This document shows positions 1-46,275 of a DNA stretch of 46,275 bases, piece after piece (position 1 is the first letter of the stretch; every line of letters begins with the position of its first letter). Made by a program: the position numbers and the translations under genes. The stretch comes from a virus (lineage: Duplodnaviria > Caudoviricetes): IMG/VR virus record IMGVR_UViG_3300006169_000027, positions 1 to 46,275 of that record; one strand, 5' to 3'. The notes beneath the pieces were generated by a model. That model ran no database searches. It saw only the letters and a list, made by a program, of their open reading frames with translations, and had not been told where the DNA came from.

Positions 1-87
1 CGCGGTATAGTACCACCGGCGCGGACGACCGACGTCATAATGCACGAATCCGGCATAAAGCGAAAGTCCGCCGTCTTGGATCTTCCC
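1..87 (+). repeat. Left copy of 87-bp terminal direct repeat (circular assembly overlap)
   Basis: Identical to 46189-46275. Confidence 0.97.
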
Positions 88-378
88 GGCTTTTATTAGT
101 TTCTTGATTTCCGCGTGTAGTTGTTTCGGCGTGAGTGTTGCCGCGACAATGTCGGCAGCTTTCGCGTTTAAGTGTTCGGAATTCTTCGCGCCTTTGACCT
201 TCTTGTTCCATGTAGGCGTTCGGTATCCGCTAAGGATCCGCAACGGTTGACCGATGTGATCACGGATCACTTGCAGATTCTTGACAAGTGTTTTCACGTT
301 GTCGATCTTGGATTCCGGAACCGGTGTTCCGTCCTTGCACATGAATTCCGACAAATAGAAATTTTTACTGAGTTTCAT
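1..378 (-). CDS. Endolysin, peptidase M15A family, 127 aa; continues across the join and ends at 46183-46188
   Basis: Manual translation MKLSKNFYLSEFMCKDG...ILSGYRTPTWNKKVKGAKNSEHLNAKAADI...GFVHYDVGRPRRWYYTAK*; SGYR, SxH-x6-D and FVHxD Zn-peptidase motifs; missing from the ORF track. Confidence 0.9.
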   Translation of the reverse strand, partial: MKLSKNFYLSEFMCKDGTPVPESKIDNVKTLVKNLQVIRDHIGQPLRILSGYRTPTWNKKVKGAKNSEHLNAKAADIVAATLTPKQLHAEIKKLIKAGKIQDGGLSLYAGFVHYDVGRPRRWYYTA

Positions 379-553
379 CGTGATATATTTTTAATAGGTG
401 ATTGACGAATTCGATGCCTTCACGACCATCGAACAAATTGTGAACTATGAACATTTCGCCATTCGGCACGATCACGACGCGCGGTCCACATGCACACGTC
501 GAATCGAAATCTTTATGCGGTTGAATATCATCAACCGGAACCACGCACCACAT
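365..553 (-). CDS. Small hypothetical protein in lysis cassette (H-x-CxC...HN-x-DGRE)
   Basis: 62-aa ORF packed between spanin and endolysin. Confidence 0.65.
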   Translation of the reverse strand: MWCVVPVDDIQPHKDFDSTCACGPRVVIVPNGEMFIVHNLFDGREGIEFVNHLLKIYHDETQ

Positions 554-556
554 AAA

Positions 557-1147
557 TCAAAATATTTTCGGGATCCGCCTGGAAAAGTACCACGCAAGCA
601 ATATCAAAACGATCGGGATCAACATGATCAAGGTCCGCTTGGTCAGTTGCTTCCCGAATTCCTTCGTCTGGATGATCAATTGCGATTGTGCGTCCCGCAA
701 TGCCGACTTGGTTCCATGTAGTTCCGCTTCCAAGGCGCGGGATCTGGATTGTTCCCGGTGCAATGAATCGCGCAACACATTCGTCGCACGGTGATCGATC
801 ACAATTTTTTCTTGGATGATCGTCCGGTCAATACATGGAAAGGTGTCGTAAATGACCGACACTTTCGATCCGGAATCGCAAAGGATCTTCCGCAAGGAAT
901 CGGCGTCCAATTCTTTCGCCACCGGCGCGCGTTCCGTGATGATCGTGTCGGAATTGAAAATTGTGTCGTTGAAACAAGGATTGAACCGCAACCATAGTCG
1001 TCCGACGTGATCGAACGCGGTGTCGTTGAATGTGACGGTTTTGACCGCCTTTTGAATGCGGCGTTGTGGATCGCATCCCGTAACGACAAGGACCGCGACC
1101 ATCATGATCGCGATCCATTTCATTCGGATAGCTGCACCGGTGATCAT
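557..1147 (-). CDS. Putative unimolecular spanin (lipoprotein with C-terminal TM helix)
   Basis: Start re-called to 1147 (ATGA overlap with upstream stop); lipobox VLVVTG-C; coiled-coil stretch; C-terminal TLIMLIPIVLILLAWYF. Confidence 0.7.
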   Translation of the reverse strand: MITGAAIRMKWIAIMMVAVLVVTGCDPQRRIQKAVKTVTFNDTAFDHVGRLWLRFNPCFNDTIFNSDTIITERAPVAKELDADSLRKILCDSGSKVSVIYDTFPCIDRTIIQEKIVIDHRATNVLRDSLHREQSRSRALEAELHGTKSALRDAQSQLIIQTKEFGKQLTKRTLIMLIPIVLILLAWYFSRRIPKIF

Positions 1148-1566
1148 CTTCGAATTGTTGTTGATCGTTTCGGTGCGTCCGGCGTCTTTAGTTGTTGAAC
1201 CGATATTTCGCCGGTCTTCAATTTCACATTCTTTCGCCGCACCAACCAAGAAAAGACGATTGGAGCAAGCGCGGTGACAAGACCTAGCCACATCGTTAAT
1301 TGTTCCGGCGAAAGCCTTCCCGCCGACACCAAGATCGAACCGATGGATCCGACAACGTGCCGGAGTGCGCCGCCAAGACTTTCTTCCGTGACTTCTTTTG
1401 CAATGAAGGACCAAACGATTGAGATCACCGAAAGGATCGCGCCGCCGATGATTTCCACGGTGTTCGAATCAAGCGGATTTCCGAACAAGGAAATGTTCTT
1501 TCCGATCAACCATCCGCCGACAAGCGTGAACACATATCGAAGGACCGTTTTCAATGTTTCATTCAT
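1144..1566 (-). CDS. Putative holin, multi-pass membrane protein
   Basis: About four hydrophobic segments, basic C-terminus, lysis context. Confidence 0.7.
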   Translation of the reverse strand: MNETLKTVLRYVFTLVGGWLIGKNISLFGNPLDSNTVEIIGGAILSVISIVWSFIAKEVTEESLGGALRHVVGSIGSILVSAGRLSPEQLTMWLGLVTALAPIVFSWLVRRKNVKLKTGEISVQQLKTPDAPKRSTTIRR

Positions 1567-1598
1567 GTTTCAAATTTTAAGGTGAAAAAAAAAATATT

Positions 1599-2015
1599 TC
1601 ATCGGTGATCGTCGCGACCACGCGAACGGATCTTGTCAATCTGCTTTTCCAAATCGTCGAACCGGTGTCCGACACGTTCATCGATGTCTTCGAAACGATC
1701 ATTCACGCGGTCGATCTTTCCTTCGATGGTTCCCATCCACCGGGATTGAGTGACGCGATATTCGTTTTCTGAATCGACGATCTTGCGGACTTCCGATTGA
1801 ACCGTCCTTTCCACTTGTTCCGCTTTTAGACTTGCGCTTCGCGCTTCATTCTTCGCTGAATTGATGTCGGCGGTGATCTTGTTGATCATCCAGATGATCA
1901 AAAAACCAATCACACCGATGATCACCGCACCGGTGATCAGATTTGCGATCCAGACGTTCCCGGTGTCCGCGACATCCGAATCGATTTGTTTTTGCAGTAG
2001 ATAAAACATGATCAA
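1599..2015 (-). CDS. Single-TM coiled-coil protein (holin/antiholin-like)
   Basis: One TM segment then coiled coil; start of lysis cassette. Confidence 0.55.
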   Translation of the reverse strand: MIMFYLLQKQIDSDVADTGNVWIANLITGAVIIGVIGFLIIWMINKITADINSAKNEARSASLKAEQVERTVQSEVRKIVDSENEYRVTQSRWMGTIEGKIDRVNDRFEDIDERVGHRFDDLEKQIDKIRSRGRDDHR

Positions 2016-2019
2016 GGTG

Positions 2020-2292
2020 TCAGGATTTTTTCTTCCGTTGCAATGAATCCGCCGCCGCTTTTTTATTCAACGAATCAAGCGTTTTCAATTGAAAGTTGAC
2101 TTGATCGACGATGAATTTTTTCGCGGCTTCGACCGTGGTGTGTGGCGCGTTGGATTGGTTGATCACTTGAACAACAATTTCCCAATCTTGGATAGTTCCA
2201 TTGACGGCGAAGACCGGCGTTTGTTGTGTAGGTGCTGACGCCTGGAACGCGGTGATCATTGCGACGATAGCGATGAACAAAAGTTTTTTCAT
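2020..2292 (-). CDS. Small helical protein with signal peptide, possible fibre-assembly chaperone
   Basis: MKKLLFIAIVAMITAFQASA N-terminus; short amphipathic helices; directly follows the fibre genes. Confidence 0.55.
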   Translation of the reverse strand: MKKLLFIAIVAMITAFQASAPTQQTPVFAVNGTIQDWEIVVQVINQSNAPHTTVEAAKKFIVDQVNFQLKTLDSLNKKAAADSLQRKKKS

Positions 2293-2319
2293 GATTTCCA
2301 TTTTTTCATTTTTAAAGTA

Positions 2320-4698
2320 TTAACGGCGCGGATTGACCGACATCCGTCGTTTCTTTTGCAATTTCGCATTATTCACGCGAAACTTCCACTTTCGCCATCC
2401 TTTCACATTTTCCGGTGTGGATCCACCGCCGCCGATCCAATCGGTGAAAGTTGGTGCGGTCGGAATCAATGCACAATTCGTCGTATAAGTGAAGTCTGAA
2501 AATTGCGGTTCGCCTTCGTGACGCGTACCGACACCCGCCGGCGAACCATCGAACAAGGTATTGTTGCAGATGATCGATGTGCCGCGATCAAAAGTGTTGT
2601 AAGTGTCATACCCCCAAACATGATTTCCGCCGACATTGATGCCGAACCGATTGCCCCAAACGTAGACGGTCGATGAATCCCATTCCGGACCGCGATCGTT
2701 CACCGATCCGAGTGGTCCCCACGTCGGACGGTTGTCCAAGAAGACGTTCGACGGATAGGATGCAACTTGTCCCGGATACATGCCCGGATTGATCCACCGT
2801 TCATCATTGTAAATATATCCCGTATATGCACCGGCGATCGAAGGAAAGCGCGGAAGGATCCCGGCGGAATCACCCCGGTTGTTATACATCCAATTTTTTT
2901 CCACGCCAAGACATCCGAATGAATAAAGAAACGTGCATGAAATATAGTTGTCGTGCATGTATGCGCGCGACGTCAATCCACCGATCCAAATTCCGGTTCC
3001 TTGTTGTTGGTTTTCTTCGTAACCGGCACGACGAACCACATTCCGCGCGATTTCCTGATATCCGGAATCTGCGCCGCCTAGCTGAATCGCCGAACGATTC
3101 GCGGAATCACAATACACGTTCAAGATCCGGATGTTCGAAAGACGCATTGGAATCAAATGGACCGACACGCCACGCGGAACGGCTCCCGAATATGGACGGG
3201 ATCCCGCGCGCGGTTTGCGTGCCGTTGTCTTCGTATTGACAAGCATGGAAGGAACATCGCCACCGTCCGGGATGAACACTTGCATCGTCGTCCGTTGTGC
3301 CTTACCATCGACCACGCGTGTCGCGCGGACGGTGCGAAGGCGTGAAGATCCGGAAAGCGTTGACGCGCATTCATACGTCCGATTCCCGACCGGATCCGTG
3401 TTCCCGGCATAGACGCCATCTTGAAAGATATTGTATGCGTGGACGTTCTGAATGGTGATGTGGTCCATGGACCATTTCGTCCAATTCAAGGAATCGCCCG
3501 CCGGCGGACATGCGGGATCCTGTTTGATCCAGGCGATGTATGTTTTTTTATAGACGCGAAAGTTTTCGATGATCACATATTTCGATCGACCGCCAACAAC
3601 GACCGCCGGTTGTTGCACGTCTTCCGTCGAATTCGATGCGTTGGTGTTGGTGATAAAGAATCCGTATGTCATCGATTCCGTGGACAATGTTTGATTGTTG
3701 AACGTCGGTTTCGTCACCGTGCCGGATCCGGGACCGGTTCCGGTCATCTTCACAAAATGACAATGTTCAAGATTGATTTGATCGCGGATCACCGGGATCC
3801 CGTTGTTGATGATCACGATCGGACATTGTTGCGTCCCGCGCAAATTGTAGATGTAGATATAATTCCATGTAGGATTTGCGCCGCCTAACGCCTGACGAAT
3901 TTCAATCGTGTCACCGGGAGCGTACAAAGATCCGTTGATGATCTGACCATTGTCACCCGCCGGCAAAAACGAATATTTTGTCCCGGCACATTGCGCGATC
4001 GTGATGGTGACGTCGTCCGTCGATGTAGACGCATTTGCCGCCGTCGTGGTGACACGAAAGACGTGGACGCCGACGGGAAGGTCCGTCACGGTCGTCGATG
4101 CCGAATTCGGGCTTGTAATGACGCCACCGGAGCCTTCAAGACGTGTCCATTGATAGCCGGTGATCGATGTGGATCCGGGCCACGAAAAGGATGCGTCTAG
4201 TGTGACGGTCTGACCTTGCGGTTTTGATTGGTCGCCGCCGGCGGATGCGTGCATCAAGTTCACGCCGGAAGTCGGGATGATCTGGATGAAGTCGACATTG
4301 AATCCGTCAGTCACACCGGACACGCGCATCGTGCGCGCGCCTGACGTGATGGATCCCGTGATCGCGGATGTCAACACATAGGTCGTCCATCCGCCGGTAT
4401 TATTGACGGTCGCCGTTCCAATCTGAACGCCATCGATGGACACGCCGACGGTCTTTCCGCCGAATCCAGACGCCACGCGCAAATAAATGTTGTATGACTG
4501 CGTCGAAGGAATTACAATCGGATATTCCATCCAATCGCCGGCGTCAATATAGCCGACGTTTTTACCGGCAGATGTGCCGGCGGTCGTTTCCACTTGCACG
4601 CCGATAGCGTCGGAATACGATTCCGCTTCGACGTGGATCATTTGTGCGTCCGCCTGGAAAATAGCAAGGAACGCCAAACATGACAAGATTTGTTTCAT
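2320..4698 (-). CDS. Signal peptide + CBM6-like + PKD + right-handed beta-helix protein (depolymerase/adhesin-like), 792 aa
   Basis: MKQILSCLAFLAIFQADA-Q; HVEAESY..NVGYIDAGDWMEY..TGGW..FNVDF (CBM6); ASAGGDQ..VTLDAS..YQW..DDVTITI (PKD); repeated beta-helix-like strands. Confidence 0.8.
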   Translation of the reverse strand: MKQILSCLAFLAIFQADAQMIHVEAESYSDAIGVQVETTAGTSAGKNVGYIDAGDWMEYPIVIPSTQSYNIYLRVASGFGGKTVGVSIDGVQIGTATVNNTGGWTTYVLTSAITGSITSGARTMRVSGVTDGFNVDFIQIIPTSGVNLMHASAGGDQSKPQGQTVTLDASFSWPGSTSITGYQWTRLEGSGGVITSPNSASTTVTDLPVGVHVFRVTTTAANASTSTDDVTITIAQCAGTKYSFLPAGDNGQIINGSLYAPGDTIEIRQALGGANPTWNYIYIYNLRGTQQCPIVIINNGIPVIRDQINLEHCHFVKMTGTGPGSGTVTKPTFNNQTLSTESMTYGFFITNTNASNSTEDVQQPAVVVGGRSKYVIIENFRVYKKTYIAWIKQDPACPPAGDSLNWTKWSMDHITIQNVHAYNIFQDGVYAGNTDPVGNRTYECASTLSGSSRLRTVRATRVVDGKAQRTTMQVFIPDGGDVPSMLVNTKTTARKPRAGSRPYSGAVPRGVSVHLIPMRLSNIRILNVYCDSANRSAIQLGGADSGYQEIARNVVRRAGYEENQQQGTGIWIGGLTSRAYMHDNYISCTFLYSFGCLGVEKNWMYNNRGDSAGILPRFPSIAGAYTGYIYNDERWINPGMYPGQVASYPSNVFLDNRPTWGPLGSVNDRGPEWDSSTVYVWGNRFGINVGGNHVWGYDTYNTFDRGTSIICNNTLFDGSPAGVGTRHEGEPQFSDFTYTTNCALIPTAPTFTDWIGGGGSTPENVKGWRKWKFRVNNAKLQKKRRMSVNPRR

Positions 4699-4716
4699 CG
4701 CTTTTCGCTTTTGATG

Positions 4717-5349
4717 TTAGTATGTGTAAGCATTGACGACCAAGGATCCGACGTCCATGGTGTGACCGGCGGTCCCGGTCTTGATGACCACATGTGTCGT
4801 CGCTTGCGCCACGATGCGACGTCCGCCGCCGGAAAAGGATCTTGTTTGATCGTTTGCCCACACGACCGCGCCGGTATATTCGAACAATGGTTGCGCCGTG
4901 GTTGATGCCGGATCGAATGTTTTGATTTCCACGTTCATCGTGCGTGACGTCACATTGTCGGATTGCACTTGTTTCATGATCACGATCGCGTCATCGGTGT
5001 CCGCACCGTCCGCGCCGCCCCATCCATAGCGATAATTCCAACCGTAATCCGACGCGCCGGCGTCGTATGTGGTTCCGCCATCATCCGACACCCGCATTTC
5101 GATGTCGGTCCATTGGTCCGTTCTGACGCCGTTCAACAGGATTTCAAATCGCTTGTAAGTGCCGGACCATGTCGAAAGCGGAATGACAATCGTGTCTTTA
5201 TTGGAAAGGTTGACGCGTGTGTGAACAACGACACCGGCGTTCGCTTCTTCAAGTTGCGGTCCCGAATTGACGACCATGAATCCAAGGAAAGTTTGTCCAG
5301 ACGATGTAAGTGCGAGTGTTAGCGCAAGAAGGAAAAAGATCTTTTTCAT
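4717..5349 (-). CDS. Signal-peptide-bearing fibre-tip-like beta protein
   Basis: MKKIFFLLALTLALTSSG-Q; YKRFEILLNGV..MRVSDDGGTTYD..DY pattern resembles phage fibre distal domains. Confidence 0.6.
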   Translation of the reverse strand: MKKIFFLLALTLALTSSGQTFLGFMVVNSGPQLEEANAGVVVHTRVNLSNKDTIVIPLSTWSGTYKRFEILLNGVRTDQWTDIEMRVSDDGGTTYDAGASDYGWNYRYGWGGADGADTDDAIVIMKQVQSDNVTSRTMNVEIKTFDPASTTAQPLFEYTGAVVWANDQTRSFSGGGRRIVAQATTHVVIKTGTAGHTMDVGSLVVNAYTY

Positions 5350-5373
5350 GTTGCTTTTTTTATTTGTTTAAAA

Positions 5374-6159
5374 TTACTTGAATTCGAAGATGATGATGAC
5401 ACCGGCGGTCCCTGCTCCACCGGCGCGCGCTTGGTTTGCGGTCGACAATGCACCGCCGCCGCCGCCACCGTAGCCGGTCGCCGCATTTCCTGCCGCCGCC
5501 GCCACCAATCCAAGACCACCCGCGCCTAAAACAGACGAACCGCCATTCCCGGAAGTGCCGACCGTGCCTGATATACGAATCCCGACGTCACCGGGTTCGC
5601 CGCCACGATTGACATCGCCGTTCGTGGATACCGTTCCACCCGCGCCGCCGGCAACACCCGCCGCCGTGGTTCCCGTTGCTTGAAATCCGCCGCCCGAACC
5701 ACCGGGAGCCGTGTATGTTGTTCCGCCGATGGTGATCGTGGTATTTCCGCCGTTGCCGCCATTGCTGCCCGTTGTTGTCCCGGCGGTTCCGGCTGCGCCG
5801 ATTGCGTATGTGTAAGACGTTGCCGATGAAATGCCGGTCAAGAATTTTTCCAGATACGAACCGGATCCGCCGCCACCCGCCGCCGCGACGGAACTATTCG
5901 CACCGGCAACGCCGCCACCGCCACCGCCACCGCCAACCATGCGGATCCAAATTTTTGTTGTCCCGGCGGTCGGAGTGTAGGATGTTCCAGATGTCAACAC
6001 ACGGATCCCGATGATTTGACCTTGCGCCGCCGCGATCGCGGACGTGTTGGTTGCGATCGTGGATTCATTCGCCGCCACGCGTGAAGGAATGTTCGATGAA
6101 TGTTGCGCGTGAATAACACTTGTTATCAACACACATAAAGCAAAAAAGACTTTTTTCAT
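5374..6159 (-). CDS. Signal-peptide-bearing glycine-rich tail fibre-like protein
   Basis: MKKVFFALCVLITSVIHA-Q; TSGTSYTPTAGT..VGGGGGGGG..GGGGSGSY..GAGTAGVIIIFEF, a typical phage Gly-rich domain. Confidence 0.75.
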   Translation of the reverse strand: MKKVFFALCVLITSVIHAQHSSNIPSRVAANESTIATNTSAIAAAQGQIIGIRVLTSGTSYTPTAGTTKIWIRMVGGGGGGGGVAGANSSVAAAGGGGSGSYLEKFLTGISSATSYTYAIGAAGTAGTTTGSNGGNGGNTTITIGGTTYTAPGGSGGGFQATGTTAAGVAGGAGGTVSTNGDVNRGGEPGDVGIRISGTVGTSGNGGSSVLGAGGLGLVAAAAGNAATGYGGGGGGALSTANQARAGGAGTAGVIIIFEFK

Positions 6160-6172
6160 ATTGCTTCAAATT

Positions 6173-9100
6173 TTAGTTGATGATTTTCCATGTGCCGCCT
6201 TGCGCGACGATGTGAAGGACCGAATTCGCCGGAATAGTCGTCAACGCATTATTCAACGCATTGACCGGTCGGTTCGATGCACCGAAATTCCACGCGGATC
6301 CGAATCCATTCCGGATGATGATTTCGCGTCCATCCTGACCGGTTGCCGATGCCATGGTGAACGTGTTGGTCCCTTCCGAAAGTTCGATGTAATGGTCGGT
6401 CGCTTGCAACGTGTAGTCCGCCGCCGGAATGGATTTCACCGCCAACCGGCGCGCGCCTTCCGTGGCGAAAAGTGTGGTGACAAGTCCAGATCCGCCGCCG
6501 TTGAACACGACACCCGGATTCCCGGTTCCATCGTTCAATTCAAATTGTCCGGTTCCGGCGTCGTTGTAAAGTGTCCCGATCGTGGTTCCGCTTTGCTGCA
6601 AATTGATCGCCGTGGTGAAGGTGTTGCCGATTGCAAGCGTTTGGGCAAGCGATTCGCCGCCACCGCTTCCGGCGTTGGAGTTGACGAAGACGCCGTTTTG
6701 ATAGGTCAAGACCTGACCGTTCGTCGGCGATGTAAGTGTCACGCCGACCGATTGTTGCCATCCTTTGACGCCGGTCGACGGATCGGTTCCGTAGACCTTC
6801 GCGTTTCCGGGTGCGGCGTCGTCGTTCAAAAGTTCAACCGTGCCGCCATTTTCGTCAAGTGACTTTTGGAATGTATATGTCGATCCGCCGCCGCTTGCAT
6901 TGATGACATACGGTGACGCGATCGTTCCGGAACCGGTGACGGTGACATTCGTGCCGGCGGAAATGTGACCGGTGATGTTTGCGATCTTGGCGTTCCATGT
7001 GGAAATATTTCCGGAAGTGATCCCGGACGCCGCCGATGCGGTGAAGATCGGATCCGTTTCCGCGCCGCCGGCGGAAGGTGCGACGTTGACGAAGATCCCG
7101 TTTTGATATTGCAAGATGTCGCCGTTCGCCGGATTGGTGAGTTGCATCGTTGCGGATTGCTGCCATCCTTTCGTTCCGGACGCGTTGGTTCCGTAGACGT
7201 AAGAATTTCCAGGCGATGCGGCATCGTTGTCAAGTGTGACGGAAGATCCGGAAAGGTTCAACGATTGGTCGAACGTGTAAGTCGATCCAGATCCCGACGA
7301 ATTGATCACATAAGGCGACGCGATCGTTCCCGCACCCGTGATCGTCACATTCGATCCGGCGGAAATGAATCCCGCGATCGATGCGATGTCGAAGGAATAA
7401 AGAACCGCCGTGTCTTGCGTGACACCGTTGAATGTTCCGGTTTGCGGCGATCGTGTCACGCTTAAACGTGAAGATCCTTGAAAGCCTTGCGCGATGCCGA
7501 CGGCGGTCGTGTCATCCGGGAAAAAGAATGTCGAATCGAATTGCACCGGCGACGTGACGACCGAGTTGCCGATGTAAAAAGACGAACCGCCGGCGGATGA
7601 AGATCCCGGCGTTGATGTGGCATCAAATGACATGCGACCATTTGCATCGACGATCACATTTCGCGTCGTGCCGGTTGTCGCCGGCGGCGTGCCGTCCGTG
7701 TCAAGCGATGTAAATACGTTGTAATCGGATGAAAATGTTGTCGGTGTTCCCGCTTTCGTCTGGAACAACAAACCTTTGTCCGCCGTGTATGCTGATATGA
7801 CGAATTGTTCGGTGATGGCGGATCCGATCGATTGCAGAAAATGGTATCCGGCTAATTCAACGAATTGGATCCCGTTGCCGGATCCGAACACCATGCCGAT
7901 CCCGTTGTTCGCATCGTATCGAAGGGAAAGGCGGTTTGAATTGGTCGTCGTGCGAATGGAGTTTCCGATCCGGATGTCACCATTCACTTCCATCGGATAA
8001 GTATTGTTAGCCGTGTTGACTTGAATGCGCGTGTCGGCGCGCAAGGATCCAGAAATCCAGGCGTCGGCGGTTTGTGCGGATGCGAATTGATTCTTGATTG
8101 CGGTCGGATCGCTTTCCGTGTAAGTAAGTGACAACGTCGGCGTCGTCGTGGCGTTGGTCACGGTTCCGGTGAATCCGTTGCCGTTGGTGAATCCGAACGA
8201 TGTGACGGATCCCGTGCCGCCGGTGTTGAAAAGTGGCATTTCGGTCCCGGCTGCATTCTTGAAGTATGGAAGACCGTCATTTTTGACATAATACACACCC
8301 GCCGGCGGTGTTCCCATGGTTCCGGTCGTCGTGTTGATGTAGTATGCGTTCCCGTAAAAAGCCTTTTGTGTTGCCACATTTTCGACGAATGTTTTTTCAC
8401 CGTTGACGGTTTGATCGCCGGTCAACTTCACCGCCGTCGGATCGGATTCCGATGTCAGGAAAGACGGCGCGTTCGTGATGTTGTTCCAATGAACGGACGC
8501 TTGTCCCGACGTTTGAAGATTCGTTTTCGTGTAGTAATTCGGCGCGGCAGCTATCCAAACCGGATCCGATTCGGAAGTGATGCCGGGAGCCGGACCGGTG
8601 ATGACGTAAGGCGATCCGCTTGTCCCGGATCCCGTGATCGTGATGTTCGATCCTTGCGTGACTAGACCGGTGATGTTTGACAATTTCGAATTCCACGTCG
8701 ATATATTTCCCGCCGTGATACCGGATGCGGCAGATGCGCCGAACACCGGATCGGATTCCGTTGACAACTTGTTGTTGAAGTTCGTCCAATCGGACGACGA
8801 CAACAATCCGCGATTCGATCCGGACGCCGTCGGGATGTTGAATGTATGGACGCCGGATCCCGCGTTTGTGGAAATATTGAAGTCTGTTCCCGCCGATCCC
8901 GTTTGAAATGATTGCGCCGACACCGTGGATCCATTCAGATCCGTAATTCCGCCGCCACCCGCGCCCGTTTGATCCGCCGCGTTGGTCCAGACCGTGCCGT
9001 TAAATTTCAAGACCTGACCATTTTGCGGATTGGACAACGACACGTCGGAAAGATTTGCAAGAAGTGTCACGCCGCCGGCGTTAGATCCCGCCGGGACTGC

Positions 9101-9367
9101 CCACCGGATCGAACCTTTCCAGAATACCAATGAATCGCCGCCGGCATTTTGATAAATGGTGTCAACCGCGAAGGCGAATTCCGTGGTCCCGTTCCACTTG
9201 TTTCGAAGGAATGCGCCGGTCCGCGATCGCGTTGAATTACGGATCAACAATTCAGCATTCCCGCCAACTTTTTCCAGGCGGATCGAATCGCCGCGAATCG
9301 GAACGATCGATTGTGCGTCGGCGAATAATGACATCACCGTCAACACGAAGACCAAGATTTTTTTCAT
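6173..9367 (-). CDS. Signal-peptide-bearing long tail fibre-like protein, 1064 aa, with internal repeats
   Basis: MKKILVFVLTVMSLFADA-Q; repeated ESDP, GSNVTITGxGTxxSPYVI, NGQVLxYxNG and DAAxPGN..YGT..KGWQQS units; position after tail tube. Confidence 0.8.
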   Translation of the reverse strand: MKKILVFVLTVMSLFADAQSIVPIRGDSIRLEKVGGNAELLIRNSTRSRTGAFLRNKWNGTTEFAFAVDTIYQNAGGDSLVFWKGSIRWAVPAGSNAGGVTLLANLSDVSLSNPQNGQVLKFNGTVWTNAADQTGAGGGGITDLNGSTVSAQSFQTGSAGTDFNISTNAGSGVHTFNIPTASGSNRGLLSSSDWTNFNNKLSTESDPVFGASAASGITAGNISTWNSKLSNITGLVTQGSNITITGSGTSGSPYVITGPAPGITSESDPVWIAAAPNYYTKTNLQTSGQASVHWNNITNAPSFLTSESDPTAVKLTGDQTVNGEKTFVENVATQKAFYGNAYYINTTTGTMGTPPAGVYYVKNDGLPYFKNAAGTEMPLFNTGGTGSVTSFGFTNGNGFTGTVTNATTTPTLSLTYTESDPTAIKNQFASAQTADAWISGSLRADTRIQVNTANNTYPMEVNGDIRIGNSIRTTTNSNRLSLRYDANNGIGMVFGSGNGIQFVELAGYHFLQSIGSAITEQFVISAYTADKGLLFQTKAGTPTTFSSDYNVFTSLDTDGTPPATTGTTRNVIVDANGRMSFDATSTPGSSSAGGSSFYIGNSVVTSPVQFDSTFFFPDDTTAVGIAQGFQGSSRLSVTRSPQTGTFNGVTQDTAVLYSFDIASIAGFISAGSNVTITGAGTIASPYVINSSGSGSTYTFDQSLNLSGSSVTLDNDAASPGNSYVYGTNASGTKGWQQSATMQLTNPANGDILQYQNGIFVNVAPSAGGAETDPIFTASAASGITSGNISTWNAKIANITGHISAGTNVTVTGSGTIASPYVINASGGGSTYTFQKSLDENGGTVELLNDDAAPGNAKVYGTDPSTGVKGWQQSVGVTLTSPTNGQVLTYQNGVFVNSNAGSGGGESLAQTLAIGNTFTTAINLQQSGTTIGTLYNDAGTGQFELNDGTGNPGVVFNGGGSGLVTTLFATEGARRLAVKSIPAADYTLQATDHYIELSEGTNTFTMASATGQDGREIIIRNGFGSAWNFGASNRPVNALNNALTTIPANSVLHIVAQGGTWKIIN

Positions 9368-9388
9368 ACGAATTTTTGTTTTCTAATG

Positions 9389-9436
9389 AAAAACACGCGG
9401 ACACATCGAACATTTGTGATCCGGATGCGCCGCGTG
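9389..9436 (-). terminator. Probable intrinsic terminator after tail tube gene
   Basis: cacgcgg-gcatc...gatgtgtccgcgtg stem followed by TTTTT on minus strand. Confidence 0.55.
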
Positions 9437-9456
9437 CTTGAATTGATGTGAAAGAA

Positions 9457-10047
9457 TTACGCTTCGTAATCGAAACAACGATCGAAGATTCCGACCGGTG
9501 TGGCAAATGGTTCGGCAAGATCACCTTGCGACCAACGTGCCACCACGTTCCAAACGACTTCCGCGTTGATGTCTTCATCCACCGGATTCGATGGAAGGAT
9601 CGACACGGGATTGTCCGAAATGTGCGTCAGACGTTCGGTGCGGTATGCGATCGCATAATTGCGCGAATATTTGATCGCGTTGTAAAAAGCCGCGTTTCGT
9701 GCATAGTTCGGATCGAAGAATGTCAATTCGTGGTTGTATCCGGTCAAGCGCGTCGACTGATCACCGTATCCGGTTCCTTCTTGCGGATCGCCGCCGTTGT
9801 AGGATCCACGGACTTCCGGAATGATGATGATGTCTTTCGCTTCGATTCCGGTGCGCCACACTTGCGGATTGTCTGGATCACCTTGGAGCGTTGCCAAATA
9901 TGACTTCTTGATGAACGCCACGGAACGGATGCGTCCGTGTTCGATTTCTTCACATGGATCGCAAACGTGATCCGGAACGGCGACATCACATCCGCCGGGA
10001 TAATAAATCGCGTACAACATAAGTGTCGCGAGAAAATTTTGTTTCAT
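9457..10047 (-). CDS. Probable major tail tube protein
   Basis: 196 aa, beta-rich, follows neck/terminator-position genes, followed by a terminator. Confidence 0.55.
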   Translation of the reverse strand: MKQNFLATLMLYAIYYPGGCDVAVPDHVCDPCEEIEHGRIRSVAFIKKSYLATLQGDPDNPQVWRTGIEAKDIIIIPEVRGSYNGGDPQEGTGYGDQSTRLTGYNHELTFFDPNYARNAAFYNAIKYSRNYAIAYRTERLTHISDNPVSILPSNPVDEDINAEVVWNVVARWSQGDLAEPFATPVGIFDRCFDYEA

Positions 10048-10071
10048 GCAAATGATTTTTTTTGTGAATAA

Positions 10072-10644
10072 TTATTCCGGGCAAATGTTGAAACACGATT
10101 TTTTGACCGTGGTTTCCAATTGGTAGTTGATAAGAATCAACAGTTGTTCGGGCTTCAAAAAAAACGGTGTTGCTCCATATTCGATTTGAAACGCCGCGAT
10201 ATTATCGGGAACGATGGATTGGATTCGCACCGCCACCGTCCCAAAATTAGGAACTTTATGAATGACAGAAGGAAAGCCGTTCGACATAAAAAGTCCGAGT
10301 TCGTCCGCCTGGATCTTGACGCGTTCGCGGTCCGCATAAATTGCCGCACGCATTCCGGCGATCAATTTCATACGGTCGCCGTCGCCATAGCTTCCCGGAT
10401 CCGGCGGTGTGATCATCGATGTGATTCGGTGATACATCATCAACGGGAACTTGTCATCGATGCCGATATATTTGAACTGACCACGATCATCATAAACGAC
10501 CGGGAACATGCCGGCGCGGTCCGCCTTCGTTGCCGATGTTGCGATCCCGTGGAAAATAGATCCGGCGAAGACGTCGGAACACTTCAAGACGGTTTCGGCG
10601 AAATGGTGATTGATGGTGTCGGTGATCAAATTTAGTCCTTTCAT
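10072..10644 (-). CDS. Probable tail terminator/completion protein
   Basis: Synteny and size (190 aa). Confidence 0.45.
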   Translation of the reverse strand: MKGLNLITDTINHHFAETVLKCSDVFAGSIFHGIATSATKADRAGMFPVVYDDRGQFKYIGIDDKFPLMMYHRITSMITPPDPGSYGDGDRMKLIAGMRAAIYADRERVKIQADELGLFMSNGFPSVIHKVPNFGTVAVRIQSIVPDNIAAFQIEYGATPFFLKPEQLLILINYQLETTVKKSCFNICPE

Positions 10645-11114
10645 TTTTGCGTGTTTTGCTGAATGATGATTGATGCGATTTCAATGATGCGATCATTCGC
10701 GTATTGCTTTTCGAAATCGGTCATGTTCAAGATCTTCTTGCCGGTCTTGTCTTCATAATATTTGACCTTTTGCATCGCCGTCAGGCCGTCCGCGCCTTGA
10801 TCCACGAATCCGATGGCGTATCCTTTTTCGGACCGGAAGACCGTCCATGAATTAGACAATTTTCGCGTCAACACGAAGATCACATCGGTCCCGGATCCAA
10901 GTCCGCGCGCCTTTCGTTCGCGCAAGTAGGCGTTGGAATAGGTTCCGATTTTGTTGCCGTTGGAATCAAGACCGTCCGTGTGTATCCGTTTGTGCATGAT
11001 GCCAAGAACTTCCACGGCGATCGGACGCATGGAAATTTCAACATTCGCGAGTTGCTGAATGATGGATCCCATTTGTGCGGCAAATTGTGAAAAGTCGATT
11101 TTTACGGTTTCCAT
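10641..11114 (-). CDS. Probable neck/tail completion protein
   Basis: Start re-called to METVKIDF; RIHTDGLDSNGNKIGTYS..Y...R motif of virion morphogenesis proteins. Confidence 0.55.
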   Translation of the reverse strand: METVKIDFSQFAAQMGSIIQQLANVEISMRPIAVEVLGIMHKRIHTDGLDSNGNKIGTYSNAYLRERKARGLGSGTDVIFVLTRKLSNSWTVFRSEKGYAIGFVDQGADGLTAMQKVKYYEDKTGKKILNMTDFEKQYANDRIIEIASIIIQQNTQK

Positions 11115-12094
11115 GATACGCGCTTTGTGTCCGGCTTGCACTTGATGCAACACGAATCCGACACCCGCATTCCCGCAACAATGGTTCCAAGTGCTTTTTC
11201 ATATTCGATTTGATAATGATCGCGCAATTCGACGTATTGGTCCCGGTCGACCGTCGTGTGTTGATTGACGCGGGAAGATGACAACACTTCGATCGCCGTT
11301 TGATTGCCTAACAGGAATAACCACGCCGGCAAGAACAACTTGCGCGAGTGATACACGATCGCCGCATGATCACACGTCAATTGTCCCGTCACGCGCATCC
11401 CGTGGACGTTGGTTCCCGTGCTAGTCACGACGCCTTCGTTCGATACGATAACGCCATGCACGTCCGCGCCGGTCGTGTTGCAACACGCTTGCACGGTCTG
11501 ACAAAAACAAGACTTCGCGACGCCTGGAATCGCCGAATCGATCGTCCCGCCGGTTGCCGTTGATGCCACGATGAAAAGTTCATCTTCCGGGAATGCTTCA
11601 TCGATGATGATTTCATTCCATCCTTCGACGGTTTGCATTTCGGGCAATTCCTTGATGACGTTCCGTTGCCGGTTCAAGATCCGCACCGTGACCATGCGGA
11701 CGCCGGTTGCATAGATCCACACGGATCCGATCATGAATGTTTCGAAGGTTGCACGCTTGCGCCGGAAAGCGAACCGGATGCCGCGCCATTCGTCCGCAGC
11801 TACACGGACCGCGCCGTCTGGATCCACATCGGCGGCGATGTCCACCAAGTCGCCGGAAGTGTGCAGATCGAACCGTTCCATCATCTTCGCGACAATGTCG
11901 GATTGAATGCGAACGGCGGCGACGGACTGAATGTCAGTCCAGACTTTTTCGAATGTCGCTTGTTCGCGTTCGGCGATCTTGTCGATCATGTCCGTCGTGA
12001 TGCCGCCTAGCGCATTTATGAACATCCCGGACGGCGGCGAAGGTTGATTGATCATCGGTTTTTGGATTCCAACGTATCCGATCAATGATTTCAT
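11102..12094 (-). CDS. Probable head-tail adaptor with inserted beta domain, Cys-rich
   Basis: Immediately after capsid gene; helical N and C termini. Confidence 0.5.
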   Translation of the reverse strand: MKSLIGYVGIQKPMINQPSPPSGMFINALGGITTDMIDKIAEREQATFEKVWTDIQSVAAVRIQSDIVAKMMERFDLHTSGDLVDIAADVDPDGAVRVAADEWRGIRFAFRRKRATFETFMIGSVWIYATGVRMVTVRILNRQRNVIKELPEMQTVEGWNEIIIDEAFPEDELFIVASTATGGTIDSAIPGVAKSCFCQTVQACCNTTGADVHGVIVSNEGVVTSTGTNVHGMRVTGQLTCDHAAIVYHSRKLFLPAWLFLLGNQTAIEVLSSSRVNQHTTVDRDQYVELRDHYQIEYEKALGTIVAGMRVSDSCCIKCKPDTKRVSWKP

Positions 12095-12115
12095 GACAAG
12101 TGATTTTTTTGATGA

Positions 12116-12152
12116 AAATAAAAAAGGACGCCAACCATTGCGGCGGCGTCCA
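12116..12152 (-). terminator. Intrinsic terminator after major capsid gene
   Basis: ggacgccgcc/ggttggcgtcc stem plus TTTTTTATTTT. Confidence 0.75.
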
Positions 12153-12179
12153 TTGATTCCGTCAATTCATGTCCGTCGC

Positions 12180-13292
12180 TTATGCGTAAGCATACGCGCC
12201 TGGACTATTCGCGTCGTTTGTTGCGAAATACAACAAGGTTCCGTTCGTGCCGAACAATTCATCGTCGTTTTCATACAGATTCGACGGCATGACGAAAAGT
12301 TGAAAATATTTCGAAAGGATCACTTGCCATCCGCGACCGACGGCGGTCGGAACACCATTCAGATCGATGGTTTGCGGACAGGAAATGTAGCGCAATTGCA
12401 TGTCGAACATGAGATCGCGCAAGCAACCATCCGGATCCGCGCATTCGTTGAATTCCTGATAAGGAAAAGGAACCACCGTGAAGATGGAATCACCTTTCGG
12501 ACCGCCGAATGCACCGGCATAGCGATTTGTTCCAAGGAATTTAACGGATCCCGCCGTGAATGCACCGAATGCATTTTCACCCCAGATCGCGCGCGTCGCC
12601 TTGTCGAAAAACATGGTCGGAAGTCCCATGCGATCGCCGTTCACCAATTCATAATTCGCCATAAGTCCGTTCCCCACGATGCAGATGTCTTCACAAATTT
12701 CGTTTTCACGCAGATCCGAAAGAAGTTCAACCACGCCATCATTCAAGATTTGCTTGGTCACATCTTGCGGAAGGTTGATCACCTTTCCATCGGCGGAACC
12801 GATGGTCACGTTTTCACCGAAATTCGTCGCCATGCGTGTCACCAACGCTTCGTTGATGGAACGCAGTAACGCGTTAGCGTGTTGGACGTAAGTGTTGTAA
12901 TGTTCCGTCATCATCGGCGTCGCGGGATCGCCGACGTTCACCGTGTCCGATGCGTCGTCGCAATACTTGCGGATTTCGTTGTCAGGAATGAACCATGACG
13001 TCTGACGATACAACCATCCGGGAAGACCGAATTCGTCATAAACAGGAATCCTGTTCACGTCGCAGTTGTCTTCGTCTTGGATGCTTGATTCGCCTGGACG
13101 ACGTTGGAATTTCACCGTCAGGTTGCGAACGTGACCGGAATCCGGCGTCGCATCATTCAGCACCGACGCGGACGAATTCTGACAACAAAAAAGCATTTTT
13201 GTAAATCCGGACAAGTGCATCTTTTGTCCGGGTGCGTTTCCTTCCGCGACTTGTTCGATGTTTAGAAGTAACGCTTCGCAATAACCGTTCAT
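12180..13292 (-). CDS. Major capsid protein
   Basis: 370 aa, follows scaffold-like gene, followed by a strong terminator. Confidence 0.75.
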   Translation of the reverse strand: MNGYCEALLLNIEQVAEGNAPGQKMHLSGFTKMLFCCQNSSASVLNDATPDSGHVRNLTVKFQRRPGESSIQDEDNCDVNRIPVYDEFGLPGWLYRQTSWFIPDNEIRKYCDDASDTVNVGDPATPMMTEHYNTYVQHANALLRSINEALVTRMATNFGENVTIGSADGKVINLPQDVTKQILNDGVVELLSDLRENEICEDICIVGNGLMANYELVNGDRMGLPTMFFDKATRAIWGENAFGAFTAGSVKFLGTNRYAGAFGGPKGDSIFTVVPFPYQEFNECADPDGCLRDLMFDMQLRYISCPQTIDLNGVPTAVGRGWQVILSKYFQLFVMPSNLYENDDELFGTNGTLLYFATNDANSPGAYAYA

Positions 13293-13353
13293 AAGTCAAA
13301 AAATTTTTGTGATTGGAAATATTTTTTCTTTTGTCCGATCACTTCCGAATTGC

Positions 13354-14319
13354 TTACGTCGTCGGGTTGACGGGATTCGGGTTTTTGAGCGATTCCCGCG
13401 CCGCCGTTGTAAGATTTCGAATGTTTCCGGATCGTTTGACGCCGCCGCCTTCATTGTTTTTTTCAACGCTGACGCTTCGTGTCACATTTGTAGATGTTTG
13501 ACGGTTTTGTTGTCCGCCACGGTTTTGCTGATTGTTGTCGCCGGATCCGCCTTTGTTGGTTTGTTGCAACACGCCTTTTTGAGCGAACAAACTTTCCGAG
13601 AACGCGACCGGTGTGACCTGTTTGTTTTTGTCGTCGAAATAGTTGGTCCCGTCGGAATTCTTCAAGGACACAACATTTTTGTCGTCGATGTCCAAAATTA
13701 GACCTTTTTGTGTGATTTCCGCATCAAGTAACGCACGGAGTGCGGCACGCTTGGCGTCTGGACCAAGATCATCGTAGATGGTCTTTGTCGCCATCAAGGT
13801 CGAATCGATGTATGAATCGATCCGGTATTGCTTGAATTTTTGATCTGCCGACTTGACATCGTTGGCGCGTGCTTCTTTTTCGGCGGCAAGCTGACGATTT
13901 AGATCATCAATTTTCGCTTGAAGTGCCTTCGACTTTTCGTCGTCGTTTTTGTTGTCGGTTTTCTTCGCCTTCAATTTATCAACCACAAGCGCGATCCGCT
14001 TGGTTGATGATTTTTCGCCGTTCAATTCCGCGATGACATCGTCGTCGAAAATGTCCGGATTGTCCGTGTAGATCTGCTTCAAGGAACGATCCACATTCGC
14101 CATCGTTTCGGCGAGATAGTGACGTTTGATTTCTGGATGATTCTTTTTTGCATCTTCCACGGAAATCAAGGACGCGAACGCGGTGTCCAATTCTTCCGGG
14201 ACTTCGATTTTATCCAATTCCTTGTTGTTGGCGATGAATGCAACCAAGTTGTCGTTGTCGATTTCCAATCCTGCTTTTTTTGCGAGTTCATTCAGAAACG
14301 CTTTCAATGATAGTTTCAT
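13354..14319 (-). CDS. Capsid scaffolding protein
   Basis: Charged coiled-coil protein with low-complexity G/N/Q tail, directly before the capsid gene. Confidence 0.7.
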   Translation of the reverse strand: MKLSLKAFLNELAKKAGLEIDNDNLVAFIANNKELDKIEVPEELDTAFASLISVEDAKKNHPEIKRHYLAETMANVDRSLKQIYTDNPDIFDDDVIAELNGEKSSTKRIALVVDKLKAKKTDNKNDDEKSKALQAKIDDLNRQLAAEKEARANDVKSADQKFKQYRIDSYIDSTLMATKTIYDDLGPDAKRAALRALLDAEITQKGLILDIDDKNVVSLKNSDGTNYFDDKNKQVTPVAFSESLFAQKGVLQQTNKGGSGDNNQQNRGGQQNRQTSTNVTRSVSVEKNNEGGGVKRSGNIRNLTTAARESLKNPNPVNPTT

Positions 14320-14359
14320 AAATGCGATTTGTTTTTTTAAAAGTTGATGATTTGATCTT

Positions 14360-14446
14360 TTATCGTGGACGCGGTCTTCCCGGTCGTGGTCGTGGTCGTG
14401 GACGTGGTCGACCGGTTCCGGGACGCGTGCCGCCGCCGCAACACAT
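14360..14446 (-). CDS. Putative 28-aa peptide MCCGGGTRPGTGRPRPRPRPRPGRPRPR
   Basis: ATG overlaps upstream TAA (TAATG); fills the intergenic gap; explains the CCACGA repeats. Confidence 0.6.
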   Translation of the reverse strand: MCCGGGTRPGTGRPRPRPRPRPGRPRPR

Positions 14447-15024
14447 TATTGTCCGGACTTTCCGGATCCTTTCTTCGATCCGGTTTTTTTGGCGGACGCT
14501 TTTTTCGTGCCGCCTTTTTTGGTCGCGGTGCGTCCACCTTCACCGCGCGCGCCTGGAATTGAATTGATTTCATGTTCGCCGATGTCAACACCTTCATCGG
14601 TGTCATGATAATCATTCGACGCGCTTTCGTTTTGATCGGATTCGTGCGCTTCATGCGCGCCGCCGTCCTTGTTCAAGGAATCATCCTTGTCGGCTTCGCG
14701 GTTGCGCGTGTCGCCATCGATGCGATTGGATGACTTTTGTTTCGGACCTTGCGCGCCTTTCGTCGCGGCTCCTGCGCGTTCGCCACCGCGACCGCCGGCG
14801 GTTTGCGACTTCGCCGATGGACGGTCGCCATCGTGTTCCGTGATCTTCGCTTTGAGTTGATCCGGAAGGCGCGTGTTTAATTTTTCGAAATGTTTCTTCG
14901 CGGACACCGGATGCGTCGTCGTCTTCGTTACCGGCTTCCCGTCCTGATAAACGGGATTGATCCCGTCATTCGACACAATTGAAACGACGGTGATGTGTCG
15001 CTTTTGCGTGTTAGGATTCGACAT
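14446..15024 (-). CDS. Hypothetical protein with disordered, Lys-rich histone-like C-terminus
   Basis: 192 aa ending TATKKGGTKKASAKKTGSKKGSGKSGQ; first gene after a promoter. Confidence 0.7.
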   Translation of the reverse strand: MSNPNTQKRHITVVSIVSNDGINPVYQDGKPVTKTTTHPVSAKKHFEKLNTRLPDQLKAKITEHDGDRPSAKSQTAGGRGGERAGAATKGAQGPKQKSSNRIDGDTRNREADKDDSLNKDGGAHEAHESDQNESASNDYHDTDEGVDIGEHEINSIPGARGEGGRTATKKGGTKKASAKKTGSKKGSGKSGQ

Positions 15025-15067
15025 GATCTTTCGTGTTTTTAGATTAAAAAAATGAAATTTATCGTAT

Positions 15068-15075
15068 CAAATTTA
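15068..15075 (-). promoter_or_regulatory. Bacteroidota -7 promoter element TAAATTTG driving the head operon
   Basis: Exact TAnnTTTG match in the AT-rich divergent intergenic region. Confidence 0.6.
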
Positions 15076-15110
15076 ACATAAACCACGCCGAACGGCGAAA
15101 AAATGGAATC

Positions 15111-15704
15111 ATGGACACATTCAATCACATCATCCAATCGAAAAAATGGCAAAGGAACGGCGGATCATTGTGCGGTCCGGGAACCGATCACGCGTCCGGC
15201 GCGATCATCGCCATGGAAAACATGATCCAGCATTTCGGATTCCGGTCCGTTCTGGACATCGCTTGCGGCGATGGATCCTTCATGACGAAAGTGCTTGCGG
15301 ATCACTTGATCGAATATCATGGAATCGATATTGTGGAAGATCTTCTTGCCGCCTTTCGTGTCAATGCACGCAAGATCAAGACGACGCGGAAGATGATCAT
15401 GACGTTGCAACATGGCGACGCGTCAAAAGTGGATCTTCCGAAAAAACAATTGGTCGTTGCGCGGGACGTGTTCATTCACCTTTCGTTAATTGATGCCGCG
15501 CGTCTTCTTGACAACATACGGCGCGCCGGCAATGAATGGATGTTGATCACGAATTTTCCAGGCGCGTCGCAAAATTTCGGCATTGCAACCGGTGATTGGT
15601 ATCCGATGAACGTGAACTTGGAACCTTTCAACATGCAACCGATCGTCATGTTTTATGACGGATATGACGGTTTTCAAAAATACCTTGCCTTGGTCAAGCT
15701 GTAA
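15111..15704 (+). CDS. Class I SAM-dependent methyltransferase; only credible plus-strand gene
   Basis: VLDIACGDG motif I, YHGIDIV, RDVFIHL motifs. Confidence 0.85.
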   Translation: MDTFNHIIQSKKWQRNGGSLCGPGTDHASGAIIAMENMIQHFGFRSVLDIACGDGSFMTKVLADHLIEYHGIDIVEDLLAAFRVNARKIKTTRKMIMTLQHGDASKVDLPKKQLVVARDVFIHLSLIDAARLLDNIRRAGNEWMLITNFPGASQNFGIATGDWYPMNVNLEPFNMQPIVMFYDGYDGFQKYLALVKL

Positions 15705-15894
15705 TATCTTCCGGGATAATTGGTTCGCCGGCTTCGAAGACGATGTCGTTGTCTTGAAGTTCGCGCAATGGTTCATCGTGTCGGTTCGGGATCAACACTT
15801 CGTCCGGGATGCCTTCCGGGAACGCTTCACATCCACCTTCGAACCGGCGGAAGTGCTTACACTTGAAACAAATCAAATCAATGGTGTCGGTCAT
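15694..15894 (-). CDS. Small Cys/His protein downstream of MuF (possible immunity/partner)
   Basis: CxxCxH..CxAFPxGIP..H motif. Confidence 0.65.
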   Translation of the reverse strand: MTDTIDLICFKCKHFRRFEGGCEAFPEGIPDEVLIPNRHDEPLRELQDNDIVFEAGEPIIPEDITA

Positions 15895-15898
15895 GATT

Positions 15899-17659
15899 TC
15901 ACTTTTTTGTCTTCTTTAGGAAATATTTGTCGATCAACTTGCCAATCTTCACCGCCATCGGTGACGGGTTTGACGAAAGACGATATTCGGTGAATCCTTC
16001 CGCCATGAATTCGTTCAAATTGGTCATGGCATATTCGCCGATGTGATAGTCGTTCAAGGAAATGTCGGTCCGCCTTCCATACCATATTTCTGAAAGTGTC
16101 ATTGAATATTCGTCGTTTAATTTCCGCAATTCAGAATAAAACTTCTTGACGGTCGGATCAATTGCGCCGCGACGCTGCACGGCGATCACATGCGCGAATT
16201 CATGGACCACGGTCGCGACTTCAATGTTTTCGGGATCGACGCGGGATTTGCCGCGTAATTCCGTCGAATTAGGCTTGTAGGTGCGTCCGTAAGTGTCCGC
16301 GCGGTGTCCAAAATTGATTTCAAGAAGATATTCGCCATGATTGCCACCGGTGCGGACGAATCCGAACGAATCATCGTCAGACGAAAAGAAAAGTCGTGTC
16401 CCGAAATCCTTATGAATGGATCCCGAAAGATTGTATGTATTCGCAAGCTGTTCCGCCATGTCCGCCATCTTTTCCAGGCGTTCCGGTGTCAATGCCGGAT
16501 TGATGTCGGCGGCGATCTTGAAGTCCTTCACTTTTAGGCCAAGCGCGTCGGCGAACCGTGTTTGAACACGTTGATGTGCCTTCGTGACGCGTTGGTTCAA
16601 TTCAACCATCGGATCCACTTGCGTCGGTGCGGCTTTTTTAGCCGTTTTTTGGGCTTGTTTTTTTGGCGGTGTCTTAGTACCGGCGGCGGTCGGATCCGGT
16701 CTTTTTGGCGCGGTTCCTTTGATTTTTGACCATGTTTTGTATTGGTCAGTCGCGAAGACGCGGTTTTTGATCGATTCCGGGATCAATCTTTCATTCGTCG
16801 GAAGGATTTGATGCCCGCAATTGTATCCGCCACGGCGGACGAAAAAGTTCGACACGTTGGTTCCTTCGATCATGCCGCCGGGAAGACCGGTGCGTTGATA
16901 GATCGGCACGGGTTTCATTTCACCGCCTTTCGCGCGATAGCGAAGATCTTTTGCGGCAAGAAGGTCCGGAACTTCCGAAATGTGAAAATATTCGCGGTCA
17001 GTCATGGCGTCGCAGAATGGACGTGTGGTGTCGATGTCGTGTCCCGCATACCGGAACCATTCATAACCAAGGTCCGACGCGATGAAGTGCAGATTTTGCG
17101 CGGAATACTGATTGACCGCGTCGACGGTGATTTGTTTTGCGTATCGCTGCAATGCGCCATCGGTGTCCGTGTCGGTCATGCGTTGCCGCAACATGTCCAC
17201 TAAATCGGAATATTCGGATCCCGTGGTGATGTTCTGACGCAAAAGTTCGGTGACTTCATCTTGAAGGGATACGGCGATTCCTTGTTCGCCGAGTTGCTTC
17301 ACGGTTTGGTCAATCATCTGACGCCGCATTTCTTCCGTGAATTCAGACGCCTGGAAATTCTTGTCCGCTTGCGCGAAGTATTTCGTTTGAAGATCGTCGA
17401 TCGTGTTGAACACCGACGCATATTCCTTCACCGCCTTCTTGTAATTCGCGTTATCCACTAGCATCGAAGTCACCGCCGCACGGATGTCATTCATCAGTCG
17501 CAGATTCTGGACCGTATTGCGGACGGTTCCGCCTGACAATTCAAGGTCTTTCAACTTCCGTTCGATTCCTTTCAATAGTTCTTTTTGAATGGAACCGATG
17601 GATCCTTGAAAATTGCGGATCGCCGTGGTGATCAAGTTTGTTAGTGAATCAAGTTGCAT
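15899..17659 (-). CDS. MuF/minor head protein with C-terminal zincin metallopeptidase domain
   Basis: YAG..TTRPFC..RGGYNCGH (MuF-like), K/P/A-rich linker, HEFAH plus YAMTNLNEFMAEGF. Confidence 0.8.
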   Translation of the reverse strand: MQLDSLTNLITTAIRNFQGSIGSIQKELLKGIERKLKDLELSGGTVRNTVQNLRLMNDIRAAVTSMLVDNANYKKAVKEYASVFNTIDDLQTKYFAQADKNFQASEFTEEMRRQMIDQTVKQLGEQGIAVSLQDEVTELLRQNITTGSEYSDLVDMLRQRMTDTDTDGALQRYAKQITVDAVNQYSAQNLHFIASDLGYEWFRYAGHDIDTTRPFCDAMTDREYFHISEVPDLLAAKDLRYRAKGGEMKPVPIYQRTGLPGGMIEGTNVSNFFVRRGGYNCGHQILPTNERLIPESIKNRVFATDQYKTWSKIKGTAPKRPDPTAAGTKTPPKKQAQKTAKKAAPTQVDPMVELNQRVTKAHQRVQTRFADALGLKVKDFKIAADINPALTPERLEKMADMAEQLANTYNLSGSIHKDFGTRLFFSSDDDSFGFVRTGGNHGEYLLEINFGHRADTYGRTYKPNSTELRGKSRVDPENIEVATVVHEFAHVIAVQRRGAIDPTVKKFYSELRKLNDEYSMTLSEIWYGRRTDISLNDYHIGEYAMTNLNEFMAEGFTEYRLSSNPSPMAVKIGKLIDKYFLKKTKK

Positions 17660-17675
17660 TTGTAGATAACATTTG

Positions 17676-19532
17676 TTATTCCGTCACATCATCGTCATCC
17701 GTCGCATCATCGTCATCCGTCGCATCATCGTCATCCGTCGCATCATCGTCATCTTCGCCTTGCGCGCCGGTCCGGATCCCGCCGGCAATGTCTTCGACCG
17801 ATCGCGCCGGTGTTGGTGCGTTGGCGTCGATGACTTCTTGCGCGTAGTCTTCAAGGACGGCGCGTTGATCTTCCATGTCCAAGTTCACGAAATCCGGATC
17901 CGCCTGGATCGCGCGGCGGATGAACATGTCGATGTTCGATGAAATGATGTAATCGATCAAGCGGATCCCGCGATTCTGCAACCGCATCGTCTTGTCGTCT
18001 TCCGAAATGTTGGCAAGCGGATCAAGATCCAACACCAAGGACAACACGTCGTCGATATTGGTTTCCGTGGATTGGAATTCCTTTTTGATGAATTCGCGTT
18101 CCATGTGCGAAATGATCACCGGATTGTATTTCTTTTCCTTCGCGTTGATCAAGCGGTCTTCCATGTACTTCGTCGAAAACAGATCGAAATTTTGCGGAAC
18201 CTTGATCGCCGGGATCATCGCGCGGATGTCTTCCGGGTTCGGATACTGCACCGAATAACGCCACCGCGCCACGGTCCAATAAATCCAATCCGCAATTCGG
18301 ACAAGATCTTCCGCGACGGAATGGACGAAATTATTCAATTCATCCTTGTCCACTTCTTTCGCGATGCCGGATTGTGCAAGCGGAACTTTTGCAAGGAATT
18401 CCATATTGACGGCGGCAAGCGCGTCGAATAGGTGTTGATCGACGGATTGTTGCATCAATTCCAAGATCTTCACATCCTTTTCGATGAATCCCGCCGGCGG
18501 AATCGGCGTTGATGGTTCGGCAGCACCGGCGCGGCGGACTAAAAGTTTCGAAAATGGTGAAGGCGCGTCACCGGTTCCGGCACAATCGCCGCACACGACG
18601 ACATCGGTTTCCGTCTGGACCTTTCCCACGCCGCCGCACGTTTCGCATGACGCCGACGCGATTTCCCACCGTTCCGGATAAAGGTGCATCACCTTCGCCG
18701 CTTGTAAGTCGGAATACTCCCGCGCCGCTTCATCAAGATCCGTCACCATGGTCGCGATCCGGGATTCATAAAGGAAATCCGATCCGTCGATGACTTGTTT
18801 CAGCACCGCGCCGATCTTCTTGCATGGCAATTCGCCGGTCATGTGATCATATTGATCCACCATGTCGAACCGCTTCGATGTCACTTGTTCATACCGGAAG
18901 ATGGATTCGGTCGTCACCACATAGAACGCGCGACCTTCGACCATGCGTCCGGTCCCGTTTTGATAGGTCACACCAACGGGATCTTCCAAGACCGCGAAGT
19001 CGTCTTCCACATAGTCGATCACGTTTGCGGAATCGAATATGTGCGGATAAGGACGAACGAATTGATTCGGTTCCAGATCTTCCAGGCGATCGAACGGAAG
19101 GACCAAGATCACGCCATTCGGATCGATCAAATATTCGCGGAGCAAGACCGAGAAGATCCAATTCGTCACGCTTTCGAAGTGCGGGAAATTGAAGTCGCAA
19201 TATTGTTCAAGCGTTTCTTCGTCCGGAATGCGGTTGAACACTTCCGTCGGATGCGTCACGGACCAATCGTTCGACCGGCGGATCTTGGAAAGCGAATTGA
19301 ACACCTTGCCGAATGTGGACTTGGTTTTCGGCTTCCAGATCTTCGCGCGGTACGCTTTGACGTCTTCCGGTTCATGCGGACGCGCTTCGTCGATCAACTT
19401 TTCCGGGAAAATTCCGTCCGCGTGCAGACGTATGGCGTCCGCTTGTTCGATCGCTTCTTCGCGCGTGTATGCGAACGCGTCGCCTTTGAAGTATGCTTTC
19501 AATTCCGCCGGTGTGAAATCAAGTTTGGGCAT
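17676..19532 (-). CDS. Portal protein with inserted CxxCxGxG zinc finger
   Basis: 618 aa directly before MuF; QSGIAKEVDK-like portal motif; CETCGGVG..CGDCAGTG; acidic tail. Confidence 0.8.
   Translation of the reverse strand: MPKLDFTPAELKAYFKGDAFAYTREEAIEQADAIRLHADGIFPEKLIDEARPHEPEDVKAYRAKIWKPKTKSTFGKVFNSLSKIRRSNDWSVTHPTEVFNRIPDEETLEQYCDFNFPHFESVTNWIFSVLLREYLIDPNGVILVLPFDRLEDLEPNQFVRPYPHIFDSANVIDYVEDDFAVLEDPVGVTYQNGTGRMVEGRAFYVVTTESIFRYEQVTSKRFDMVDQYDHMTGELPCKKIGAVLKQVIDGSDFLYESRIATMVTDLDEAAREYSDLQAAKVMHLYPERWEIASASCETCGGVGKVQTETDVVVCGDCAGTGDAPSPFSKLLVRRAGAAEPSTPIPPAGFIEKDVKILELMQQSVDQHLFDALAAVNMEFLAKVPLAQSGIAKEVDKDELNNFVHSVAEDLVRIADWIYWTVARWRYSVQYPNPEDIRAMIPAIKVPQNFDLFSTKYMEDRLINAKEKKYNPVIISHMEREFIKKEFQSTETNIDDVLSLVLDLDPLANISEDDKTMRLQNRGIRLIDYIISSNIDMFIRRAIQADPDFVNLDMEDQRAVLEDYAQEVIDANAPTPARSVEDIAGGIRTGAQGEDDDDATDDDDATDDDDATDDDDVTE
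17687..17753. repeat. 18-bp tandem repeat, about 3.7 copies, encoding DDDDAT
   Basis: Unit catcatcgtcatccgtcg. Confidence 0.95.
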
Positions 19533-19535
19533 GTT

Positions 19536-20405
19536 TTACATTTTTTGTCTTCCAGAAAGTGAATTTCTTTTTGACTGCAAAGTGAATAAAAATTGCAAGC
19601 CAAGTTTGCGATGTGCCGTCGATGCGATCGAATTATACATCTTTTGCACGGATGGCGGCGCAAAGTTCCCGCCGCCGGAAAATATGAAATGGTCCTTGGT
19701 GATGATCTGTAAAGGCAACACGCGACCGCCGTGTTTTTGATGCCAGTAGGTCGGTTGCCAATTGAAGACGTGCGGTTCGGTCTTGGTGATAGCTGCCGCA
19801 ATGTTCAAGGCAAGTTCGTCCGGCATCCCGCCGTCCCAAACCATGAACGGGACTTTCGGTTTCCGGTACACTTCCAACGCCTTCTTGAAAAGTGCCGCCG
19901 TTGCTGCCGACTTTTCGAAATAAAACACTTCCGTCCGCCATTGATACATTCTTCCGGATCCGAGTTTGTACGCTTTTTTGATTTCCTTGTAATTCGCCCA
20001 CATCGGATAATGTTCATTTAAACGATTATCCTTCCCGTCCTGATCGATCCATCCTTCCGTAATGCCGGCGAATTTCTTGCCTTTCAACGCCTGGAACACG
20101 TCGGACGGTTGATGTTCCTTCATCCAAAGATTATCCGCGTCGATGACAAGTGTCGCTTCGAAGGGTGTGTGATCGTATGAAAGCAACTTCGCACCGGCTT
20201 TCATTTCGTCCGCTTCCGGGACATGGATGATCTTGTCGAAGACCTTCTTTTGACCATTATCCAGATGCGACAAGGCAACATCGCCGCCGGTCAGCACGGC
20301 GACCGGGAATTTCGGATCCGCCGCCTTTATGGTCACGGCTAGATTGTAGGCTAAACGACCATACATTGCATTTGCCACCGCGACAATTAAAATTCCTTGT
20401 TTCAT
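19536..20405 (-). CDS. GT-A fold glycosyltransferase
   Basis: GILIVA..Y...A..L..TIK; KL..Y..TPFEATLVIDAD (DxD); DELALNIA. Confidence 0.75.
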   Translation of the reverse strand: MKQGILIVAVANAMYGRLAYNLAVTIKAADPKFPVAVLTGGDVALSHLDNGQKKVFDKIIHVPEADEMKAGAKLLSYDHTPFEATLVIDADNLWMKEHQPSDVFQALKGKKFAGITEGWIDQDGKDNRLNEHYPMWANYKEIKKAYKLGSGRMYQWRTEVFYFEKSAATAALFKKALEVYRKPKVPFMVWDGGMPDELALNIAAAITKTEPHVFNWQPTYWHQKHGGRVLPLQIITKDHFIFSGGGNFAPPSVQKMYNSIASTAHRKLGLQFLFTLQSKRNSLSGRQKM

Positions 20406-20421
20406 GTTTTCTTTTTTATCG

Positions 20422-21735
20422 TTAGTAAATGAATGACAGATTGTAAATGTTTAGCGGTGCGCCGAATTCGGACACGGAATCCGGTGATCCCATGAATGCG
20501 GTCATCGTGTACCACCATCCCGGCGACACGTTGAAAAGAAATTCTTCCGCCCACGGCGTGCCGGGAACGATGTCAAAATTGAACGGATACGCGCCGAACT
20601 GATTTCCTTGAAGGTTGATCACGCCTTGCACATTGATCGGTTCATTGAAGGTGACATTTTGTTGAATTTCCGCACGGACGATCAATTGTTCCTTGCCGCT
20701 TCCATCCGGCACGCCGGTCACGGTCACGACGACGGTCGCGTTGCCGGCATTGATCAAGATGGTCGGCGTCTTGAAATTCAAGATCAACGGCGACGAATCA
20801 CCGCCGTTCGCGCTGTTATTGGTGCAGCGCGAATAAAGTTTGAACCGGAAGTCCCTGCCGGCGGTCAACGCGTTGATCGTGATCGTTGGCGCGCCAACAA
20901 CGCCGGACGTGACAAGTGTTTCGATCTGATTGGACATCGAATAAAGTTCGAACCACCATCCGAAAGCCGGCGTAAATGCCGCCGACCAAGAAAAAATTGC
21001 GGCGATCGGCATCGGATCCGCCGGATCGAAGATCACTTCAATCGGACCGGTCGGAATCTGACACACCGCCGGACCGGTTCCGGTGATAGCTGCCGACACG
21101 CCGGCATCTTGCACCATGTCGCCGCACGCCACGCGATAGCGCAATATTTCGGACAATGCTTGCGACACGACGTTCGGTTGCAATGTGATCGTCAGGATGC
21201 CAAGTTGTGTGATTGCGGCGTTCGCGATGATCGCCGGATCGAATGACACGATCGAAAAGACGGGATTCGTGCAACAAAGCGAATCATTTGCCGCCACATT
21301 GATCAAATATGTTCCGCCTTGATCAAGCGGTTGAACGAAGGCGTCGTCAATTAGTTCCATTTGGTCCAGATCGTCGCACGTCGCACATGTTGAATTGTTC
21401 GCCTGGAAATCTTCGTCGAATGCTTTAAACTTCGCCGGTGCGACCGGGAATTCGCGGTCTTCGATCCAAGCGATTTCATAGGCTCCATTGATGCGGACCG
21501 GTCCCGTGAAGTTGTCGTTGTAAATGTTGACGATGTCGTGTCGAAGTGCGATCGTTAGGCGTTCATGGATCTTTTCCGGCATCCAATCGGTGCGACCTTC
21601 CATTTCCTTCGAAACGATGCTTTTTTGCACGCGCCGCGTTCCATCGGTGCGACGATAGATCGTTTCTTCGACCGGATATTGCGGACGGGAAAGATGAAAA
21701 GGCAACCGGATCTTGTTTTTAAATGGCATTGTCAC
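20422..21735 (-). CDS. Tail tip/minor structural protein with Ig/FN3-like domains
   Basis: Follows tail-tip genes; FSW..ELY..ALTAGRDFRFKLYSRC resembles FN3. Confidence 0.55.
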   Translation of the reverse strand: MTMPFKNKIRLPFHLSRPQYPVEETIYRRTDGTRRVQKSIVSKEMEGRTDWMPEKIHERLTIALRHDIVNIYNDNFTGPVRINGAYEIAWIEDREFPVAPAKFKAFDEDFQANNSTCATCDDLDQMELIDDAFVQPLDQGGTYLINVAANDSLCCTNPVFSIVSFDPAIIANAAITQLGILTITLQPNVVSQALSEILRYRVACGDMVQDAGVSAAITGTGPAVCQIPTGPIEVIFDPADPMPIAAIFSWSAAFTPAFGWWFELYSMSNQIETLVTSGVVGAPTITINALTAGRDFRFKLYSRCTNNSANGGDSSPLILNFKTPTILINAGNATVVVTVTGVPDGSGKEQLIVRAEIQQNVTFNEPINVQGVINLQGNQFGAYPFNFDIVPGTPWAEEFLFNVSPGWWYTMTAFMGSPDSVSEFGAPLNIYNLSFIY

Positions 21736-22526
21736 GAAATTTTAATGTAACCGGATGACGGTCCGCCGAGATCCACCGTGATCACGGTCGGCGGAACAGC
21801 GTCCATTCCGATCGAAAGAATTGTTTTTTCGAAAAGTCCCGTCGCGGGATTGTGAATAAAGACTTCCACGTCCGGTAAGTCGCCGTATTGATCGCGCATC
21901 GCTTGCGTGTACGGGATCGACAACACCGATTGATTGACGAACGGTTGCACGAAGTCGATGCAGTCATCCGCGCCGTCATTGATCGCGTCTTCGAAGTATC
22001 CGCAATAAATAAATCCGAAAGCATTTTTCGGACTTGCGAATTCGATGACGGATGTGAAACAATCTTCCGGGATCCGTTGAAAGCATGATGAAAGACCGGT
22101 CACGACGCCGGTCGACAATTGCGCGCGGACCATGAATTGAAAACATCCTTCCATCGCGATCGATTCGTCGAAGTCCGGCGCGCCATGGCTCCAATTGTAA
22201 AGAACCTTGTTTGATGCGATGCGGTATCGTTCCGGCTTTAGTCCAAGAAGTCCGGTGAAGTTGCGCGTGAAGTTGACGCCGTCGGTCGTGATGCCGACTT
22301 GAATTTTTGTGTGACCGATGTCACAAAGTTCATTCGCTTCTTGTTCCGTGTCGGTTTCGATAATGAATTGAAAGGCGACATCGTCTTCGTGGACGATCGG
22401 AAAGCAAAATTCGACGTCTGGAGATCCGCAACTATTTCCAGGCGGTTCCGCGTCGAATCGAACGAATGAATGTTCCGGTGTTAGTACGTTTGCCGACATT
22501 GAATCAATATTTGTTTCGTAATTCAA
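21732..22526 (-). CDS. Minor tail/structural protein
   Basis: Synteny; C-terminal domain paralogous to 29452-29697. Confidence 0.55.
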   Translation of the reverse strand: MNYETNIDSMSANVLTPEHSFVRFDAEPPGNSCGSPDVEFCFPIVHEDDVAFQFIIETDTEQEANELCDIGHTKIQVGITTDGVNFTRNFTGLLGLKPERYRIASNKVLYNWSHGAPDFDESIAMEGCFQFMVRAQLSTGVVTGLSSCFQRIPEDCFTSVIEFASPKNAFGFIYCGYFEDAINDGADDCIDFVQPFVNQSVLSIPYTQAMRDQYGDLPDVEVFIHNPATGLFEKTILSIGMDAVPPTVITVDLGGPSSGYIKIS

Positions 22527-24993
22527 ATACGGCGTGTTGATTGGCGATGTTATACTTCAAGGAAATTAAGAATCCGCGTCGGAAAGGTTCCCATGAGTTA
22601 CATCGATACAATATCAGGCCGTATGGGTTAGCACGAACACGATTAAATTGTTCGATACTCATTGGATATTCAAAAGTAACGATTTCCGGACGCATGATCG
22701 GACGCGCTTCATCCACGTTCAAGAAATCGTCAACGGACACGTCTTCCGATTCAGACAAGACGCCGCGTTCCATCTTGCAAATGTCCGAATATTGTTCGCC
22801 GGCGGCAACATAGTTGCCCGTCCCGGACATGAAGATCAACTTGCCGGTCGTGTGGTCCGGGAACATGCCGCCGATGGTCTTGAAATGGCGCATCAAGTTC
22901 CGAACCGGTGAGATCCGGAAATTGTATATCGATTCCGGATCGATGATGTTTTGATCGTTGTCAACATTGTCTTGTTCGACTTCAAACCGGACCGGCGCAT
23001 TGCTTGCGGTCACGGGACAGATCTTCACGGTGCGTCCCGTGGTCGTTTCCGGCGTGATCGCTTCCGCGACTTCCACACGCCACCGCGCCGCGCCGAATGG
23101 CGAATTGACCACATGCACCGCGACCACGGTGAAGATCCCGTCATTCGATCCCGTTCCCATTATTTCAATCTTATGTCCGGCAACGACGAAAGGCGTGTTC
23201 ACACGCGTCACGAAGGCGTTGAATCCGAATTGATCGGTGAAGGTGATCGGATAATTTAACGTCACACATGCGGTCCGGTGAATGCAGATGATGAAGGTGT
23301 CGTTGTCGAACTTAGTCACGGCTCCACCGGTTGCGGCGAAATTCTGGATCCTTGTTAATTCCAACGGATAGCCGCCGGCGATGAATTTGGAAATGATGTC
23401 TTTTGTTCCTTTCACATTGTTCATCGATGGACGGAATTCACGCGTCGAATTGAATTCATCCAACGAATTCACCGTTTCGGCTTCCCACTTGTCATAACCG
23501 ACGCGGATGATGTTGAAAAGTTCGTTCGTGGCGATCTTGATTTGCACATTGTTCACACCATCGGCGCGGAACATTTCGAAGTCTTGATAAAAGAAACGCA
23601 CATTTTCCAGGCGGACGAATTGGTCTTGATGGATGTCCATGCCGATGTTGTCGATCGCGCGAAGTGATTCCAAGGCGTCTTTCAATGAAAGAAAGAAGGA
23701 CGGGTTGTCCGCATTGCGGATCTTCAATCCAGACGTCAGCACGCGCAAACCGCCGCAACCGTCGTTTGGATAGCCAAGATCCGCGCGTCCATAGTAGTCG
23801 GACTTCAAGGTCAAGCATTTGTCGGAAATCGATTGGATGACGTGGTCAAGTGCTTCGTGAATGAAATGCACGTCCGACGGCGTTGGCGGACACTTAGAAT
23901 CGGCAGAAATATCAATAAAGGTTTCTTCATCGAATTCCGTGTCGAAGTATTCGAATCCAAGTGCGAACGTGTCGGTCCTTTCGATCTGCACGAACGCGAA
24001 GATCCCGCGATCCGGTTGCAAGTCGTATCCATTGACCACATTTGCGACATCGAATTCCACCGTCGCCGCGTATCCGTTAGAATTATCATTCACGGGAAGG
24101 TCGACGACGATGTCGGTCACTTGAATCGGATTGTGTGTTGTTTCTTCGCCTTCCGCAAGGACGATCCGGATGGTATAACGAAGGACAATGTTTGAACCAT
24201 ACATCGCGATGTTGACACGACCTTTCATCCGGTAGTTGATATTGAATCCGTCATTGAAACAAACGACCGTGTCTTCGAACATCAATTGCGGCGTGATCGC
24301 GTGGTTGTTGATGTTGTTGGCGGAATTCGAAATCGACCTTGACCACGAATAGGATGCGATCATGTTGCCGGTCTTTATGGCGTTGTAAAATTCGATCGCA
24401 TAATTCGGACGGACCTTGAAGACCATGTCTTGCCCGGATACAATGAACGCTTGTTGATATTCCGACATAAAGATCCGGTCGCCTTCCGGTGCGACTTGCC
24501 CGGACACCTGACGGATCAATGTTTTCGGCGGCAACATCAAGACGGACTTTTGCGGGACGATCGGTGTCGTTTGATCAAATGTTGTCGTTGCATCCAAGGA
24601 CACTTTTTGATCGAAACGGTTGTTGAACGTCTGGACACACGATTTCTGTTCGATGCCGATGGACACGGCACAATCGTCGCCACACGTTTCGGAATATCGC
24701 GCGAAGTCAAGCGAAAACATTTCATCGAAGATGATCTTGTCGTTGTCGTCCGAACATTCCGCCCACACGCGCAAGGACATCTTGCCATCGACGCCGCGCG
24801 CCTGGTATTCAGCTTTCACGAATTCGCCGGCATCCTTGTCGAAGGTGAGTTCATTCAGTCCGAAAATGATCGAAACGCCGTGCAATGTGGCGTCCCGTTT
24901 CGCTTCGAATTCCGCGTCCGTCCATCCGGTCAATTCATCGATGTCGCGCGTCACTTGGTCCGTGATCAATTGGAAAAACCACTTATTCGCCAT
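22504..24993 (-). CDS. Tail tip/hub protein, 829 aa
   Basis: Directly after the tape measure gene; beta-rich. Confidence 0.6.
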   Translation of the reverse strand: MANKWFFQLITDQVTRDIDELTGWTDAEFEAKRDATLHGVSIIFGLNELTFDKDAGEFVKAEYQARGVDGKMSLRVWAECSDDNDKIIFDEMFSLDFARYSETCGDDCAVSIGIEQKSCVQTFNNRFDQKVSLDATTTFDQTTPIVPQKSVLMLPPKTLIRQVSGQVAPEGDRIFMSEYQQAFIVSGQDMVFKVRPNYAIEFYNAIKTGNMIASYSWSRSISNSANNINNHAITPQLMFEDTVVCFNDGFNINYRMKGRVNIAMYGSNIVLRYTIRIVLAEGEETTHNPIQVTDIVVDLPVNDNSNGYAATVEFDVANVVNGYDLQPDRGIFAFVQIERTDTFALGFEYFDTEFDEETFIDISADSKCPPTPSDVHFIHEALDHVIQSISDKCLTLKSDYYGRADLGYPNDGCGGLRVLTSGLKIRNADNPSFFLSLKDALESLRAIDNIGMDIHQDQFVRLENVRFFYQDFEMFRADGVNNVQIKIATNELFNIIRVGYDKWEAETVNSLDEFNSTREFRPSMNNVKGTKDIISKFIAGGYPLELTRIQNFAATGGAVTKFDNDTFIICIHRTACVTLNYPITFTDQFGFNAFVTRVNTPFVVAGHKIEIMGTGSNDGIFTVVAVHVVNSPFGAARWRVEVAEAITPETTTGRTVKICPVTASNAPVRFEVEQDNVDNDQNIIDPESIYNFRISPVRNLMRHFKTIGGMFPDHTTGKLIFMSGTGNYVAAGEQYSDICKMERGVLSESEDVSVDDFLNVDEARPIMRPEIVTFEYPMSIEQFNRVRANPYGLILYRCNSWEPFRRGFLISLKYNIANQHAVFELRNKY

Positions 24994-27850
24994 AATTGTA
25001 TCGCTTGTTTAAATAAGTCTGACGGGCTAGTTGACTGACGACGTGTGTCGTAAATCCGTTTTGATCAAGATTAACTTGAAGGCGCGGATGTTTCGCGATT
25101 TCATCGCCGATCATCTTCGCCATTGCTTTCGGGTTCGCGGATCCTTGCGCGCGTGCCTGACGATCGAAATCGTTTCCGACTAGCTTTCGATCGGCGACCG
25201 GCGTGTTCATGATCTGACGGGTTTCGTGCGGATTGTAGATCCTTTCGCCACCTTTCAACCACACGATTTGCGGATGTTCCGCCATATAATAGCCGCGATC
25301 CGTCTGGATCAATTCCGCACCCGTTTCACCGACTTCCGCGAATCCGCGCGGTGCTTTCTTGGTTCCTTTTCCGAACCGTGGCAACGGCGTCGCGATGATG
25401 GCGGCAATTTGCGCGGCGACAAGTGCCGACGTGAAGGCGATCATGAACGGATTCGGTGCAGCTTTCACGATGGCGGCGGCTCCATTGACCAAGGCGGAAA
25501 AAAGATTCGCGGCTTTTTCCCGGCGCGCGTTTTCACGTTGTTGTTGCTTGCGTTCCGCTTCAAGTTTGCGTTGGCGTTCCACATAGACGCGTTCCGAAAT
25601 CGCACCGGCTTCGCGTGCCTGTTCAAGTTCCGCTTGACGTTGTTCAAGTGCCTGTTGTTCTTGCGCGTTGATCGCCTGGAAAATTGCCGTCACCGCGTTC
25701 ATCGCCTGACTAAAATATCCGGCAAGATCTTCGACCAATTGTTGAAACGCTTCCCGGCGTTTTTGGTTTTCTGCCTTGACGATTTCGGTTTTTTTGATTT
25801 CCGCGTTTTCGAAGACTTGATTTTCTTGATCTTTTAGTCTGGACAATTCTAGTTGATAGTCTTGTTCGGAAATCAATTGATCAACGCGCCACGCCTTCAA
25901 GTCAGTCTTGCGCCGGTTGATCGCTTGCAATTCGGCGTCGGCGACTTTGTTGACGGCATCGATGCGGACGGCGGCGGATGCACTTTCATCCGCGATCACG
26001 CGTTGCAATTGTCGCACGTTCCCGGCGTTGTTGTTGGCGGCGATTTCTAGTTCCTTGTCTAGATGGTCACGGCGGATCTGAAGTCGCGTTTCGGCGATCT
26101 GCCGGTCATACCGTGCATTTATTTCCGCTTCCTTCGCCTTGTTGTTCTTGACTTCCGCAAGTTCCGCTTCCCGTTGCTTATTCAATAGCATGATGGAAAG
26201 GTCTTCCCGCAAGCCGGCGTTGATTTCGATGGAATGCAATTCGGCATTGATGTCCGCAATTTGATTTTGCAAGGCGACGGACCGGCGGTTTTTATAGAAT
26301 TCGACTTCCATGTCCGTCCGTTCCTTCAATGCGCGTTCTTGAATTAAAAGACGTTGATTCGCGGTCAGTTTTTCGTTGGCAAGTTCAATATTTGCTTCCG
26401 CACCGATCAACCGTTGACGCAATTTCAATTCCGCTTCCGATCCTTGTTCCACGGTCAGCAATTGCCGTTCGATCGCGGCTTTTTCATCATTCAGACGCGC
26501 AAGCTGCCTTTCCTTGGCTTTTGCTGCCGCTTCTTTTGCAAGGCGTTCTTGTTCTTCCGCCGCTTTCTTCGCTTCGTCCCGGCGAAGTGCTTGCAACTTG
26601 ATGTCACCAAGGACCAACGACCGGTTGTTCGCCTGGATCTTCGACCAAAGGTTGTTTTCATATTGCGCGAGATCGTCCAACATTTGTTTTTGTTCATCGG
26701 ATCCCGCTTCCGTGTCACGAAGGATCTGCGCTTGCTTTTCCGACACGCCATCAAGCGCGGTCATGATGCCGGCGTTGACGTTGGAAAGATTGGTCAATGT
26801 TTGTTGTGCGATCTTGGATCCAGATGCGCCGGCGGCTTCCATGCGCGCGATGACGGCATCACCGGCGAATTCAAGGTCGGCGATCATGTTGTCGGTGTTT
26901 CGCTTGAATTGTTCCATCTGCCAATTCAGATCCGCAAGTTTTTCTTCCGCGTCATCGGTCCCGGATGTGAACCACGCAAGCGCGCCGACAAGCGCAACAA
27001 TCGCGGCGCCTAATATCCCGGCAGGATTTGCAGCCATGGCAGCATTCAACGCCCGTTGTGCCACGGTTGCCGCACCTTTGACGATCACATTTTTCGATTG
27101 AAGACCGGTTTCGATGACCGTTTGCGCGTTGGCAAGTTTTTGTTGCGCCGTGCCGATCGCGCGCATCAAATTCGATTGTTTTTGAAGGACGTTTTGAATT
27201 TGTTGGATCCCGTTGGCGATCGCCATCACCGCATTCAGACGGACAAGGGTTTCTTGAAGTTCCTTCGATTCATCACCGAACAACGCTTGCGCGCCGGCGG
27301 CGATCTGACCGGCGGCGGCTAATGCTCCAACGGCTTCGATCACGGTGTCGATCTTGGACGTGTCGGATGCCATCTTGTTCACTTCTTCATTCACGTCACC
27401 GATGGCGTCCCGGTATTCGGCAGCTTTCGCGGCTAGGTCTTTATACGCTTGTGTTCCATCTTGTCCGGCGACCTTCATGCGTCCTAGTGCTTCGTTCATT
27501 TCCCGCAATTCACTTTTCATCGATTTTTGAATTCCGGTTCCTTCTTGGATCTTTTTCAAAAATTCATCAAGCGTCAATCCGGATTCCTTCAAGGTTTCAT
27601 TGATGCCTTCCATGAATCCATCAATGAATTCTTGAACCAATGAATTCACATGTTTTTCGATGTCTTCGAAGGAATGGACGATCTTCCCGGATGCGTTGAC
27701 GACCGTTTTCGAAAGGTCGTTCACCGGCTTTTGTGCCGCTTTCATTTCGGCGGCGAATGCTTCCGAGATCTGCCCGGACGCTTGAAGTTGATCAACGCCG
27801 GATTGTATCTTCGAAAAGTCTGGAATAAAGTCAACGATGATTTCGGGCAT
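24983..27850 (-). CDS. Tape measure protein
   Basis: 955 aa Ala/Gln/Glu-rich helical; ALNAAMAANPAGIL motif; C-terminal PRFGKGT..AEVGETGAELI. Confidence 0.9.
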   Translation of the reverse strand: MPEIIVDFIPDFSKIQSGVDQLQASGQISEAFAAEMKAAQKPVNDLSKTVVNASGKIVHSFEDIEKHVNSLVQEFIDGFMEGINETLKESGLTLDEFLKKIQEGTGIQKSMKSELREMNEALGRMKVAGQDGTQAYKDLAAKAAEYRDAIGDVNEEVNKMASDTSKIDTVIEAVGALAAAGQIAAGAQALFGDESKELQETLVRLNAVMAIANGIQQIQNVLQKQSNLMRAIGTAQQKLANAQTVIETGLQSKNVIVKGAATVAQRALNAAMAANPAGILGAAIVALVGALAWFTSGTDDAEEKLADLNWQMEQFKRNTDNMIADLEFAGDAVIARMEAAGASGSKIAQQTLTNLSNVNAGIMTALDGVSEKQAQILRDTEAGSDEQKQMLDDLAQYENNLWSKIQANNRSLVLGDIKLQALRRDEAKKAAEEQERLAKEAAAKAKERQLARLNDEKAAIERQLLTVEQGSEAELKLRQRLIGAEANIELANEKLTANQRLLIQERALKERTDMEVEFYKNRRSVALQNQIADINAELHSIEINAGLREDLSIMLLNKQREAELAEVKNNKAKEAEINARYDRQIAETRLQIRRDHLDKELEIAANNNAGNVRQLQRVIADESASAAVRIDAVNKVADAELQAINRRKTDLKAWRVDQLISEQDYQLELSRLKDQENQVFENAEIKKTEIVKAENQKRREAFQQLVEDLAGYFSQAMNAVTAIFQAINAQEQQALEQRQAELEQAREAGAISERVYVERQRKLEAERKQQQRENARREKAANLFSALVNGAAAIVKAAPNPFMIAFTSALVAAQIAAIIATPLPRFGKGTKKAPRGFAEVGETGAELIQTDRGYYMAEHPQIVWLKGGERIYNPHETRQIMNTPVADRKLVGNDFDRQARAQGSANPKAMAKMIGDEIAKHPRLQVNLDQNGFTTHVVSQLARQTYLNKRYNYGE

Positions 27851-28150
27851 GACGTTTTTGTTTTTTTAGTTGTTTAGATGCTTTGTCCGCGTCCTTCAAC
27901 GCTTCATTCAAAAGGAACCAATATTTCAAAAGTGGCATCGATTCAAGTTCGGCGATCGTCGTCGGGTTGTTTTTTGCAAGCCAAACTAATTCTACATAGC
28001 GACCTTCGTGCCGTTCGCCGACAATACGGACAAAACTTCTTTCAAATGGAGTTCGTTCACCATGTTGATCGTTGCGGAATAGGTGTGCAAATTGACCTTG
28101 TCCAATCCTAAGAATGGAATTAAATCCTTCAACGGCGTTTGCAAAAAAAA
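27831..28150 (-). CDS. Probable -1 frameshift extension (T part) of tail assembly chaperone
   Basis: ORF in -1 frame bridging chaperone and tape measure, ending ..AELESMPLLKYWFLLNE..; entry point uncertain. Confidence 0.4.
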
Positions 28151-28603
28151 ACCCAAGGCGTCCGGATCCGCTTTCCACCGTTGGACCTTGGCGTCGCAAT
28201 ACTTCCGGTCAAGCGAATACGGGTTTTCGGTGTCATCAAAAAAGACGACCGCCGCAAGGCGGAAGACGTGGTCCGGAACCGGAAGGAATGTCAACCGTTC
28301 CTTCAAGTTTTTGACAAGTGTCGCCATCGTGATCAAGTCCAACTTCCCGGATCCCGGATTCAAGATCTTTTCCATGGCGTTGCAATGCGCGATCAAGAAG
28401 TCCTTGGTGACGCGCATGTTGAATTCATCGTAAAGATCCAAGGCGTGCAGACCGCGCGACGTTGGCATCTTCAAGATGTCGTCAAACATGTAGTAAGTGA
28501 CGCCGTTGTGAACGAACGCTTCCCGTATGCGGTCTTTATGCACCGGCTGCAATAGTCCTTTGAACTTCTTGCGTGTCTTGAATAAATTTTTCAAAAATTC
28601 CAT
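27992..28603 (-). CDS. Probable tail assembly chaperone (G part)
   Basis: Helical ~203-aa protein two ORFs before the tape measure gene. Confidence 0.5.
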   Translation of the reverse strand: MEFLKNLFKTRKKFKGLLQPVHKDRIREAFVHNGVTYYMFDDILKMPTSRGLHALDLYDEFNMRVTKDFLIAHCNAMEKILNPGSGKLDLITMATLVKNLKERLTFLPVPDHVFRLAAVVFFDDTENPYSLDRKYCDAKVQRWKADPDALGFFLQTPLKDLIPFLGLDKVNLHTYSATINMVNELHLKEVLSVLSANGTKVAM

Positions 28604-28796
28604 ATTTCGCAATATTTATTTGAATTCCGTCCCGGTATAGCTGGACGAATTTCGATGATTGGTGATGTTTGATCAAAAGTGTCGGTCCGGATCCCGGTTT
28701 CCAACGAAACTTTCGAACACGTCCGGGACATGCACACATCCCGATGTAAGTGAATCCGATCGCCTGGATCTTCGCGTTGACTTCATTTTCCTTCAT
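28536..28796 (-). CDS. Hypothetical protein
   Basis: 86-aa ORF with ATGA coupling. Confidence 0.55.
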   Translation of the reverse strand: MKENEVNAKIQAIGFTYIGMCACPGRVRKFRWKPGSGPTLLIKHHQSSKFVQLYRDGIQINIAKYGIFEKFIQDTQEVQRTIAAGA

Positions 28797-29146
28797 TCGC
28801 CTTCCTTTTTGATGTCGTCAAGTTCGTCCATCATCCGCGTATTGAGTTCAAACCGGCGGATCGCCATGATGGAAAAGATGTTCACACCGCCGGCAACCAA
28901 GACCGTCAGGATCACCGGAACCGGCTGAAAACTAAAGTCACCAACCTTGTACCGGTCGGCGATGTAGATGATCAATGTCCCGTAATACGGCGACATGCAC
29001 GCCGGACAATCGAACAACATCTTCGTGATCCATTCCGGCAGACGCATCCGGAGCCACGACGCCGGACGATCGAAGATCATGTCGGTCCATGTGCAGCCAT
29101 GGATAAAAAGGATGATCAAGGCGATGATGATGCCGTTTGATAACAT
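28793..29146 (-). CDS. Membrane protein, DUF1360-like (CxxCxS)
   Basis: TM segments and LFDCPACMSPY. Confidence 0.6.
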   Translation of the reverse strand: MLSNGIIIALIILFIHGCTWTDMIFDRPASWLRMRLPEWITKMLFDCPACMSPYYGTLIIYIADRYKVGDFSFQPVPVILTVLVAGGVNIFSIMAIRRFELNTRMMDELDDIKKEGE

Positions 29147-29149
29147 TTG

Positions 29150-29455
29150 TTATTCCGAATGTTTGTAATCCAGACGCTTCCGGACTTGGTGAATGGAATC
29201 GATGACGCGTGTCCACCTTGCCGCGCGGATCCGGGATCCGTCACGGATAGCGATTCGGCGTTCATTTAGTGCATTTTCGAAGGCGGCGGCGCGGACGATG
29301 GAATCTTCACGCGCGCCGTCGATCGCCAAAATTTGACCGCTTTCCGCTTGCGTGACGGTCGTTTTTGCTTCATAGCACGACCGGAGCGTGACCGCAACGA
29401 CCACACCACACAAAAACACGATGAAATAAAAGAACATTTTTCGATTCATGATCAT
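29150..29455 (-). CDS. N-terminal membrane-anchored hypothetical protein
   Basis: FFYFIVFLCGVVVAVTLRSC. Confidence 0.6.
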   Translation of the reverse strand: MIMNRKMFFYFIVFLCGVVVAVTLRSCYEAKTTVTQAESGQILAIDGAREDSIVRAAAFENALNERRIAIRDGSRIRAARWTRVIDSIHQVRKRLDYKHSE

Positions 29456-29697
29456 GAAATTTTAAGGTATCCGGACGCACGTCCGCCGTGGTCGATGGTG
29501 ATTTTCTGCAATGGCATCCCGGTCAAGGTGACGGCGACGTTCACTTTTTCGAATCCGGGTGCGTCCGCTTTGCGGTGAAATACCGTCACGTTCGGGACAT
29601 TGCAAAACATCTTCCGCATCGTTTCGTCGATCAATATGACGGTGCGTTCCGCTTGGTTAAATGATTGGATGTGTGAGTTGCAAGACATAAATGACAT
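29452..29697 (-). CDS. Small beta protein paralogous to the C-terminus of 21732-22526
   Basis: ITIDHGGRASGYLKIS vs ITVDLGGPSSGYIKIS. Confidence 0.7.
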   Translation of the reverse strand: MSFMSCNSHIQSFNQAERTVILIDETMRKMFCNVPNVTVFHRKADAPGFEKVNVAVTLTGMPLQKITIDHGGRASGYLKIS

Positions 29698-30078
29698 TTA
29701 AGCGAAAGGAATGCCGATGATTTGTTCTTGAACGCCGGCGGCGTCGTCGATGCAATACACGATCGCGGCGGCGTGCGTGGAAATGAATTGGACCGGCAAA
29801 GGATCCGCGTTCATCCATTCGCGAAATTCCAATTGGAAGGATCTTCCCGGATAAAAGAATCCAGGCGGCAACGTGTCAGAAAAGTCGATCGCGTGTTCGG
29901 TGATCGCGGGATCGTATGCGAACGCCTTGGTCCATGCGGATCCACCTTCCCGGATGACGGCGAAGATCTGACCGGCGGCACGTCCGGGAAGGCGCATATT
30001 TACTTTGACAATGCGCGATTCGGCATCGTCAACGACCATTTGTGCGGGATACGATGCGCCGTGTGAAATGTGTTCCAT
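29698..30078 (-). CDS. Hypothetical (possibly structural) protein
   Basis: 126 aa, first gene after terminator/promoter. Confidence 0.6.
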   Translation of the reverse strand: MEHISHGASYPAQMVVDDAESRIVKVNMRLPGRAAGQIFAVIREGGSAWTKAFAYDPAITEHAIDFSDTLPPGFFYPGRSFQLEFREWMNADPLPVQFISTHAAAIVYCIDDAAGVQEQIIGIPFA

Positions 30079-30094
30079 GTTGTAAGTGTTTTCA

Positions 30095-30104
30095 CGAAGT
30101 TAGC
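30095..30104 (-). promoter_or_regulatory. Candidate late promoter GCTAACTTCG
   Basis: TAnnTTTG variant; shares GCTAACTT with 35058-35067. Confidence 0.45.
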
Positions 30105-30107
30105 CAA

Positions 30108-30139
30108 ATAAAAAAACCGACGTAGAAACGCCGGTCGGT
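30108..30139 (-). terminator. Probable intrinsic terminator
   Basis: accgac..gtcggt stem plus T-tract. Confidence 0.55.
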
Positions 30140-30245
30140 GATCATTAAAACAATTTTTAGAATATGCCGCCTTGAAGGTAGTAAAAATTAGGAACCGGCA
30201 CGACGACCGGTTCCGCAGCTTCAAAAGCGATGATATGGAAATCGA

Positions 30246-30503
30246 TCACAATATCCGATGAATCCCGGATTGATCGATGATTTCTTTTCCGGTTTCCTTG
30301 ATGATCATCGCGCCACCTTTCGGAAATGCGCGCGTCTGGATCGGCATTGTGCGGATGATGGTGTATTGACGGACCATCATTGCGATTTGAAGTCCGCGTT
30401 TGAATTGTTCGTTTTTGTCTTTCAACGTGAAGATCCGGGACAATTGCCGGCGGATCTGACGATGAAGACGGTGCATGTGTGCGATTTTTTGACGTTTGTT
30501 CAT
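30246..30503 (-). CDS. Hypothetical basic protein
   Basis: 85-aa ORF after TerL. Confidence 0.5.
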   Translation of the reverse strand: MNKRQKIAHMHRLHRQIRRQLSRIFTLKDKNEQFKRGLQIAMMVRQYTIIRTMPIQTRAFPKGGAMIIKETGKEIIDQSGIHRIL

Positions 30504-30545
30504 GATGTTTCAATTGTGTCACAAATATCCCGGAAAATAGTGACA

Positions 30546-31901
30546 TCACTTCCGGCGCGGCGTGGTGATTTTCCGGACACGCTCCCGGATGGTTTCTTGA
30601 TCCGCGCGATCTTCATGATCGACGGTTTGCATGGCGTCCGAATATGCCTTTAGGAACCATTTGAAATTTGCGTTCAAGAAATACCGGAAAGTGTCTAACG
30701 CGTCCGCTTGTTGGTTCGGATCGTTCCGGTCGCCTTTCTTGATGGTCCCGTCAGCAAGCATTTCCACGAACTTCAAATCATTGATCAACGGTTGCATGTT
30801 GTCCCGGTCCAGAATGACGGCATATTTTTCCAAGATGGCGTTGACTAGAAGTTGATTTTCGTCCAACGGCGGATTGATGGTCGGAACTTGGATTTGCTTG
30901 TCGGAAAGGCGCAAAGACTGCTTGATTACTTGATAATAATTCAAGTTGTCCTTGGTTAGCGCGGTTGTTGCGCGACCGGTCGCATCACCATTCACCACGA
31001 TCAAGGCGCGCGGATACTTCACGCGGATCACTTCACATAATTTGTAAATGTTTGAGTTCGGCAGCTTGATCGTTTCGATTCCGAAGATCTTCTTGTCATA
31101 CGCCTGGAACACGGACGCGCAAATCGGATTCTTGTTGAAATCGAAGGAAATGTAAAGCGGGAATTTCGGATTGTAGGTTGTCTTCCCGATCGTCTTTTTT
31201 TCATCGAATGAGAAGGCGAACTTGTTGGACGAATTCACGAACGGGATGGCGAAGTAAAGTTCAAGGAACACTTCTTTCGGAAGTGACCGTTCGGCGTCAT
31301 CGATTTCCGATTGCGGGAAGATGCCGGCGGCAACCGCGTCGGCGGCGGTTATCTTGTGATACTCCCATCCTTCCAATTCACCCGCTTCCGCCTTGCGTGC
31401 AAGTTCATACACCCAATTATCGATTCCTTTCACGTTTCCGATGATCTTGATTTTCCCACCGGTTGCGGTCACGGTTGATCGAACGGCGGTCCAAGTTTCC
31501 TTTGACGTCCTTGTTGCTTCATCGATGACCGCACCGTGAACATCTTCACCATAAAGCGAATCCGGGTTGTCGGCGGACTTGAAAAAGATCGTGGATCCGT
31601 TCGCAAGCGTCAACGTCATTTCCGAATTGTTCGCCACGAAGATCGATTTCGGTGTGATGAACCGTTTCATCCGCCGGAAGGCAATCTTCGCCGTCGCGCT
31701 AATTGGAGCCACCCACCAAAAATTTTTTCCCGGACCGCCATTGTCACACGCTTCTTTGTATAGCCACACGATGCAACCGACCGTCTTTCCCGCTTTCGTG
31801 GTTGCTTCCACGACGTTATATCTCGCGGCGGACTTGATGAATGCCATTTGTTTCGGATAGCGCGCGATCTTGTCCGGGATCTTGAATTTTATTCGCTTCA
31901 T
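30546..31901 (-). CDS. terL: Terminase large subunit
   Basis: Start re-called to MKRIKF; YPKQ, Walker A ATTKAGKT, Walker B VIDEA, nuclease SFDFN and DALDTFRY. Confidence 0.93.
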   Translation of the reverse strand: MKRIKFKIPDKIARYPKQMAFIKSAARYNVVEATTKAGKTVGCIVWLYKEACDNGGPGKNFWWVAPISATAKIAFRRMKRFITPKSIFVANNSEMTLTLANGSTIFFKSADNPDSLYGEDVHGAVIDEATRTSKETWTAVRSTVTATGGKIKIIGNVKGIDNWVYELARKAEAGELEGWEYHKITAADAVAAGIFPQSEIDDAERSLPKEVFLELYFAIPFVNSSNKFAFSFDEKKTIGKTTYNPKFPLYISFDFNKNPICASVFQAYDKKIFGIETIKLPNSNIYKLCEVIRVKYPRALIVVNGDATGRATTALTKDNLNYYQVIKQSLRLSDKQIQVPTINPPLDENQLLVNAILEKYAVILDRDNMQPLINDLKFVEMLADGTIKKGDRNDPNQQADALDTFRYFLNANFKWFLKAYSDAMQTVDHEDRADQETIRERVRKITTPRRK

Positions 31902-32290
31902 AGTAGTATCAATGAAAAGATCTTTTCGGTGATGAATTGCGTCAAATATCCGCGCGCTTCTTTTCCGGGTTTTTCTTCGCCGATATATTCGAAGATGAAG
32001 TCGACGGCGTGCGCGATTTCGTGTGCAAGAAATGAATGATGGTCCTTGTCCAGAATGTCGAATTCTGGATGAAAGCGGATAAAGATGTCGCCTTCCATCT
32101 GCACGGTGATCGCGGCGTTCGTGTCCGGGCAATGATCCGAACACACATAATCGATCGCCTTGCGGTCAATGCTTGACCGGACCACCATAGCGCGGAAGGT
32201 CTTGTCGGACTGACCGATCGAAACATACATATTCACATTATAGATCGGAACCGGGAACGTCATCGATCCGAAAGTTGTCTTCTTTTTCAT
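31898..32290 (-). CDS. Hypothetical protein with HExxH motif
   Basis: LAHEIAHAV..EARGY. Confidence 0.65.
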   Translation of the reverse strand: MKKKTTFGSMTFPVPIYNVNMYVSIGQSDKTFRAMVVRSSIDRKAIDYVCSDHCPDTNAAITVQMEGDIFIRFHPEFDILDKDHHSFLAHEIAHAVDFIFEYIGEEKPGKEARGYLTQFITEKIFSLILL

Positions 32291-32547
32291 TCGAATTCCG
32301 ATGTTTTGAAGGTTTCGGATTTTCCAGGCGCATCGACTGCCGGACATCCATTGTCTTCGACGACGATTTTGATTTCGGACATATTTTCGGACATGATGTT
32401 GAACCGGACGTCTGTGACCACGCCGCCGAACGCACCGATCAAAAGTGTCGCACCGATGTCCGGGACCGGAAGGTGTCGCGGATAGTCGAACACGCGGGAT
32501 CCGATGGTCACGATCCGGAAGTCGTTGATGATTCGATTTGATTCCAT
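32287..32547 (-). CDS. Hypothetical protein
   Basis: Start re-called to MESNRII after terminator. Confidence 0.55.
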   Translation of the reverse strand: MESNRIINDFRIVTIGSRVFDYPRHLPVPDIGATLLIGAFGGVVTDVRFNIMSENMSEIKIVVEDNGCPAVDAPGKSETFKTSEFE

Positions 32548-32576
32548 TTTGTTATTGCATTTGTTATGAACAGAAC

Positions 32577-32617
32577 AAAAAAACGGCGAACCGTTGATCC
32601 AATCAATGATTCGCCGT
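32577..32617 (-). terminator. Intrinsic terminator after C1 peptidase
   Basis: acggcgaa-cattgat/atcaacg-ttcgccgt stem plus T7. Confidence 0.7.
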
Positions 32618-32628
32618 GATAACACTTG

Positions 32629-33345
32629 TTATTTTGACGGCTTTTGTTCGATCGCGAACGCCGCTTCCCCGTAGTTGTCCAACAGGATCTTGAAGTCATC
32701 GAACGAGATCCACCCGTGACCATCATCACCCCACAATCTTCCCCAAGAATTTTTAAATCGGAACAATCGTGTCTTCAAGTTGTATCCATTGATCAAATAA
32801 GCGTGTCCGCCGGCTTCGTGTCCGGTTGGACGGACCACGCCTTTCGCATTCGGAAAGAACATGTCATAAGTCCAGACGGTTCCCACCGGGACCGGTCCGA
32901 TCGCGGACAAGCAAGCGATGATTTCATCGATGGTCCACATCCAACGATATTCTTTGATGAATCCTTTTTCTTGAAGTGCTTTCATGCCGGCGCGGACGGA
33001 CGTGCCATCGTAGTCGGTTCCCGGCCATTCATCAATATCTTGCGCGCGACGGTAGATGTCGACCGGATTGACGATCGGAGCCGTTCCGGAGTGCGTGACC
33101 GGACCGTCTTCGATGAAGTGAGCAAGCGAATATCCGACACAATGCGGTGAATCACCTTGATCACCCCACCATCCGGACGCGTTGTGATAGCGATAGGCGC
33201 GCGGTTTGTCCAACGCTTTTTTCGGCAGCAATGCGCGCATCGGGAAGTTGTGGTCGCGTTCATCCTTGGAATAAAGGCGACCAAGACCGATTTCGATTTT
33301 CTGGACTAGGTTGTTCCCGTCCGACTTGATTTCAATTTTTGACAT
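32629..33345 (-). CDS. Papain-like cysteine peptidase (C1 family)
   Basis: DQGDSPHCVG (Q, C), GGHAYLINGY (H), KNSWG..WG..G (N). Confidence 0.9.
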   Translation of the reverse strand: MSKIEIKSDGNNLVQKIEIGLGRLYSKDERDHNFPMRALLPKKALDKPRAYRYHNASGWWGDQGDSPHCVGYSLAHFIEDGPVTHSGTAPIVNPVDIYRRAQDIDEWPGTDYDGTSVRAGMKALQEKGFIKEYRWMWTIDEIIACLSAIGPVPVGTVWTYDMFFPNAKGVVRPTGHEAGGHAYLINGYNLKTRLFRFKNSWGRLWGDDGHGWISFDDFKILLDNYGEAAFAIEQKPSK

Positions 33346-33347
33346 GG

Positions 33348-33584
33348 TCAATTTTTTAAGGTGAACAATTTTGTTTTGAGAACTTGAAGGAATGTTTTCG
33401 AAATAGTCGTTGGATACTTGAACGCATAAAGCCAACCGGTAAAAATAAATTTAACCGCAAAGAAAAGCGAATCGGTTCCGCATAGTGTCACCGGTGCGGA
33501 CTGACCTTTCACGAACCACTTGACGACATACTTTGCCACTTGTTTTCCCGGCTTTCGTTTGTTGATGATGAATTTCATTCGCAT
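33348..33584 (-). CDS. Hypothetical protein
   Basis: 78-aa ORF. Confidence 0.5.
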   Translation of the reverse strand: MRMKFIINKRKPGKQVAKYVVKWFVKGQSAPVTLCGTDSLFFAVKFIFTGWLYAFKYPTTISKTFLQVLKTKLFTLKN

Positions 33585-33614
33585 GGCTTAAAGTTTTAAA
33601 GATGATGTAATTGA

Positions 33615-34244
33615 TCACGCGTGATCGTTGTCGTTCAATGTTCCGGATCCGGAAAGTGTTTCATCCGGTCCGATGACCTTGAAGTTCGGGAAGTATTTGG
33701 CAAGAAGATCCCGGATGTCTTTTTCGTTGTGATATGTTTCACCTTGCGATCCGCCGATGATCTTGTGATTCCAGGCGTAAAGGTTGAACCGGAATTGATC
33801 ATTCGCCGCATGTTGAATCATGGCGTATCCGGAAAGATCCTTCATCTTGGTCTTGTCCATGGACACGGATTCCGGCATGTTGGCGGTTGGCTTCCGTTCC
33901 GCGATCCGGGATTCAAGCAATGGCGCGGGATCGAAGGCGTCGTGAATGGCATTGCGGCGAAGTTTCATCATTTCCTGCAATGCGATGACATCCCATTCGA
34001 TGAATTGTGCGATGATCGCCGGCGGCGTGTCGCACTTGACGTCGTATTCGTGCAAGATGATCACGCGTTCGATTGCGCCGGTGAAGGATGACGGGATGAC
34101 CGCTTCGTCCTTCACTTTATTCCAGATGTCCCGGATCGATGTGGCAACGTCTGCCGGCACTTGCGCGAATAGCGCATTGATGGCGCGGTCCATCGTCATG
34201 ATAGATTCGAATTTCGGTCCTTGGTCTTGTTTTGTGATTTCCAT
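33615..34244 (-). CDS. Hypothetical protein with C-terminal YegP/DUF1508-like segment
   Basis: QFRFNLYAWNHKIIGGSQGETY. Confidence 0.5.
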   Translation of the reverse strand: MEITKQDQGPKFESIMTMDRAINALFAQVPADVATSIRDIWNKVKDEAVIPSSFTGAIERVIILHEYDVKCDTPPAIIAQFIEWDVIALQEMMKLRRNAIHDAFDPAPLLESRIAERKPTANMPESVSMDKTKMKDLSGYAMIQHAANDQFRFNLYAWNHKIIGGSQGETYHNEKDIRDLLAKYFPNFKVIGPDETLSGSGTLNDNDHA

Positions 34245-34257
34245 GATCTTTTTTTGT

Positions 34258-34494
34258 TTATGGATGAATAATGCGCGACAACTTGCCGCGATAAAAGGTT
34301 GACCGATATATTGTGCGCGCGAGTTTCCAGGCGGCGCGTTCGATTGAATCCAGATCCGCACCAACGATCGGGACCGGTTTCGGGTTGTACGGGAATCCTA
34401 AATGGATGGTCATGGTGTGATTGCCGCGATCCATTCCGGGAATGCCGTGCGTGGTGCAATATTCGCGGATCTGTTCAAATGTTGCTTGTTTCAT
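34258..34494 (-). CDS. Hypothetical protein
   Basis: 78-aa ORF following TerS. Confidence 0.5.
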   Translation of the reverse strand: MKQATFEQIREYCTTHGIPGMDRGNHTMTIHLGFPYNPKPVPIVGADLDSIERAAWKLARTIYRSTFYRGKLSRIIHP

Positions 34495-34496
34495 GG

Positions 34497-34985
34497 TCAG
34501 ATGTCTAGTGTGGAAGTGATTTCATCGTCATCGTCTAGCGGATTGAATCCGATCATCGTTTTTTCGATATATCCGCGCTTTTTGCCTTTCGTCTTTAGGT
34601 AGAAGATGATCGCCGTGGTGTCGCCGGCGGCGATGTTCTTGAAAAGTTGTGATTCGGCGAAGTCCAAGGACATGTTCGCGATCATTTGGACGGCGCGTTT
34701 ATATTCCGGGAAGTCCTTTAACCATTGATAGTGAGTGTCCGGATGAATTGGAACTAATGCCGCCGCCGTGGTGACGATGCCAAGGTTTGCAGCTAGTGCC
34801 GCGATCATGCGCCGTTTTTTTATGTCGGAAATTGTCGGAAAAGCATCCGCGACGAATTTGATTTGTTCCGGCTTCACTTCATTCGGGACCGGGAATGTCG
34901 CCATCGGTGCGGCGTTCGCCGGTTGGATTTTTGTCGATGTGGTTGGATCCTTGGTCTTGAATCCCGGTTTTGTTGCTTTCGCCAT
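34497..34985 (-). CDS. terS: Terminase small subunit
   Basis: LGIVTTAA..THYQWLK..AESQLFKNI..GDTTAIIFYLKTKGKKRGY, HTH-type TerS pattern. Confidence 0.8.
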   Translation of the reverse strand: MAKATKPGFKTKDPTTSTKIQPANAAPMATFPVPNEVKPEQIKFVADAFPTISDIKKRRMIAALAANLGIVTTAAALVPIHPDTHYQWLKDFPEYKRAVQMIANMSLDFAESQLFKNIAAGDTTAIIFYLKTKGKKRGYIEKTMIGFNPLDDDDEITSTLDI

Positions 34986-35057
34986 GTTCAAATATTTGTT
35001 GAAAGCCTGTTTTTAGCCGATTTGCGGCGATTCCAGGCGATCCGGTGATTTCCTTCG

Positions 35058-35067
35058 TAAAGTTAGC
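35058..35067 (-). promoter_or_regulatory. Candidate late promoter GCTAACTTTA upstream of terS
   Basis: TAnnTTTG variant after a terminator; matches the 30095 motif. Confidence 0.45.
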
Positions 35068-35125
35068 GAAATGCGAATTTCGAGCCGTTCCCGCTTGCGT
35101 GGCGTGCATTTTCGGCGCATTGTCC

Positions 35126-35176
35126 AAAAAAGAACCGGTCCGGCGTCATGGCAGACAATCGCGGACCGGTCTTTTT
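35126..35176. terminator. Bidirectional terminator between early and late regions
   Basis: AAAAAA-gaaccggtccg..cggaccggtc-TTTTT. Confidence 0.75.
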
Positions 35177-35236
35177 GGGTGTGCCAAGTGTAAAGAAAAA
35201 GACGAACCGGACGAAGTGGATCAAACGTCATGCCGG

Positions 35237-35464
35237 TCATCCGAATCGAAGGTCGACGAAGTCGGTGCGGCACTTGTTGCGGACATAGTCGACCATGACG
35301 CCGACGTGATTCCATGACATAATTGTTCCGCCTTCACAATCCGGGTGTGACGCGTCGCCGTCGGCGTGGCGTGGAACATAGGTGACTTTTGATCCGACAT
35401 CGGACGGCTTTAGTTCGCGTCCTTGGATGAAGTAACCTTCCGGGAAAAGTTGATTGTCTGACAT
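35237..35464 (-). CDS. Hypothetical protein (SH3-like)
   Basis: DVGSKVTYVP..EGGTIMSWN..VMVDY. Confidence 0.6.
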   Translation of the reverse strand: MSDNQLFPEGYFIQGRELKPSDVGSKVTYVPRHADGDASHPDCEGGTIMSWNHVGVMVDYVRNKCRTDFVDLRFG

Positions 35465-35476
35465 GATGTTGATGTT

Positions 35477-35671
35477 TTATGTGAATAACTTGGTTTGACG
35501 TGTGTGGATCCAACGCGGCGCGGATTCCAGATGTTCGAATTTCATGGCGATGTTGTCCGCGTATTCGCCGCGCGTGATGCCGTGTGCCTTTCGATTTCCG
35601 GAATTGCGTGCGACGTTGGTTGAATCTGCCGAATGCATCGGGATCCGGGTGAAGATCTTCCGGTTCATCAT
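35477..35671 (-). CDS. C-terminal part of DpdA/TGT-like transglycosylase
   Basis: IF..IPMHSADSTNVARN motif; ATG overlaps the stop of the N part. Confidence 0.7.
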   Translation of the reverse strand: MMNRKIFTRIPMHSADSTNVARNSGNRKAHGITRGEYADNIAMKFEHLESAPRWIHTRQTKLFT

Positions 35672-36192
35672 TCCGGAAGTCCGTGGATCTTCGCCGGCGG
35701 TTGTCCTTGATCATCGCAAATCGTGTCCATCAATTCCGTCATCCGTGTCCACCATGACCGGGATCCAAGGTTCGGGAAGATGTGTGATCCGCCGATCCCG
35801 ATGATCGGGAACCGTTCCGCAAGGCGGAAGAACCGTTTCGGATCTTGGTGTAAGTGGAAGACCGGGACGCCTGGAATTTTGTCATCCCACGCGCGGACCA
35901 AGTCGTCGTTCGCTTCTTCGGATCCGCCGATCACGTCCGGGATGATGCACCAATCGAATTTTTCGTCCGCCGTGAAGGTTTCCACCCATTGCCCGTATTT
36001 GTCGAAGTCGATCGCGATGTTTTGCTTCCATGCGGTGAATGCGGAATTGTCCAAGACGAACCGCGTGCAGACGTTGCGGACGATGTCCATGTGTAACGGT
36101 GCGAGATAGGGAACCAACGCCGCCCGACCGGTCAAGAAATATTCGGCATCGCGATAACTGCCGCCGATTGGCGTTCCGTGATAAAATATCAT
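35668..36192 (-). CDS. dpdA: N-terminal part of DpdA/TGT-like 7-deazaguanine DNA transglycosylase, frameshifted at HGL
   Basis: YHGTP, LDNSAFTAW, IIPDVIGG, VPVFH, IGIGGS, KIHGL motifs of the TGT-like barrel. Confidence 0.75.
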   Translation of the reverse strand: MIFYHGTPIGGSYRDAEYFLTGRAALVPYLAPLHMDIVRNVCTRFVLDNSAFTAWKQNIAIDFDKYGQWVETFTADEKFDWCIIPDVIGGSEEANDDLVRAWDDKIPGVPVFHLHQDPKRFFRLAERFPIIGIGGSHIFPNLGSRSWWTRMTELMDTICDDQGQPPAKIHGLPE

Positions 36193-36530
36193 GATGGATT
36201 GTGTTTCGTGGTGATGATCATGCGTTGACCGGGATGGATGACAAGTCGTGCGATGACCGTGACCGGGACTTCGACCGATTCGGAACAATCCTTCGCGACT
36301 GCTTGCAACATGCCTTCCATGGACCGGATGTCGTCTTTCCCGCCGCGAAAGGATTCTATGTAATGCTTCAATGAATAAACTTCAAGATACCATCGTTCGG
36401 GAATGTATTGAATCCGGATCATGGATCCCGGCAAAGGGTTCCCGCTTACCGGACATAATCCATCGATGTCGAATTCATGTGCCGATTCGGTGTGATCGCA
36501 CCGGGATTCATTTGGTTGACGCTTGATCAT
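36189..36530 (-). CDS. QueF-like T-fold protein
   Basis: LCPVSGNP..IRIQYIP..LEVYSLKHYIESF..E resembles QueF CPxTGQPD..ExKSLKLY. Confidence 0.75.
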   Translation of the reverse strand: MIKRQPNESRCDHTESAHEFDIDGLCPVSGNPLPGSMIRIQYIPERWYLEVYSLKHYIESFRGGKDDIRSMEGMLQAVAKDCSESVEVPVTVIARLVIHPGQRMIITTKHNPS

Positions 36531-36955
36531 TGAATTTTTACGGGATCTGCCTTGCGCGCGTGAATCAATAGGTTTTCGGACCATTTCATCAATTCGATGT
36601 CGGCATCGGAAAAGACCGGATTTCCGTGCATGGCGGTCAGATCCTTTTTTTGACGTACCATGTCCGTCAATTTTTCGATTTGCGTGATCATCTTGGAATA
36701 AAGTTCCGCGCGTTCGCCTTCCGCGATCATGTGGACCGTTTTCAGATCTTGCATGAATTGACGCCGTGTGTCTTCCGTGAGCCGTGGACCGGTGACGGCG
36801 ATGTGAATGATCTTTGCGGCGATGCGGATCCCGAACGCCGTGGAGAATTGCGGACAATGAAGTCCGGCAGATGCCGCCATTTCTTGAAGTTTCTTTCCCA
36901 TGGCGATCAATTCGAAATTGTCCATCTGGACCGTGCCGTTGCCTTGCGTTTGCAT
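36527..36955 (-). CDS. Hypothetical protein
   Basis: 142-aa coupled ORF. Confidence 0.6.
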   Translation of the reverse strand: MQTQGNGTVQMDNFELIAMGKKLQEMAASAGLHCPQFSTAFGIRIAAKIIHIAVTGPRLTEDTRRQFMQDLKTVHMIAEGERAELYSKMITQIEKLTDMVRQKKDLTAMHGNPVFSDADIELMKWSENLLIHARKADPVKIQ

Positions 36956-36957
36956 GT

Positions 36958-37155
36958 TTATTTGATTTTTTCGGTGATGTCAACACCGAACACGATGGTC
37001 CGGTGTTGTGCTTCTTGGATGACTGCGATGGAATAATCGACGCGCATCGCGGCGACCTTCATGTCGCGAAGATTCTTCGTCGATCTGTTTTCAAGGTATG
37101 TTTCAACCGTGCTTCGATATTCCTTGACCAACCTTGCGAATTCCTTGTTGTCCAT
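36958..37155 (-). CDS. Hypothetical protein
   Basis: 65-aa ORF. Confidence 0.6.
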   Translation of the reverse strand: MDNKEFARLVKEYRSTVETYLENRSTKNLRDMKVAAMRVDYSIAVIQEAQHRTIVFGVDITEKIK

Positions 37156-37161
37156 GTAGAT

Positions 37162-37686
37162 CTATTTTTTGTCAAAAGTTACGGTCACACCGGTCGTCGA
37201 TCGCTTGATCGGCGGATACACGGTCACGACTTCGCCGGTGTCTTCGATGGTGATCGTGACGCCGTCCGCCGGAACATTCTTCAAGAAGGATTCGATTTCC
37301 TTCAATTGCGCCGCGATCGCCTGGAATTGGTCATTCAGTTCGTTCCATCGCGGATGATGGCATCCGGTGAAATCGAACTTGGTTCCTTGCTCCTTGATTT
37401 CGAAGGTCGCGTCGCCGCGCTTGAATTGCTTGGATCCTTGGCGTTCCGCCGCTTCAAGCAATCTTTCGGAATAGATCTTCGCGGTTGCGGGATTGGACTT
37501 TTTGTCGGTGAGCATTGAAAGACATGATTCGATCGATTTGATTTGATAGTGAACGTCGATCGGATCAAGTTGTCCTTCGTCGATGGCTTCAAGTATGGCG
37601 GCGGCAAATGATGCGCGTTTTTGCGCGGTCGGGAATTCGGGTGCATCCGTGCGGATGACGCGAAGATCGATGATTGTTTTTTTCAT
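37162..37686 (-). CDS. Hypothetical protein (phage early/recombination region)
   Basis: 174 aa; KFDFTGC..W..L...LKEIESFLK..DTGEV..YPP. Confidence 0.65.
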   Translation of the reverse strand: MKKTIIDLRVIRTDAPEFPTAQKRASFAAAILEAIDEGQLDPIDVHYQIKSIESCLSMLTDKKSNPATAKIYSERLLEAAERQGSKQFKRGDATFEIKEQGTKFDFTGCHHPRWNELNDQFQAIAAQLKEIESFLKNVPADGVTITIEDTGEVVTVYPPIKRSTTGVTVTFDKK

Positions 37687-38342
37687 GATTCAAAAATTGA
37701 TGTTTGTGTGATGAATGGTTTCGTGAATTGGTCGGCAATTGCGGCAGCTATTCCGGTATAAGTCCGGGACCGTTCCTTCCAACGGTCTTTTGTGTCCGGC
37801 ATCATGTGCATCCGGTTCCGGACTTTTGGATCCAGACGCATCATTTCGGCGCGGACGTTGTTGGTCGGACGAAGGCGCGGCAGATTGTGCAGCCATAAAC
37901 ACGTTCCTTTTTGTTCCGGGTGTCCGAACATCCACGGTTGAATTTTTTGATGATAGCGGACGCCGATTTCCTTGATTGCGTATCCGTGCGGGACCGGATT
38001 TTCAAGCATCAACCGCCGGACGCGGGAACGAAGATCCCAACAACGGCGGAAAAAGCGCGCCGCCTGGATCATCTTTTCCCATCGTCCCGGTTCCGAGTGC
38101 AGCCATTGAACGCCGGAATGTGCCAAGAAGGTGCAAGGCGGATGAATGATCGCAAGATCGTAAAAGAACGGCGGCAATGATTCGATGTGTGCGAATAGAT
38201 CCATTTGATGATGAACACCGTGATCCGCTTCCGATGGCAGCAAGTCGCACGACGCCGCATTCCATCCGCGCGCGGTCAAGGCGTCGCGCATAATAGCCGA
38301 ATATTCACATCCGACGATCGCATTCATGCCGATCATTTTCAT
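37683..38342 (-). CDS. Phage DNA cytosine methyltransferase-like protein
   Basis: VGCEYS..RDA..G..A.SCDL, HPPCT (motif IV), ENP (motif VI), K.TCLWL, RS.TY.GIA. Confidence 0.8.
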   Translation of the reverse strand: MKMIGMNAIVGCEYSAIMRDALTARGWNAASCDLLPSEADHGVHHQMDLFAHIESLPPFFYDLAIIHPPCTFLAHSGVQWLHSEPGRWEKMIQAARFFRRCWDLRSRVRRLMLENPVPHGYAIKEIGVRYHQKIQPWMFGHPEQKGTCLWLHNLPRLRPTNNVRAEMMRLDPKVRNRMHMMPDTKDRWKERSRTYTGIAAAIADQFTKPFITQTSIFES

Positions 38343-38710
38343 TCTGGATCCTTTTTGTGTGAATAGCTGCCGTCGCCGTTGTCGATCCATTCGCGGCGAA
38401 GGTTGGTCACGGTCTTTTGTGCGATCGCGTGTTTCAGCATGTTGACGGTGAATCCGCGCCGGCGAAGATAGGTCAACATACACATCACAACGTCGGCACA
38501 TTCGACGAGCGATTCCGATTCGTTCCCGGATTGATGCGCTTCGATCAATTCTTTCAATTCCTTGCCGGCATGGATCAAGCATCCTTCCGGTGTTCCTTTC
38601 GGGAAAAGTTGATCGGCGGCGGACATCCATTCGTCGACCACGCGGTCCAAAGGTTTGTTCATGGTGTTCCGATAGTGCATGTCGACGATCGGTGTTTCAG
38701 TTTTTGACAT
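38339..38710 (-). CDS. MazG-like dATP/dGTP pyrophosphohydrolase (DUF550-like)
   Basis: H..KELKEL..ECADV..K..N..REW. Confidence 0.7.
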   Translation of the reverse strand: MSKTETPIVDMHYRNTMNKPLDRVVDEWMSAADQLFPKGTPEGCLIHAGKELKELIEAHQSGNESESLVECADVVMCMLTYLRRRGFTVNMLKHAIAQKTVTNLRREWIDNGDGSYSHKKDPE

Positions 38711-38730
38711 GATTTGATGTTTGTGATTTT

Positions 38731-39240
38731 TTACAATACGATTTCGCGCGCAATATCTTCGTGAATTGGTTCATGGACGAATCCGACCATCACTTGCGCG
38801 AGTGCTTCCGCGACTTCTTTTTCGGTGATCTTGAATCCGCGTTCATTCAATGACTTGGTCTTTATGCGGACATATTCTTCCCGGCTGCACGGGATGACGC
38901 CGGTGTCGGTCTGGATCTTCAAGATCCGGCGGTTTTCGCCGACCGGCTGATCTAGTGCAAGTTTTGCCATTGCTTCGACGATGGTCAATTTTTCCTTCCC
39001 GGTCAACTTTCGACCGGCGATTGATTCGATCAAGTTCAAAAATTGTTCATGTTTCATTGTCGTCCGGTTTTTTAGCATGTCAAGAATGATCCGGCATTTC
39101 TTGTAATATTTTATTTCGAATAGTGCTTGCATTTCGGTAGCATGGTCGGCGATGGTCTTGAATTTCCACGATTTCCAGGCGAAATAAAGCGCAATACCGA
39201 CGGCGATGATGATGGTGAATGTTGACGCGTTGATGTTCAT
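38731..39240 (-). CDS. Membrane-anchored hypothetical protein
   Basis: N-terminal TM helix. Confidence 0.6.
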   Translation of the reverse strand: MNINASTFTIIIAVGIALYFAWKSWKFKTIADHATEMQALFEIKYYKKCRIILDMLKNRTTMKHEQFLNLIESIAGRKLTGKEKLTIVEAMAKLALDQPVGENRRILKIQTDTGVIPCSREEYVRIKTKSLNERGFKITEKEVAEALAQVMVGFVHEPIHEDIAREIVL

Positions 39241-39255
39241 GGTGATGGTTTTTGG

Positions 39256-39420
39256 TTAGTTTTTGCAAATGTGAATGACAAGGTTCATTTGTGTCGCATG
39301 GACAAGCGGTCCTTGCGGGATCCGCGTGAATGTGAACTTCCATTTCAAAAGGTCGAATTCTTCTTGCGGGATCCGCATCAAGTGAATTCCGGAATGGATG
39401 TGCGTGAAGATGTTTTGCAT
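39256..39420 (-). CDS. Small hypothetical protein, 54 aa (MQNIFTHIHSG..HICKN)
   Basis: Manual translation; fills the gap; below the ORF-track cut-off. Confidence 0.5.
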   Translation of the reverse strand: MQNIFTHIHSGIHLMRIPQEEFDLLKWKFTFTRIPQGPLVHATQMNLVIHICKN

Positions 39421-39424
39421 GTGG

Positions 39425-39574
39425 TTAGTTTGGATGAATGAAACAAATCATTTTTCCGAATCGACGCGATTCGCGATTGAAAAAATGGAATTCGACGCGT
39501 GTAGGTTGTGATGGTGTGATCCAAGATCCGGTTGCATAATAGCCGGACAGGATGAACGGGAACAATTTGATCAT
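39425..39574 (-). CDS. Small hypothetical protein
   Basis: Start re-called to MIKLFP after a CATCAC leader. Confidence 0.5.
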   Translation of the reverse strand: MIKLFPFILSGYYATGSWITPSQPTRVEFHFFNRESRRFGKMICFIHPN

Positions 39575-39604
39575 TTGTGATGGTTTTGATGTGATTGTAA
39601 AGGT

Positions 39605-39643
39605 AAAAGGAAGGATCCGGAAATTCAAGTCCAGATCCTTCCG
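39605..39643 (-). terminator. Intrinsic terminator
   Basis: ggaaggatctgga/tccggatccttcc stem plus TTTT. Confidence 0.7.
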
Positions 39644-39650
39644 GGATTGG

Positions 39651-40250
39651 TTAGGCTTCGACCGCTTCCGGTTCGTCGGCGGTCTTCTTGCGACCGCGCT
39701 TTGACGGCGGCATTTTGGCGTCGACGCCGGAATCGATGCCGTTCGGCGATTCGTCGTGATCTTCGAACATGGACAATTGTGGATCCGGTGCGGATTTCCC
39801 GTAGTCCAGATATTCCGCCGCTTCTTTTTCGATGCGGTCGATGGATTCTAGCAATTGATCGATGAACTTGTATCCGGTTTCTGATTCTTCATTGAATCGG
39901 GTGAATGGAGTGTTCACCGTGACCGTCTTCCCATTTTTCAACGTGCGGATCCCGGTGATGATGATTCCAGGATCATCTTCCGCACCGCCGATCGAATAAC
40001 CGGACACGCGGAAATCTTCCGTCGCTTTTTTTGGCGGATTTCCGAATTGCTTGATTTCTGACACATCCACGAATCCGGCAAGAAGTGTGAAATGAAGTGT
40101 CAATCCGGCGAAAGCTGCCTTGAAGTCGTCATGAACCGGTGTTTTCGATTCGATTGTTGTTTTTGCCTTCTTTCGTCCTTCACCGGTGACGAACGAGATC
40201 AACGGCGTCGCGCCTTCGATCAACTTGACCTTGACAATTTTGCGTTCCAT
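39651..40250 (-). CDS. Hypothetical protein (OB/SSB-like, acidic tail)
   Basis: 199 aa flanked by terminators; VHDDFK..GIIITG..VNTP..Y; QLSMF clamp-like motif. Confidence 0.6.
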   Translation of the reverse strand: MERKIVKVKLIEGATPLISFVTGEGRKKAKTTIESKTPVHDDFKAAFAGLTLHFTLLAGFVDVSEIKQFGNPPKKATEDFRVSGYSIGGAEDDPGIIITGIRTLKNGKTVTVNTPFTRFNEESETGYKFIDQLLESIDRIEKEAAEYLDYGKSAPDPQLSMFEDHDESPNGIDSGVDAKMPPSKRGRKKTADEPEAVEA

Positions 40251-40272
40251 CGCTTTTTTTGATTTGGGTGTA

Positions 40273-40308
40273 TAAAAATGCCGGTCACGGAATGGATCCG
40301 CGCCGGCG
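40273..40308 (-). terminator. Intrinsic terminator
   Basis: gccgg-cgcgga..tccgtg-ccggc plus ATTTTT. Confidence 0.6.
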
Positions 40309-40313
40309 TTGCT

Positions 40314-40694
40314 TCAATATGAATTCGGACGAAGTTGCGGTTCCACGTCCTTGATGATGACGTCATTCATTCGGTTCAAACCAATCCACCGTTCGCCCAT
40401 GTAAGTCAAGATCTTGAACCATGTGCCGCGCGGCAGCTTGGATATGATTGGATTTTTTAGTTGCGTCAGTTCGAAGTCGATGTCGGTGATCTTCTTGTTG
40501 TATTCATCGATCTGACCGACGATCGCGTTCGTCTTGGCGCAATGCGCGTTCCATTCTTCGACGGTCGCGGTGATCGGTGCGGTGCATTCCTTCGTCAATT
40601 CCGCGATGGTGTTGCGGTGATCTGACCTTTCGAATTCAAGTTGTTGGATCTTGTCGATCGCTTCGACAAGAAAGTCGGTTGTCAATTGCTCCAT
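40314..40694 (-). CDS. Hypothetical coiled-coil protein
   Basis: 126 aa. Confidence 0.6.
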   Translation of the reverse strand: MEQLTTDFLVEAIDKIQQLEFERSDHRNTIAELTKECTAPITATVEEWNAHCAKTNAIVGQIDEYNKKITDIDFELTQLKNPIISKLPRGTWFKILTYMGERWIGLNRMNDVIIKDVEPQLRPNSY

Positions 40695-40706
40695 GATTGT
40701 GATGTT

Positions 40707-40901
40707 TTAGATGTTGTCGTCAATGTGATAAAAAAGACACGCGACGATCTTGGTTTGCATCTGGACCATGGACGAATTGATGAATTCGAAATTGAACTTC
40801 CGTCCGGACTTGGACATGAATTCGAAAAAGCGGTTGATTTCGTCATTCAGTTCGTTCGCATCGCGTGCCACGATGACGCGGCATTTAGTTGTCTTTTTCA
40901 T
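40707..40901 (-). CDS. Hypothetical protein
   Basis: 64 aa. Confidence 0.55.
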   Translation of the reverse strand: MKKTTKCRVIVARDANELNDEINRFFEFMSKSGRKFNFEFINSSMVQMQTKIVACLFYHIDDNI

Positions 40902-40902
40902 G

Positions 40903-41163
40903 TTAGTCGATGTTTTGTTGCATGAGTTGAAAGCGGATCATCGCGTGACGACATTTCATCGTGAACTTGAAGTCAATGTTGCCGTGTTCGACTTGGACTT
41001 CACATCCGGCGTCAAACATCTGATAGGCGATTTCCTTCACTTGGTTCGCGGCTTCCGCTTGGCTTGCCGCCTGGATTCTAAGGACCACCGGCGACGATGA
41101 AGACGCCTTTTCGGTTGATCGATGCGGATGCGATGTGATGGTCAATGCGAAGATCTTTTCCAT
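40903..41163 (-). CDS. Hypothetical protein
   Basis: Start re-called to MEKIFAL. Confidence 0.55.
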   Translation of the reverse strand: MEKIFALTITSHPHRSTEKASSSSPVVLRIQAASQAEAANQVKEIAYQMFDAGCEVQVEHGNIDFKFTMKCRHAMIRFQLMQQNID

Positions 41164-41165
41164 GA

Positions 41166-41417
41166 TTAAAAGATTGAAGATTGTTTCAAAATTGGTTTGC
41201 AAGTCCGGGCAATGCCGGTATAAATGGCGATCGAAACTTCCACGCGGTCGCCGGCTTTCGGTTTGTCGGCGACATAGTCGAAGTCGATCCAGAATGTCGA
41301 ACCGTAGTCGGTCACGACCTTCGTGTCGCCGTTGATGTTGTGTTCGGGAAGGACGGTCACGGCGACCGTGATGCGTGGCATTCGCTGACCGTCTTGAACG
41401 ATGATTTGTTCTTGCAT
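41166..41417 (-). CDS. Hypothetical protein
   Basis: 83 aa. Confidence 0.55.
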   Translation of the reverse strand: MQEQIIVQDGQRMPRITVAVTVLPEHNINGDTKVVTDYGSTFWIDFDYVADKPKAGDRVEVSIAIYTGIARTCKPILKQSSIF

Positions 41418-41429
41418 GATTCAAATGGT

Positions 41430-41654
41430 TTAATTGTGAATTAAAATTGTGATGATAGAAAAGTGCGTCACGAACGTCAGGACGTCGATGATGACGTCAA
41501 GAATTGCCGTGAAGACATGATAAAACTTTTGCCCGTTGTCTTCGATGAATTCGAATGACACTTGCACACCTTTCGGAAATGATTCCATCGGCAAGACTGA
41601 AAGCGCGGTTCCGGTGTGCATGATCTGCATCGTTTGGATTTGTGAAAGTTGCAT
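41430..41654 (-). CDS. Hypothetical protein
   Basis: Start re-called to MQLSQ. Confidence 0.5.
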   Translation of the reverse strand: MQLSQIQTMQIMHTGTALSVLPMESFPKGVQVSFEFIEDNGQKFYHVFTAILDVIIDVLTFVTHFSIITILIHN

Positions 41655-41670
41655 GTTAGTCGGTTTGAAG

Positions 41671-41940
41671 TTAGTCAAATGGATTCGATTCGCCGTCCTT
41701 GGAGCCGTAGAATGTTGCCTTGTCAGCATTGCAAAAATAGGTCAACACACCATCCGTCGAAAGATGCGGATAATTGTGGAACCTTGTCAATAGTTCGAAG
41801 GTTAACACGATTTCACCATTTTCGCCGTATTCGATCCGAAGGCGATCACCGGCGGACGGTTGAAACTTGCCCGGAACTTCGACGAATGTGTTTTGATTGG
41901 TGTCAGGATGCGTAAAGAAGACGCGTGTGATGATGTTCAT
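41671..41940 (-). CDS. Hypothetical protein
   Basis: 89 aa with CATCACATC leader. Confidence 0.6.
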   Translation of the reverse strand: MNIITRVFFTHPDTNQNTFVEVPGKFQPSAGDRLRIEYGENGEIVLTFELLTRFHNYPHLSTDGVLTYFCNADKATFYGSKDGESNPFD

Positions 41941-41963
41941 GATGTGATGTATTTTAGAAATGG

Positions 41964-42461
41964 TTAGAAATTCGGATCCGGCTTCGTGATGTCTTCGAAG
42001 GTGTTGTCGTCCACGGTGATCACCGTGTCGGAAGATGTCTTTTCCTTTTTCGGCTTTTCGATGATCGGCGTGATGCGACCGGCGCGGAAAAGATCATTGA
42101 ACATGAAACGACGGTTCGTGTGCGTGCCGGCGAAGACGGATCCGTTGATCACGACTTTCTTCGTCCGGACGGTCATGAATTCGTCATCGATCGCGATCAC
42201 CTTGTTTTCGATCTTCACGGAATAACCGGGAATTGCGAGTTCATAGCGGTCGCCGACTTCCGGAATCCAAACCGCTTTTTCATCTTCCCAAAATGCGCGC
42301 GCGCCGCCTTCCGCGTCCCGGTATTCCGACACGCCGTCATGTGTGACGATGCACGATTCGCCGAATGGATAATAATTCGGAATGATGTCCGTGATCGTGA
42401 AGATGATCTTGCCGTTGTTGATGGCGAATTTTTGTCCGATGCGAAATGTGATGTGTTGCAT
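41964..42461 (-). CDS. Hypothetical protein, first gene of an early operon
   Basis: 165 aa, starts MQHIT. Confidence 0.65.
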   Translation of the reverse strand: MQHITFRIGQKFAINNGKIIFTITDIIPNYYPFGESCIVTHDGVSEYRDAEGGARAFWEDEKAVWIPEVGDRYELAIPGYSVKIENKVIAIDDEFMTVRTKKVVINGSVFAGTHTNRRFMFNDLFRAGRITPIIEKPKKEKTSSDTVITVDDNTFEDITKPDPNF

Positions 42462-42501
42462 GATTGTGATGGTTTTGATGTGATGTGTGATGTTTCGGTT
42501 T

Positions 42502-42538
42502 CAAATATAGAAACACTTCCCGGAATAACAAATGTTAT
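42502..42538 (-). promoter_or_regulatory. Consensus Bacteroidota promoter TTTG-N19-TATATTTG overlapped by palindrome ATAACAAATGTTAT
   Basis: -7 box at 42502-42509, -33 box at 42529-42532, palindrome at 42525-42538. Confidence 0.8.
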
Positions 42539-42554
42539 TTTTCCCCATTTCGAC

Positions 42555-43067
42555 CTATTTTTTCCGCCATTTCGACGAAAAAGGCGGTGTTTTTTGCGCT
42601 TCCGGCTGATTTCCAGGCGGATCGATGTCCGTTTCGCCGGTCTGGATCCGGTTCATGTCCTTCCATGTAGGCTTGAACCATGGCGTCGCGCGCATGTAGT
42701 CGGATATCAAGATCATGAAGTCTTCGACGGACCGGCAAATTTCGTACTTGTATCCCATCGACCGCGCCCACTTCATAAACATGATTTGATCGTCGGTTTG
42801 TTCGTTCGTGCCAACTTTCATTTCGATATAGAAACCATGGAATTCACCGGACGGGATGGACAAGAACAAATCCGCCACGCCACGCACGACGCCCATGCGC
42901 TTAAATTTAGCCGCTTCGATGACGTTCCGGGATCCACCATTCGCCGGATGGAAAAGACAGTAAACAAAGCGCGCGTATTGCATCCGGAACCATGACACAC
43001 AATGCGCTTGCAATTGATCTTCCGAAATATGGAAAGGATCTTTCCTTCTTGTTGGAGTTTTTGACAT
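42555..43067 (-). CDS. VRR-NUC domain nuclease
   Basis: EDQLQ..HPANGG.R..GV..GVADL..FYIEMK..Q...Q. Confidence 0.85.
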   Translation of the reverse strand: MSKTPTRRKDPFHISEDQLQAHCVSWFRMQYARFVYCLFHPANGGSRNVIEAAKFKRMGVVRGVADLFLSIPSGEFHGFYIEMKVGTNEQTDDQIMFMKWARSMGYKYEICRSVEDFMILISDYMRATPWFKPTWKDMNRIQTGETDIDPPGNQPEAQKTPPFSSKWRKK

Positions 43068-43102
43068 GATGAATCGTTTCAAATGGTTTTTCAAATGTAG
43101 GC

Positions 43103-43136
43103 AAAAAAAAGCCGGCGGACCATCACTTCCGCCGGC
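43103..43136 (-). terminator. Strong intrinsic terminator
   Basis: gccggcgga/tccgccggc stem plus T8. Confidence 0.85.
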
Positions 43137-43159
43137 GTACTTACTAACCATTTGAAACA

Positions 43160-44092
43160 TCACGATCGCACATCACTTTGACCGTGTGTAGATCCCAAAA
43201 ATAAAGGATCTGCCGGAAATACGAAACATCTTTCCGGATCTTTTGGCGATTTATTGTCAAAAAAGTCATAAACGCACATCCTTCGCGCCATTCCATCGAC
43301 TTCGTCACCGCCGCCGGATTTCAATAGTTCGACTTCCATCACCTGACCAATCGTGCGCGCCGTTCCATGCGCTTCACGCGCTGCACCTTCCGCCGTCTTT
43401 TGTCCGATCAACCGCGCGCGCGCGCGTTCGCGATATTTGATCCATGCGTCCGGCTCCAGATGTCCAAGTTCGACCAAGTGATCGAATGTCATCGACGCCA
43501 AGAAGATCCGACCGGTGTCGTGATATTCCTTCCGCCGGTCTTCCACGAATGCGACCATTTCGGCGCGACGTGATTCCGGTGATGGCGGCGGAAGTTGTTT
43601 TTGGATTTCGTGGTTGACCGCCTGGAAAGTTTGTTGTATTTCCGGCGCAAGTGAATTCCGGTGTTTGATGTATGCCGACAACACGCCGCCAAGATAGTCC
43701 ATCGTGAACGCTTGAAAGTGATGGATGATTTTTCCGTCGGGTGAATGCTGAATCAATCTTCCCATCGCATTTAATTCGAAGGCGTGAACGATTTCATGGT
43801 GTGTCAGTTTCGGATAATGCACCGGGATCATTTTTTTCATCAACATCATCACCGGCTTCAAATCGTCCGCCGGGATCTTGATGCCGGTGATCAATGTGAT
43901 CGACTTCAAGATGTGCTTGACCGCCGCATTCAGTTCATCCGGTCCTAGCTTGGAAATTGCCGGCGCGCAATTGGCGGCGTGGAATATTTCCGCCGCTTCA
44001 CAATTCGATGTTGTCAATTGCTGATATACTTGACGCGACACGGGATGAAGATCCGTTGACGTGATGACCGTTAGTTGATTTTTTTGTTCCAT
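43160..44092 (-). CDS. Replication-associated protein (possible helicase loader)
   Basis: Follows the initiator; YPKLT..EI..AFEL..F..DYLG.VL.AY. Confidence 0.45.
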   Translation of the reverse strand: MEQKNQLTVITSTDLHPVSRQVYQQLTTSNCEAAEIFHAANCAPAISKLGPDELNAAVKHILKSITLITGIKIPADDLKPVMMLMKKMIPVHYPKLTHHEIVHAFELNAMGRLIQHSPDGKIIHHFQAFTMDYLGGVLSAYIKHRNSLAPEIQQTFQAVNHEIQKQLPPPSPESRRAEMVAFVEDRRKEYHDTGRIFLASMTFDHLVELGHLEPDAWIKYRERARARLIGQKTAEGAAREAHGTARTIGQVMEVELLKSGGGDEVDGMARRMCVYDFFDNKSPKDPERCFVFPADPLFLGSTHGQSDVRS

Positions 44093-44918
44093 TGTTAGCC
44101 GATTTGATGTGTGCGATGATGTTGGTTAGATTCGACGCGATGTCTTGAAGACGAATTTTCCCGGATTCATAATTTCCCCACGATGACCAATTTTTCAAGA
44201 TCAATCCGAAAGATTCGATCGTCAGTTTGTCAACGCGTTCCGCCGGTTCGTCTGGATGCGCTTTCCGGACTTGGTCTTGAAGGTAGGTGCAGATCGTTCG
44301 AAGACCTTTGTTTCCGGCGGCTGAATTCATCGGATCCGCGCCGGTCCTTTCAACATGAAAGTCGACGTACAATTTCCGCGCCGGTTCAATAACATTTGTT
44401 ATCGGATCCTTTTTTTTGTCTGTATTAGAAGATGATGATTTATCATCATCTACTATATTACTATTATTATTAGTAACATTTGTTATCCCGGAATTTTTTT
44501 CGTTTTCGAATTCAAGGACCGGCGCGCCGTTTTTTGATGCCTTCGCCGTGGAACGCTTGCGGGACGCGGCTTTTTTAGGTTTGTCCCATCTTTCGGACAT
44601 TCCTTTTTTGCCGGCTGACGCACGCTTTTCCGATATGATTCGGCGTCGTTCACACGCTTCTTTTATTGCCGGATCGGATAACAAACCGCTAACAAAATGA
44701 TAACACTTGTTATCGATCAAAATTTGCAGATCTGCCGGCGTGCAACCGAGTTGTGAACACACCACGTCGACCGAACATTCGCCGTCGTTGGTCGCGATCA
44801 CTTCCCGCACGCGCGCATAAAGACCATACGCGGCATTCCCGCCTTTAGCGATCAATGACATACATTCCGGACGATTCCGGTTGTTGTTATCCCATTGAAA
44901 AAACCAATTACTTCCCAT
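43998..44918 (-). CDS. Putative replication initiator (DUF4373/Lin1244-like N-terminus) containing a candidate origin
   Basis: WF..D....L....G..AYGLY N-terminus; R..ISEKR..AGKKG linker; low-complexity AT-rich centre with repeats. Confidence 0.65.
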   Translation of the reverse strand: MGSNWFFQWDNNNRNRPECMSLIAKGGNAAYGLYARVREVIATNDGECSVDVVCSQLGCTPADLQILIDNKCYHFVSGLLSDPAIKEACERRRIISEKRASAGKKGMSERWDKPKKAASRKRSTAKASKNGAPVLEFENEKNSGITNVTNNNSNIVDDDKSSSSNTDKKKDPITNVIEPARKLYVDFHVERTGADPMNSAAGNKGLRTICTYLQDQVRKAHPDEPAERVDKLTIESFGLILKNWSSWGNYESGKIRLQDIASNLTNIIAHIKSANNGTKKSTNGHHVNGSSSRVASSISAIDNIEL

Positions 44919-44919
44919 G

Positions 44920-45456
44920 TCACTTTTTTAAAAGGTCAATAATTTGATGGAGTGTTTCGGCGCATTCCGGGCAGAGCCGGGAAAATAAAGATCCTTCGAT
45001 TTCGCGCCGGATGTCGTCTTTCTGGATCGTTCCGGTCCCGGAAGTGCCTACAATGCCCGCCGAATCGATTCTTTTGCGGTTTCCTGACCGCTTCGCGACG
45101 ATCTTGGATCTTCCCGTCGTCCGGTCGGCGCGTTCCCGTTTTGCCGTCTTTCCGTTCGTCTTGACATTGATGATCTGACGGATTTTTTCGACGTGGTGCG
45201 GATAGATGTCCGCATCGAAGTCCCAATTGTATCGAATTTTTCGTCCGCGCTTCTTTTTTTGAACAAGACCGATTTCGATCGCTGCCGCGATGAATCCGTT
45301 CGACAATTTATGTTTCCGTGCAAAGTTGGTCGGGTTCCATTTGTTGACGCCTGGAAGATCGCGAAGTTCCGCTTTCAATTCGATCAATGCTTTCATGTAC
45401 TTTTCGGACGTGCGGATCCGGTCCGGTGATGATGATAGTTCAAATTCCTTTTCCAT
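44920..45456 (-). CDS. Basic putative DNA-binding protein
   Basis: FARKHKLS..IEIGLVQKK..YNW, wHTH-like; C-terminal CPEC. Confidence 0.45.
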   Translation of the reverse strand: MEKEFELSSSPDRIRTSEKYMKALIELKAELRDLPGVNKWNPTNFARKHKLSNGFIAAAIEIGLVQKKKRGRKIRYNWDFDADIYPHHVEKIRQIINVKTNGKTAKRERADRTTGRSKIVAKRSGNRKRIDSAGIVGTSGTGTIQKDDIRREIEGSLFSRLCPECAETLHQIIDLLKK

Positions 45457-45470
45457 GGTTAGAATGAATT

Positions 45471-45818
45471 TTAATGTTTGGCGACCGTTGGTTGATGAAG
45501 TGTGCGGTTTTCGGCGCGAATCAACGCGTCTTCCGGAAGTTCGACCGCGTGCATGATCATGTCGACGATGGTTTCCAATTCGTCTTTCTTCGACTTACCT
45601 TCGAAGTAAAGGTCGAAGATCTTTTGCGCGTTCCGCATGGCGCGGACTGCCTTGATCAATTCTTTCAATGACTTGATGTGCATGTTTGAAAAACGGACCA
45701 TCGCTTCCGATGCTTCCGTGATAGATACGAACTTTTGTCCGCCAAGCGCGGTTTCAACTTGGCAATGCGCCGTAAGTACGGCGGCGGCGTAATCGATCGA
45801 AGTTTTGTTGATGTTCAT
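45471..45818 (-). CDS. Hypothetical protein
   Basis: 115 aa. Confidence 0.6.
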   Translation of the reverse strand: MNINKTSIDYAAAVLTAHCQVETALGGQKFVSITEASEAMVRFSNMHIKSLKELIKAVRAMRNAQKIFDLYFEGKSKKDELETIVDMIMHAVELPEDALIRAENRTLHQPTVAKH

Positions 45819-45831
45819 GATGCTTCCTTTT

Positions 45832-46041
45832 TTATGGTTGTGAATTATTGAATGTGAAGTTCGCGGAAAGGTATTCGGACACCTTCGCCGTCAATGTGAC
45901 GTCGTCAAGCAATACGGCGGTGATGTCGTGAAGTGATGTTCCTTTGATGTATAGATGATTGATGATGATGCGCGGTCCAGAATGGAACCAATCGGCGACG
46001 AAAGTCATTCCGATCGCCGGAATTTCCGTGATGTGTTGCAT
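45832..46041 (-). CDS. Hypothetical protein, first early gene
   Basis: 69 aa, starts MQHIT. Confidence 0.6.
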   Translation of the reverse strand: MQHITEIPAIGMTFVADWFHSGPRIIINHLYIKGTSLHDITAVLLDDVTLTAKVSEYLSANFTFNNSQP

Positions 46042-46066
46042 GATGTGATGTTTTTAAATGGTCCGG

Positions 46067-46099
46067 CAATGATAACAAATGTTATTGACACGAACCAAA
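46067..46099 (-). promoter_or_regulatory. Candidate early promoter TTTG-N21-TATCATTG with palindrome at 46072-46085
   Basis: One mismatch to TAnnTTTG; palindrome lies between the boxes. Confidence 0.55.
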
Positions 46100-46128
46100 T
46101 TTTTCGATAATCGCCTGGAAATTAGTCG

Positions 46129-46162
46129 AAAAAACCGCGTCGGCATTCCACCGATCGCGGTT
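46129..46162 (-). terminator. Terminator ending the late/lysis transcript
   Basis: aaccgcg-tcgg..ccga-cgcggtt plus T-tract just after the endolysin stop. Confidence 0.75.
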
Positions 46163-46188
46163 CGTTCTGCCACGTCTGACCACTATTT

Positions 46189-46275
46189 CGCGGTATAGTA
46201 CCACCGGCGCGGACGACCGACGTCATAATGCACGAATCCGGCATAAAGCGAAAGTCCGCCGTCTTGGATCTTCCC
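46189..46275 (+). repeat. Right copy of 87-bp terminal direct repeat
   Basis: Identical to 1-87; lies inside the endolysin ORF. Confidence 0.97.

Follow-up and report, generated by a model that had tools for sequence, protein, structure and literature searches.

Evenly spaced copies of a CCWGG-containing octamer in a tailed-phage genome and the host pressures that may maintain them

The octamer CGCCTGGA occurs as 39 exact copies, 23 on the plus and 16 on the minus strand, in the window, that is, the whole stretch of 46,275 nucleotides analysed here (Duplodnaviria; Caudoviricetes; IMG/VR record IMGVR_UViG_3300006169_000027), which corresponds to a circle of 46,188 bp whose ends overlap here by 87 nt. 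The copies are spread far more evenly than chance allows, and the unit that is spaced is the core CCWGG, not the longer word. It is tentatively proposed, at somewhat less than even confidence, that two opposing host pressures hold this lattice: a two-site nuclease of the EcoRII kind, which would punish close pairs of CCWGG, and a methylation-sensing host defence, which would reward one mark about every kilobase.

A sequence-only reading of the window had listed the 39 copies in both orientations, and every coordinate and strand was found to match (Table 1). It had set them against a naive expectation of one or two copies, which 100 dinucleotide shuffles bear out (0.87 +/- 0.88 copies, maximum 4), the observed number being a 45-fold excess. 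The codon-shuffled null that it had called for gives the same picture, with 35 coding copies in 51 curated genes compared to 3.6 +/- 1.8 (maximum 10) in 500 synonymous-codon shuffles, a 10-fold excess. Among the 8-mers of the genome, the word, whose reverse complement differs from it, is outnumbered only by the self-overlapping CGCCGCCG. It uses 35 of its 69 synonymous openings, when 3.1 would be expected, and these openings together with the codon shuffles support the earlier view that selection acts on the DNA, across several reading frames and in both orientations. The proposal that a Markov model of order 5-6 could account for the count proved circular, because the two orders return 33.7 and 39 copies when the copies are part of the training sequence and 0.2 and 0 when they are masked. 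In the putative major capsid gene, the copy encodes a glycine at position 67 that is shared among homologues only with the closest relative, P0002 (76% identical). Of the three sites that can be checked in P0002 proteins, one is incompatible with CGCCTGGA.

Table 1. Positions of the octamer copies, of the other CCWGG sites and of further features in the window
Feature	Position	Strand	Remarks
CGCCTGGA, 23 copies	span 576..46119	+	starts 576, 2239, 4651, 10306, 11521, 12197, 13091, 14550, 17348, 17901, 20088, 21400, 25673, 26630, 28761, 31101, 35868, 37318, 38061, 41068, 43619, 45348, 46112
CGCCTGGA, 16 copies	span 3528..42619	- (coding strand)	plus-strand coordinates 3528, 7208, 8056, 9273, 15557, 16473, 19081, 22437, 23606, 29860, 32323, 33770, 34326, 35032, 39174, 42612
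CCWGG, one flank changed, CGCCTGGT	24799..24806 (CCWGG at 24801)	+	splits 2067-bp gap into 1194 + 874
CCWGG in TCCAGGA context	39966..39972 (CCWGG at 39967)		splits 1894-bp gap into 792 + 1103
Largest gap, 2556 bp	4659..7207		spans tail-fibre genes, G+C raised; synonymous openings at 5677, 5700, 6289 unused
Internal duplication in long tail-fibre gene	6777..7235		copies 402 bp apart; site in one copy only (7208); opening at 6806 unused
CGCCTGGA copy in putative major capsid gene	13091..13098	+	encodes Gly67; T, L, V or I in 118/119 homologues
DpdA-like gene (queuine tRNA-ribosyltransferase family), two pieces	35477..36192 (35668-36192, 35477-35671)	-	both pieces match phrog_887
QueF-like protein	36189..36530	-	below family cut-offs; adjoins DpdA-like gene
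Minimal C5-cytosine methyltransferase-like protein, 219 aa	37683..38342	-	PC and ENP motifs, C5-MTase fold
Probable helix-turn-helix protein, 178 aa	44920..45456	-	all scores under the tool's bar

On the circle, the gaps between copies have a mean of 1184 bp, a coefficient of variation (CV) of 0.373, a minimum of 553 bp and a maximum of 2556-2557 bp. A CV of 0.37, compared to 0.96 by chance, was reached by none of 200,000 random placements, and no other word family was as regular as CGCCTGGA when 3254 words of 4-9 letters were compared. That no spacing falls below about 550 bp was correctly seen from the letters alone; the analytic probability of a minimum gap of at least 553 bp is 4.1e-11, and random placement would make 37% of gaps shorter than this, close to the 39% or so that had been claimed. 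Pairs of CCWGG closer than 550 bp number none in the window against about 21 expected, and no triple of these sites lies inside 1262 bp. Long gaps are scarce too (P(max <= 2556) = 0.0004), and the spacing is evener than that of a 553-bp hard core combined with random placement (P = 0.007). Pure random saturation was ruled out, its CV of 0.21 being evener than the array seen, as was helical phasing of the gaps (R about 0.1). The description of the copies as near-regular holds in respect of evenness, whereas "periodic" is too strong, since comparison with gap-shuffled arrays at 30-55 cycles per genome shows no phase locking (P = 0.64).

This regularity lies in the two strands pooled, with a CV of 0.37 compared to 0.67 and 0.72 strand by strand; the strand order of the copies is random (18 switches, 19.4 expected), and single-strand gaps are as long as 5.7 and 7.1 kb. 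Consequently, the Chi-like and nick sites suggested at first are not supported, and a strand-specific signal of any such kind, be it a Chi-like stop of a helicase-nuclease, a nick site or a priming site, is highly improbable, even though the word is asymmetric, GC-rich, 8 bp long and dense, and the plus-strand copies alone are somewhat regular (P = 0.03 for the CV and 0.0009 for the minimum). Chi, the RecBCD/AddAB site, is likewise an asymmetric GC-rich octamer at high density, but it acts in one orientation, whereas the spacing rule of CGCCTGGA is orientation-blind. The nick motifs of tf, Rembedalsseter, phiKMV-like phages and T5 also resemble CGCCTGGA as exact short asymmetric words running through genes; the published motifs compared here, those of tf and Rembedalsseter included, are one-stranded, and in the Rembedalsseter group they are unevenly spread, in contrast to a word found evenly on both strands.

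The core emerges as the unit from those sites that depart from the octamer. The window contains 41 CCWGG sites, 39 of them as exact CGCCTGGA, and no word has a lower gap CV than CCAGG/CCTGG. The other two, which had been reported to fall inside gaps, are real; their nearest copies are 874 and 792 bp away (P = 0.003 at the distance seen and 0.03 at 553). By comparison, 47 core-broken 7/8 matches show no repulsion (median distance 299 bp, background 297 bp), and the near-variants CGTCTGGA and CGCCGGGA were ruled out as lattice members. A funnel model of the flanks predicts 0.164 octamers per site, giving P(39 of 41) = 1e-28, so avoidance alone does not account for the window. Funnelling by restriction-site avoidance, which had been raised as a possible refutation, explains one flank base, the T, and leaves the other flanks, the count and the spacing unexplained.

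The flanking T creates a GA dinucleotide on the strand that reads CCTGG. GA is the DpdA target in phage CAjan, and six-base palindromes containing GA are kept in 12 of 14 cases compared to 9 of 40 for the others. The neighbouring QueF-like and DpdA-like proteins suggest, from their sequences, a 7-deazaguanine modification of the DNA, a suggestion weakened by the split of the DpdA-like gene into two pieces; the 219-aa methylase-like protein, which has no sequence match in the PDB, is a further candidate shield for the flanks. The right-hand CG flank is unaccounted for, as TCCAGGA, GA-shielded on both sides, is present just once; GGC modification as its shield was ruled out because GGCC is purged (5 sites). 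In the proposed scheme, the fixed flanks would be those left standing once the phage avoids other words and modifies its own DNA.

An exact 8-mer at nearly all sites, with a right flank that is not funnelled, could instead mean that a phage-encoded protein serving coating, packaging, ejection or anti-restriction docks on the full CGCCTGGA, the CCWGG core merely subjecting the word to spacing. A lineage-specific protein of this kind would predict the 0-4 copies per record in relatives at about 50% identity, and the window does encode the probable helix-turn-helix protein of 178 aa, which may be the one evident candidate for a phage protein that binds a specific sequence. Docking is nonetheless judged unlikely. 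Given the CCWGG spacing of relatives, a CCWGG falling by chance inside an asymmetric 8-mer has, by our own estimate, a probability of about 1%; one such relative, G004, spaces CCWGG and has no non-structural gene in common with the window, and the non-octamer sites follow the spacing rule as well. The phage methylase appears to have no room for an obvious domain that would recognise 8 bp, and no convincing binder was found among the window proteins. Atlas searches with the proteins at 33615 and 44920 gave no match above the bar, and PADLOC named none of seven window proteins, apart from one weak cyclase match.

The relatives compared at the DNA level share about 50% protein identity with the window; the two nearest capsid homologues (76% and 66%) are protein sequences only. 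Even spacing of CCWGG (gap CV, p < 0.01) is seen again, with free flanks, in 5 of 12 lineages of relatives (binomial 7e-8), and in the best record of each (G002, G004, G414, G406 and G420) CCWGG ranks 1, 1, 1, 2 and 2 by evenness among 450-510 five-mers. The pair deficit is graded in G004 and G002 and greatest at the shortest distances; in G004, observed and expected pairs are 1/20, 8/20, 13/20 and 22/20 at 0-100, 100-200, 200-300 and 300-400 bp. The exclusion distance varies between relatives from about 130 to 1000 bp, and the minimum gap is not fixed, tracking the mean gap across genomes. Records G414/G415 purge other CCAG but keep CCWGG (75-82% of all CCAG). The remaining 7 lineages show no significant CCWGG spacing, and 3 further relative records are nearly devoid of the site. 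Neither lambda, T1, Mu and the first 50 kb of 9g and N4, all E. coli phages, nor 100 kb of G005 space CCWGG significantly (z -1.4 to +1.6). Enrichment of CGCCTGGA was absent from the 19 virus records searched and from G005 (57 copies in 3.9 Mb), and a scan of the relatives found no other word both enriched and evenly spaced. A capsid alignment over 400 genomes of the likely host phylum yielded no further prophage, and cultured phages gave distant matches only.

These relatives bear on an explanation by coverage alone, in which every methylated CCWGG would cover about 0.5-1 kb in both directions, for a self check or methyl-directed repair, and redundant neighbours decay by mutation, so that even spacing would arise without a two-site nuclease. 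The scaling of minimum with mean gap agrees with it, as does the scarcity of long gaps in the window and in G004 (7 compared to 14.6 expected); moreover, E. coli repair needs GATC within a limited distance, more sites adding nothing, according to the accessible part of PMC4786541. GATC itself shows even spacing in G406 (z -3.6) and, less strongly, in G414/G415, although GATC is also the target of a two-site enzyme, Sau3AI. Coverage nevertheless appears a rather unlikely explanation, as G406-G408 combine gaps of 4-6 kb with minima of 629 bp (G406) and 999 bp (G408), three relatives do with hardly any sites, and synonymous openings are left unused in the largest gap of the window. We know of no CCWGG-directed long-patch repair.

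Close pairs have probably been removed by EcoRII-type enzymes, since EcoRII needs two or three sites per DNA, prefers short loops, ignores orientation and is reported inactive beyond 1000 bp, in the accessible parts of PMC1474071 and PMC4081073. This Type IIE enzyme shares the CCWGG core of the array, and close pairs are lacking in the window and in the five lineages described above. The missing pairs cover its range only in part, as none is closer than 553 bp and yet 15 of the 41 CCWGG gaps, at 553-1000 bp, fall inside it. Loci of EcoRII type with a methylase and Vsr do exist in the phylum to which the host probably belongs (3 of 351 sampled genomes), though EcoRII-N turned up in under 1% of that sample. 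The DNA of T3/T7 reportedly resists EcoRII because its sites are few.

Restriction-site avoidance ordinarily removes sites, while the window keeps about one per kilobase in a fixed context. The sites are very likely kept actively, because 33 of the 64 six-base palindromes have vanished altogether from the window and CCWGG has gone from some relatives, while 39 copies persist here in one context. The capsid Gly67 and the retention of CCWGG in G414/G415 point the same way. The opposite case, that there is no benefit and the 8-mer is just the only shielded CCWGG context, inflated by a word funnel or by HIP1-like biased repair and thinned by two-site restriction, draws on several facts. Coding CCWGG overall is not above the codon-shuffle expectation (37 compared to 38.0), strong funnels exist (T precedes 98 of 104 CCAG, and G flanks 22 of 25 AGCT), and CGTCTGGA is itself enriched 6.7-fold. 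Other 8-mers are inflated too, up to 45-50% of their openings and about 7-8-fold excess, and the excess of CGCCTGGA at the amino-acid level is unremarkable (rank 40 of 238). Elhai has proposed, in the part of that work available, repair-driven creation of HIP1-like words. Thinning alone fits most relatives, and it suffices without any benefit in G002, G004 and G406-G408, where CCWGG is under expectation. For the window, however, this explanation is quite unlikely, given that CGCCTGGA is first of 238 common 8-mers on both openings used and codon-shuffle excess, despite being thinned and containing the genome's most avoided dinucleotide, that breaking the core is easier than building three flank bases, and that the spacing is evener than a hard core with random placement. 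Creation of CCWGG by Vsr was ruled out, since its precursor CTTGG is not depleted (112, 93 expected).

As to what keeps the sites, the leading guess is the one already made from the sequence, a self mark against host defence. They may, with some reserve, be marks set by the Dcm-type methylase of the previous host, quieting a defence that scans DNA, class 2 DISARM for example. The accessible passages on that system (bioRxiv 2021.12.28.474362, PMC9142583) describe DrmMII as methylating CCWGG, the motif of the array core, as a self mark, methylation as an off switch that lowers DrmAB activity, restriction also of DNA without target sites, and protection against modified phage as well. The same passages state no spacing requirement, and, against any scaling, report that phage protection did not scale with site number and that a control plasmid without added motifs still gained 21-fold. 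DrmA-like genes occur in 17 of 351 sampled genomes of the phylum (4 above the cut-off), and 3 of the 6 loci scanned contain a C5 methylase, one of them 44% identical to an EcoRII-adjacent methylase. Site-free stretches, scarce in the window and in G004, are not scarce in G406-G408 or in the CCWGG-free relatives, and such marks are not generally needed, as most lineages lack significant spacing and three records nearly lack CCWGG. Taken furthest, the two pressures would make the array a counterfeit methylation passport, a doubtful but specific idea in which a minimal lattice of host-methylase targets pacifies a mark-sensing defence and escapes two-site nucleases.

The nearest precedent in form is HIP1 (GCGATCGC) of cyanobacteria, likewise an over-represented octamer with a methylase target, found in and between genes and thought to be selected, with 15- to 300-fold over-representation in the accessible parts of PMC5861425 and PMC4390886. 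CGCCTGGA is over-represented to a comparable kind of degree (45-fold and 10-fold) around a Dcm/EcoRII target; HIP1 is a palindrome of bacterial chromosomes with 10-90 kb periodicity, whereas CGCCTGGA is asymmetric and belongs to a phage, where its copies exclude one another at short range and follow no fixed period at 30-55 cycles per genome. No description of even CCWGG spacing in phage genomes, or of CGCCTGGA as a signal, was found in the literature searched, most subscription papers aside.

The first interpretation of the array therefore stands as to selection at the DNA level, and it had missed the CCWGG core as the unit, the spacing with free flanks in relatives and the fit of the minimum distance to two-site restriction. 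Restriction avoidance is usually measured by site counts, while the signal here is the spacing of sites; as this signal recurs among the related lineages, two-site restriction can be read from genomes, and spacing offers an inexpensive way to screen phage collections of any kind. The window goes beyond avoidance, with dozens of targets purged and CCWGG kept. If the marks pacify a DISARM-like system, they would provide a direct test of how defences that restrict target-less DNA distinguish self from non-self, and of the distance over which they do so. If the passport idea is true, the gap distribution would be a measure of the reach of both host machines, and the CCWGG and GATC lattices of other phages would be the same phenomenon.

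All 39 copies of the asymmetric octamer (a CCWGG core with T to its left and CG to its right) located by the sequence-only reading are present, against a chance count of 0.87 under dinucleotide shuffling, and the 51 curated genes hold 35 copies against 3.6 by synonymous-codon shuffling. A high-order Markov model, named in that reading as a possible source of the count, reproduces it solely when the training data include the copies. The gap CV is 0.373 against 0.963 for random positions, which 0 of 200,000 random placements matched, and the probability of a minimum gap of at least 553 bp is 4e-11. This evenness is a property of the pooled strands, single strands being weakly regular and the order of orientations random, which speaks against the suggested Chi-like site; moreover, the signal, first described as periodic, has no fixed period, and no helical phasing of the octamer gaps is seen. 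The spaced unit is CCWGG, whose 41 sites are a little more regular (CV 0.351). As originally noted, the two sites outside the octamer lie within gaps, both deep inside them, while the 47 copies whose core is broken by a single mismatch are positioned randomly relative to the array. Of the two units of a 402-bp internal duplication in the tail fibre, just one has a site. The array is real, strongly selected and broader than the word first reported.

If the octamer were merely a tolerated context, about 1-4 copies should be expected. Synonymous codons could spell the word at 69 openings, and it is used at 35 of them against 3.1 expected, ranking first among 238 common 8-mers. The T before CCAG is fixed by funnelling (62 of 65 other CCAG are preceded by T), and a funnelling model predicts 16% octamers, giving P(39 of 41) = 1e-28. 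Through the word, capsid residue 67 is Gly; it differs in 118 of 119 homologues, Gly being shared solely by the closest relative, and residues at other word sites likewise differ from those of relatives. Additionally, the evenness exceeds that of sites placed at random subject to a 553-bp hard core (P = 0.007), and thinning does not suffice to explain the window array. On the other hand, other allowed words in the genome are inflated 7-8-fold, total CCWGG is near the codon-shuffle mean (37 against 38.0), the amino-acid-level excess of the word is ordinary for this genome (69 against 46.5, rank 40 of 238), unused openings remain inside the largest gap, and the closest relative lacks one of three checkable sites. 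Active keeping of the sites in the window is probable.

The record is a complete circular phage (46,188 bp plus an 87-nt terminal overlap) with all identifiable genes on the minus strand, and neither a DNA polymerase nor an integrase was recognised among the 56 ORFs scanned. The host is probably a member of the Bacteroidota, to judge from two homologues: one, of the capsid, in a Crocinitomicaceae genome bin, the other under the label Chitinophagaceae. Selection on short words is strong throughout the genome: AG and TA stand at 0.43 and 0.34 of expectation, 33 of 64 six-base palindromes and CCTC are missing, and GATC and CCGG are enriched 3-3.6-fold. GGATCC (88 copies), like GATC and CCGG, is strongly enriched; these words have the top amino-acid-level excess, yet all three are spaced at random. 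AGCT remains mainly beside G (22 of 25 sites, 16 of them AGCTGC), which suggests overlapping GCWGC methylation as a shield. GAG/CTC falls to 0.06 of expectation; the related record G004 has the same purge (0.07 in its locus L063) and likewise spaces CCWGG, so the two phages may face similar defences in their hosts.

Features of the window
Feature	Position	Strand	Remark
Octamer copies outside the curated genes	15557, 34326, 35032, 46112		
CCWGG outside the octamer	24801, 39967		
Terminase		minus	
Scaffold		minus	
Putative capsid		minus	
Putative portal		minus	
Tail fibres		minus	
M15 endolysin		minus	
VRR-NUC nuclease		minus	
Small C5-methylase		minus	
QueF-like		minus	
DpdA-like, split in two	35477-36192	minus	stop and start overlapping
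792-aa protein	2320-4698	minus	among tail genes; CBM6 + PKD domains; similar to secreted carbohydrate-active proteins
Tandem repeat, 18-bp unit	17680-17769		codes for acidic tail of putative portal
CACTTAC, 11 copies	2599-35856	coding only	uneven spread; 10 in genes against 1.4 expected; either codon funnel or one-strand signal
Near-palindrome TAACAAATGTTA / TAACATTTGTTA	17667, 29141, 42526, 44392, 44476, 46073; variant 32620		at gene boundaries and within the 43998-44918 gene; looks like operator or iteron
Probable HTH protein	44920-45456	minus	perhaps partner of the near-palindrome

The relatives sample comprises 18 records, chosen partly once partial results were known and with G418 and G419 left out; G004, G410, G411, G416 and G417 were covered to 40-60 kb. 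Three hold 0-6 CCWGG and fell outside the spacing test, and the other 15 form 12 lineages by shared 16-mers. Spacing of CCWGG is even (p < 0.01) in five lineages and borderline in one (0.06), with nothing in six; in the five, its flanks are free and it ranks 1, 1, 1, 2 and 2 among about 500 five-mers, a guard against multiple testing. In an unbiased scan of relatives, CCAGG/CCTGG was the most regular word in G004, G002 and locus L010. Thirteen other restriction-type words gave a single clear case, GATC in G406 (z -3.6; n = 112 and CV 0.66 over the whole record), while a z of about -2 is reached by GATC in G414/G415 and in a few isolated instances. G414/G415 keep CCWGG while purging CCAG, CCGG and GCWGC. 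In five E. coli phages and in 100 kb of G005, CCWGG spacing is not significantly even. The genes common to G004 and the window are limited to virion and packaging functions, and G004 encodes a polymerase of its own, which suggests that the cause of the spacing lies on the host side.

According to published accounts (PMC4081073, PMC1474071), EcoRII targets CCWGG, requires two or three sites and is orientation-blind; its loops are mostly short, and inactivity beyond 1000 bp is reported, yet some loops of up to 7 kb were measured. Sau3AI (GATC) is a two-site enzyme too, according to PMC1474071. The CCWGG pair deficit peaks at the shortest distances and fades by 200 bp in G002 and 300-400 bp in G004; it extends to ~550 bp in G406 and the window, and to ~850-1000 bp in G408. 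Nowhere in the window do three sites fall within 1262 bp, but 15 of the 41 gaps are shorter than 1 kb. Among 351 genomes from the likely host phylum, 3 carry EcoRII-N genes together with a methylase and Vsr. The CCWGG count is below expectation in G002, G004 and G406-G408, and therefore thinning alone is enough there. It is somewhat more likely than not that two-site restriction sets the spacing by removing close pairs.

As for the flanks, GA-containing six-base palindromes are kept in 12 of 14 cases (GAG-containing ones set aside), whereas of 40 others with a G just 9 remain, which suggests GA modification, active now or formerly; GA is a DpdA target in CAjan, as PMC7544227 describes. Such modification, by the QueF-like and DpdA-like genes, would account for the T flank, not the CG flank. 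The DpdA-like split could be genuine or an error of assembly. The minimal C5-methylase of the phage, modelled with a C5-MTase fold (pLDDT 88), is a candidate shield for the CG flank.

The array resembles a mix of two things, avoidance of sites for a two-site restriction enzyme and retention of a methylation word as in HIP1, yet it falls outside HIP1, nick motifs and Chi. Unlike HIP1 (PMC5861425, PMC4390886), the word is neither palindromic nor periodic, and HIP1 membership was rejected for this reason; unlike phage nick motifs (PMC11780129, PMC3517423), it occurs on both strands, so the earlier nick-site option fails. In the literature searched, neither the word nor even CCWGG spacing in phages is described.

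The benefit of the sites is probably tied to the core, because relatives already give CCWGG special treatment. In the accounts of DISARM (bioRxiv 2021.12.28.474362, PMC9142583), class 2 methylates CCWGG, DrmAB ATPase activity falls with methylated DNA, and target-free DNA is restricted by DISARM; no scaling with site number is reported for phages and the effect on a control plasmid is large, so DISARM lends a self mark only modest support. In the sample of 351 genomes from the likely host phylum, 17 have DrmA-like genes at E < 1e-100, with 4 above the cut-off, and a C5 methylase lies at three of six scanned DrmA-like loci (selected proteins only), one similar to EcoRII-adjacent methylases. The Bacteroidota loci L153, L157 and L159 have a DISARM-like arrangement of DrmA/DrmB-like genes, NERD-UvrD helicases and a C5 methylase, with Vsr in L153. 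By analogy, the sites might serve as a methylated self mark read by a DISARM-like host defence, a tentative proposal. That two-site restriction and keeping as a self mark act together is quite possible, and it is rather doubtful that the lattice would be dense enough to pacify the defence and sparse enough to evade two-site nucleases.

Follow-up and report, generated by a model that had tools for sequence, protein, structure and literature searches.

The window analysed here is the whole stretch of 46,275 nucleotides, a terminally repeated 46-kb genome. The 87-base repeat at its end (46189-46275) matches positions 1-87, so the contig closes into a circle, with a completeness of 73% according to CheckV, the terminal repeat notwithstanding. 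It is likely the genome of a tailed phage with a host among the Chitinophagaceae. Five consecutive minus-strand genes form a fibre block (2020-9367) with a tail-tube-fold gene on one side and lysis genes on the other (Table 1; genes were taken by hand, not from an automatic gene caller). No other fibre-like genes occur in the circular genome, and the complete relative G011 likewise has none beyond its block. The tube gene gave no family match. A Foldseek search with its model (pLDDT 90.8) returned nothing at E ≤ 0.001; the best E was 0.003, and the top rows are mostly tail structures of phages and injection systems. Within the window, no integrase or resolvase family match was found and a promoter and terminator scan gave chance level only. 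No isolated phage relative emerged, single-protein searches of viral contigs and annotated phages having given almost nothing.

Table 1. Positions of the genes and features discussed in the text.
Feature	Position	Strand	Remarks
Presumed endolysin	1-378	-	presumed family
Lipoprotein, probably spanin-like	557-1123	-	lipoprotein leader; 5 sequons vs 0.8 expected
Holin	1144-1566	-	family match
Membrane protein, lysis region	1599-2009	-	
90-aa protein	2020-2292	-	leader, no Gln at +1; 93 aa from ATG at 2301 (2020-2301)
792-aa protein	2320-4698	-	leader + Gln; CBM6, PKD, unassigned body, basic C-terminus
210-aa protein	4717-5349	-	leader + Gln; resembles C-terminal part of a relative's fibre
Gly-rich fibre-tip-type protein, 261 aa	5374-6159	-	leader + Gln; PF21722 (Gly_rich_2)
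Primary fibre, 1064 aa	6173-9367	-	leader, conserved mature N-module, repeat-rich shaft, variable tip
Mature N-module, residues 19-96	9080-9313	-	invariant Asp27 heads O-glycosylation sequon; predicted docking surface: residues 19-27 and 32-36
Primary-fibre leader, 18 residues, Sec/SPI-type	9314-9367	-	predicted cut before Gln19 (own heuristic)
Likely tail tube protein, 196 aa	9457-10047	-	weak fold matches to tail structures, and position; upstream neighbour of block
254-aa leaderless gene, tail-tip block	21732-22496	-	last ~78 residues (21732-21965) are D80, the predicted docking domain
Stand-alone D80 copy, 81 aa, leaderless	29452-29697	-	E 5e-28 to a profile that includes this copy
126-aa gene	29698-30078	-	relatives' gene at this place often fused to D80
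Direct repeat, 87 bases	46189-46275		copy of positions 1-87

The preliminary description placed five consecutive leader-bearing genes between the tail tube and the lysis cassette, and these are indeed found there, each with an n-region and a hydrophobic core. The n-regions are basic, the 8-residue cores have a mean hydropathy of 2.8-3.4 and a small residue stands at -1. The Q-rule site suggested for these leaders holds for four of the five, with A/G-Gln at positions 18/19, since the 90-aa protein has no Gln at the cut. Leaders were called from the sequence with our own heuristic rather than with SignalP; it gives four SPI-Q calls among the 61 genes of the window, all in the fibre block, against 1 among 505 head and neck genes of at least 140 aa that lie ahead of the tube gene in relatives; these genes also yielded 15 SP/TM calls and one lipoprotein-like call. 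A start at a downstream Met, which would have removed the leaders, is disfavoured by base composition, the upstream 21 bases containing 10-15 A for the leader ATGs and 1-9 for the next in-frame Met. In the 90-aa protein, the ATG at 2292 gives a start of MKKLLF. There is no membrane anchor, as no 19-residue window exceeds a hydropathy of 1.4 in any mature part. Export by the T9SS was rejected, as searches of the five proteins against Pfam and NCBIfam found no T9SS C-terminal domain; a trimeric autotransporter route was rejected in the absence of an anchor family match or a hydrophobic segment.

The 1064-aa protein, described as a repeat-rich fibre, has internal repeats, a match to the tail fibre family phrog_9729 across 46 residues and a match to the mature N-module profile (E 2e-19). 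The Gly-rich, fibre-like character of the 261-aa protein is borne out by its Gly_rich_2 domain and by four PHROG tail families (phrog_863, phrog_6202, phrog_454 and phrog_12796); BLASTP gave no alignment with the leaderless Gly-rich 288-aa gene that the complete relative G002 also has. For the 792-aa protein CBM6 and PKD stand, whereas the beta-helix went undetected, and the 'chaperone-like' label of a small ORF could not be confirmed. The 210-aa protein resembles residues 905-1019 of the fibre of L003 (phmmer, E 8e-9), and its nearest ESM Atlas clusters are viral, at a recognition below the tool's mark. The 90-aa protein resembles a leader-bearing protein of L288 (E 2e-4, from a search of a small set) and has no usable ESM Atlas match.

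In 34 of 39 relatives (tube identity at least 50%), the first post-tube gene encodes a leader, Gln and the conserved mature module. The bodies behind the module vary (esterase, lyase, lectin, BNR, S74), and S74 chaperones are present behind the same module on L008, L011 and P0222. A constant N-terminal anchor followed by a variable host-recognition body is the layout of a fibre or spike, although the window fibre departs from the leaderless state of cytoplasmic fibres in carrying a leader. At the same late-operon fibre position other relatives have leaderless fibres. Second genes in the relatives, with PKD, CBM6 or beta-helix domains, have the appearance of enzymes captured from hosts. A scan of 100 of the relatives' proteins detected neither a T9SS domain nor a YadA anchor, YadA being represented by one head repeat only. 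The complete relatives G002 and G011 carry integrase-like genes, as read from their sequences. The module profile retrieves 1316 cluster representatives; ahead of the module, the best 150 of these have 113 SPI-Q leaders, 3 SP/TM and 34 shortened or extended leaders, and 142 have Gln at +1. At five loci with short calls, an upstream MKK/MKR start is present in the DNA. Leader length and Gln are kept while the sequence of the leader drifts. The tree leaves out 24 loci whose flanks were short, together with a single short tube row; since it labels L028 wrongly, and L139 doubtfully, as 'noSP', we do not use it to count origins.

The O-glycosylation motif D-S/T-hydrophobic is modified in non-cytoplasmic proteins, according to the available portion of one report (PMC12871550), and was counted here as D-(S/T)-(A/L/V/I/M/T). 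The 50 leader-bearing post-tube proteins hold 318 sequons where 104 are expected (3.05x), compared with 68 against 64 in 44 leaderless post-tube proteins, 378 against 450 in 540 upstream proteins and 49 against 10 in 18 lipoproteins; four control motifs in the leader class lie at 0.6-1.2. Per protein the median is 2.7 with a leader and 0.99 without (p=1.7e-5; L074, L075, L028 and L166 dropped from the leaderless set). A sequon stands near the module start in 148 of the best 150 module representatives, and the excess extends past the module (1001 versus 530 in 132 proteins). The five window proteins together have 13 sequons against 8.2 expected (p=0.06), with none in the 261-aa protein. Passage of the five gene products out of the cytoplasm via Sec is well supported, as judged from sequence, since the leaders are conserved in length and diverged in sequence and the family-wide sequon excess is absent from leaderless counterparts.

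A candidate docking partner for the module is D80. The 254-aa gene that ends in this domain (protein model pLDDT 68) adjoins the gene of an 829-aa phrog_15220 virion structural protein; the homology of the window's 126-aa gene to the D80-fused family is weak and indirect. The modelled complex of D80 and module scores 0.87, against 0.29 for the best of three controls; the score mark is reached by 116 of 157 solved pairs and 2 of 215 mismatched pairs, rates only roughly applicable here. One of three runs scored 0.42 with a different interface. The runs share at least 0% of contacts, and the partner pLDDT is at least 75. In the 3+3 complex, where three module copies were imposed, module pLDDT is 51-71. 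The predicted interface comprises mature residues 1-9 and 14-18 of the module, and the leaderless D80 is accordingly modelled as binding the first mature residues of the fibre. D80 occurs in 16 of 17 module-bearing phage records and in 0 of 33 others, from profiles built partly from these same genomes, which are kin; a close relative (L165/G017) has neither module nor D80. D80 also lies directly before the module gene in four phage-like stretches that were not part of the training set; these outside stretches have not retained Lys15 of the predicted interface. Solved structures gave no sequence match to the tube, module or D80 profiles, and three 27-residue lectin matches among them were weak and were dismissed.

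The module is also encoded by hosts. Of 401 Chitinophagaceae genomes, 26 contain it, frequently as tandem arrays, and 19 of the 20 regions that we opened were, in our own reading, not phage-like. The host arrays share the module, leader and Gln, with 290 sequons versus 86.5. Since D80 went unmatched in 21 of the 26 genomes, the module can function on its own; D80 accompanies it in phage-like contexts only. Lys15 and Gly18 of the predicted interface loop are found in 0 and 3 of 43 host copies (3 host rows skipped), versus 45 and 44 of 48 phage copies.

We consider it likely that the fibres are exported to the periplasm and docked at lysis. Because all five genes carry secretion-type leaders, their products would likely pass through Sec into the periplasm, where the leaders would be cleaved, the new ends converted to pyroglutamate, sugar tags added and trimers formed. 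The newly exposed first residues of the main fibre would then dock onto leaderless D80, whose 254-aa carrier would be part of the virion. Lysis would mix the two compartments and complete the particle, either once the holin has opened the inner membrane or following lysis itself; given leaders on the fibres and a predicted leaderless tail partner, the particle is likely finished only at cell burst. Counting against this reading are the host arrays headed by the module, the slight sequon surplus of the window's own five proteins, the lack of homology and of a sequon excess in the Cellulophaga proteins, the divergent model run, the kinship of the genomes behind the co-occurrence profiles, the loss of Lys15 in the outside stretches, the leaderless Gly-rich gene of G002 and the CheckV estimate. 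The preliminary description had envisaged export followed by virion addition or by display on the cell. Its export step holds up well, and for the 1064-aa fibre incorporation into the virion is the favoured alternative on account of the predicted docking partner among the tail genes, its co-occurrence with the module and the MS-detected leader proteins of Cellulophaga phages (see below). The weakest step concerns the four smaller products, which are likely attached to the main fibre or freed: the N-module is absent from all four and no docking route was found for them.

The other half of that proposal, display, keeps some probability since hosts use the same mature module. The infected or lysogenic cell would show the proteins on its surface, or shed them, by the same route that the hosts employ for their own module fibres, with receptor masking, capsule remodelling or superinfection exclusion as roles. 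Adsorption of the virion would then fall to a leaderless protein of the tail tip, for instance the 435-aa or the 829-aa one. The leader, Gln and sequon excess of the host arrays speak for it, as do the surface-displayed S74-type MAT fibres of Bdellovibrio with their conserved post-leader domain and the integrase-like genes of G002 and G011. We nevertheless regard it as unlikely: the genes lie in the late operon at a fibre position that leaderless fibres occupy in other relatives, the Lys15/Gly18 loop separates phage from host copies, D80 joins the module only in phage-like contexts, neither an anchor nor a T9SS domain was found, and the window lacks an integrase match.

In a further scenario, release without attachment, the proteins would gather in the periplasm and, once freed by lysis, would act as depolymerases, esterases or decoys and so ease the path of the progeny. 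This is decidedly improbable as a general account, and the four accessory proteins fit it more readily than the main fibre does. It would explain why the accessory proteins lack the docking module and a membrane anchor, and why relatives' second genes resemble captured host enzymes; a constant N-module and a matching tail domain would, however, be superfluous for a free enzyme, and the 261-aa and 210-aa proteins look like domains of fibre tips. Hardly credible, in our estimation, is the notion that the leaders are relics of host-gene capture, or wrong starts, and that fibre assembly takes place in the cytoplasm in the ordinary way. Host counterparts do exist for the module and for several bodies, and public gene calls often begin inside the leader, but leader length and Gln persist despite sequence drift, the upstream bases suit initiation better at the leader ATG and the sequon excess beyond the module has no equivalent in leaderless counterparts.

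Tailed phages are taken to complete their assembly in the cytoplasm before lysis. If export and docking at lysis hold, a receptor-binding fibre that has to cross the inner membrane beforehand would give morphogenesis an extra compartment and an additional last step, would bring host export, glutaminyl cyclase and O-glycosylation into the phage life cycle, and would place host glycans on the phage particle. What is new here is a leaderless tail domain of ~78 aa as the predicted socket for an exported fibre; we found no description of an export-then-dock fibre route in open-licence papers and preprints. We lean, by a modest degree, towards a wider generalisation in which widespread Bacteroidota tailed phages assemble in two compartments. 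Head and tail with the D80 socket would form in the cytoplasm, while the fibres, cut to a pyroglutamate end that exposes the plug and glycosylated by the host, would snap into the socket at lysis. The plug-socket pair would move between unrelated phage architectures, and the plug, being common to secreted host fibre arrays, would draw on an adhesin pool shared by phage and host. With a plug of mature residues 1-18 and a 78-aa socket, the idea is testable with two small proteins, and cleavage can be looked for in the existing proteomes of isolated Cellulophaga phages, for which leader-bearing virion proteins are annotated.

Among known systems, pIII of filamentous phages is a receptor-binding virion protein with a Sec leader, membrane-anchored and added during extrusion; the window fibre shares the leader, whereas it has no anchor and its phage is tailed and lytic. 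Cellulophaga phages phi10:1 (gp091-094; KC821618) and phi18:3 (gp085-087; KC821620) have, like the window, consecutive genes with leader and Gln, annotated as MS/MS-detected structural proteins, and in phi10:1 these stand between tail and lysis genes. Their products have no homology to those of the window, no N-module or D80 match and no sequon excess, and could co-purify with virions; the record notes do not mention leaders. In PhicrAss001, three chains of the hub (gp38/gp39 with gp22) take residues 1-26 of a trimeric fibre (PMC10172136), much as predicted here. That phage is a podophage without detected homology, both partners are presumably cytoplasmic, and 'signal peptide' does not occur in the main text of the report. 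As far as the consulted parts of two accounts go, Sec/SPI Q-rule substrates and general O-glycosylation in Bacteroidota combine a leader, Gln at +1 and D-S/T-hydrophobic sequons (PMC5837995, PMC12871550); here the substrates would be phage proteins at the fibre position. Porphyromonas gingivalis prophages carry Q-rule signal-peptide genes of unknown function, read as host outer-membrane modifiers and, in the sections seen of that study, not linked to fibres or virions, unlike our reading of the window (PMC10367356). The MAT fibres of Bdellovibrio are marked, in the accessible text, by surface display and a conserved domain of ~130 aa right after the signal peptide, with S74-type, mosaic adhesive bodies (PMC10769870). 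They are likened to the window fibre by features, not sequence, and the host module arrays are their closer analogue: MAT fibres are cell-encoded, whereas the window fibre is encoded by a phage and has a predicted partner in the tail.

All five ORFs of the fibre block open with a basic n-region ahead of a hydrophobic core, so that the secretion-type leaders claimed in the preliminary description stand, and a later membrane segment was found in none of the five proteins. Its claim of glutamine at +1 fits four proteins, which would expose Gln19, but not the 90-aa protein. The assigned starts also held up, since the leader ATGs share the A-rich context of other structural genes and downstream methionines mostly lack it. 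A fixed sequence heuristic called leaders of the signal-peptidase-I type exposing glutamine (SPI-Q) in 4 of the 61 window genes, every one inside the block, and in 1 of 505 upstream genes of relatives. The only Gly/Ser/Thr-rich window ORFs of at least 170 aa are the 1064-, 792-, 261- and 210-aa genes and an acidic 192-aa gene of the head block. A short basic C-terminal tail, frequent in accessory leader-bearing proteins, might be an attachment signal.

Glycosylation motifs offer a second view of export. In Bacteroidota, D-(S/T)-hydrophobic motifs (sequons) are sites of glycosylation in non-cytoplasmic proteins, according to the available part of PMC12871550. Compared with shuffled sequences, sequons were in excess in 50 leader-bearing post-tube proteins (318 vs 104) and 18 lipoproteins (49 vs 10), as against 68 vs 64 in 44 leaderless post-tube proteins and 378 vs 450 in 540 upstream proteins; control motifs in the leader-bearing class were near chance. 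The median ratio per protein was 2.7 for leader-bearing and 0.99 for leaderless proteins (p=1.7e-5, p-values being overstated by kinship among the sequences), and the excess extends beyond the module (1001 vs 530, 132 proteins). The window's own five proteins hold 13 sequons against 8.2 expected (p=0.06), the 261-aa protein having none. The contrast between leaderless and leader-bearing proteins is evidence of export independent of the leaders. We regard export of the block's fibre, taken alone, as nearly certain.

An alignment search with the tube gene gave 176 loci (103, with the window, after dereplication). Among 39 relatives with tube identity of at least 50% and sufficient flank, 34 carry leader, glutamine and the shared mature module in the first post-tube gene; the remaining five divide into one whose second gene is a leader-bearing fibre, two with a short leader-bearing gene and two with a leaderless start. 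The 57 more distant relatives comprise 2 with the module, 11 with another leader-bearing fibre, 30 with none by the heuristic and 14 that are too short. Leader length is constant (15–19 residues in nearly all) while leader sequence drifts; in the module, numbered from the mature glutamine, Asp9 is invariant and Arg7, Lys15, Gly18 and Gly42 nearly so. A profile search with the module returned 1316 representatives (50% clustering), and among the best 150 there were 113 SPI-Q and 3 SP/TM calls, the other 34 having a leader shortened or extended ahead of the module (in one case two residues only, not judgeable). Behind the module lie SGNH esterases, pectate-lyase folds, BNR and lectin domains and S74 chaperones; judged from sequence, such a constant module with variable bodies is the plan of receptor-binding fibres. 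No T9SS domain was matched in the window's five proteins or in the 100 relatives scanned. In four relatives (L033-L035, L054) a leaderless fibre comes after two tandem tube-like genes.

The window spans an entire virus record of 46,275 bases, and a terminal repeat of 87 bases in direct orientation closes it into a circle, despite a CheckV completeness estimate of 73%. All assigned genes lie on the minus strand, in the order terminase, 955-aa likely tape measure, 829-aa virion structural protein (phrog_15220), 254-aa and 435-aa genes, likely portal, scaffold, likely capsid, neck genes, 196-aa gene, fibre block and lysis genes, labels lacking a family match being assigned from order and size. 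The 196-aa gene is likely the tail tube, because the top Foldseek rows for its model (pLDDT 90.8) were mostly phage or injection-system tail structures, with no match at E<=0.001. Its relatives occur in bins named Taibaiella, Chitinophagaceae or Chitinophaga at 5 of 8 loci, so the host probably falls within Chitinophagaceae. A family search of the genome matched no integrase or resolvase. The order is odd in placing the tape-measure and tail-tip block between terminase and portal, distant from the tube gene, and is kept in relatives. The 289-aa gene, which we take to be glycosyltransferase-like in appearance, is without Pfam, PHROG or NCBIfam match and could modify virion proteins. Two relatives carry within the head block an opposite-strand cluster that the window lacks.

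Features and their locations (window coordinates unless a locus or genome is named)
Feature	Location	Detail
Fibre block	2020-9367, minus	1064-, 261-, 210-, 792- and 90-aa products
Short basic C-terminal tail	2320-2400	also in second genes of L008, L016, L001, L288
289-aa gene	19536-20405	between tail-tip genes and portal; kept in 18/20 relative regions
Tape-measure and tail-tip block	20422-30078	
D80 (~78 residues)		C-terminal end of leaderless 254-aa tail-block gene
D80, second copy	29452-29697	stand-alone
Papain-family peptidase	32629-33435	
QueF/GTP-cyclohydrolase-like gene	36189-36986	
DNA methyltransferase	37683-38630	
Opposite-strand cluster	L012:57-5550 (G011); L002:497-5064 (G002)	glycosyl- and methyltransferase-like genes, read from sequence
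Host tandem arrays (L259-L276, L278)	e.g. G436:C1:5022280-5026594; G266:C38; G153:C41	1-5 leader-bearing fibre-like genes, Cys-bearing module form
Outside stretch 1		phrog_6547 portal, phrog_6681 terminase
Outside stretches 2 and 3		one with tape measure; one with similar layout
Outside stretch 4		beside integrase and lysis-like genes

The candidate docking partner of the module is D80, a leaderless tail domain present in 16 of 17 module-bearing virus records (the exception being a 45% fragment) and in 0 of 33 others, by profiles built partly from those same related genomes. D80 also occurs in 5 of 26 module-bearing host genomes; one is an already known bin, and in the other four a gene ending in D80 directly precedes the module gene. 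Because these four lie outside the genomes used for profile building, they serve as an independent check of the co-occurrence; the stretches concerned are phage-like, with head genes of other kinds. L165, a 78% complete relative on a starred three-row tree branch with the window, has neither module nor D80. Three module copies folded with three D80 copies scored 0.87, against 0.29 for the best of three controls, a mark reached by 116 of 157 solved and 2 of 215 mismatched pairs in a calibration only roughly valid for this job. The complex runs gave 0.87, 0.89 and 0.42, with contact agreement of at least 0% and partner pLDDT of at least 75. The predicted interface, mature residues 1–9 and 14–18, adjoins the cut and is the most conserved part of the module; sequence searches of solved structures found no relative of either partner. 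The models support a predicted binding of the module to D80. Several loci without module or D80 (L026, L029, L032, L037, L163, L036/L039, L165, L146, L158, phi10:1 gp090) have a leaderless gene of 66–224 aa immediately preceding a leader-bearing fibre whose N-terminus is of another kind, and these genes are candidate alternative sockets.

The other fate raised in the preliminary description, display of the exported fibres on the cell rather than docking on the virion, gains weight from host copies of the module. These occur in 26 of 401 Chitinophagaceae genomes, at up to 10 copies each, and 19 of 20 regions opened were not phage-like on manual reading, consisting of tandem fibre-like genes that adjoin either SusC/D-like genes or secreted-looking genes of very large size next to a DUF928 gene. 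Their proteins have leader, glutamine and 290 sequons against 86.5 expected. The module thus appears to function in cells without detected D80, and surface display is therefore a real rival; Bdellovibrio MAT fibres, in the available part of PMC10769870, offer a surface-displayed analogue for this possible fate of module-bearing fibres. Against it, the second predicted contact differs: Lys15 is found in 0 of 43 host and 45 of 48 phage copies and Gly18 in 3 of 43 and 44 of 48, with cysteine at that contact in 37 host copies, although the absence of Lys15 from the four outside phage-like copies weakens the contrast. Many of the host tandem arrays adjoin a gene of 1500–2500 aa, one of ~800 aa and a DUF928 gene; the arrays may represent a secreted-fibre system belonging to the cell.

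In the docking route that we propose, the fibre would be exported by Sec and cut before Gln19, would be glycosylated and trimerise in the periplasm, and would plug into the tail's D80 when holin action or lysis brings the two compartments together. We consider this the most likely route and, as a whole, quite probable, less so than export alone. The four accessory proteins might or might not attach to the particle. Export followed by docking, a proposal from sequence and models, was not found in a search of open-licence papers and preprints, and the parts available of PMC6199706, PMC5723332, PMC12386605 and PMC13288928 describe no two-compartment fibre route. PMC10172136 describes a hub that grips residues 1–26 of a trimeric fibre, and its available part makes no mention of signal peptides; the part available of PMC10367356 notes five functionally unassigned phage genes that follow the Q-rule. 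The nearest parallels are Cellulophaga phi10:1 gp091-094 and phi18:3 gp085-087, annotated as structural proteins detected by MS/MS: all seven have a leader and the glutamine, but they lack homology to the proteins of the window and show no excess of sequons.
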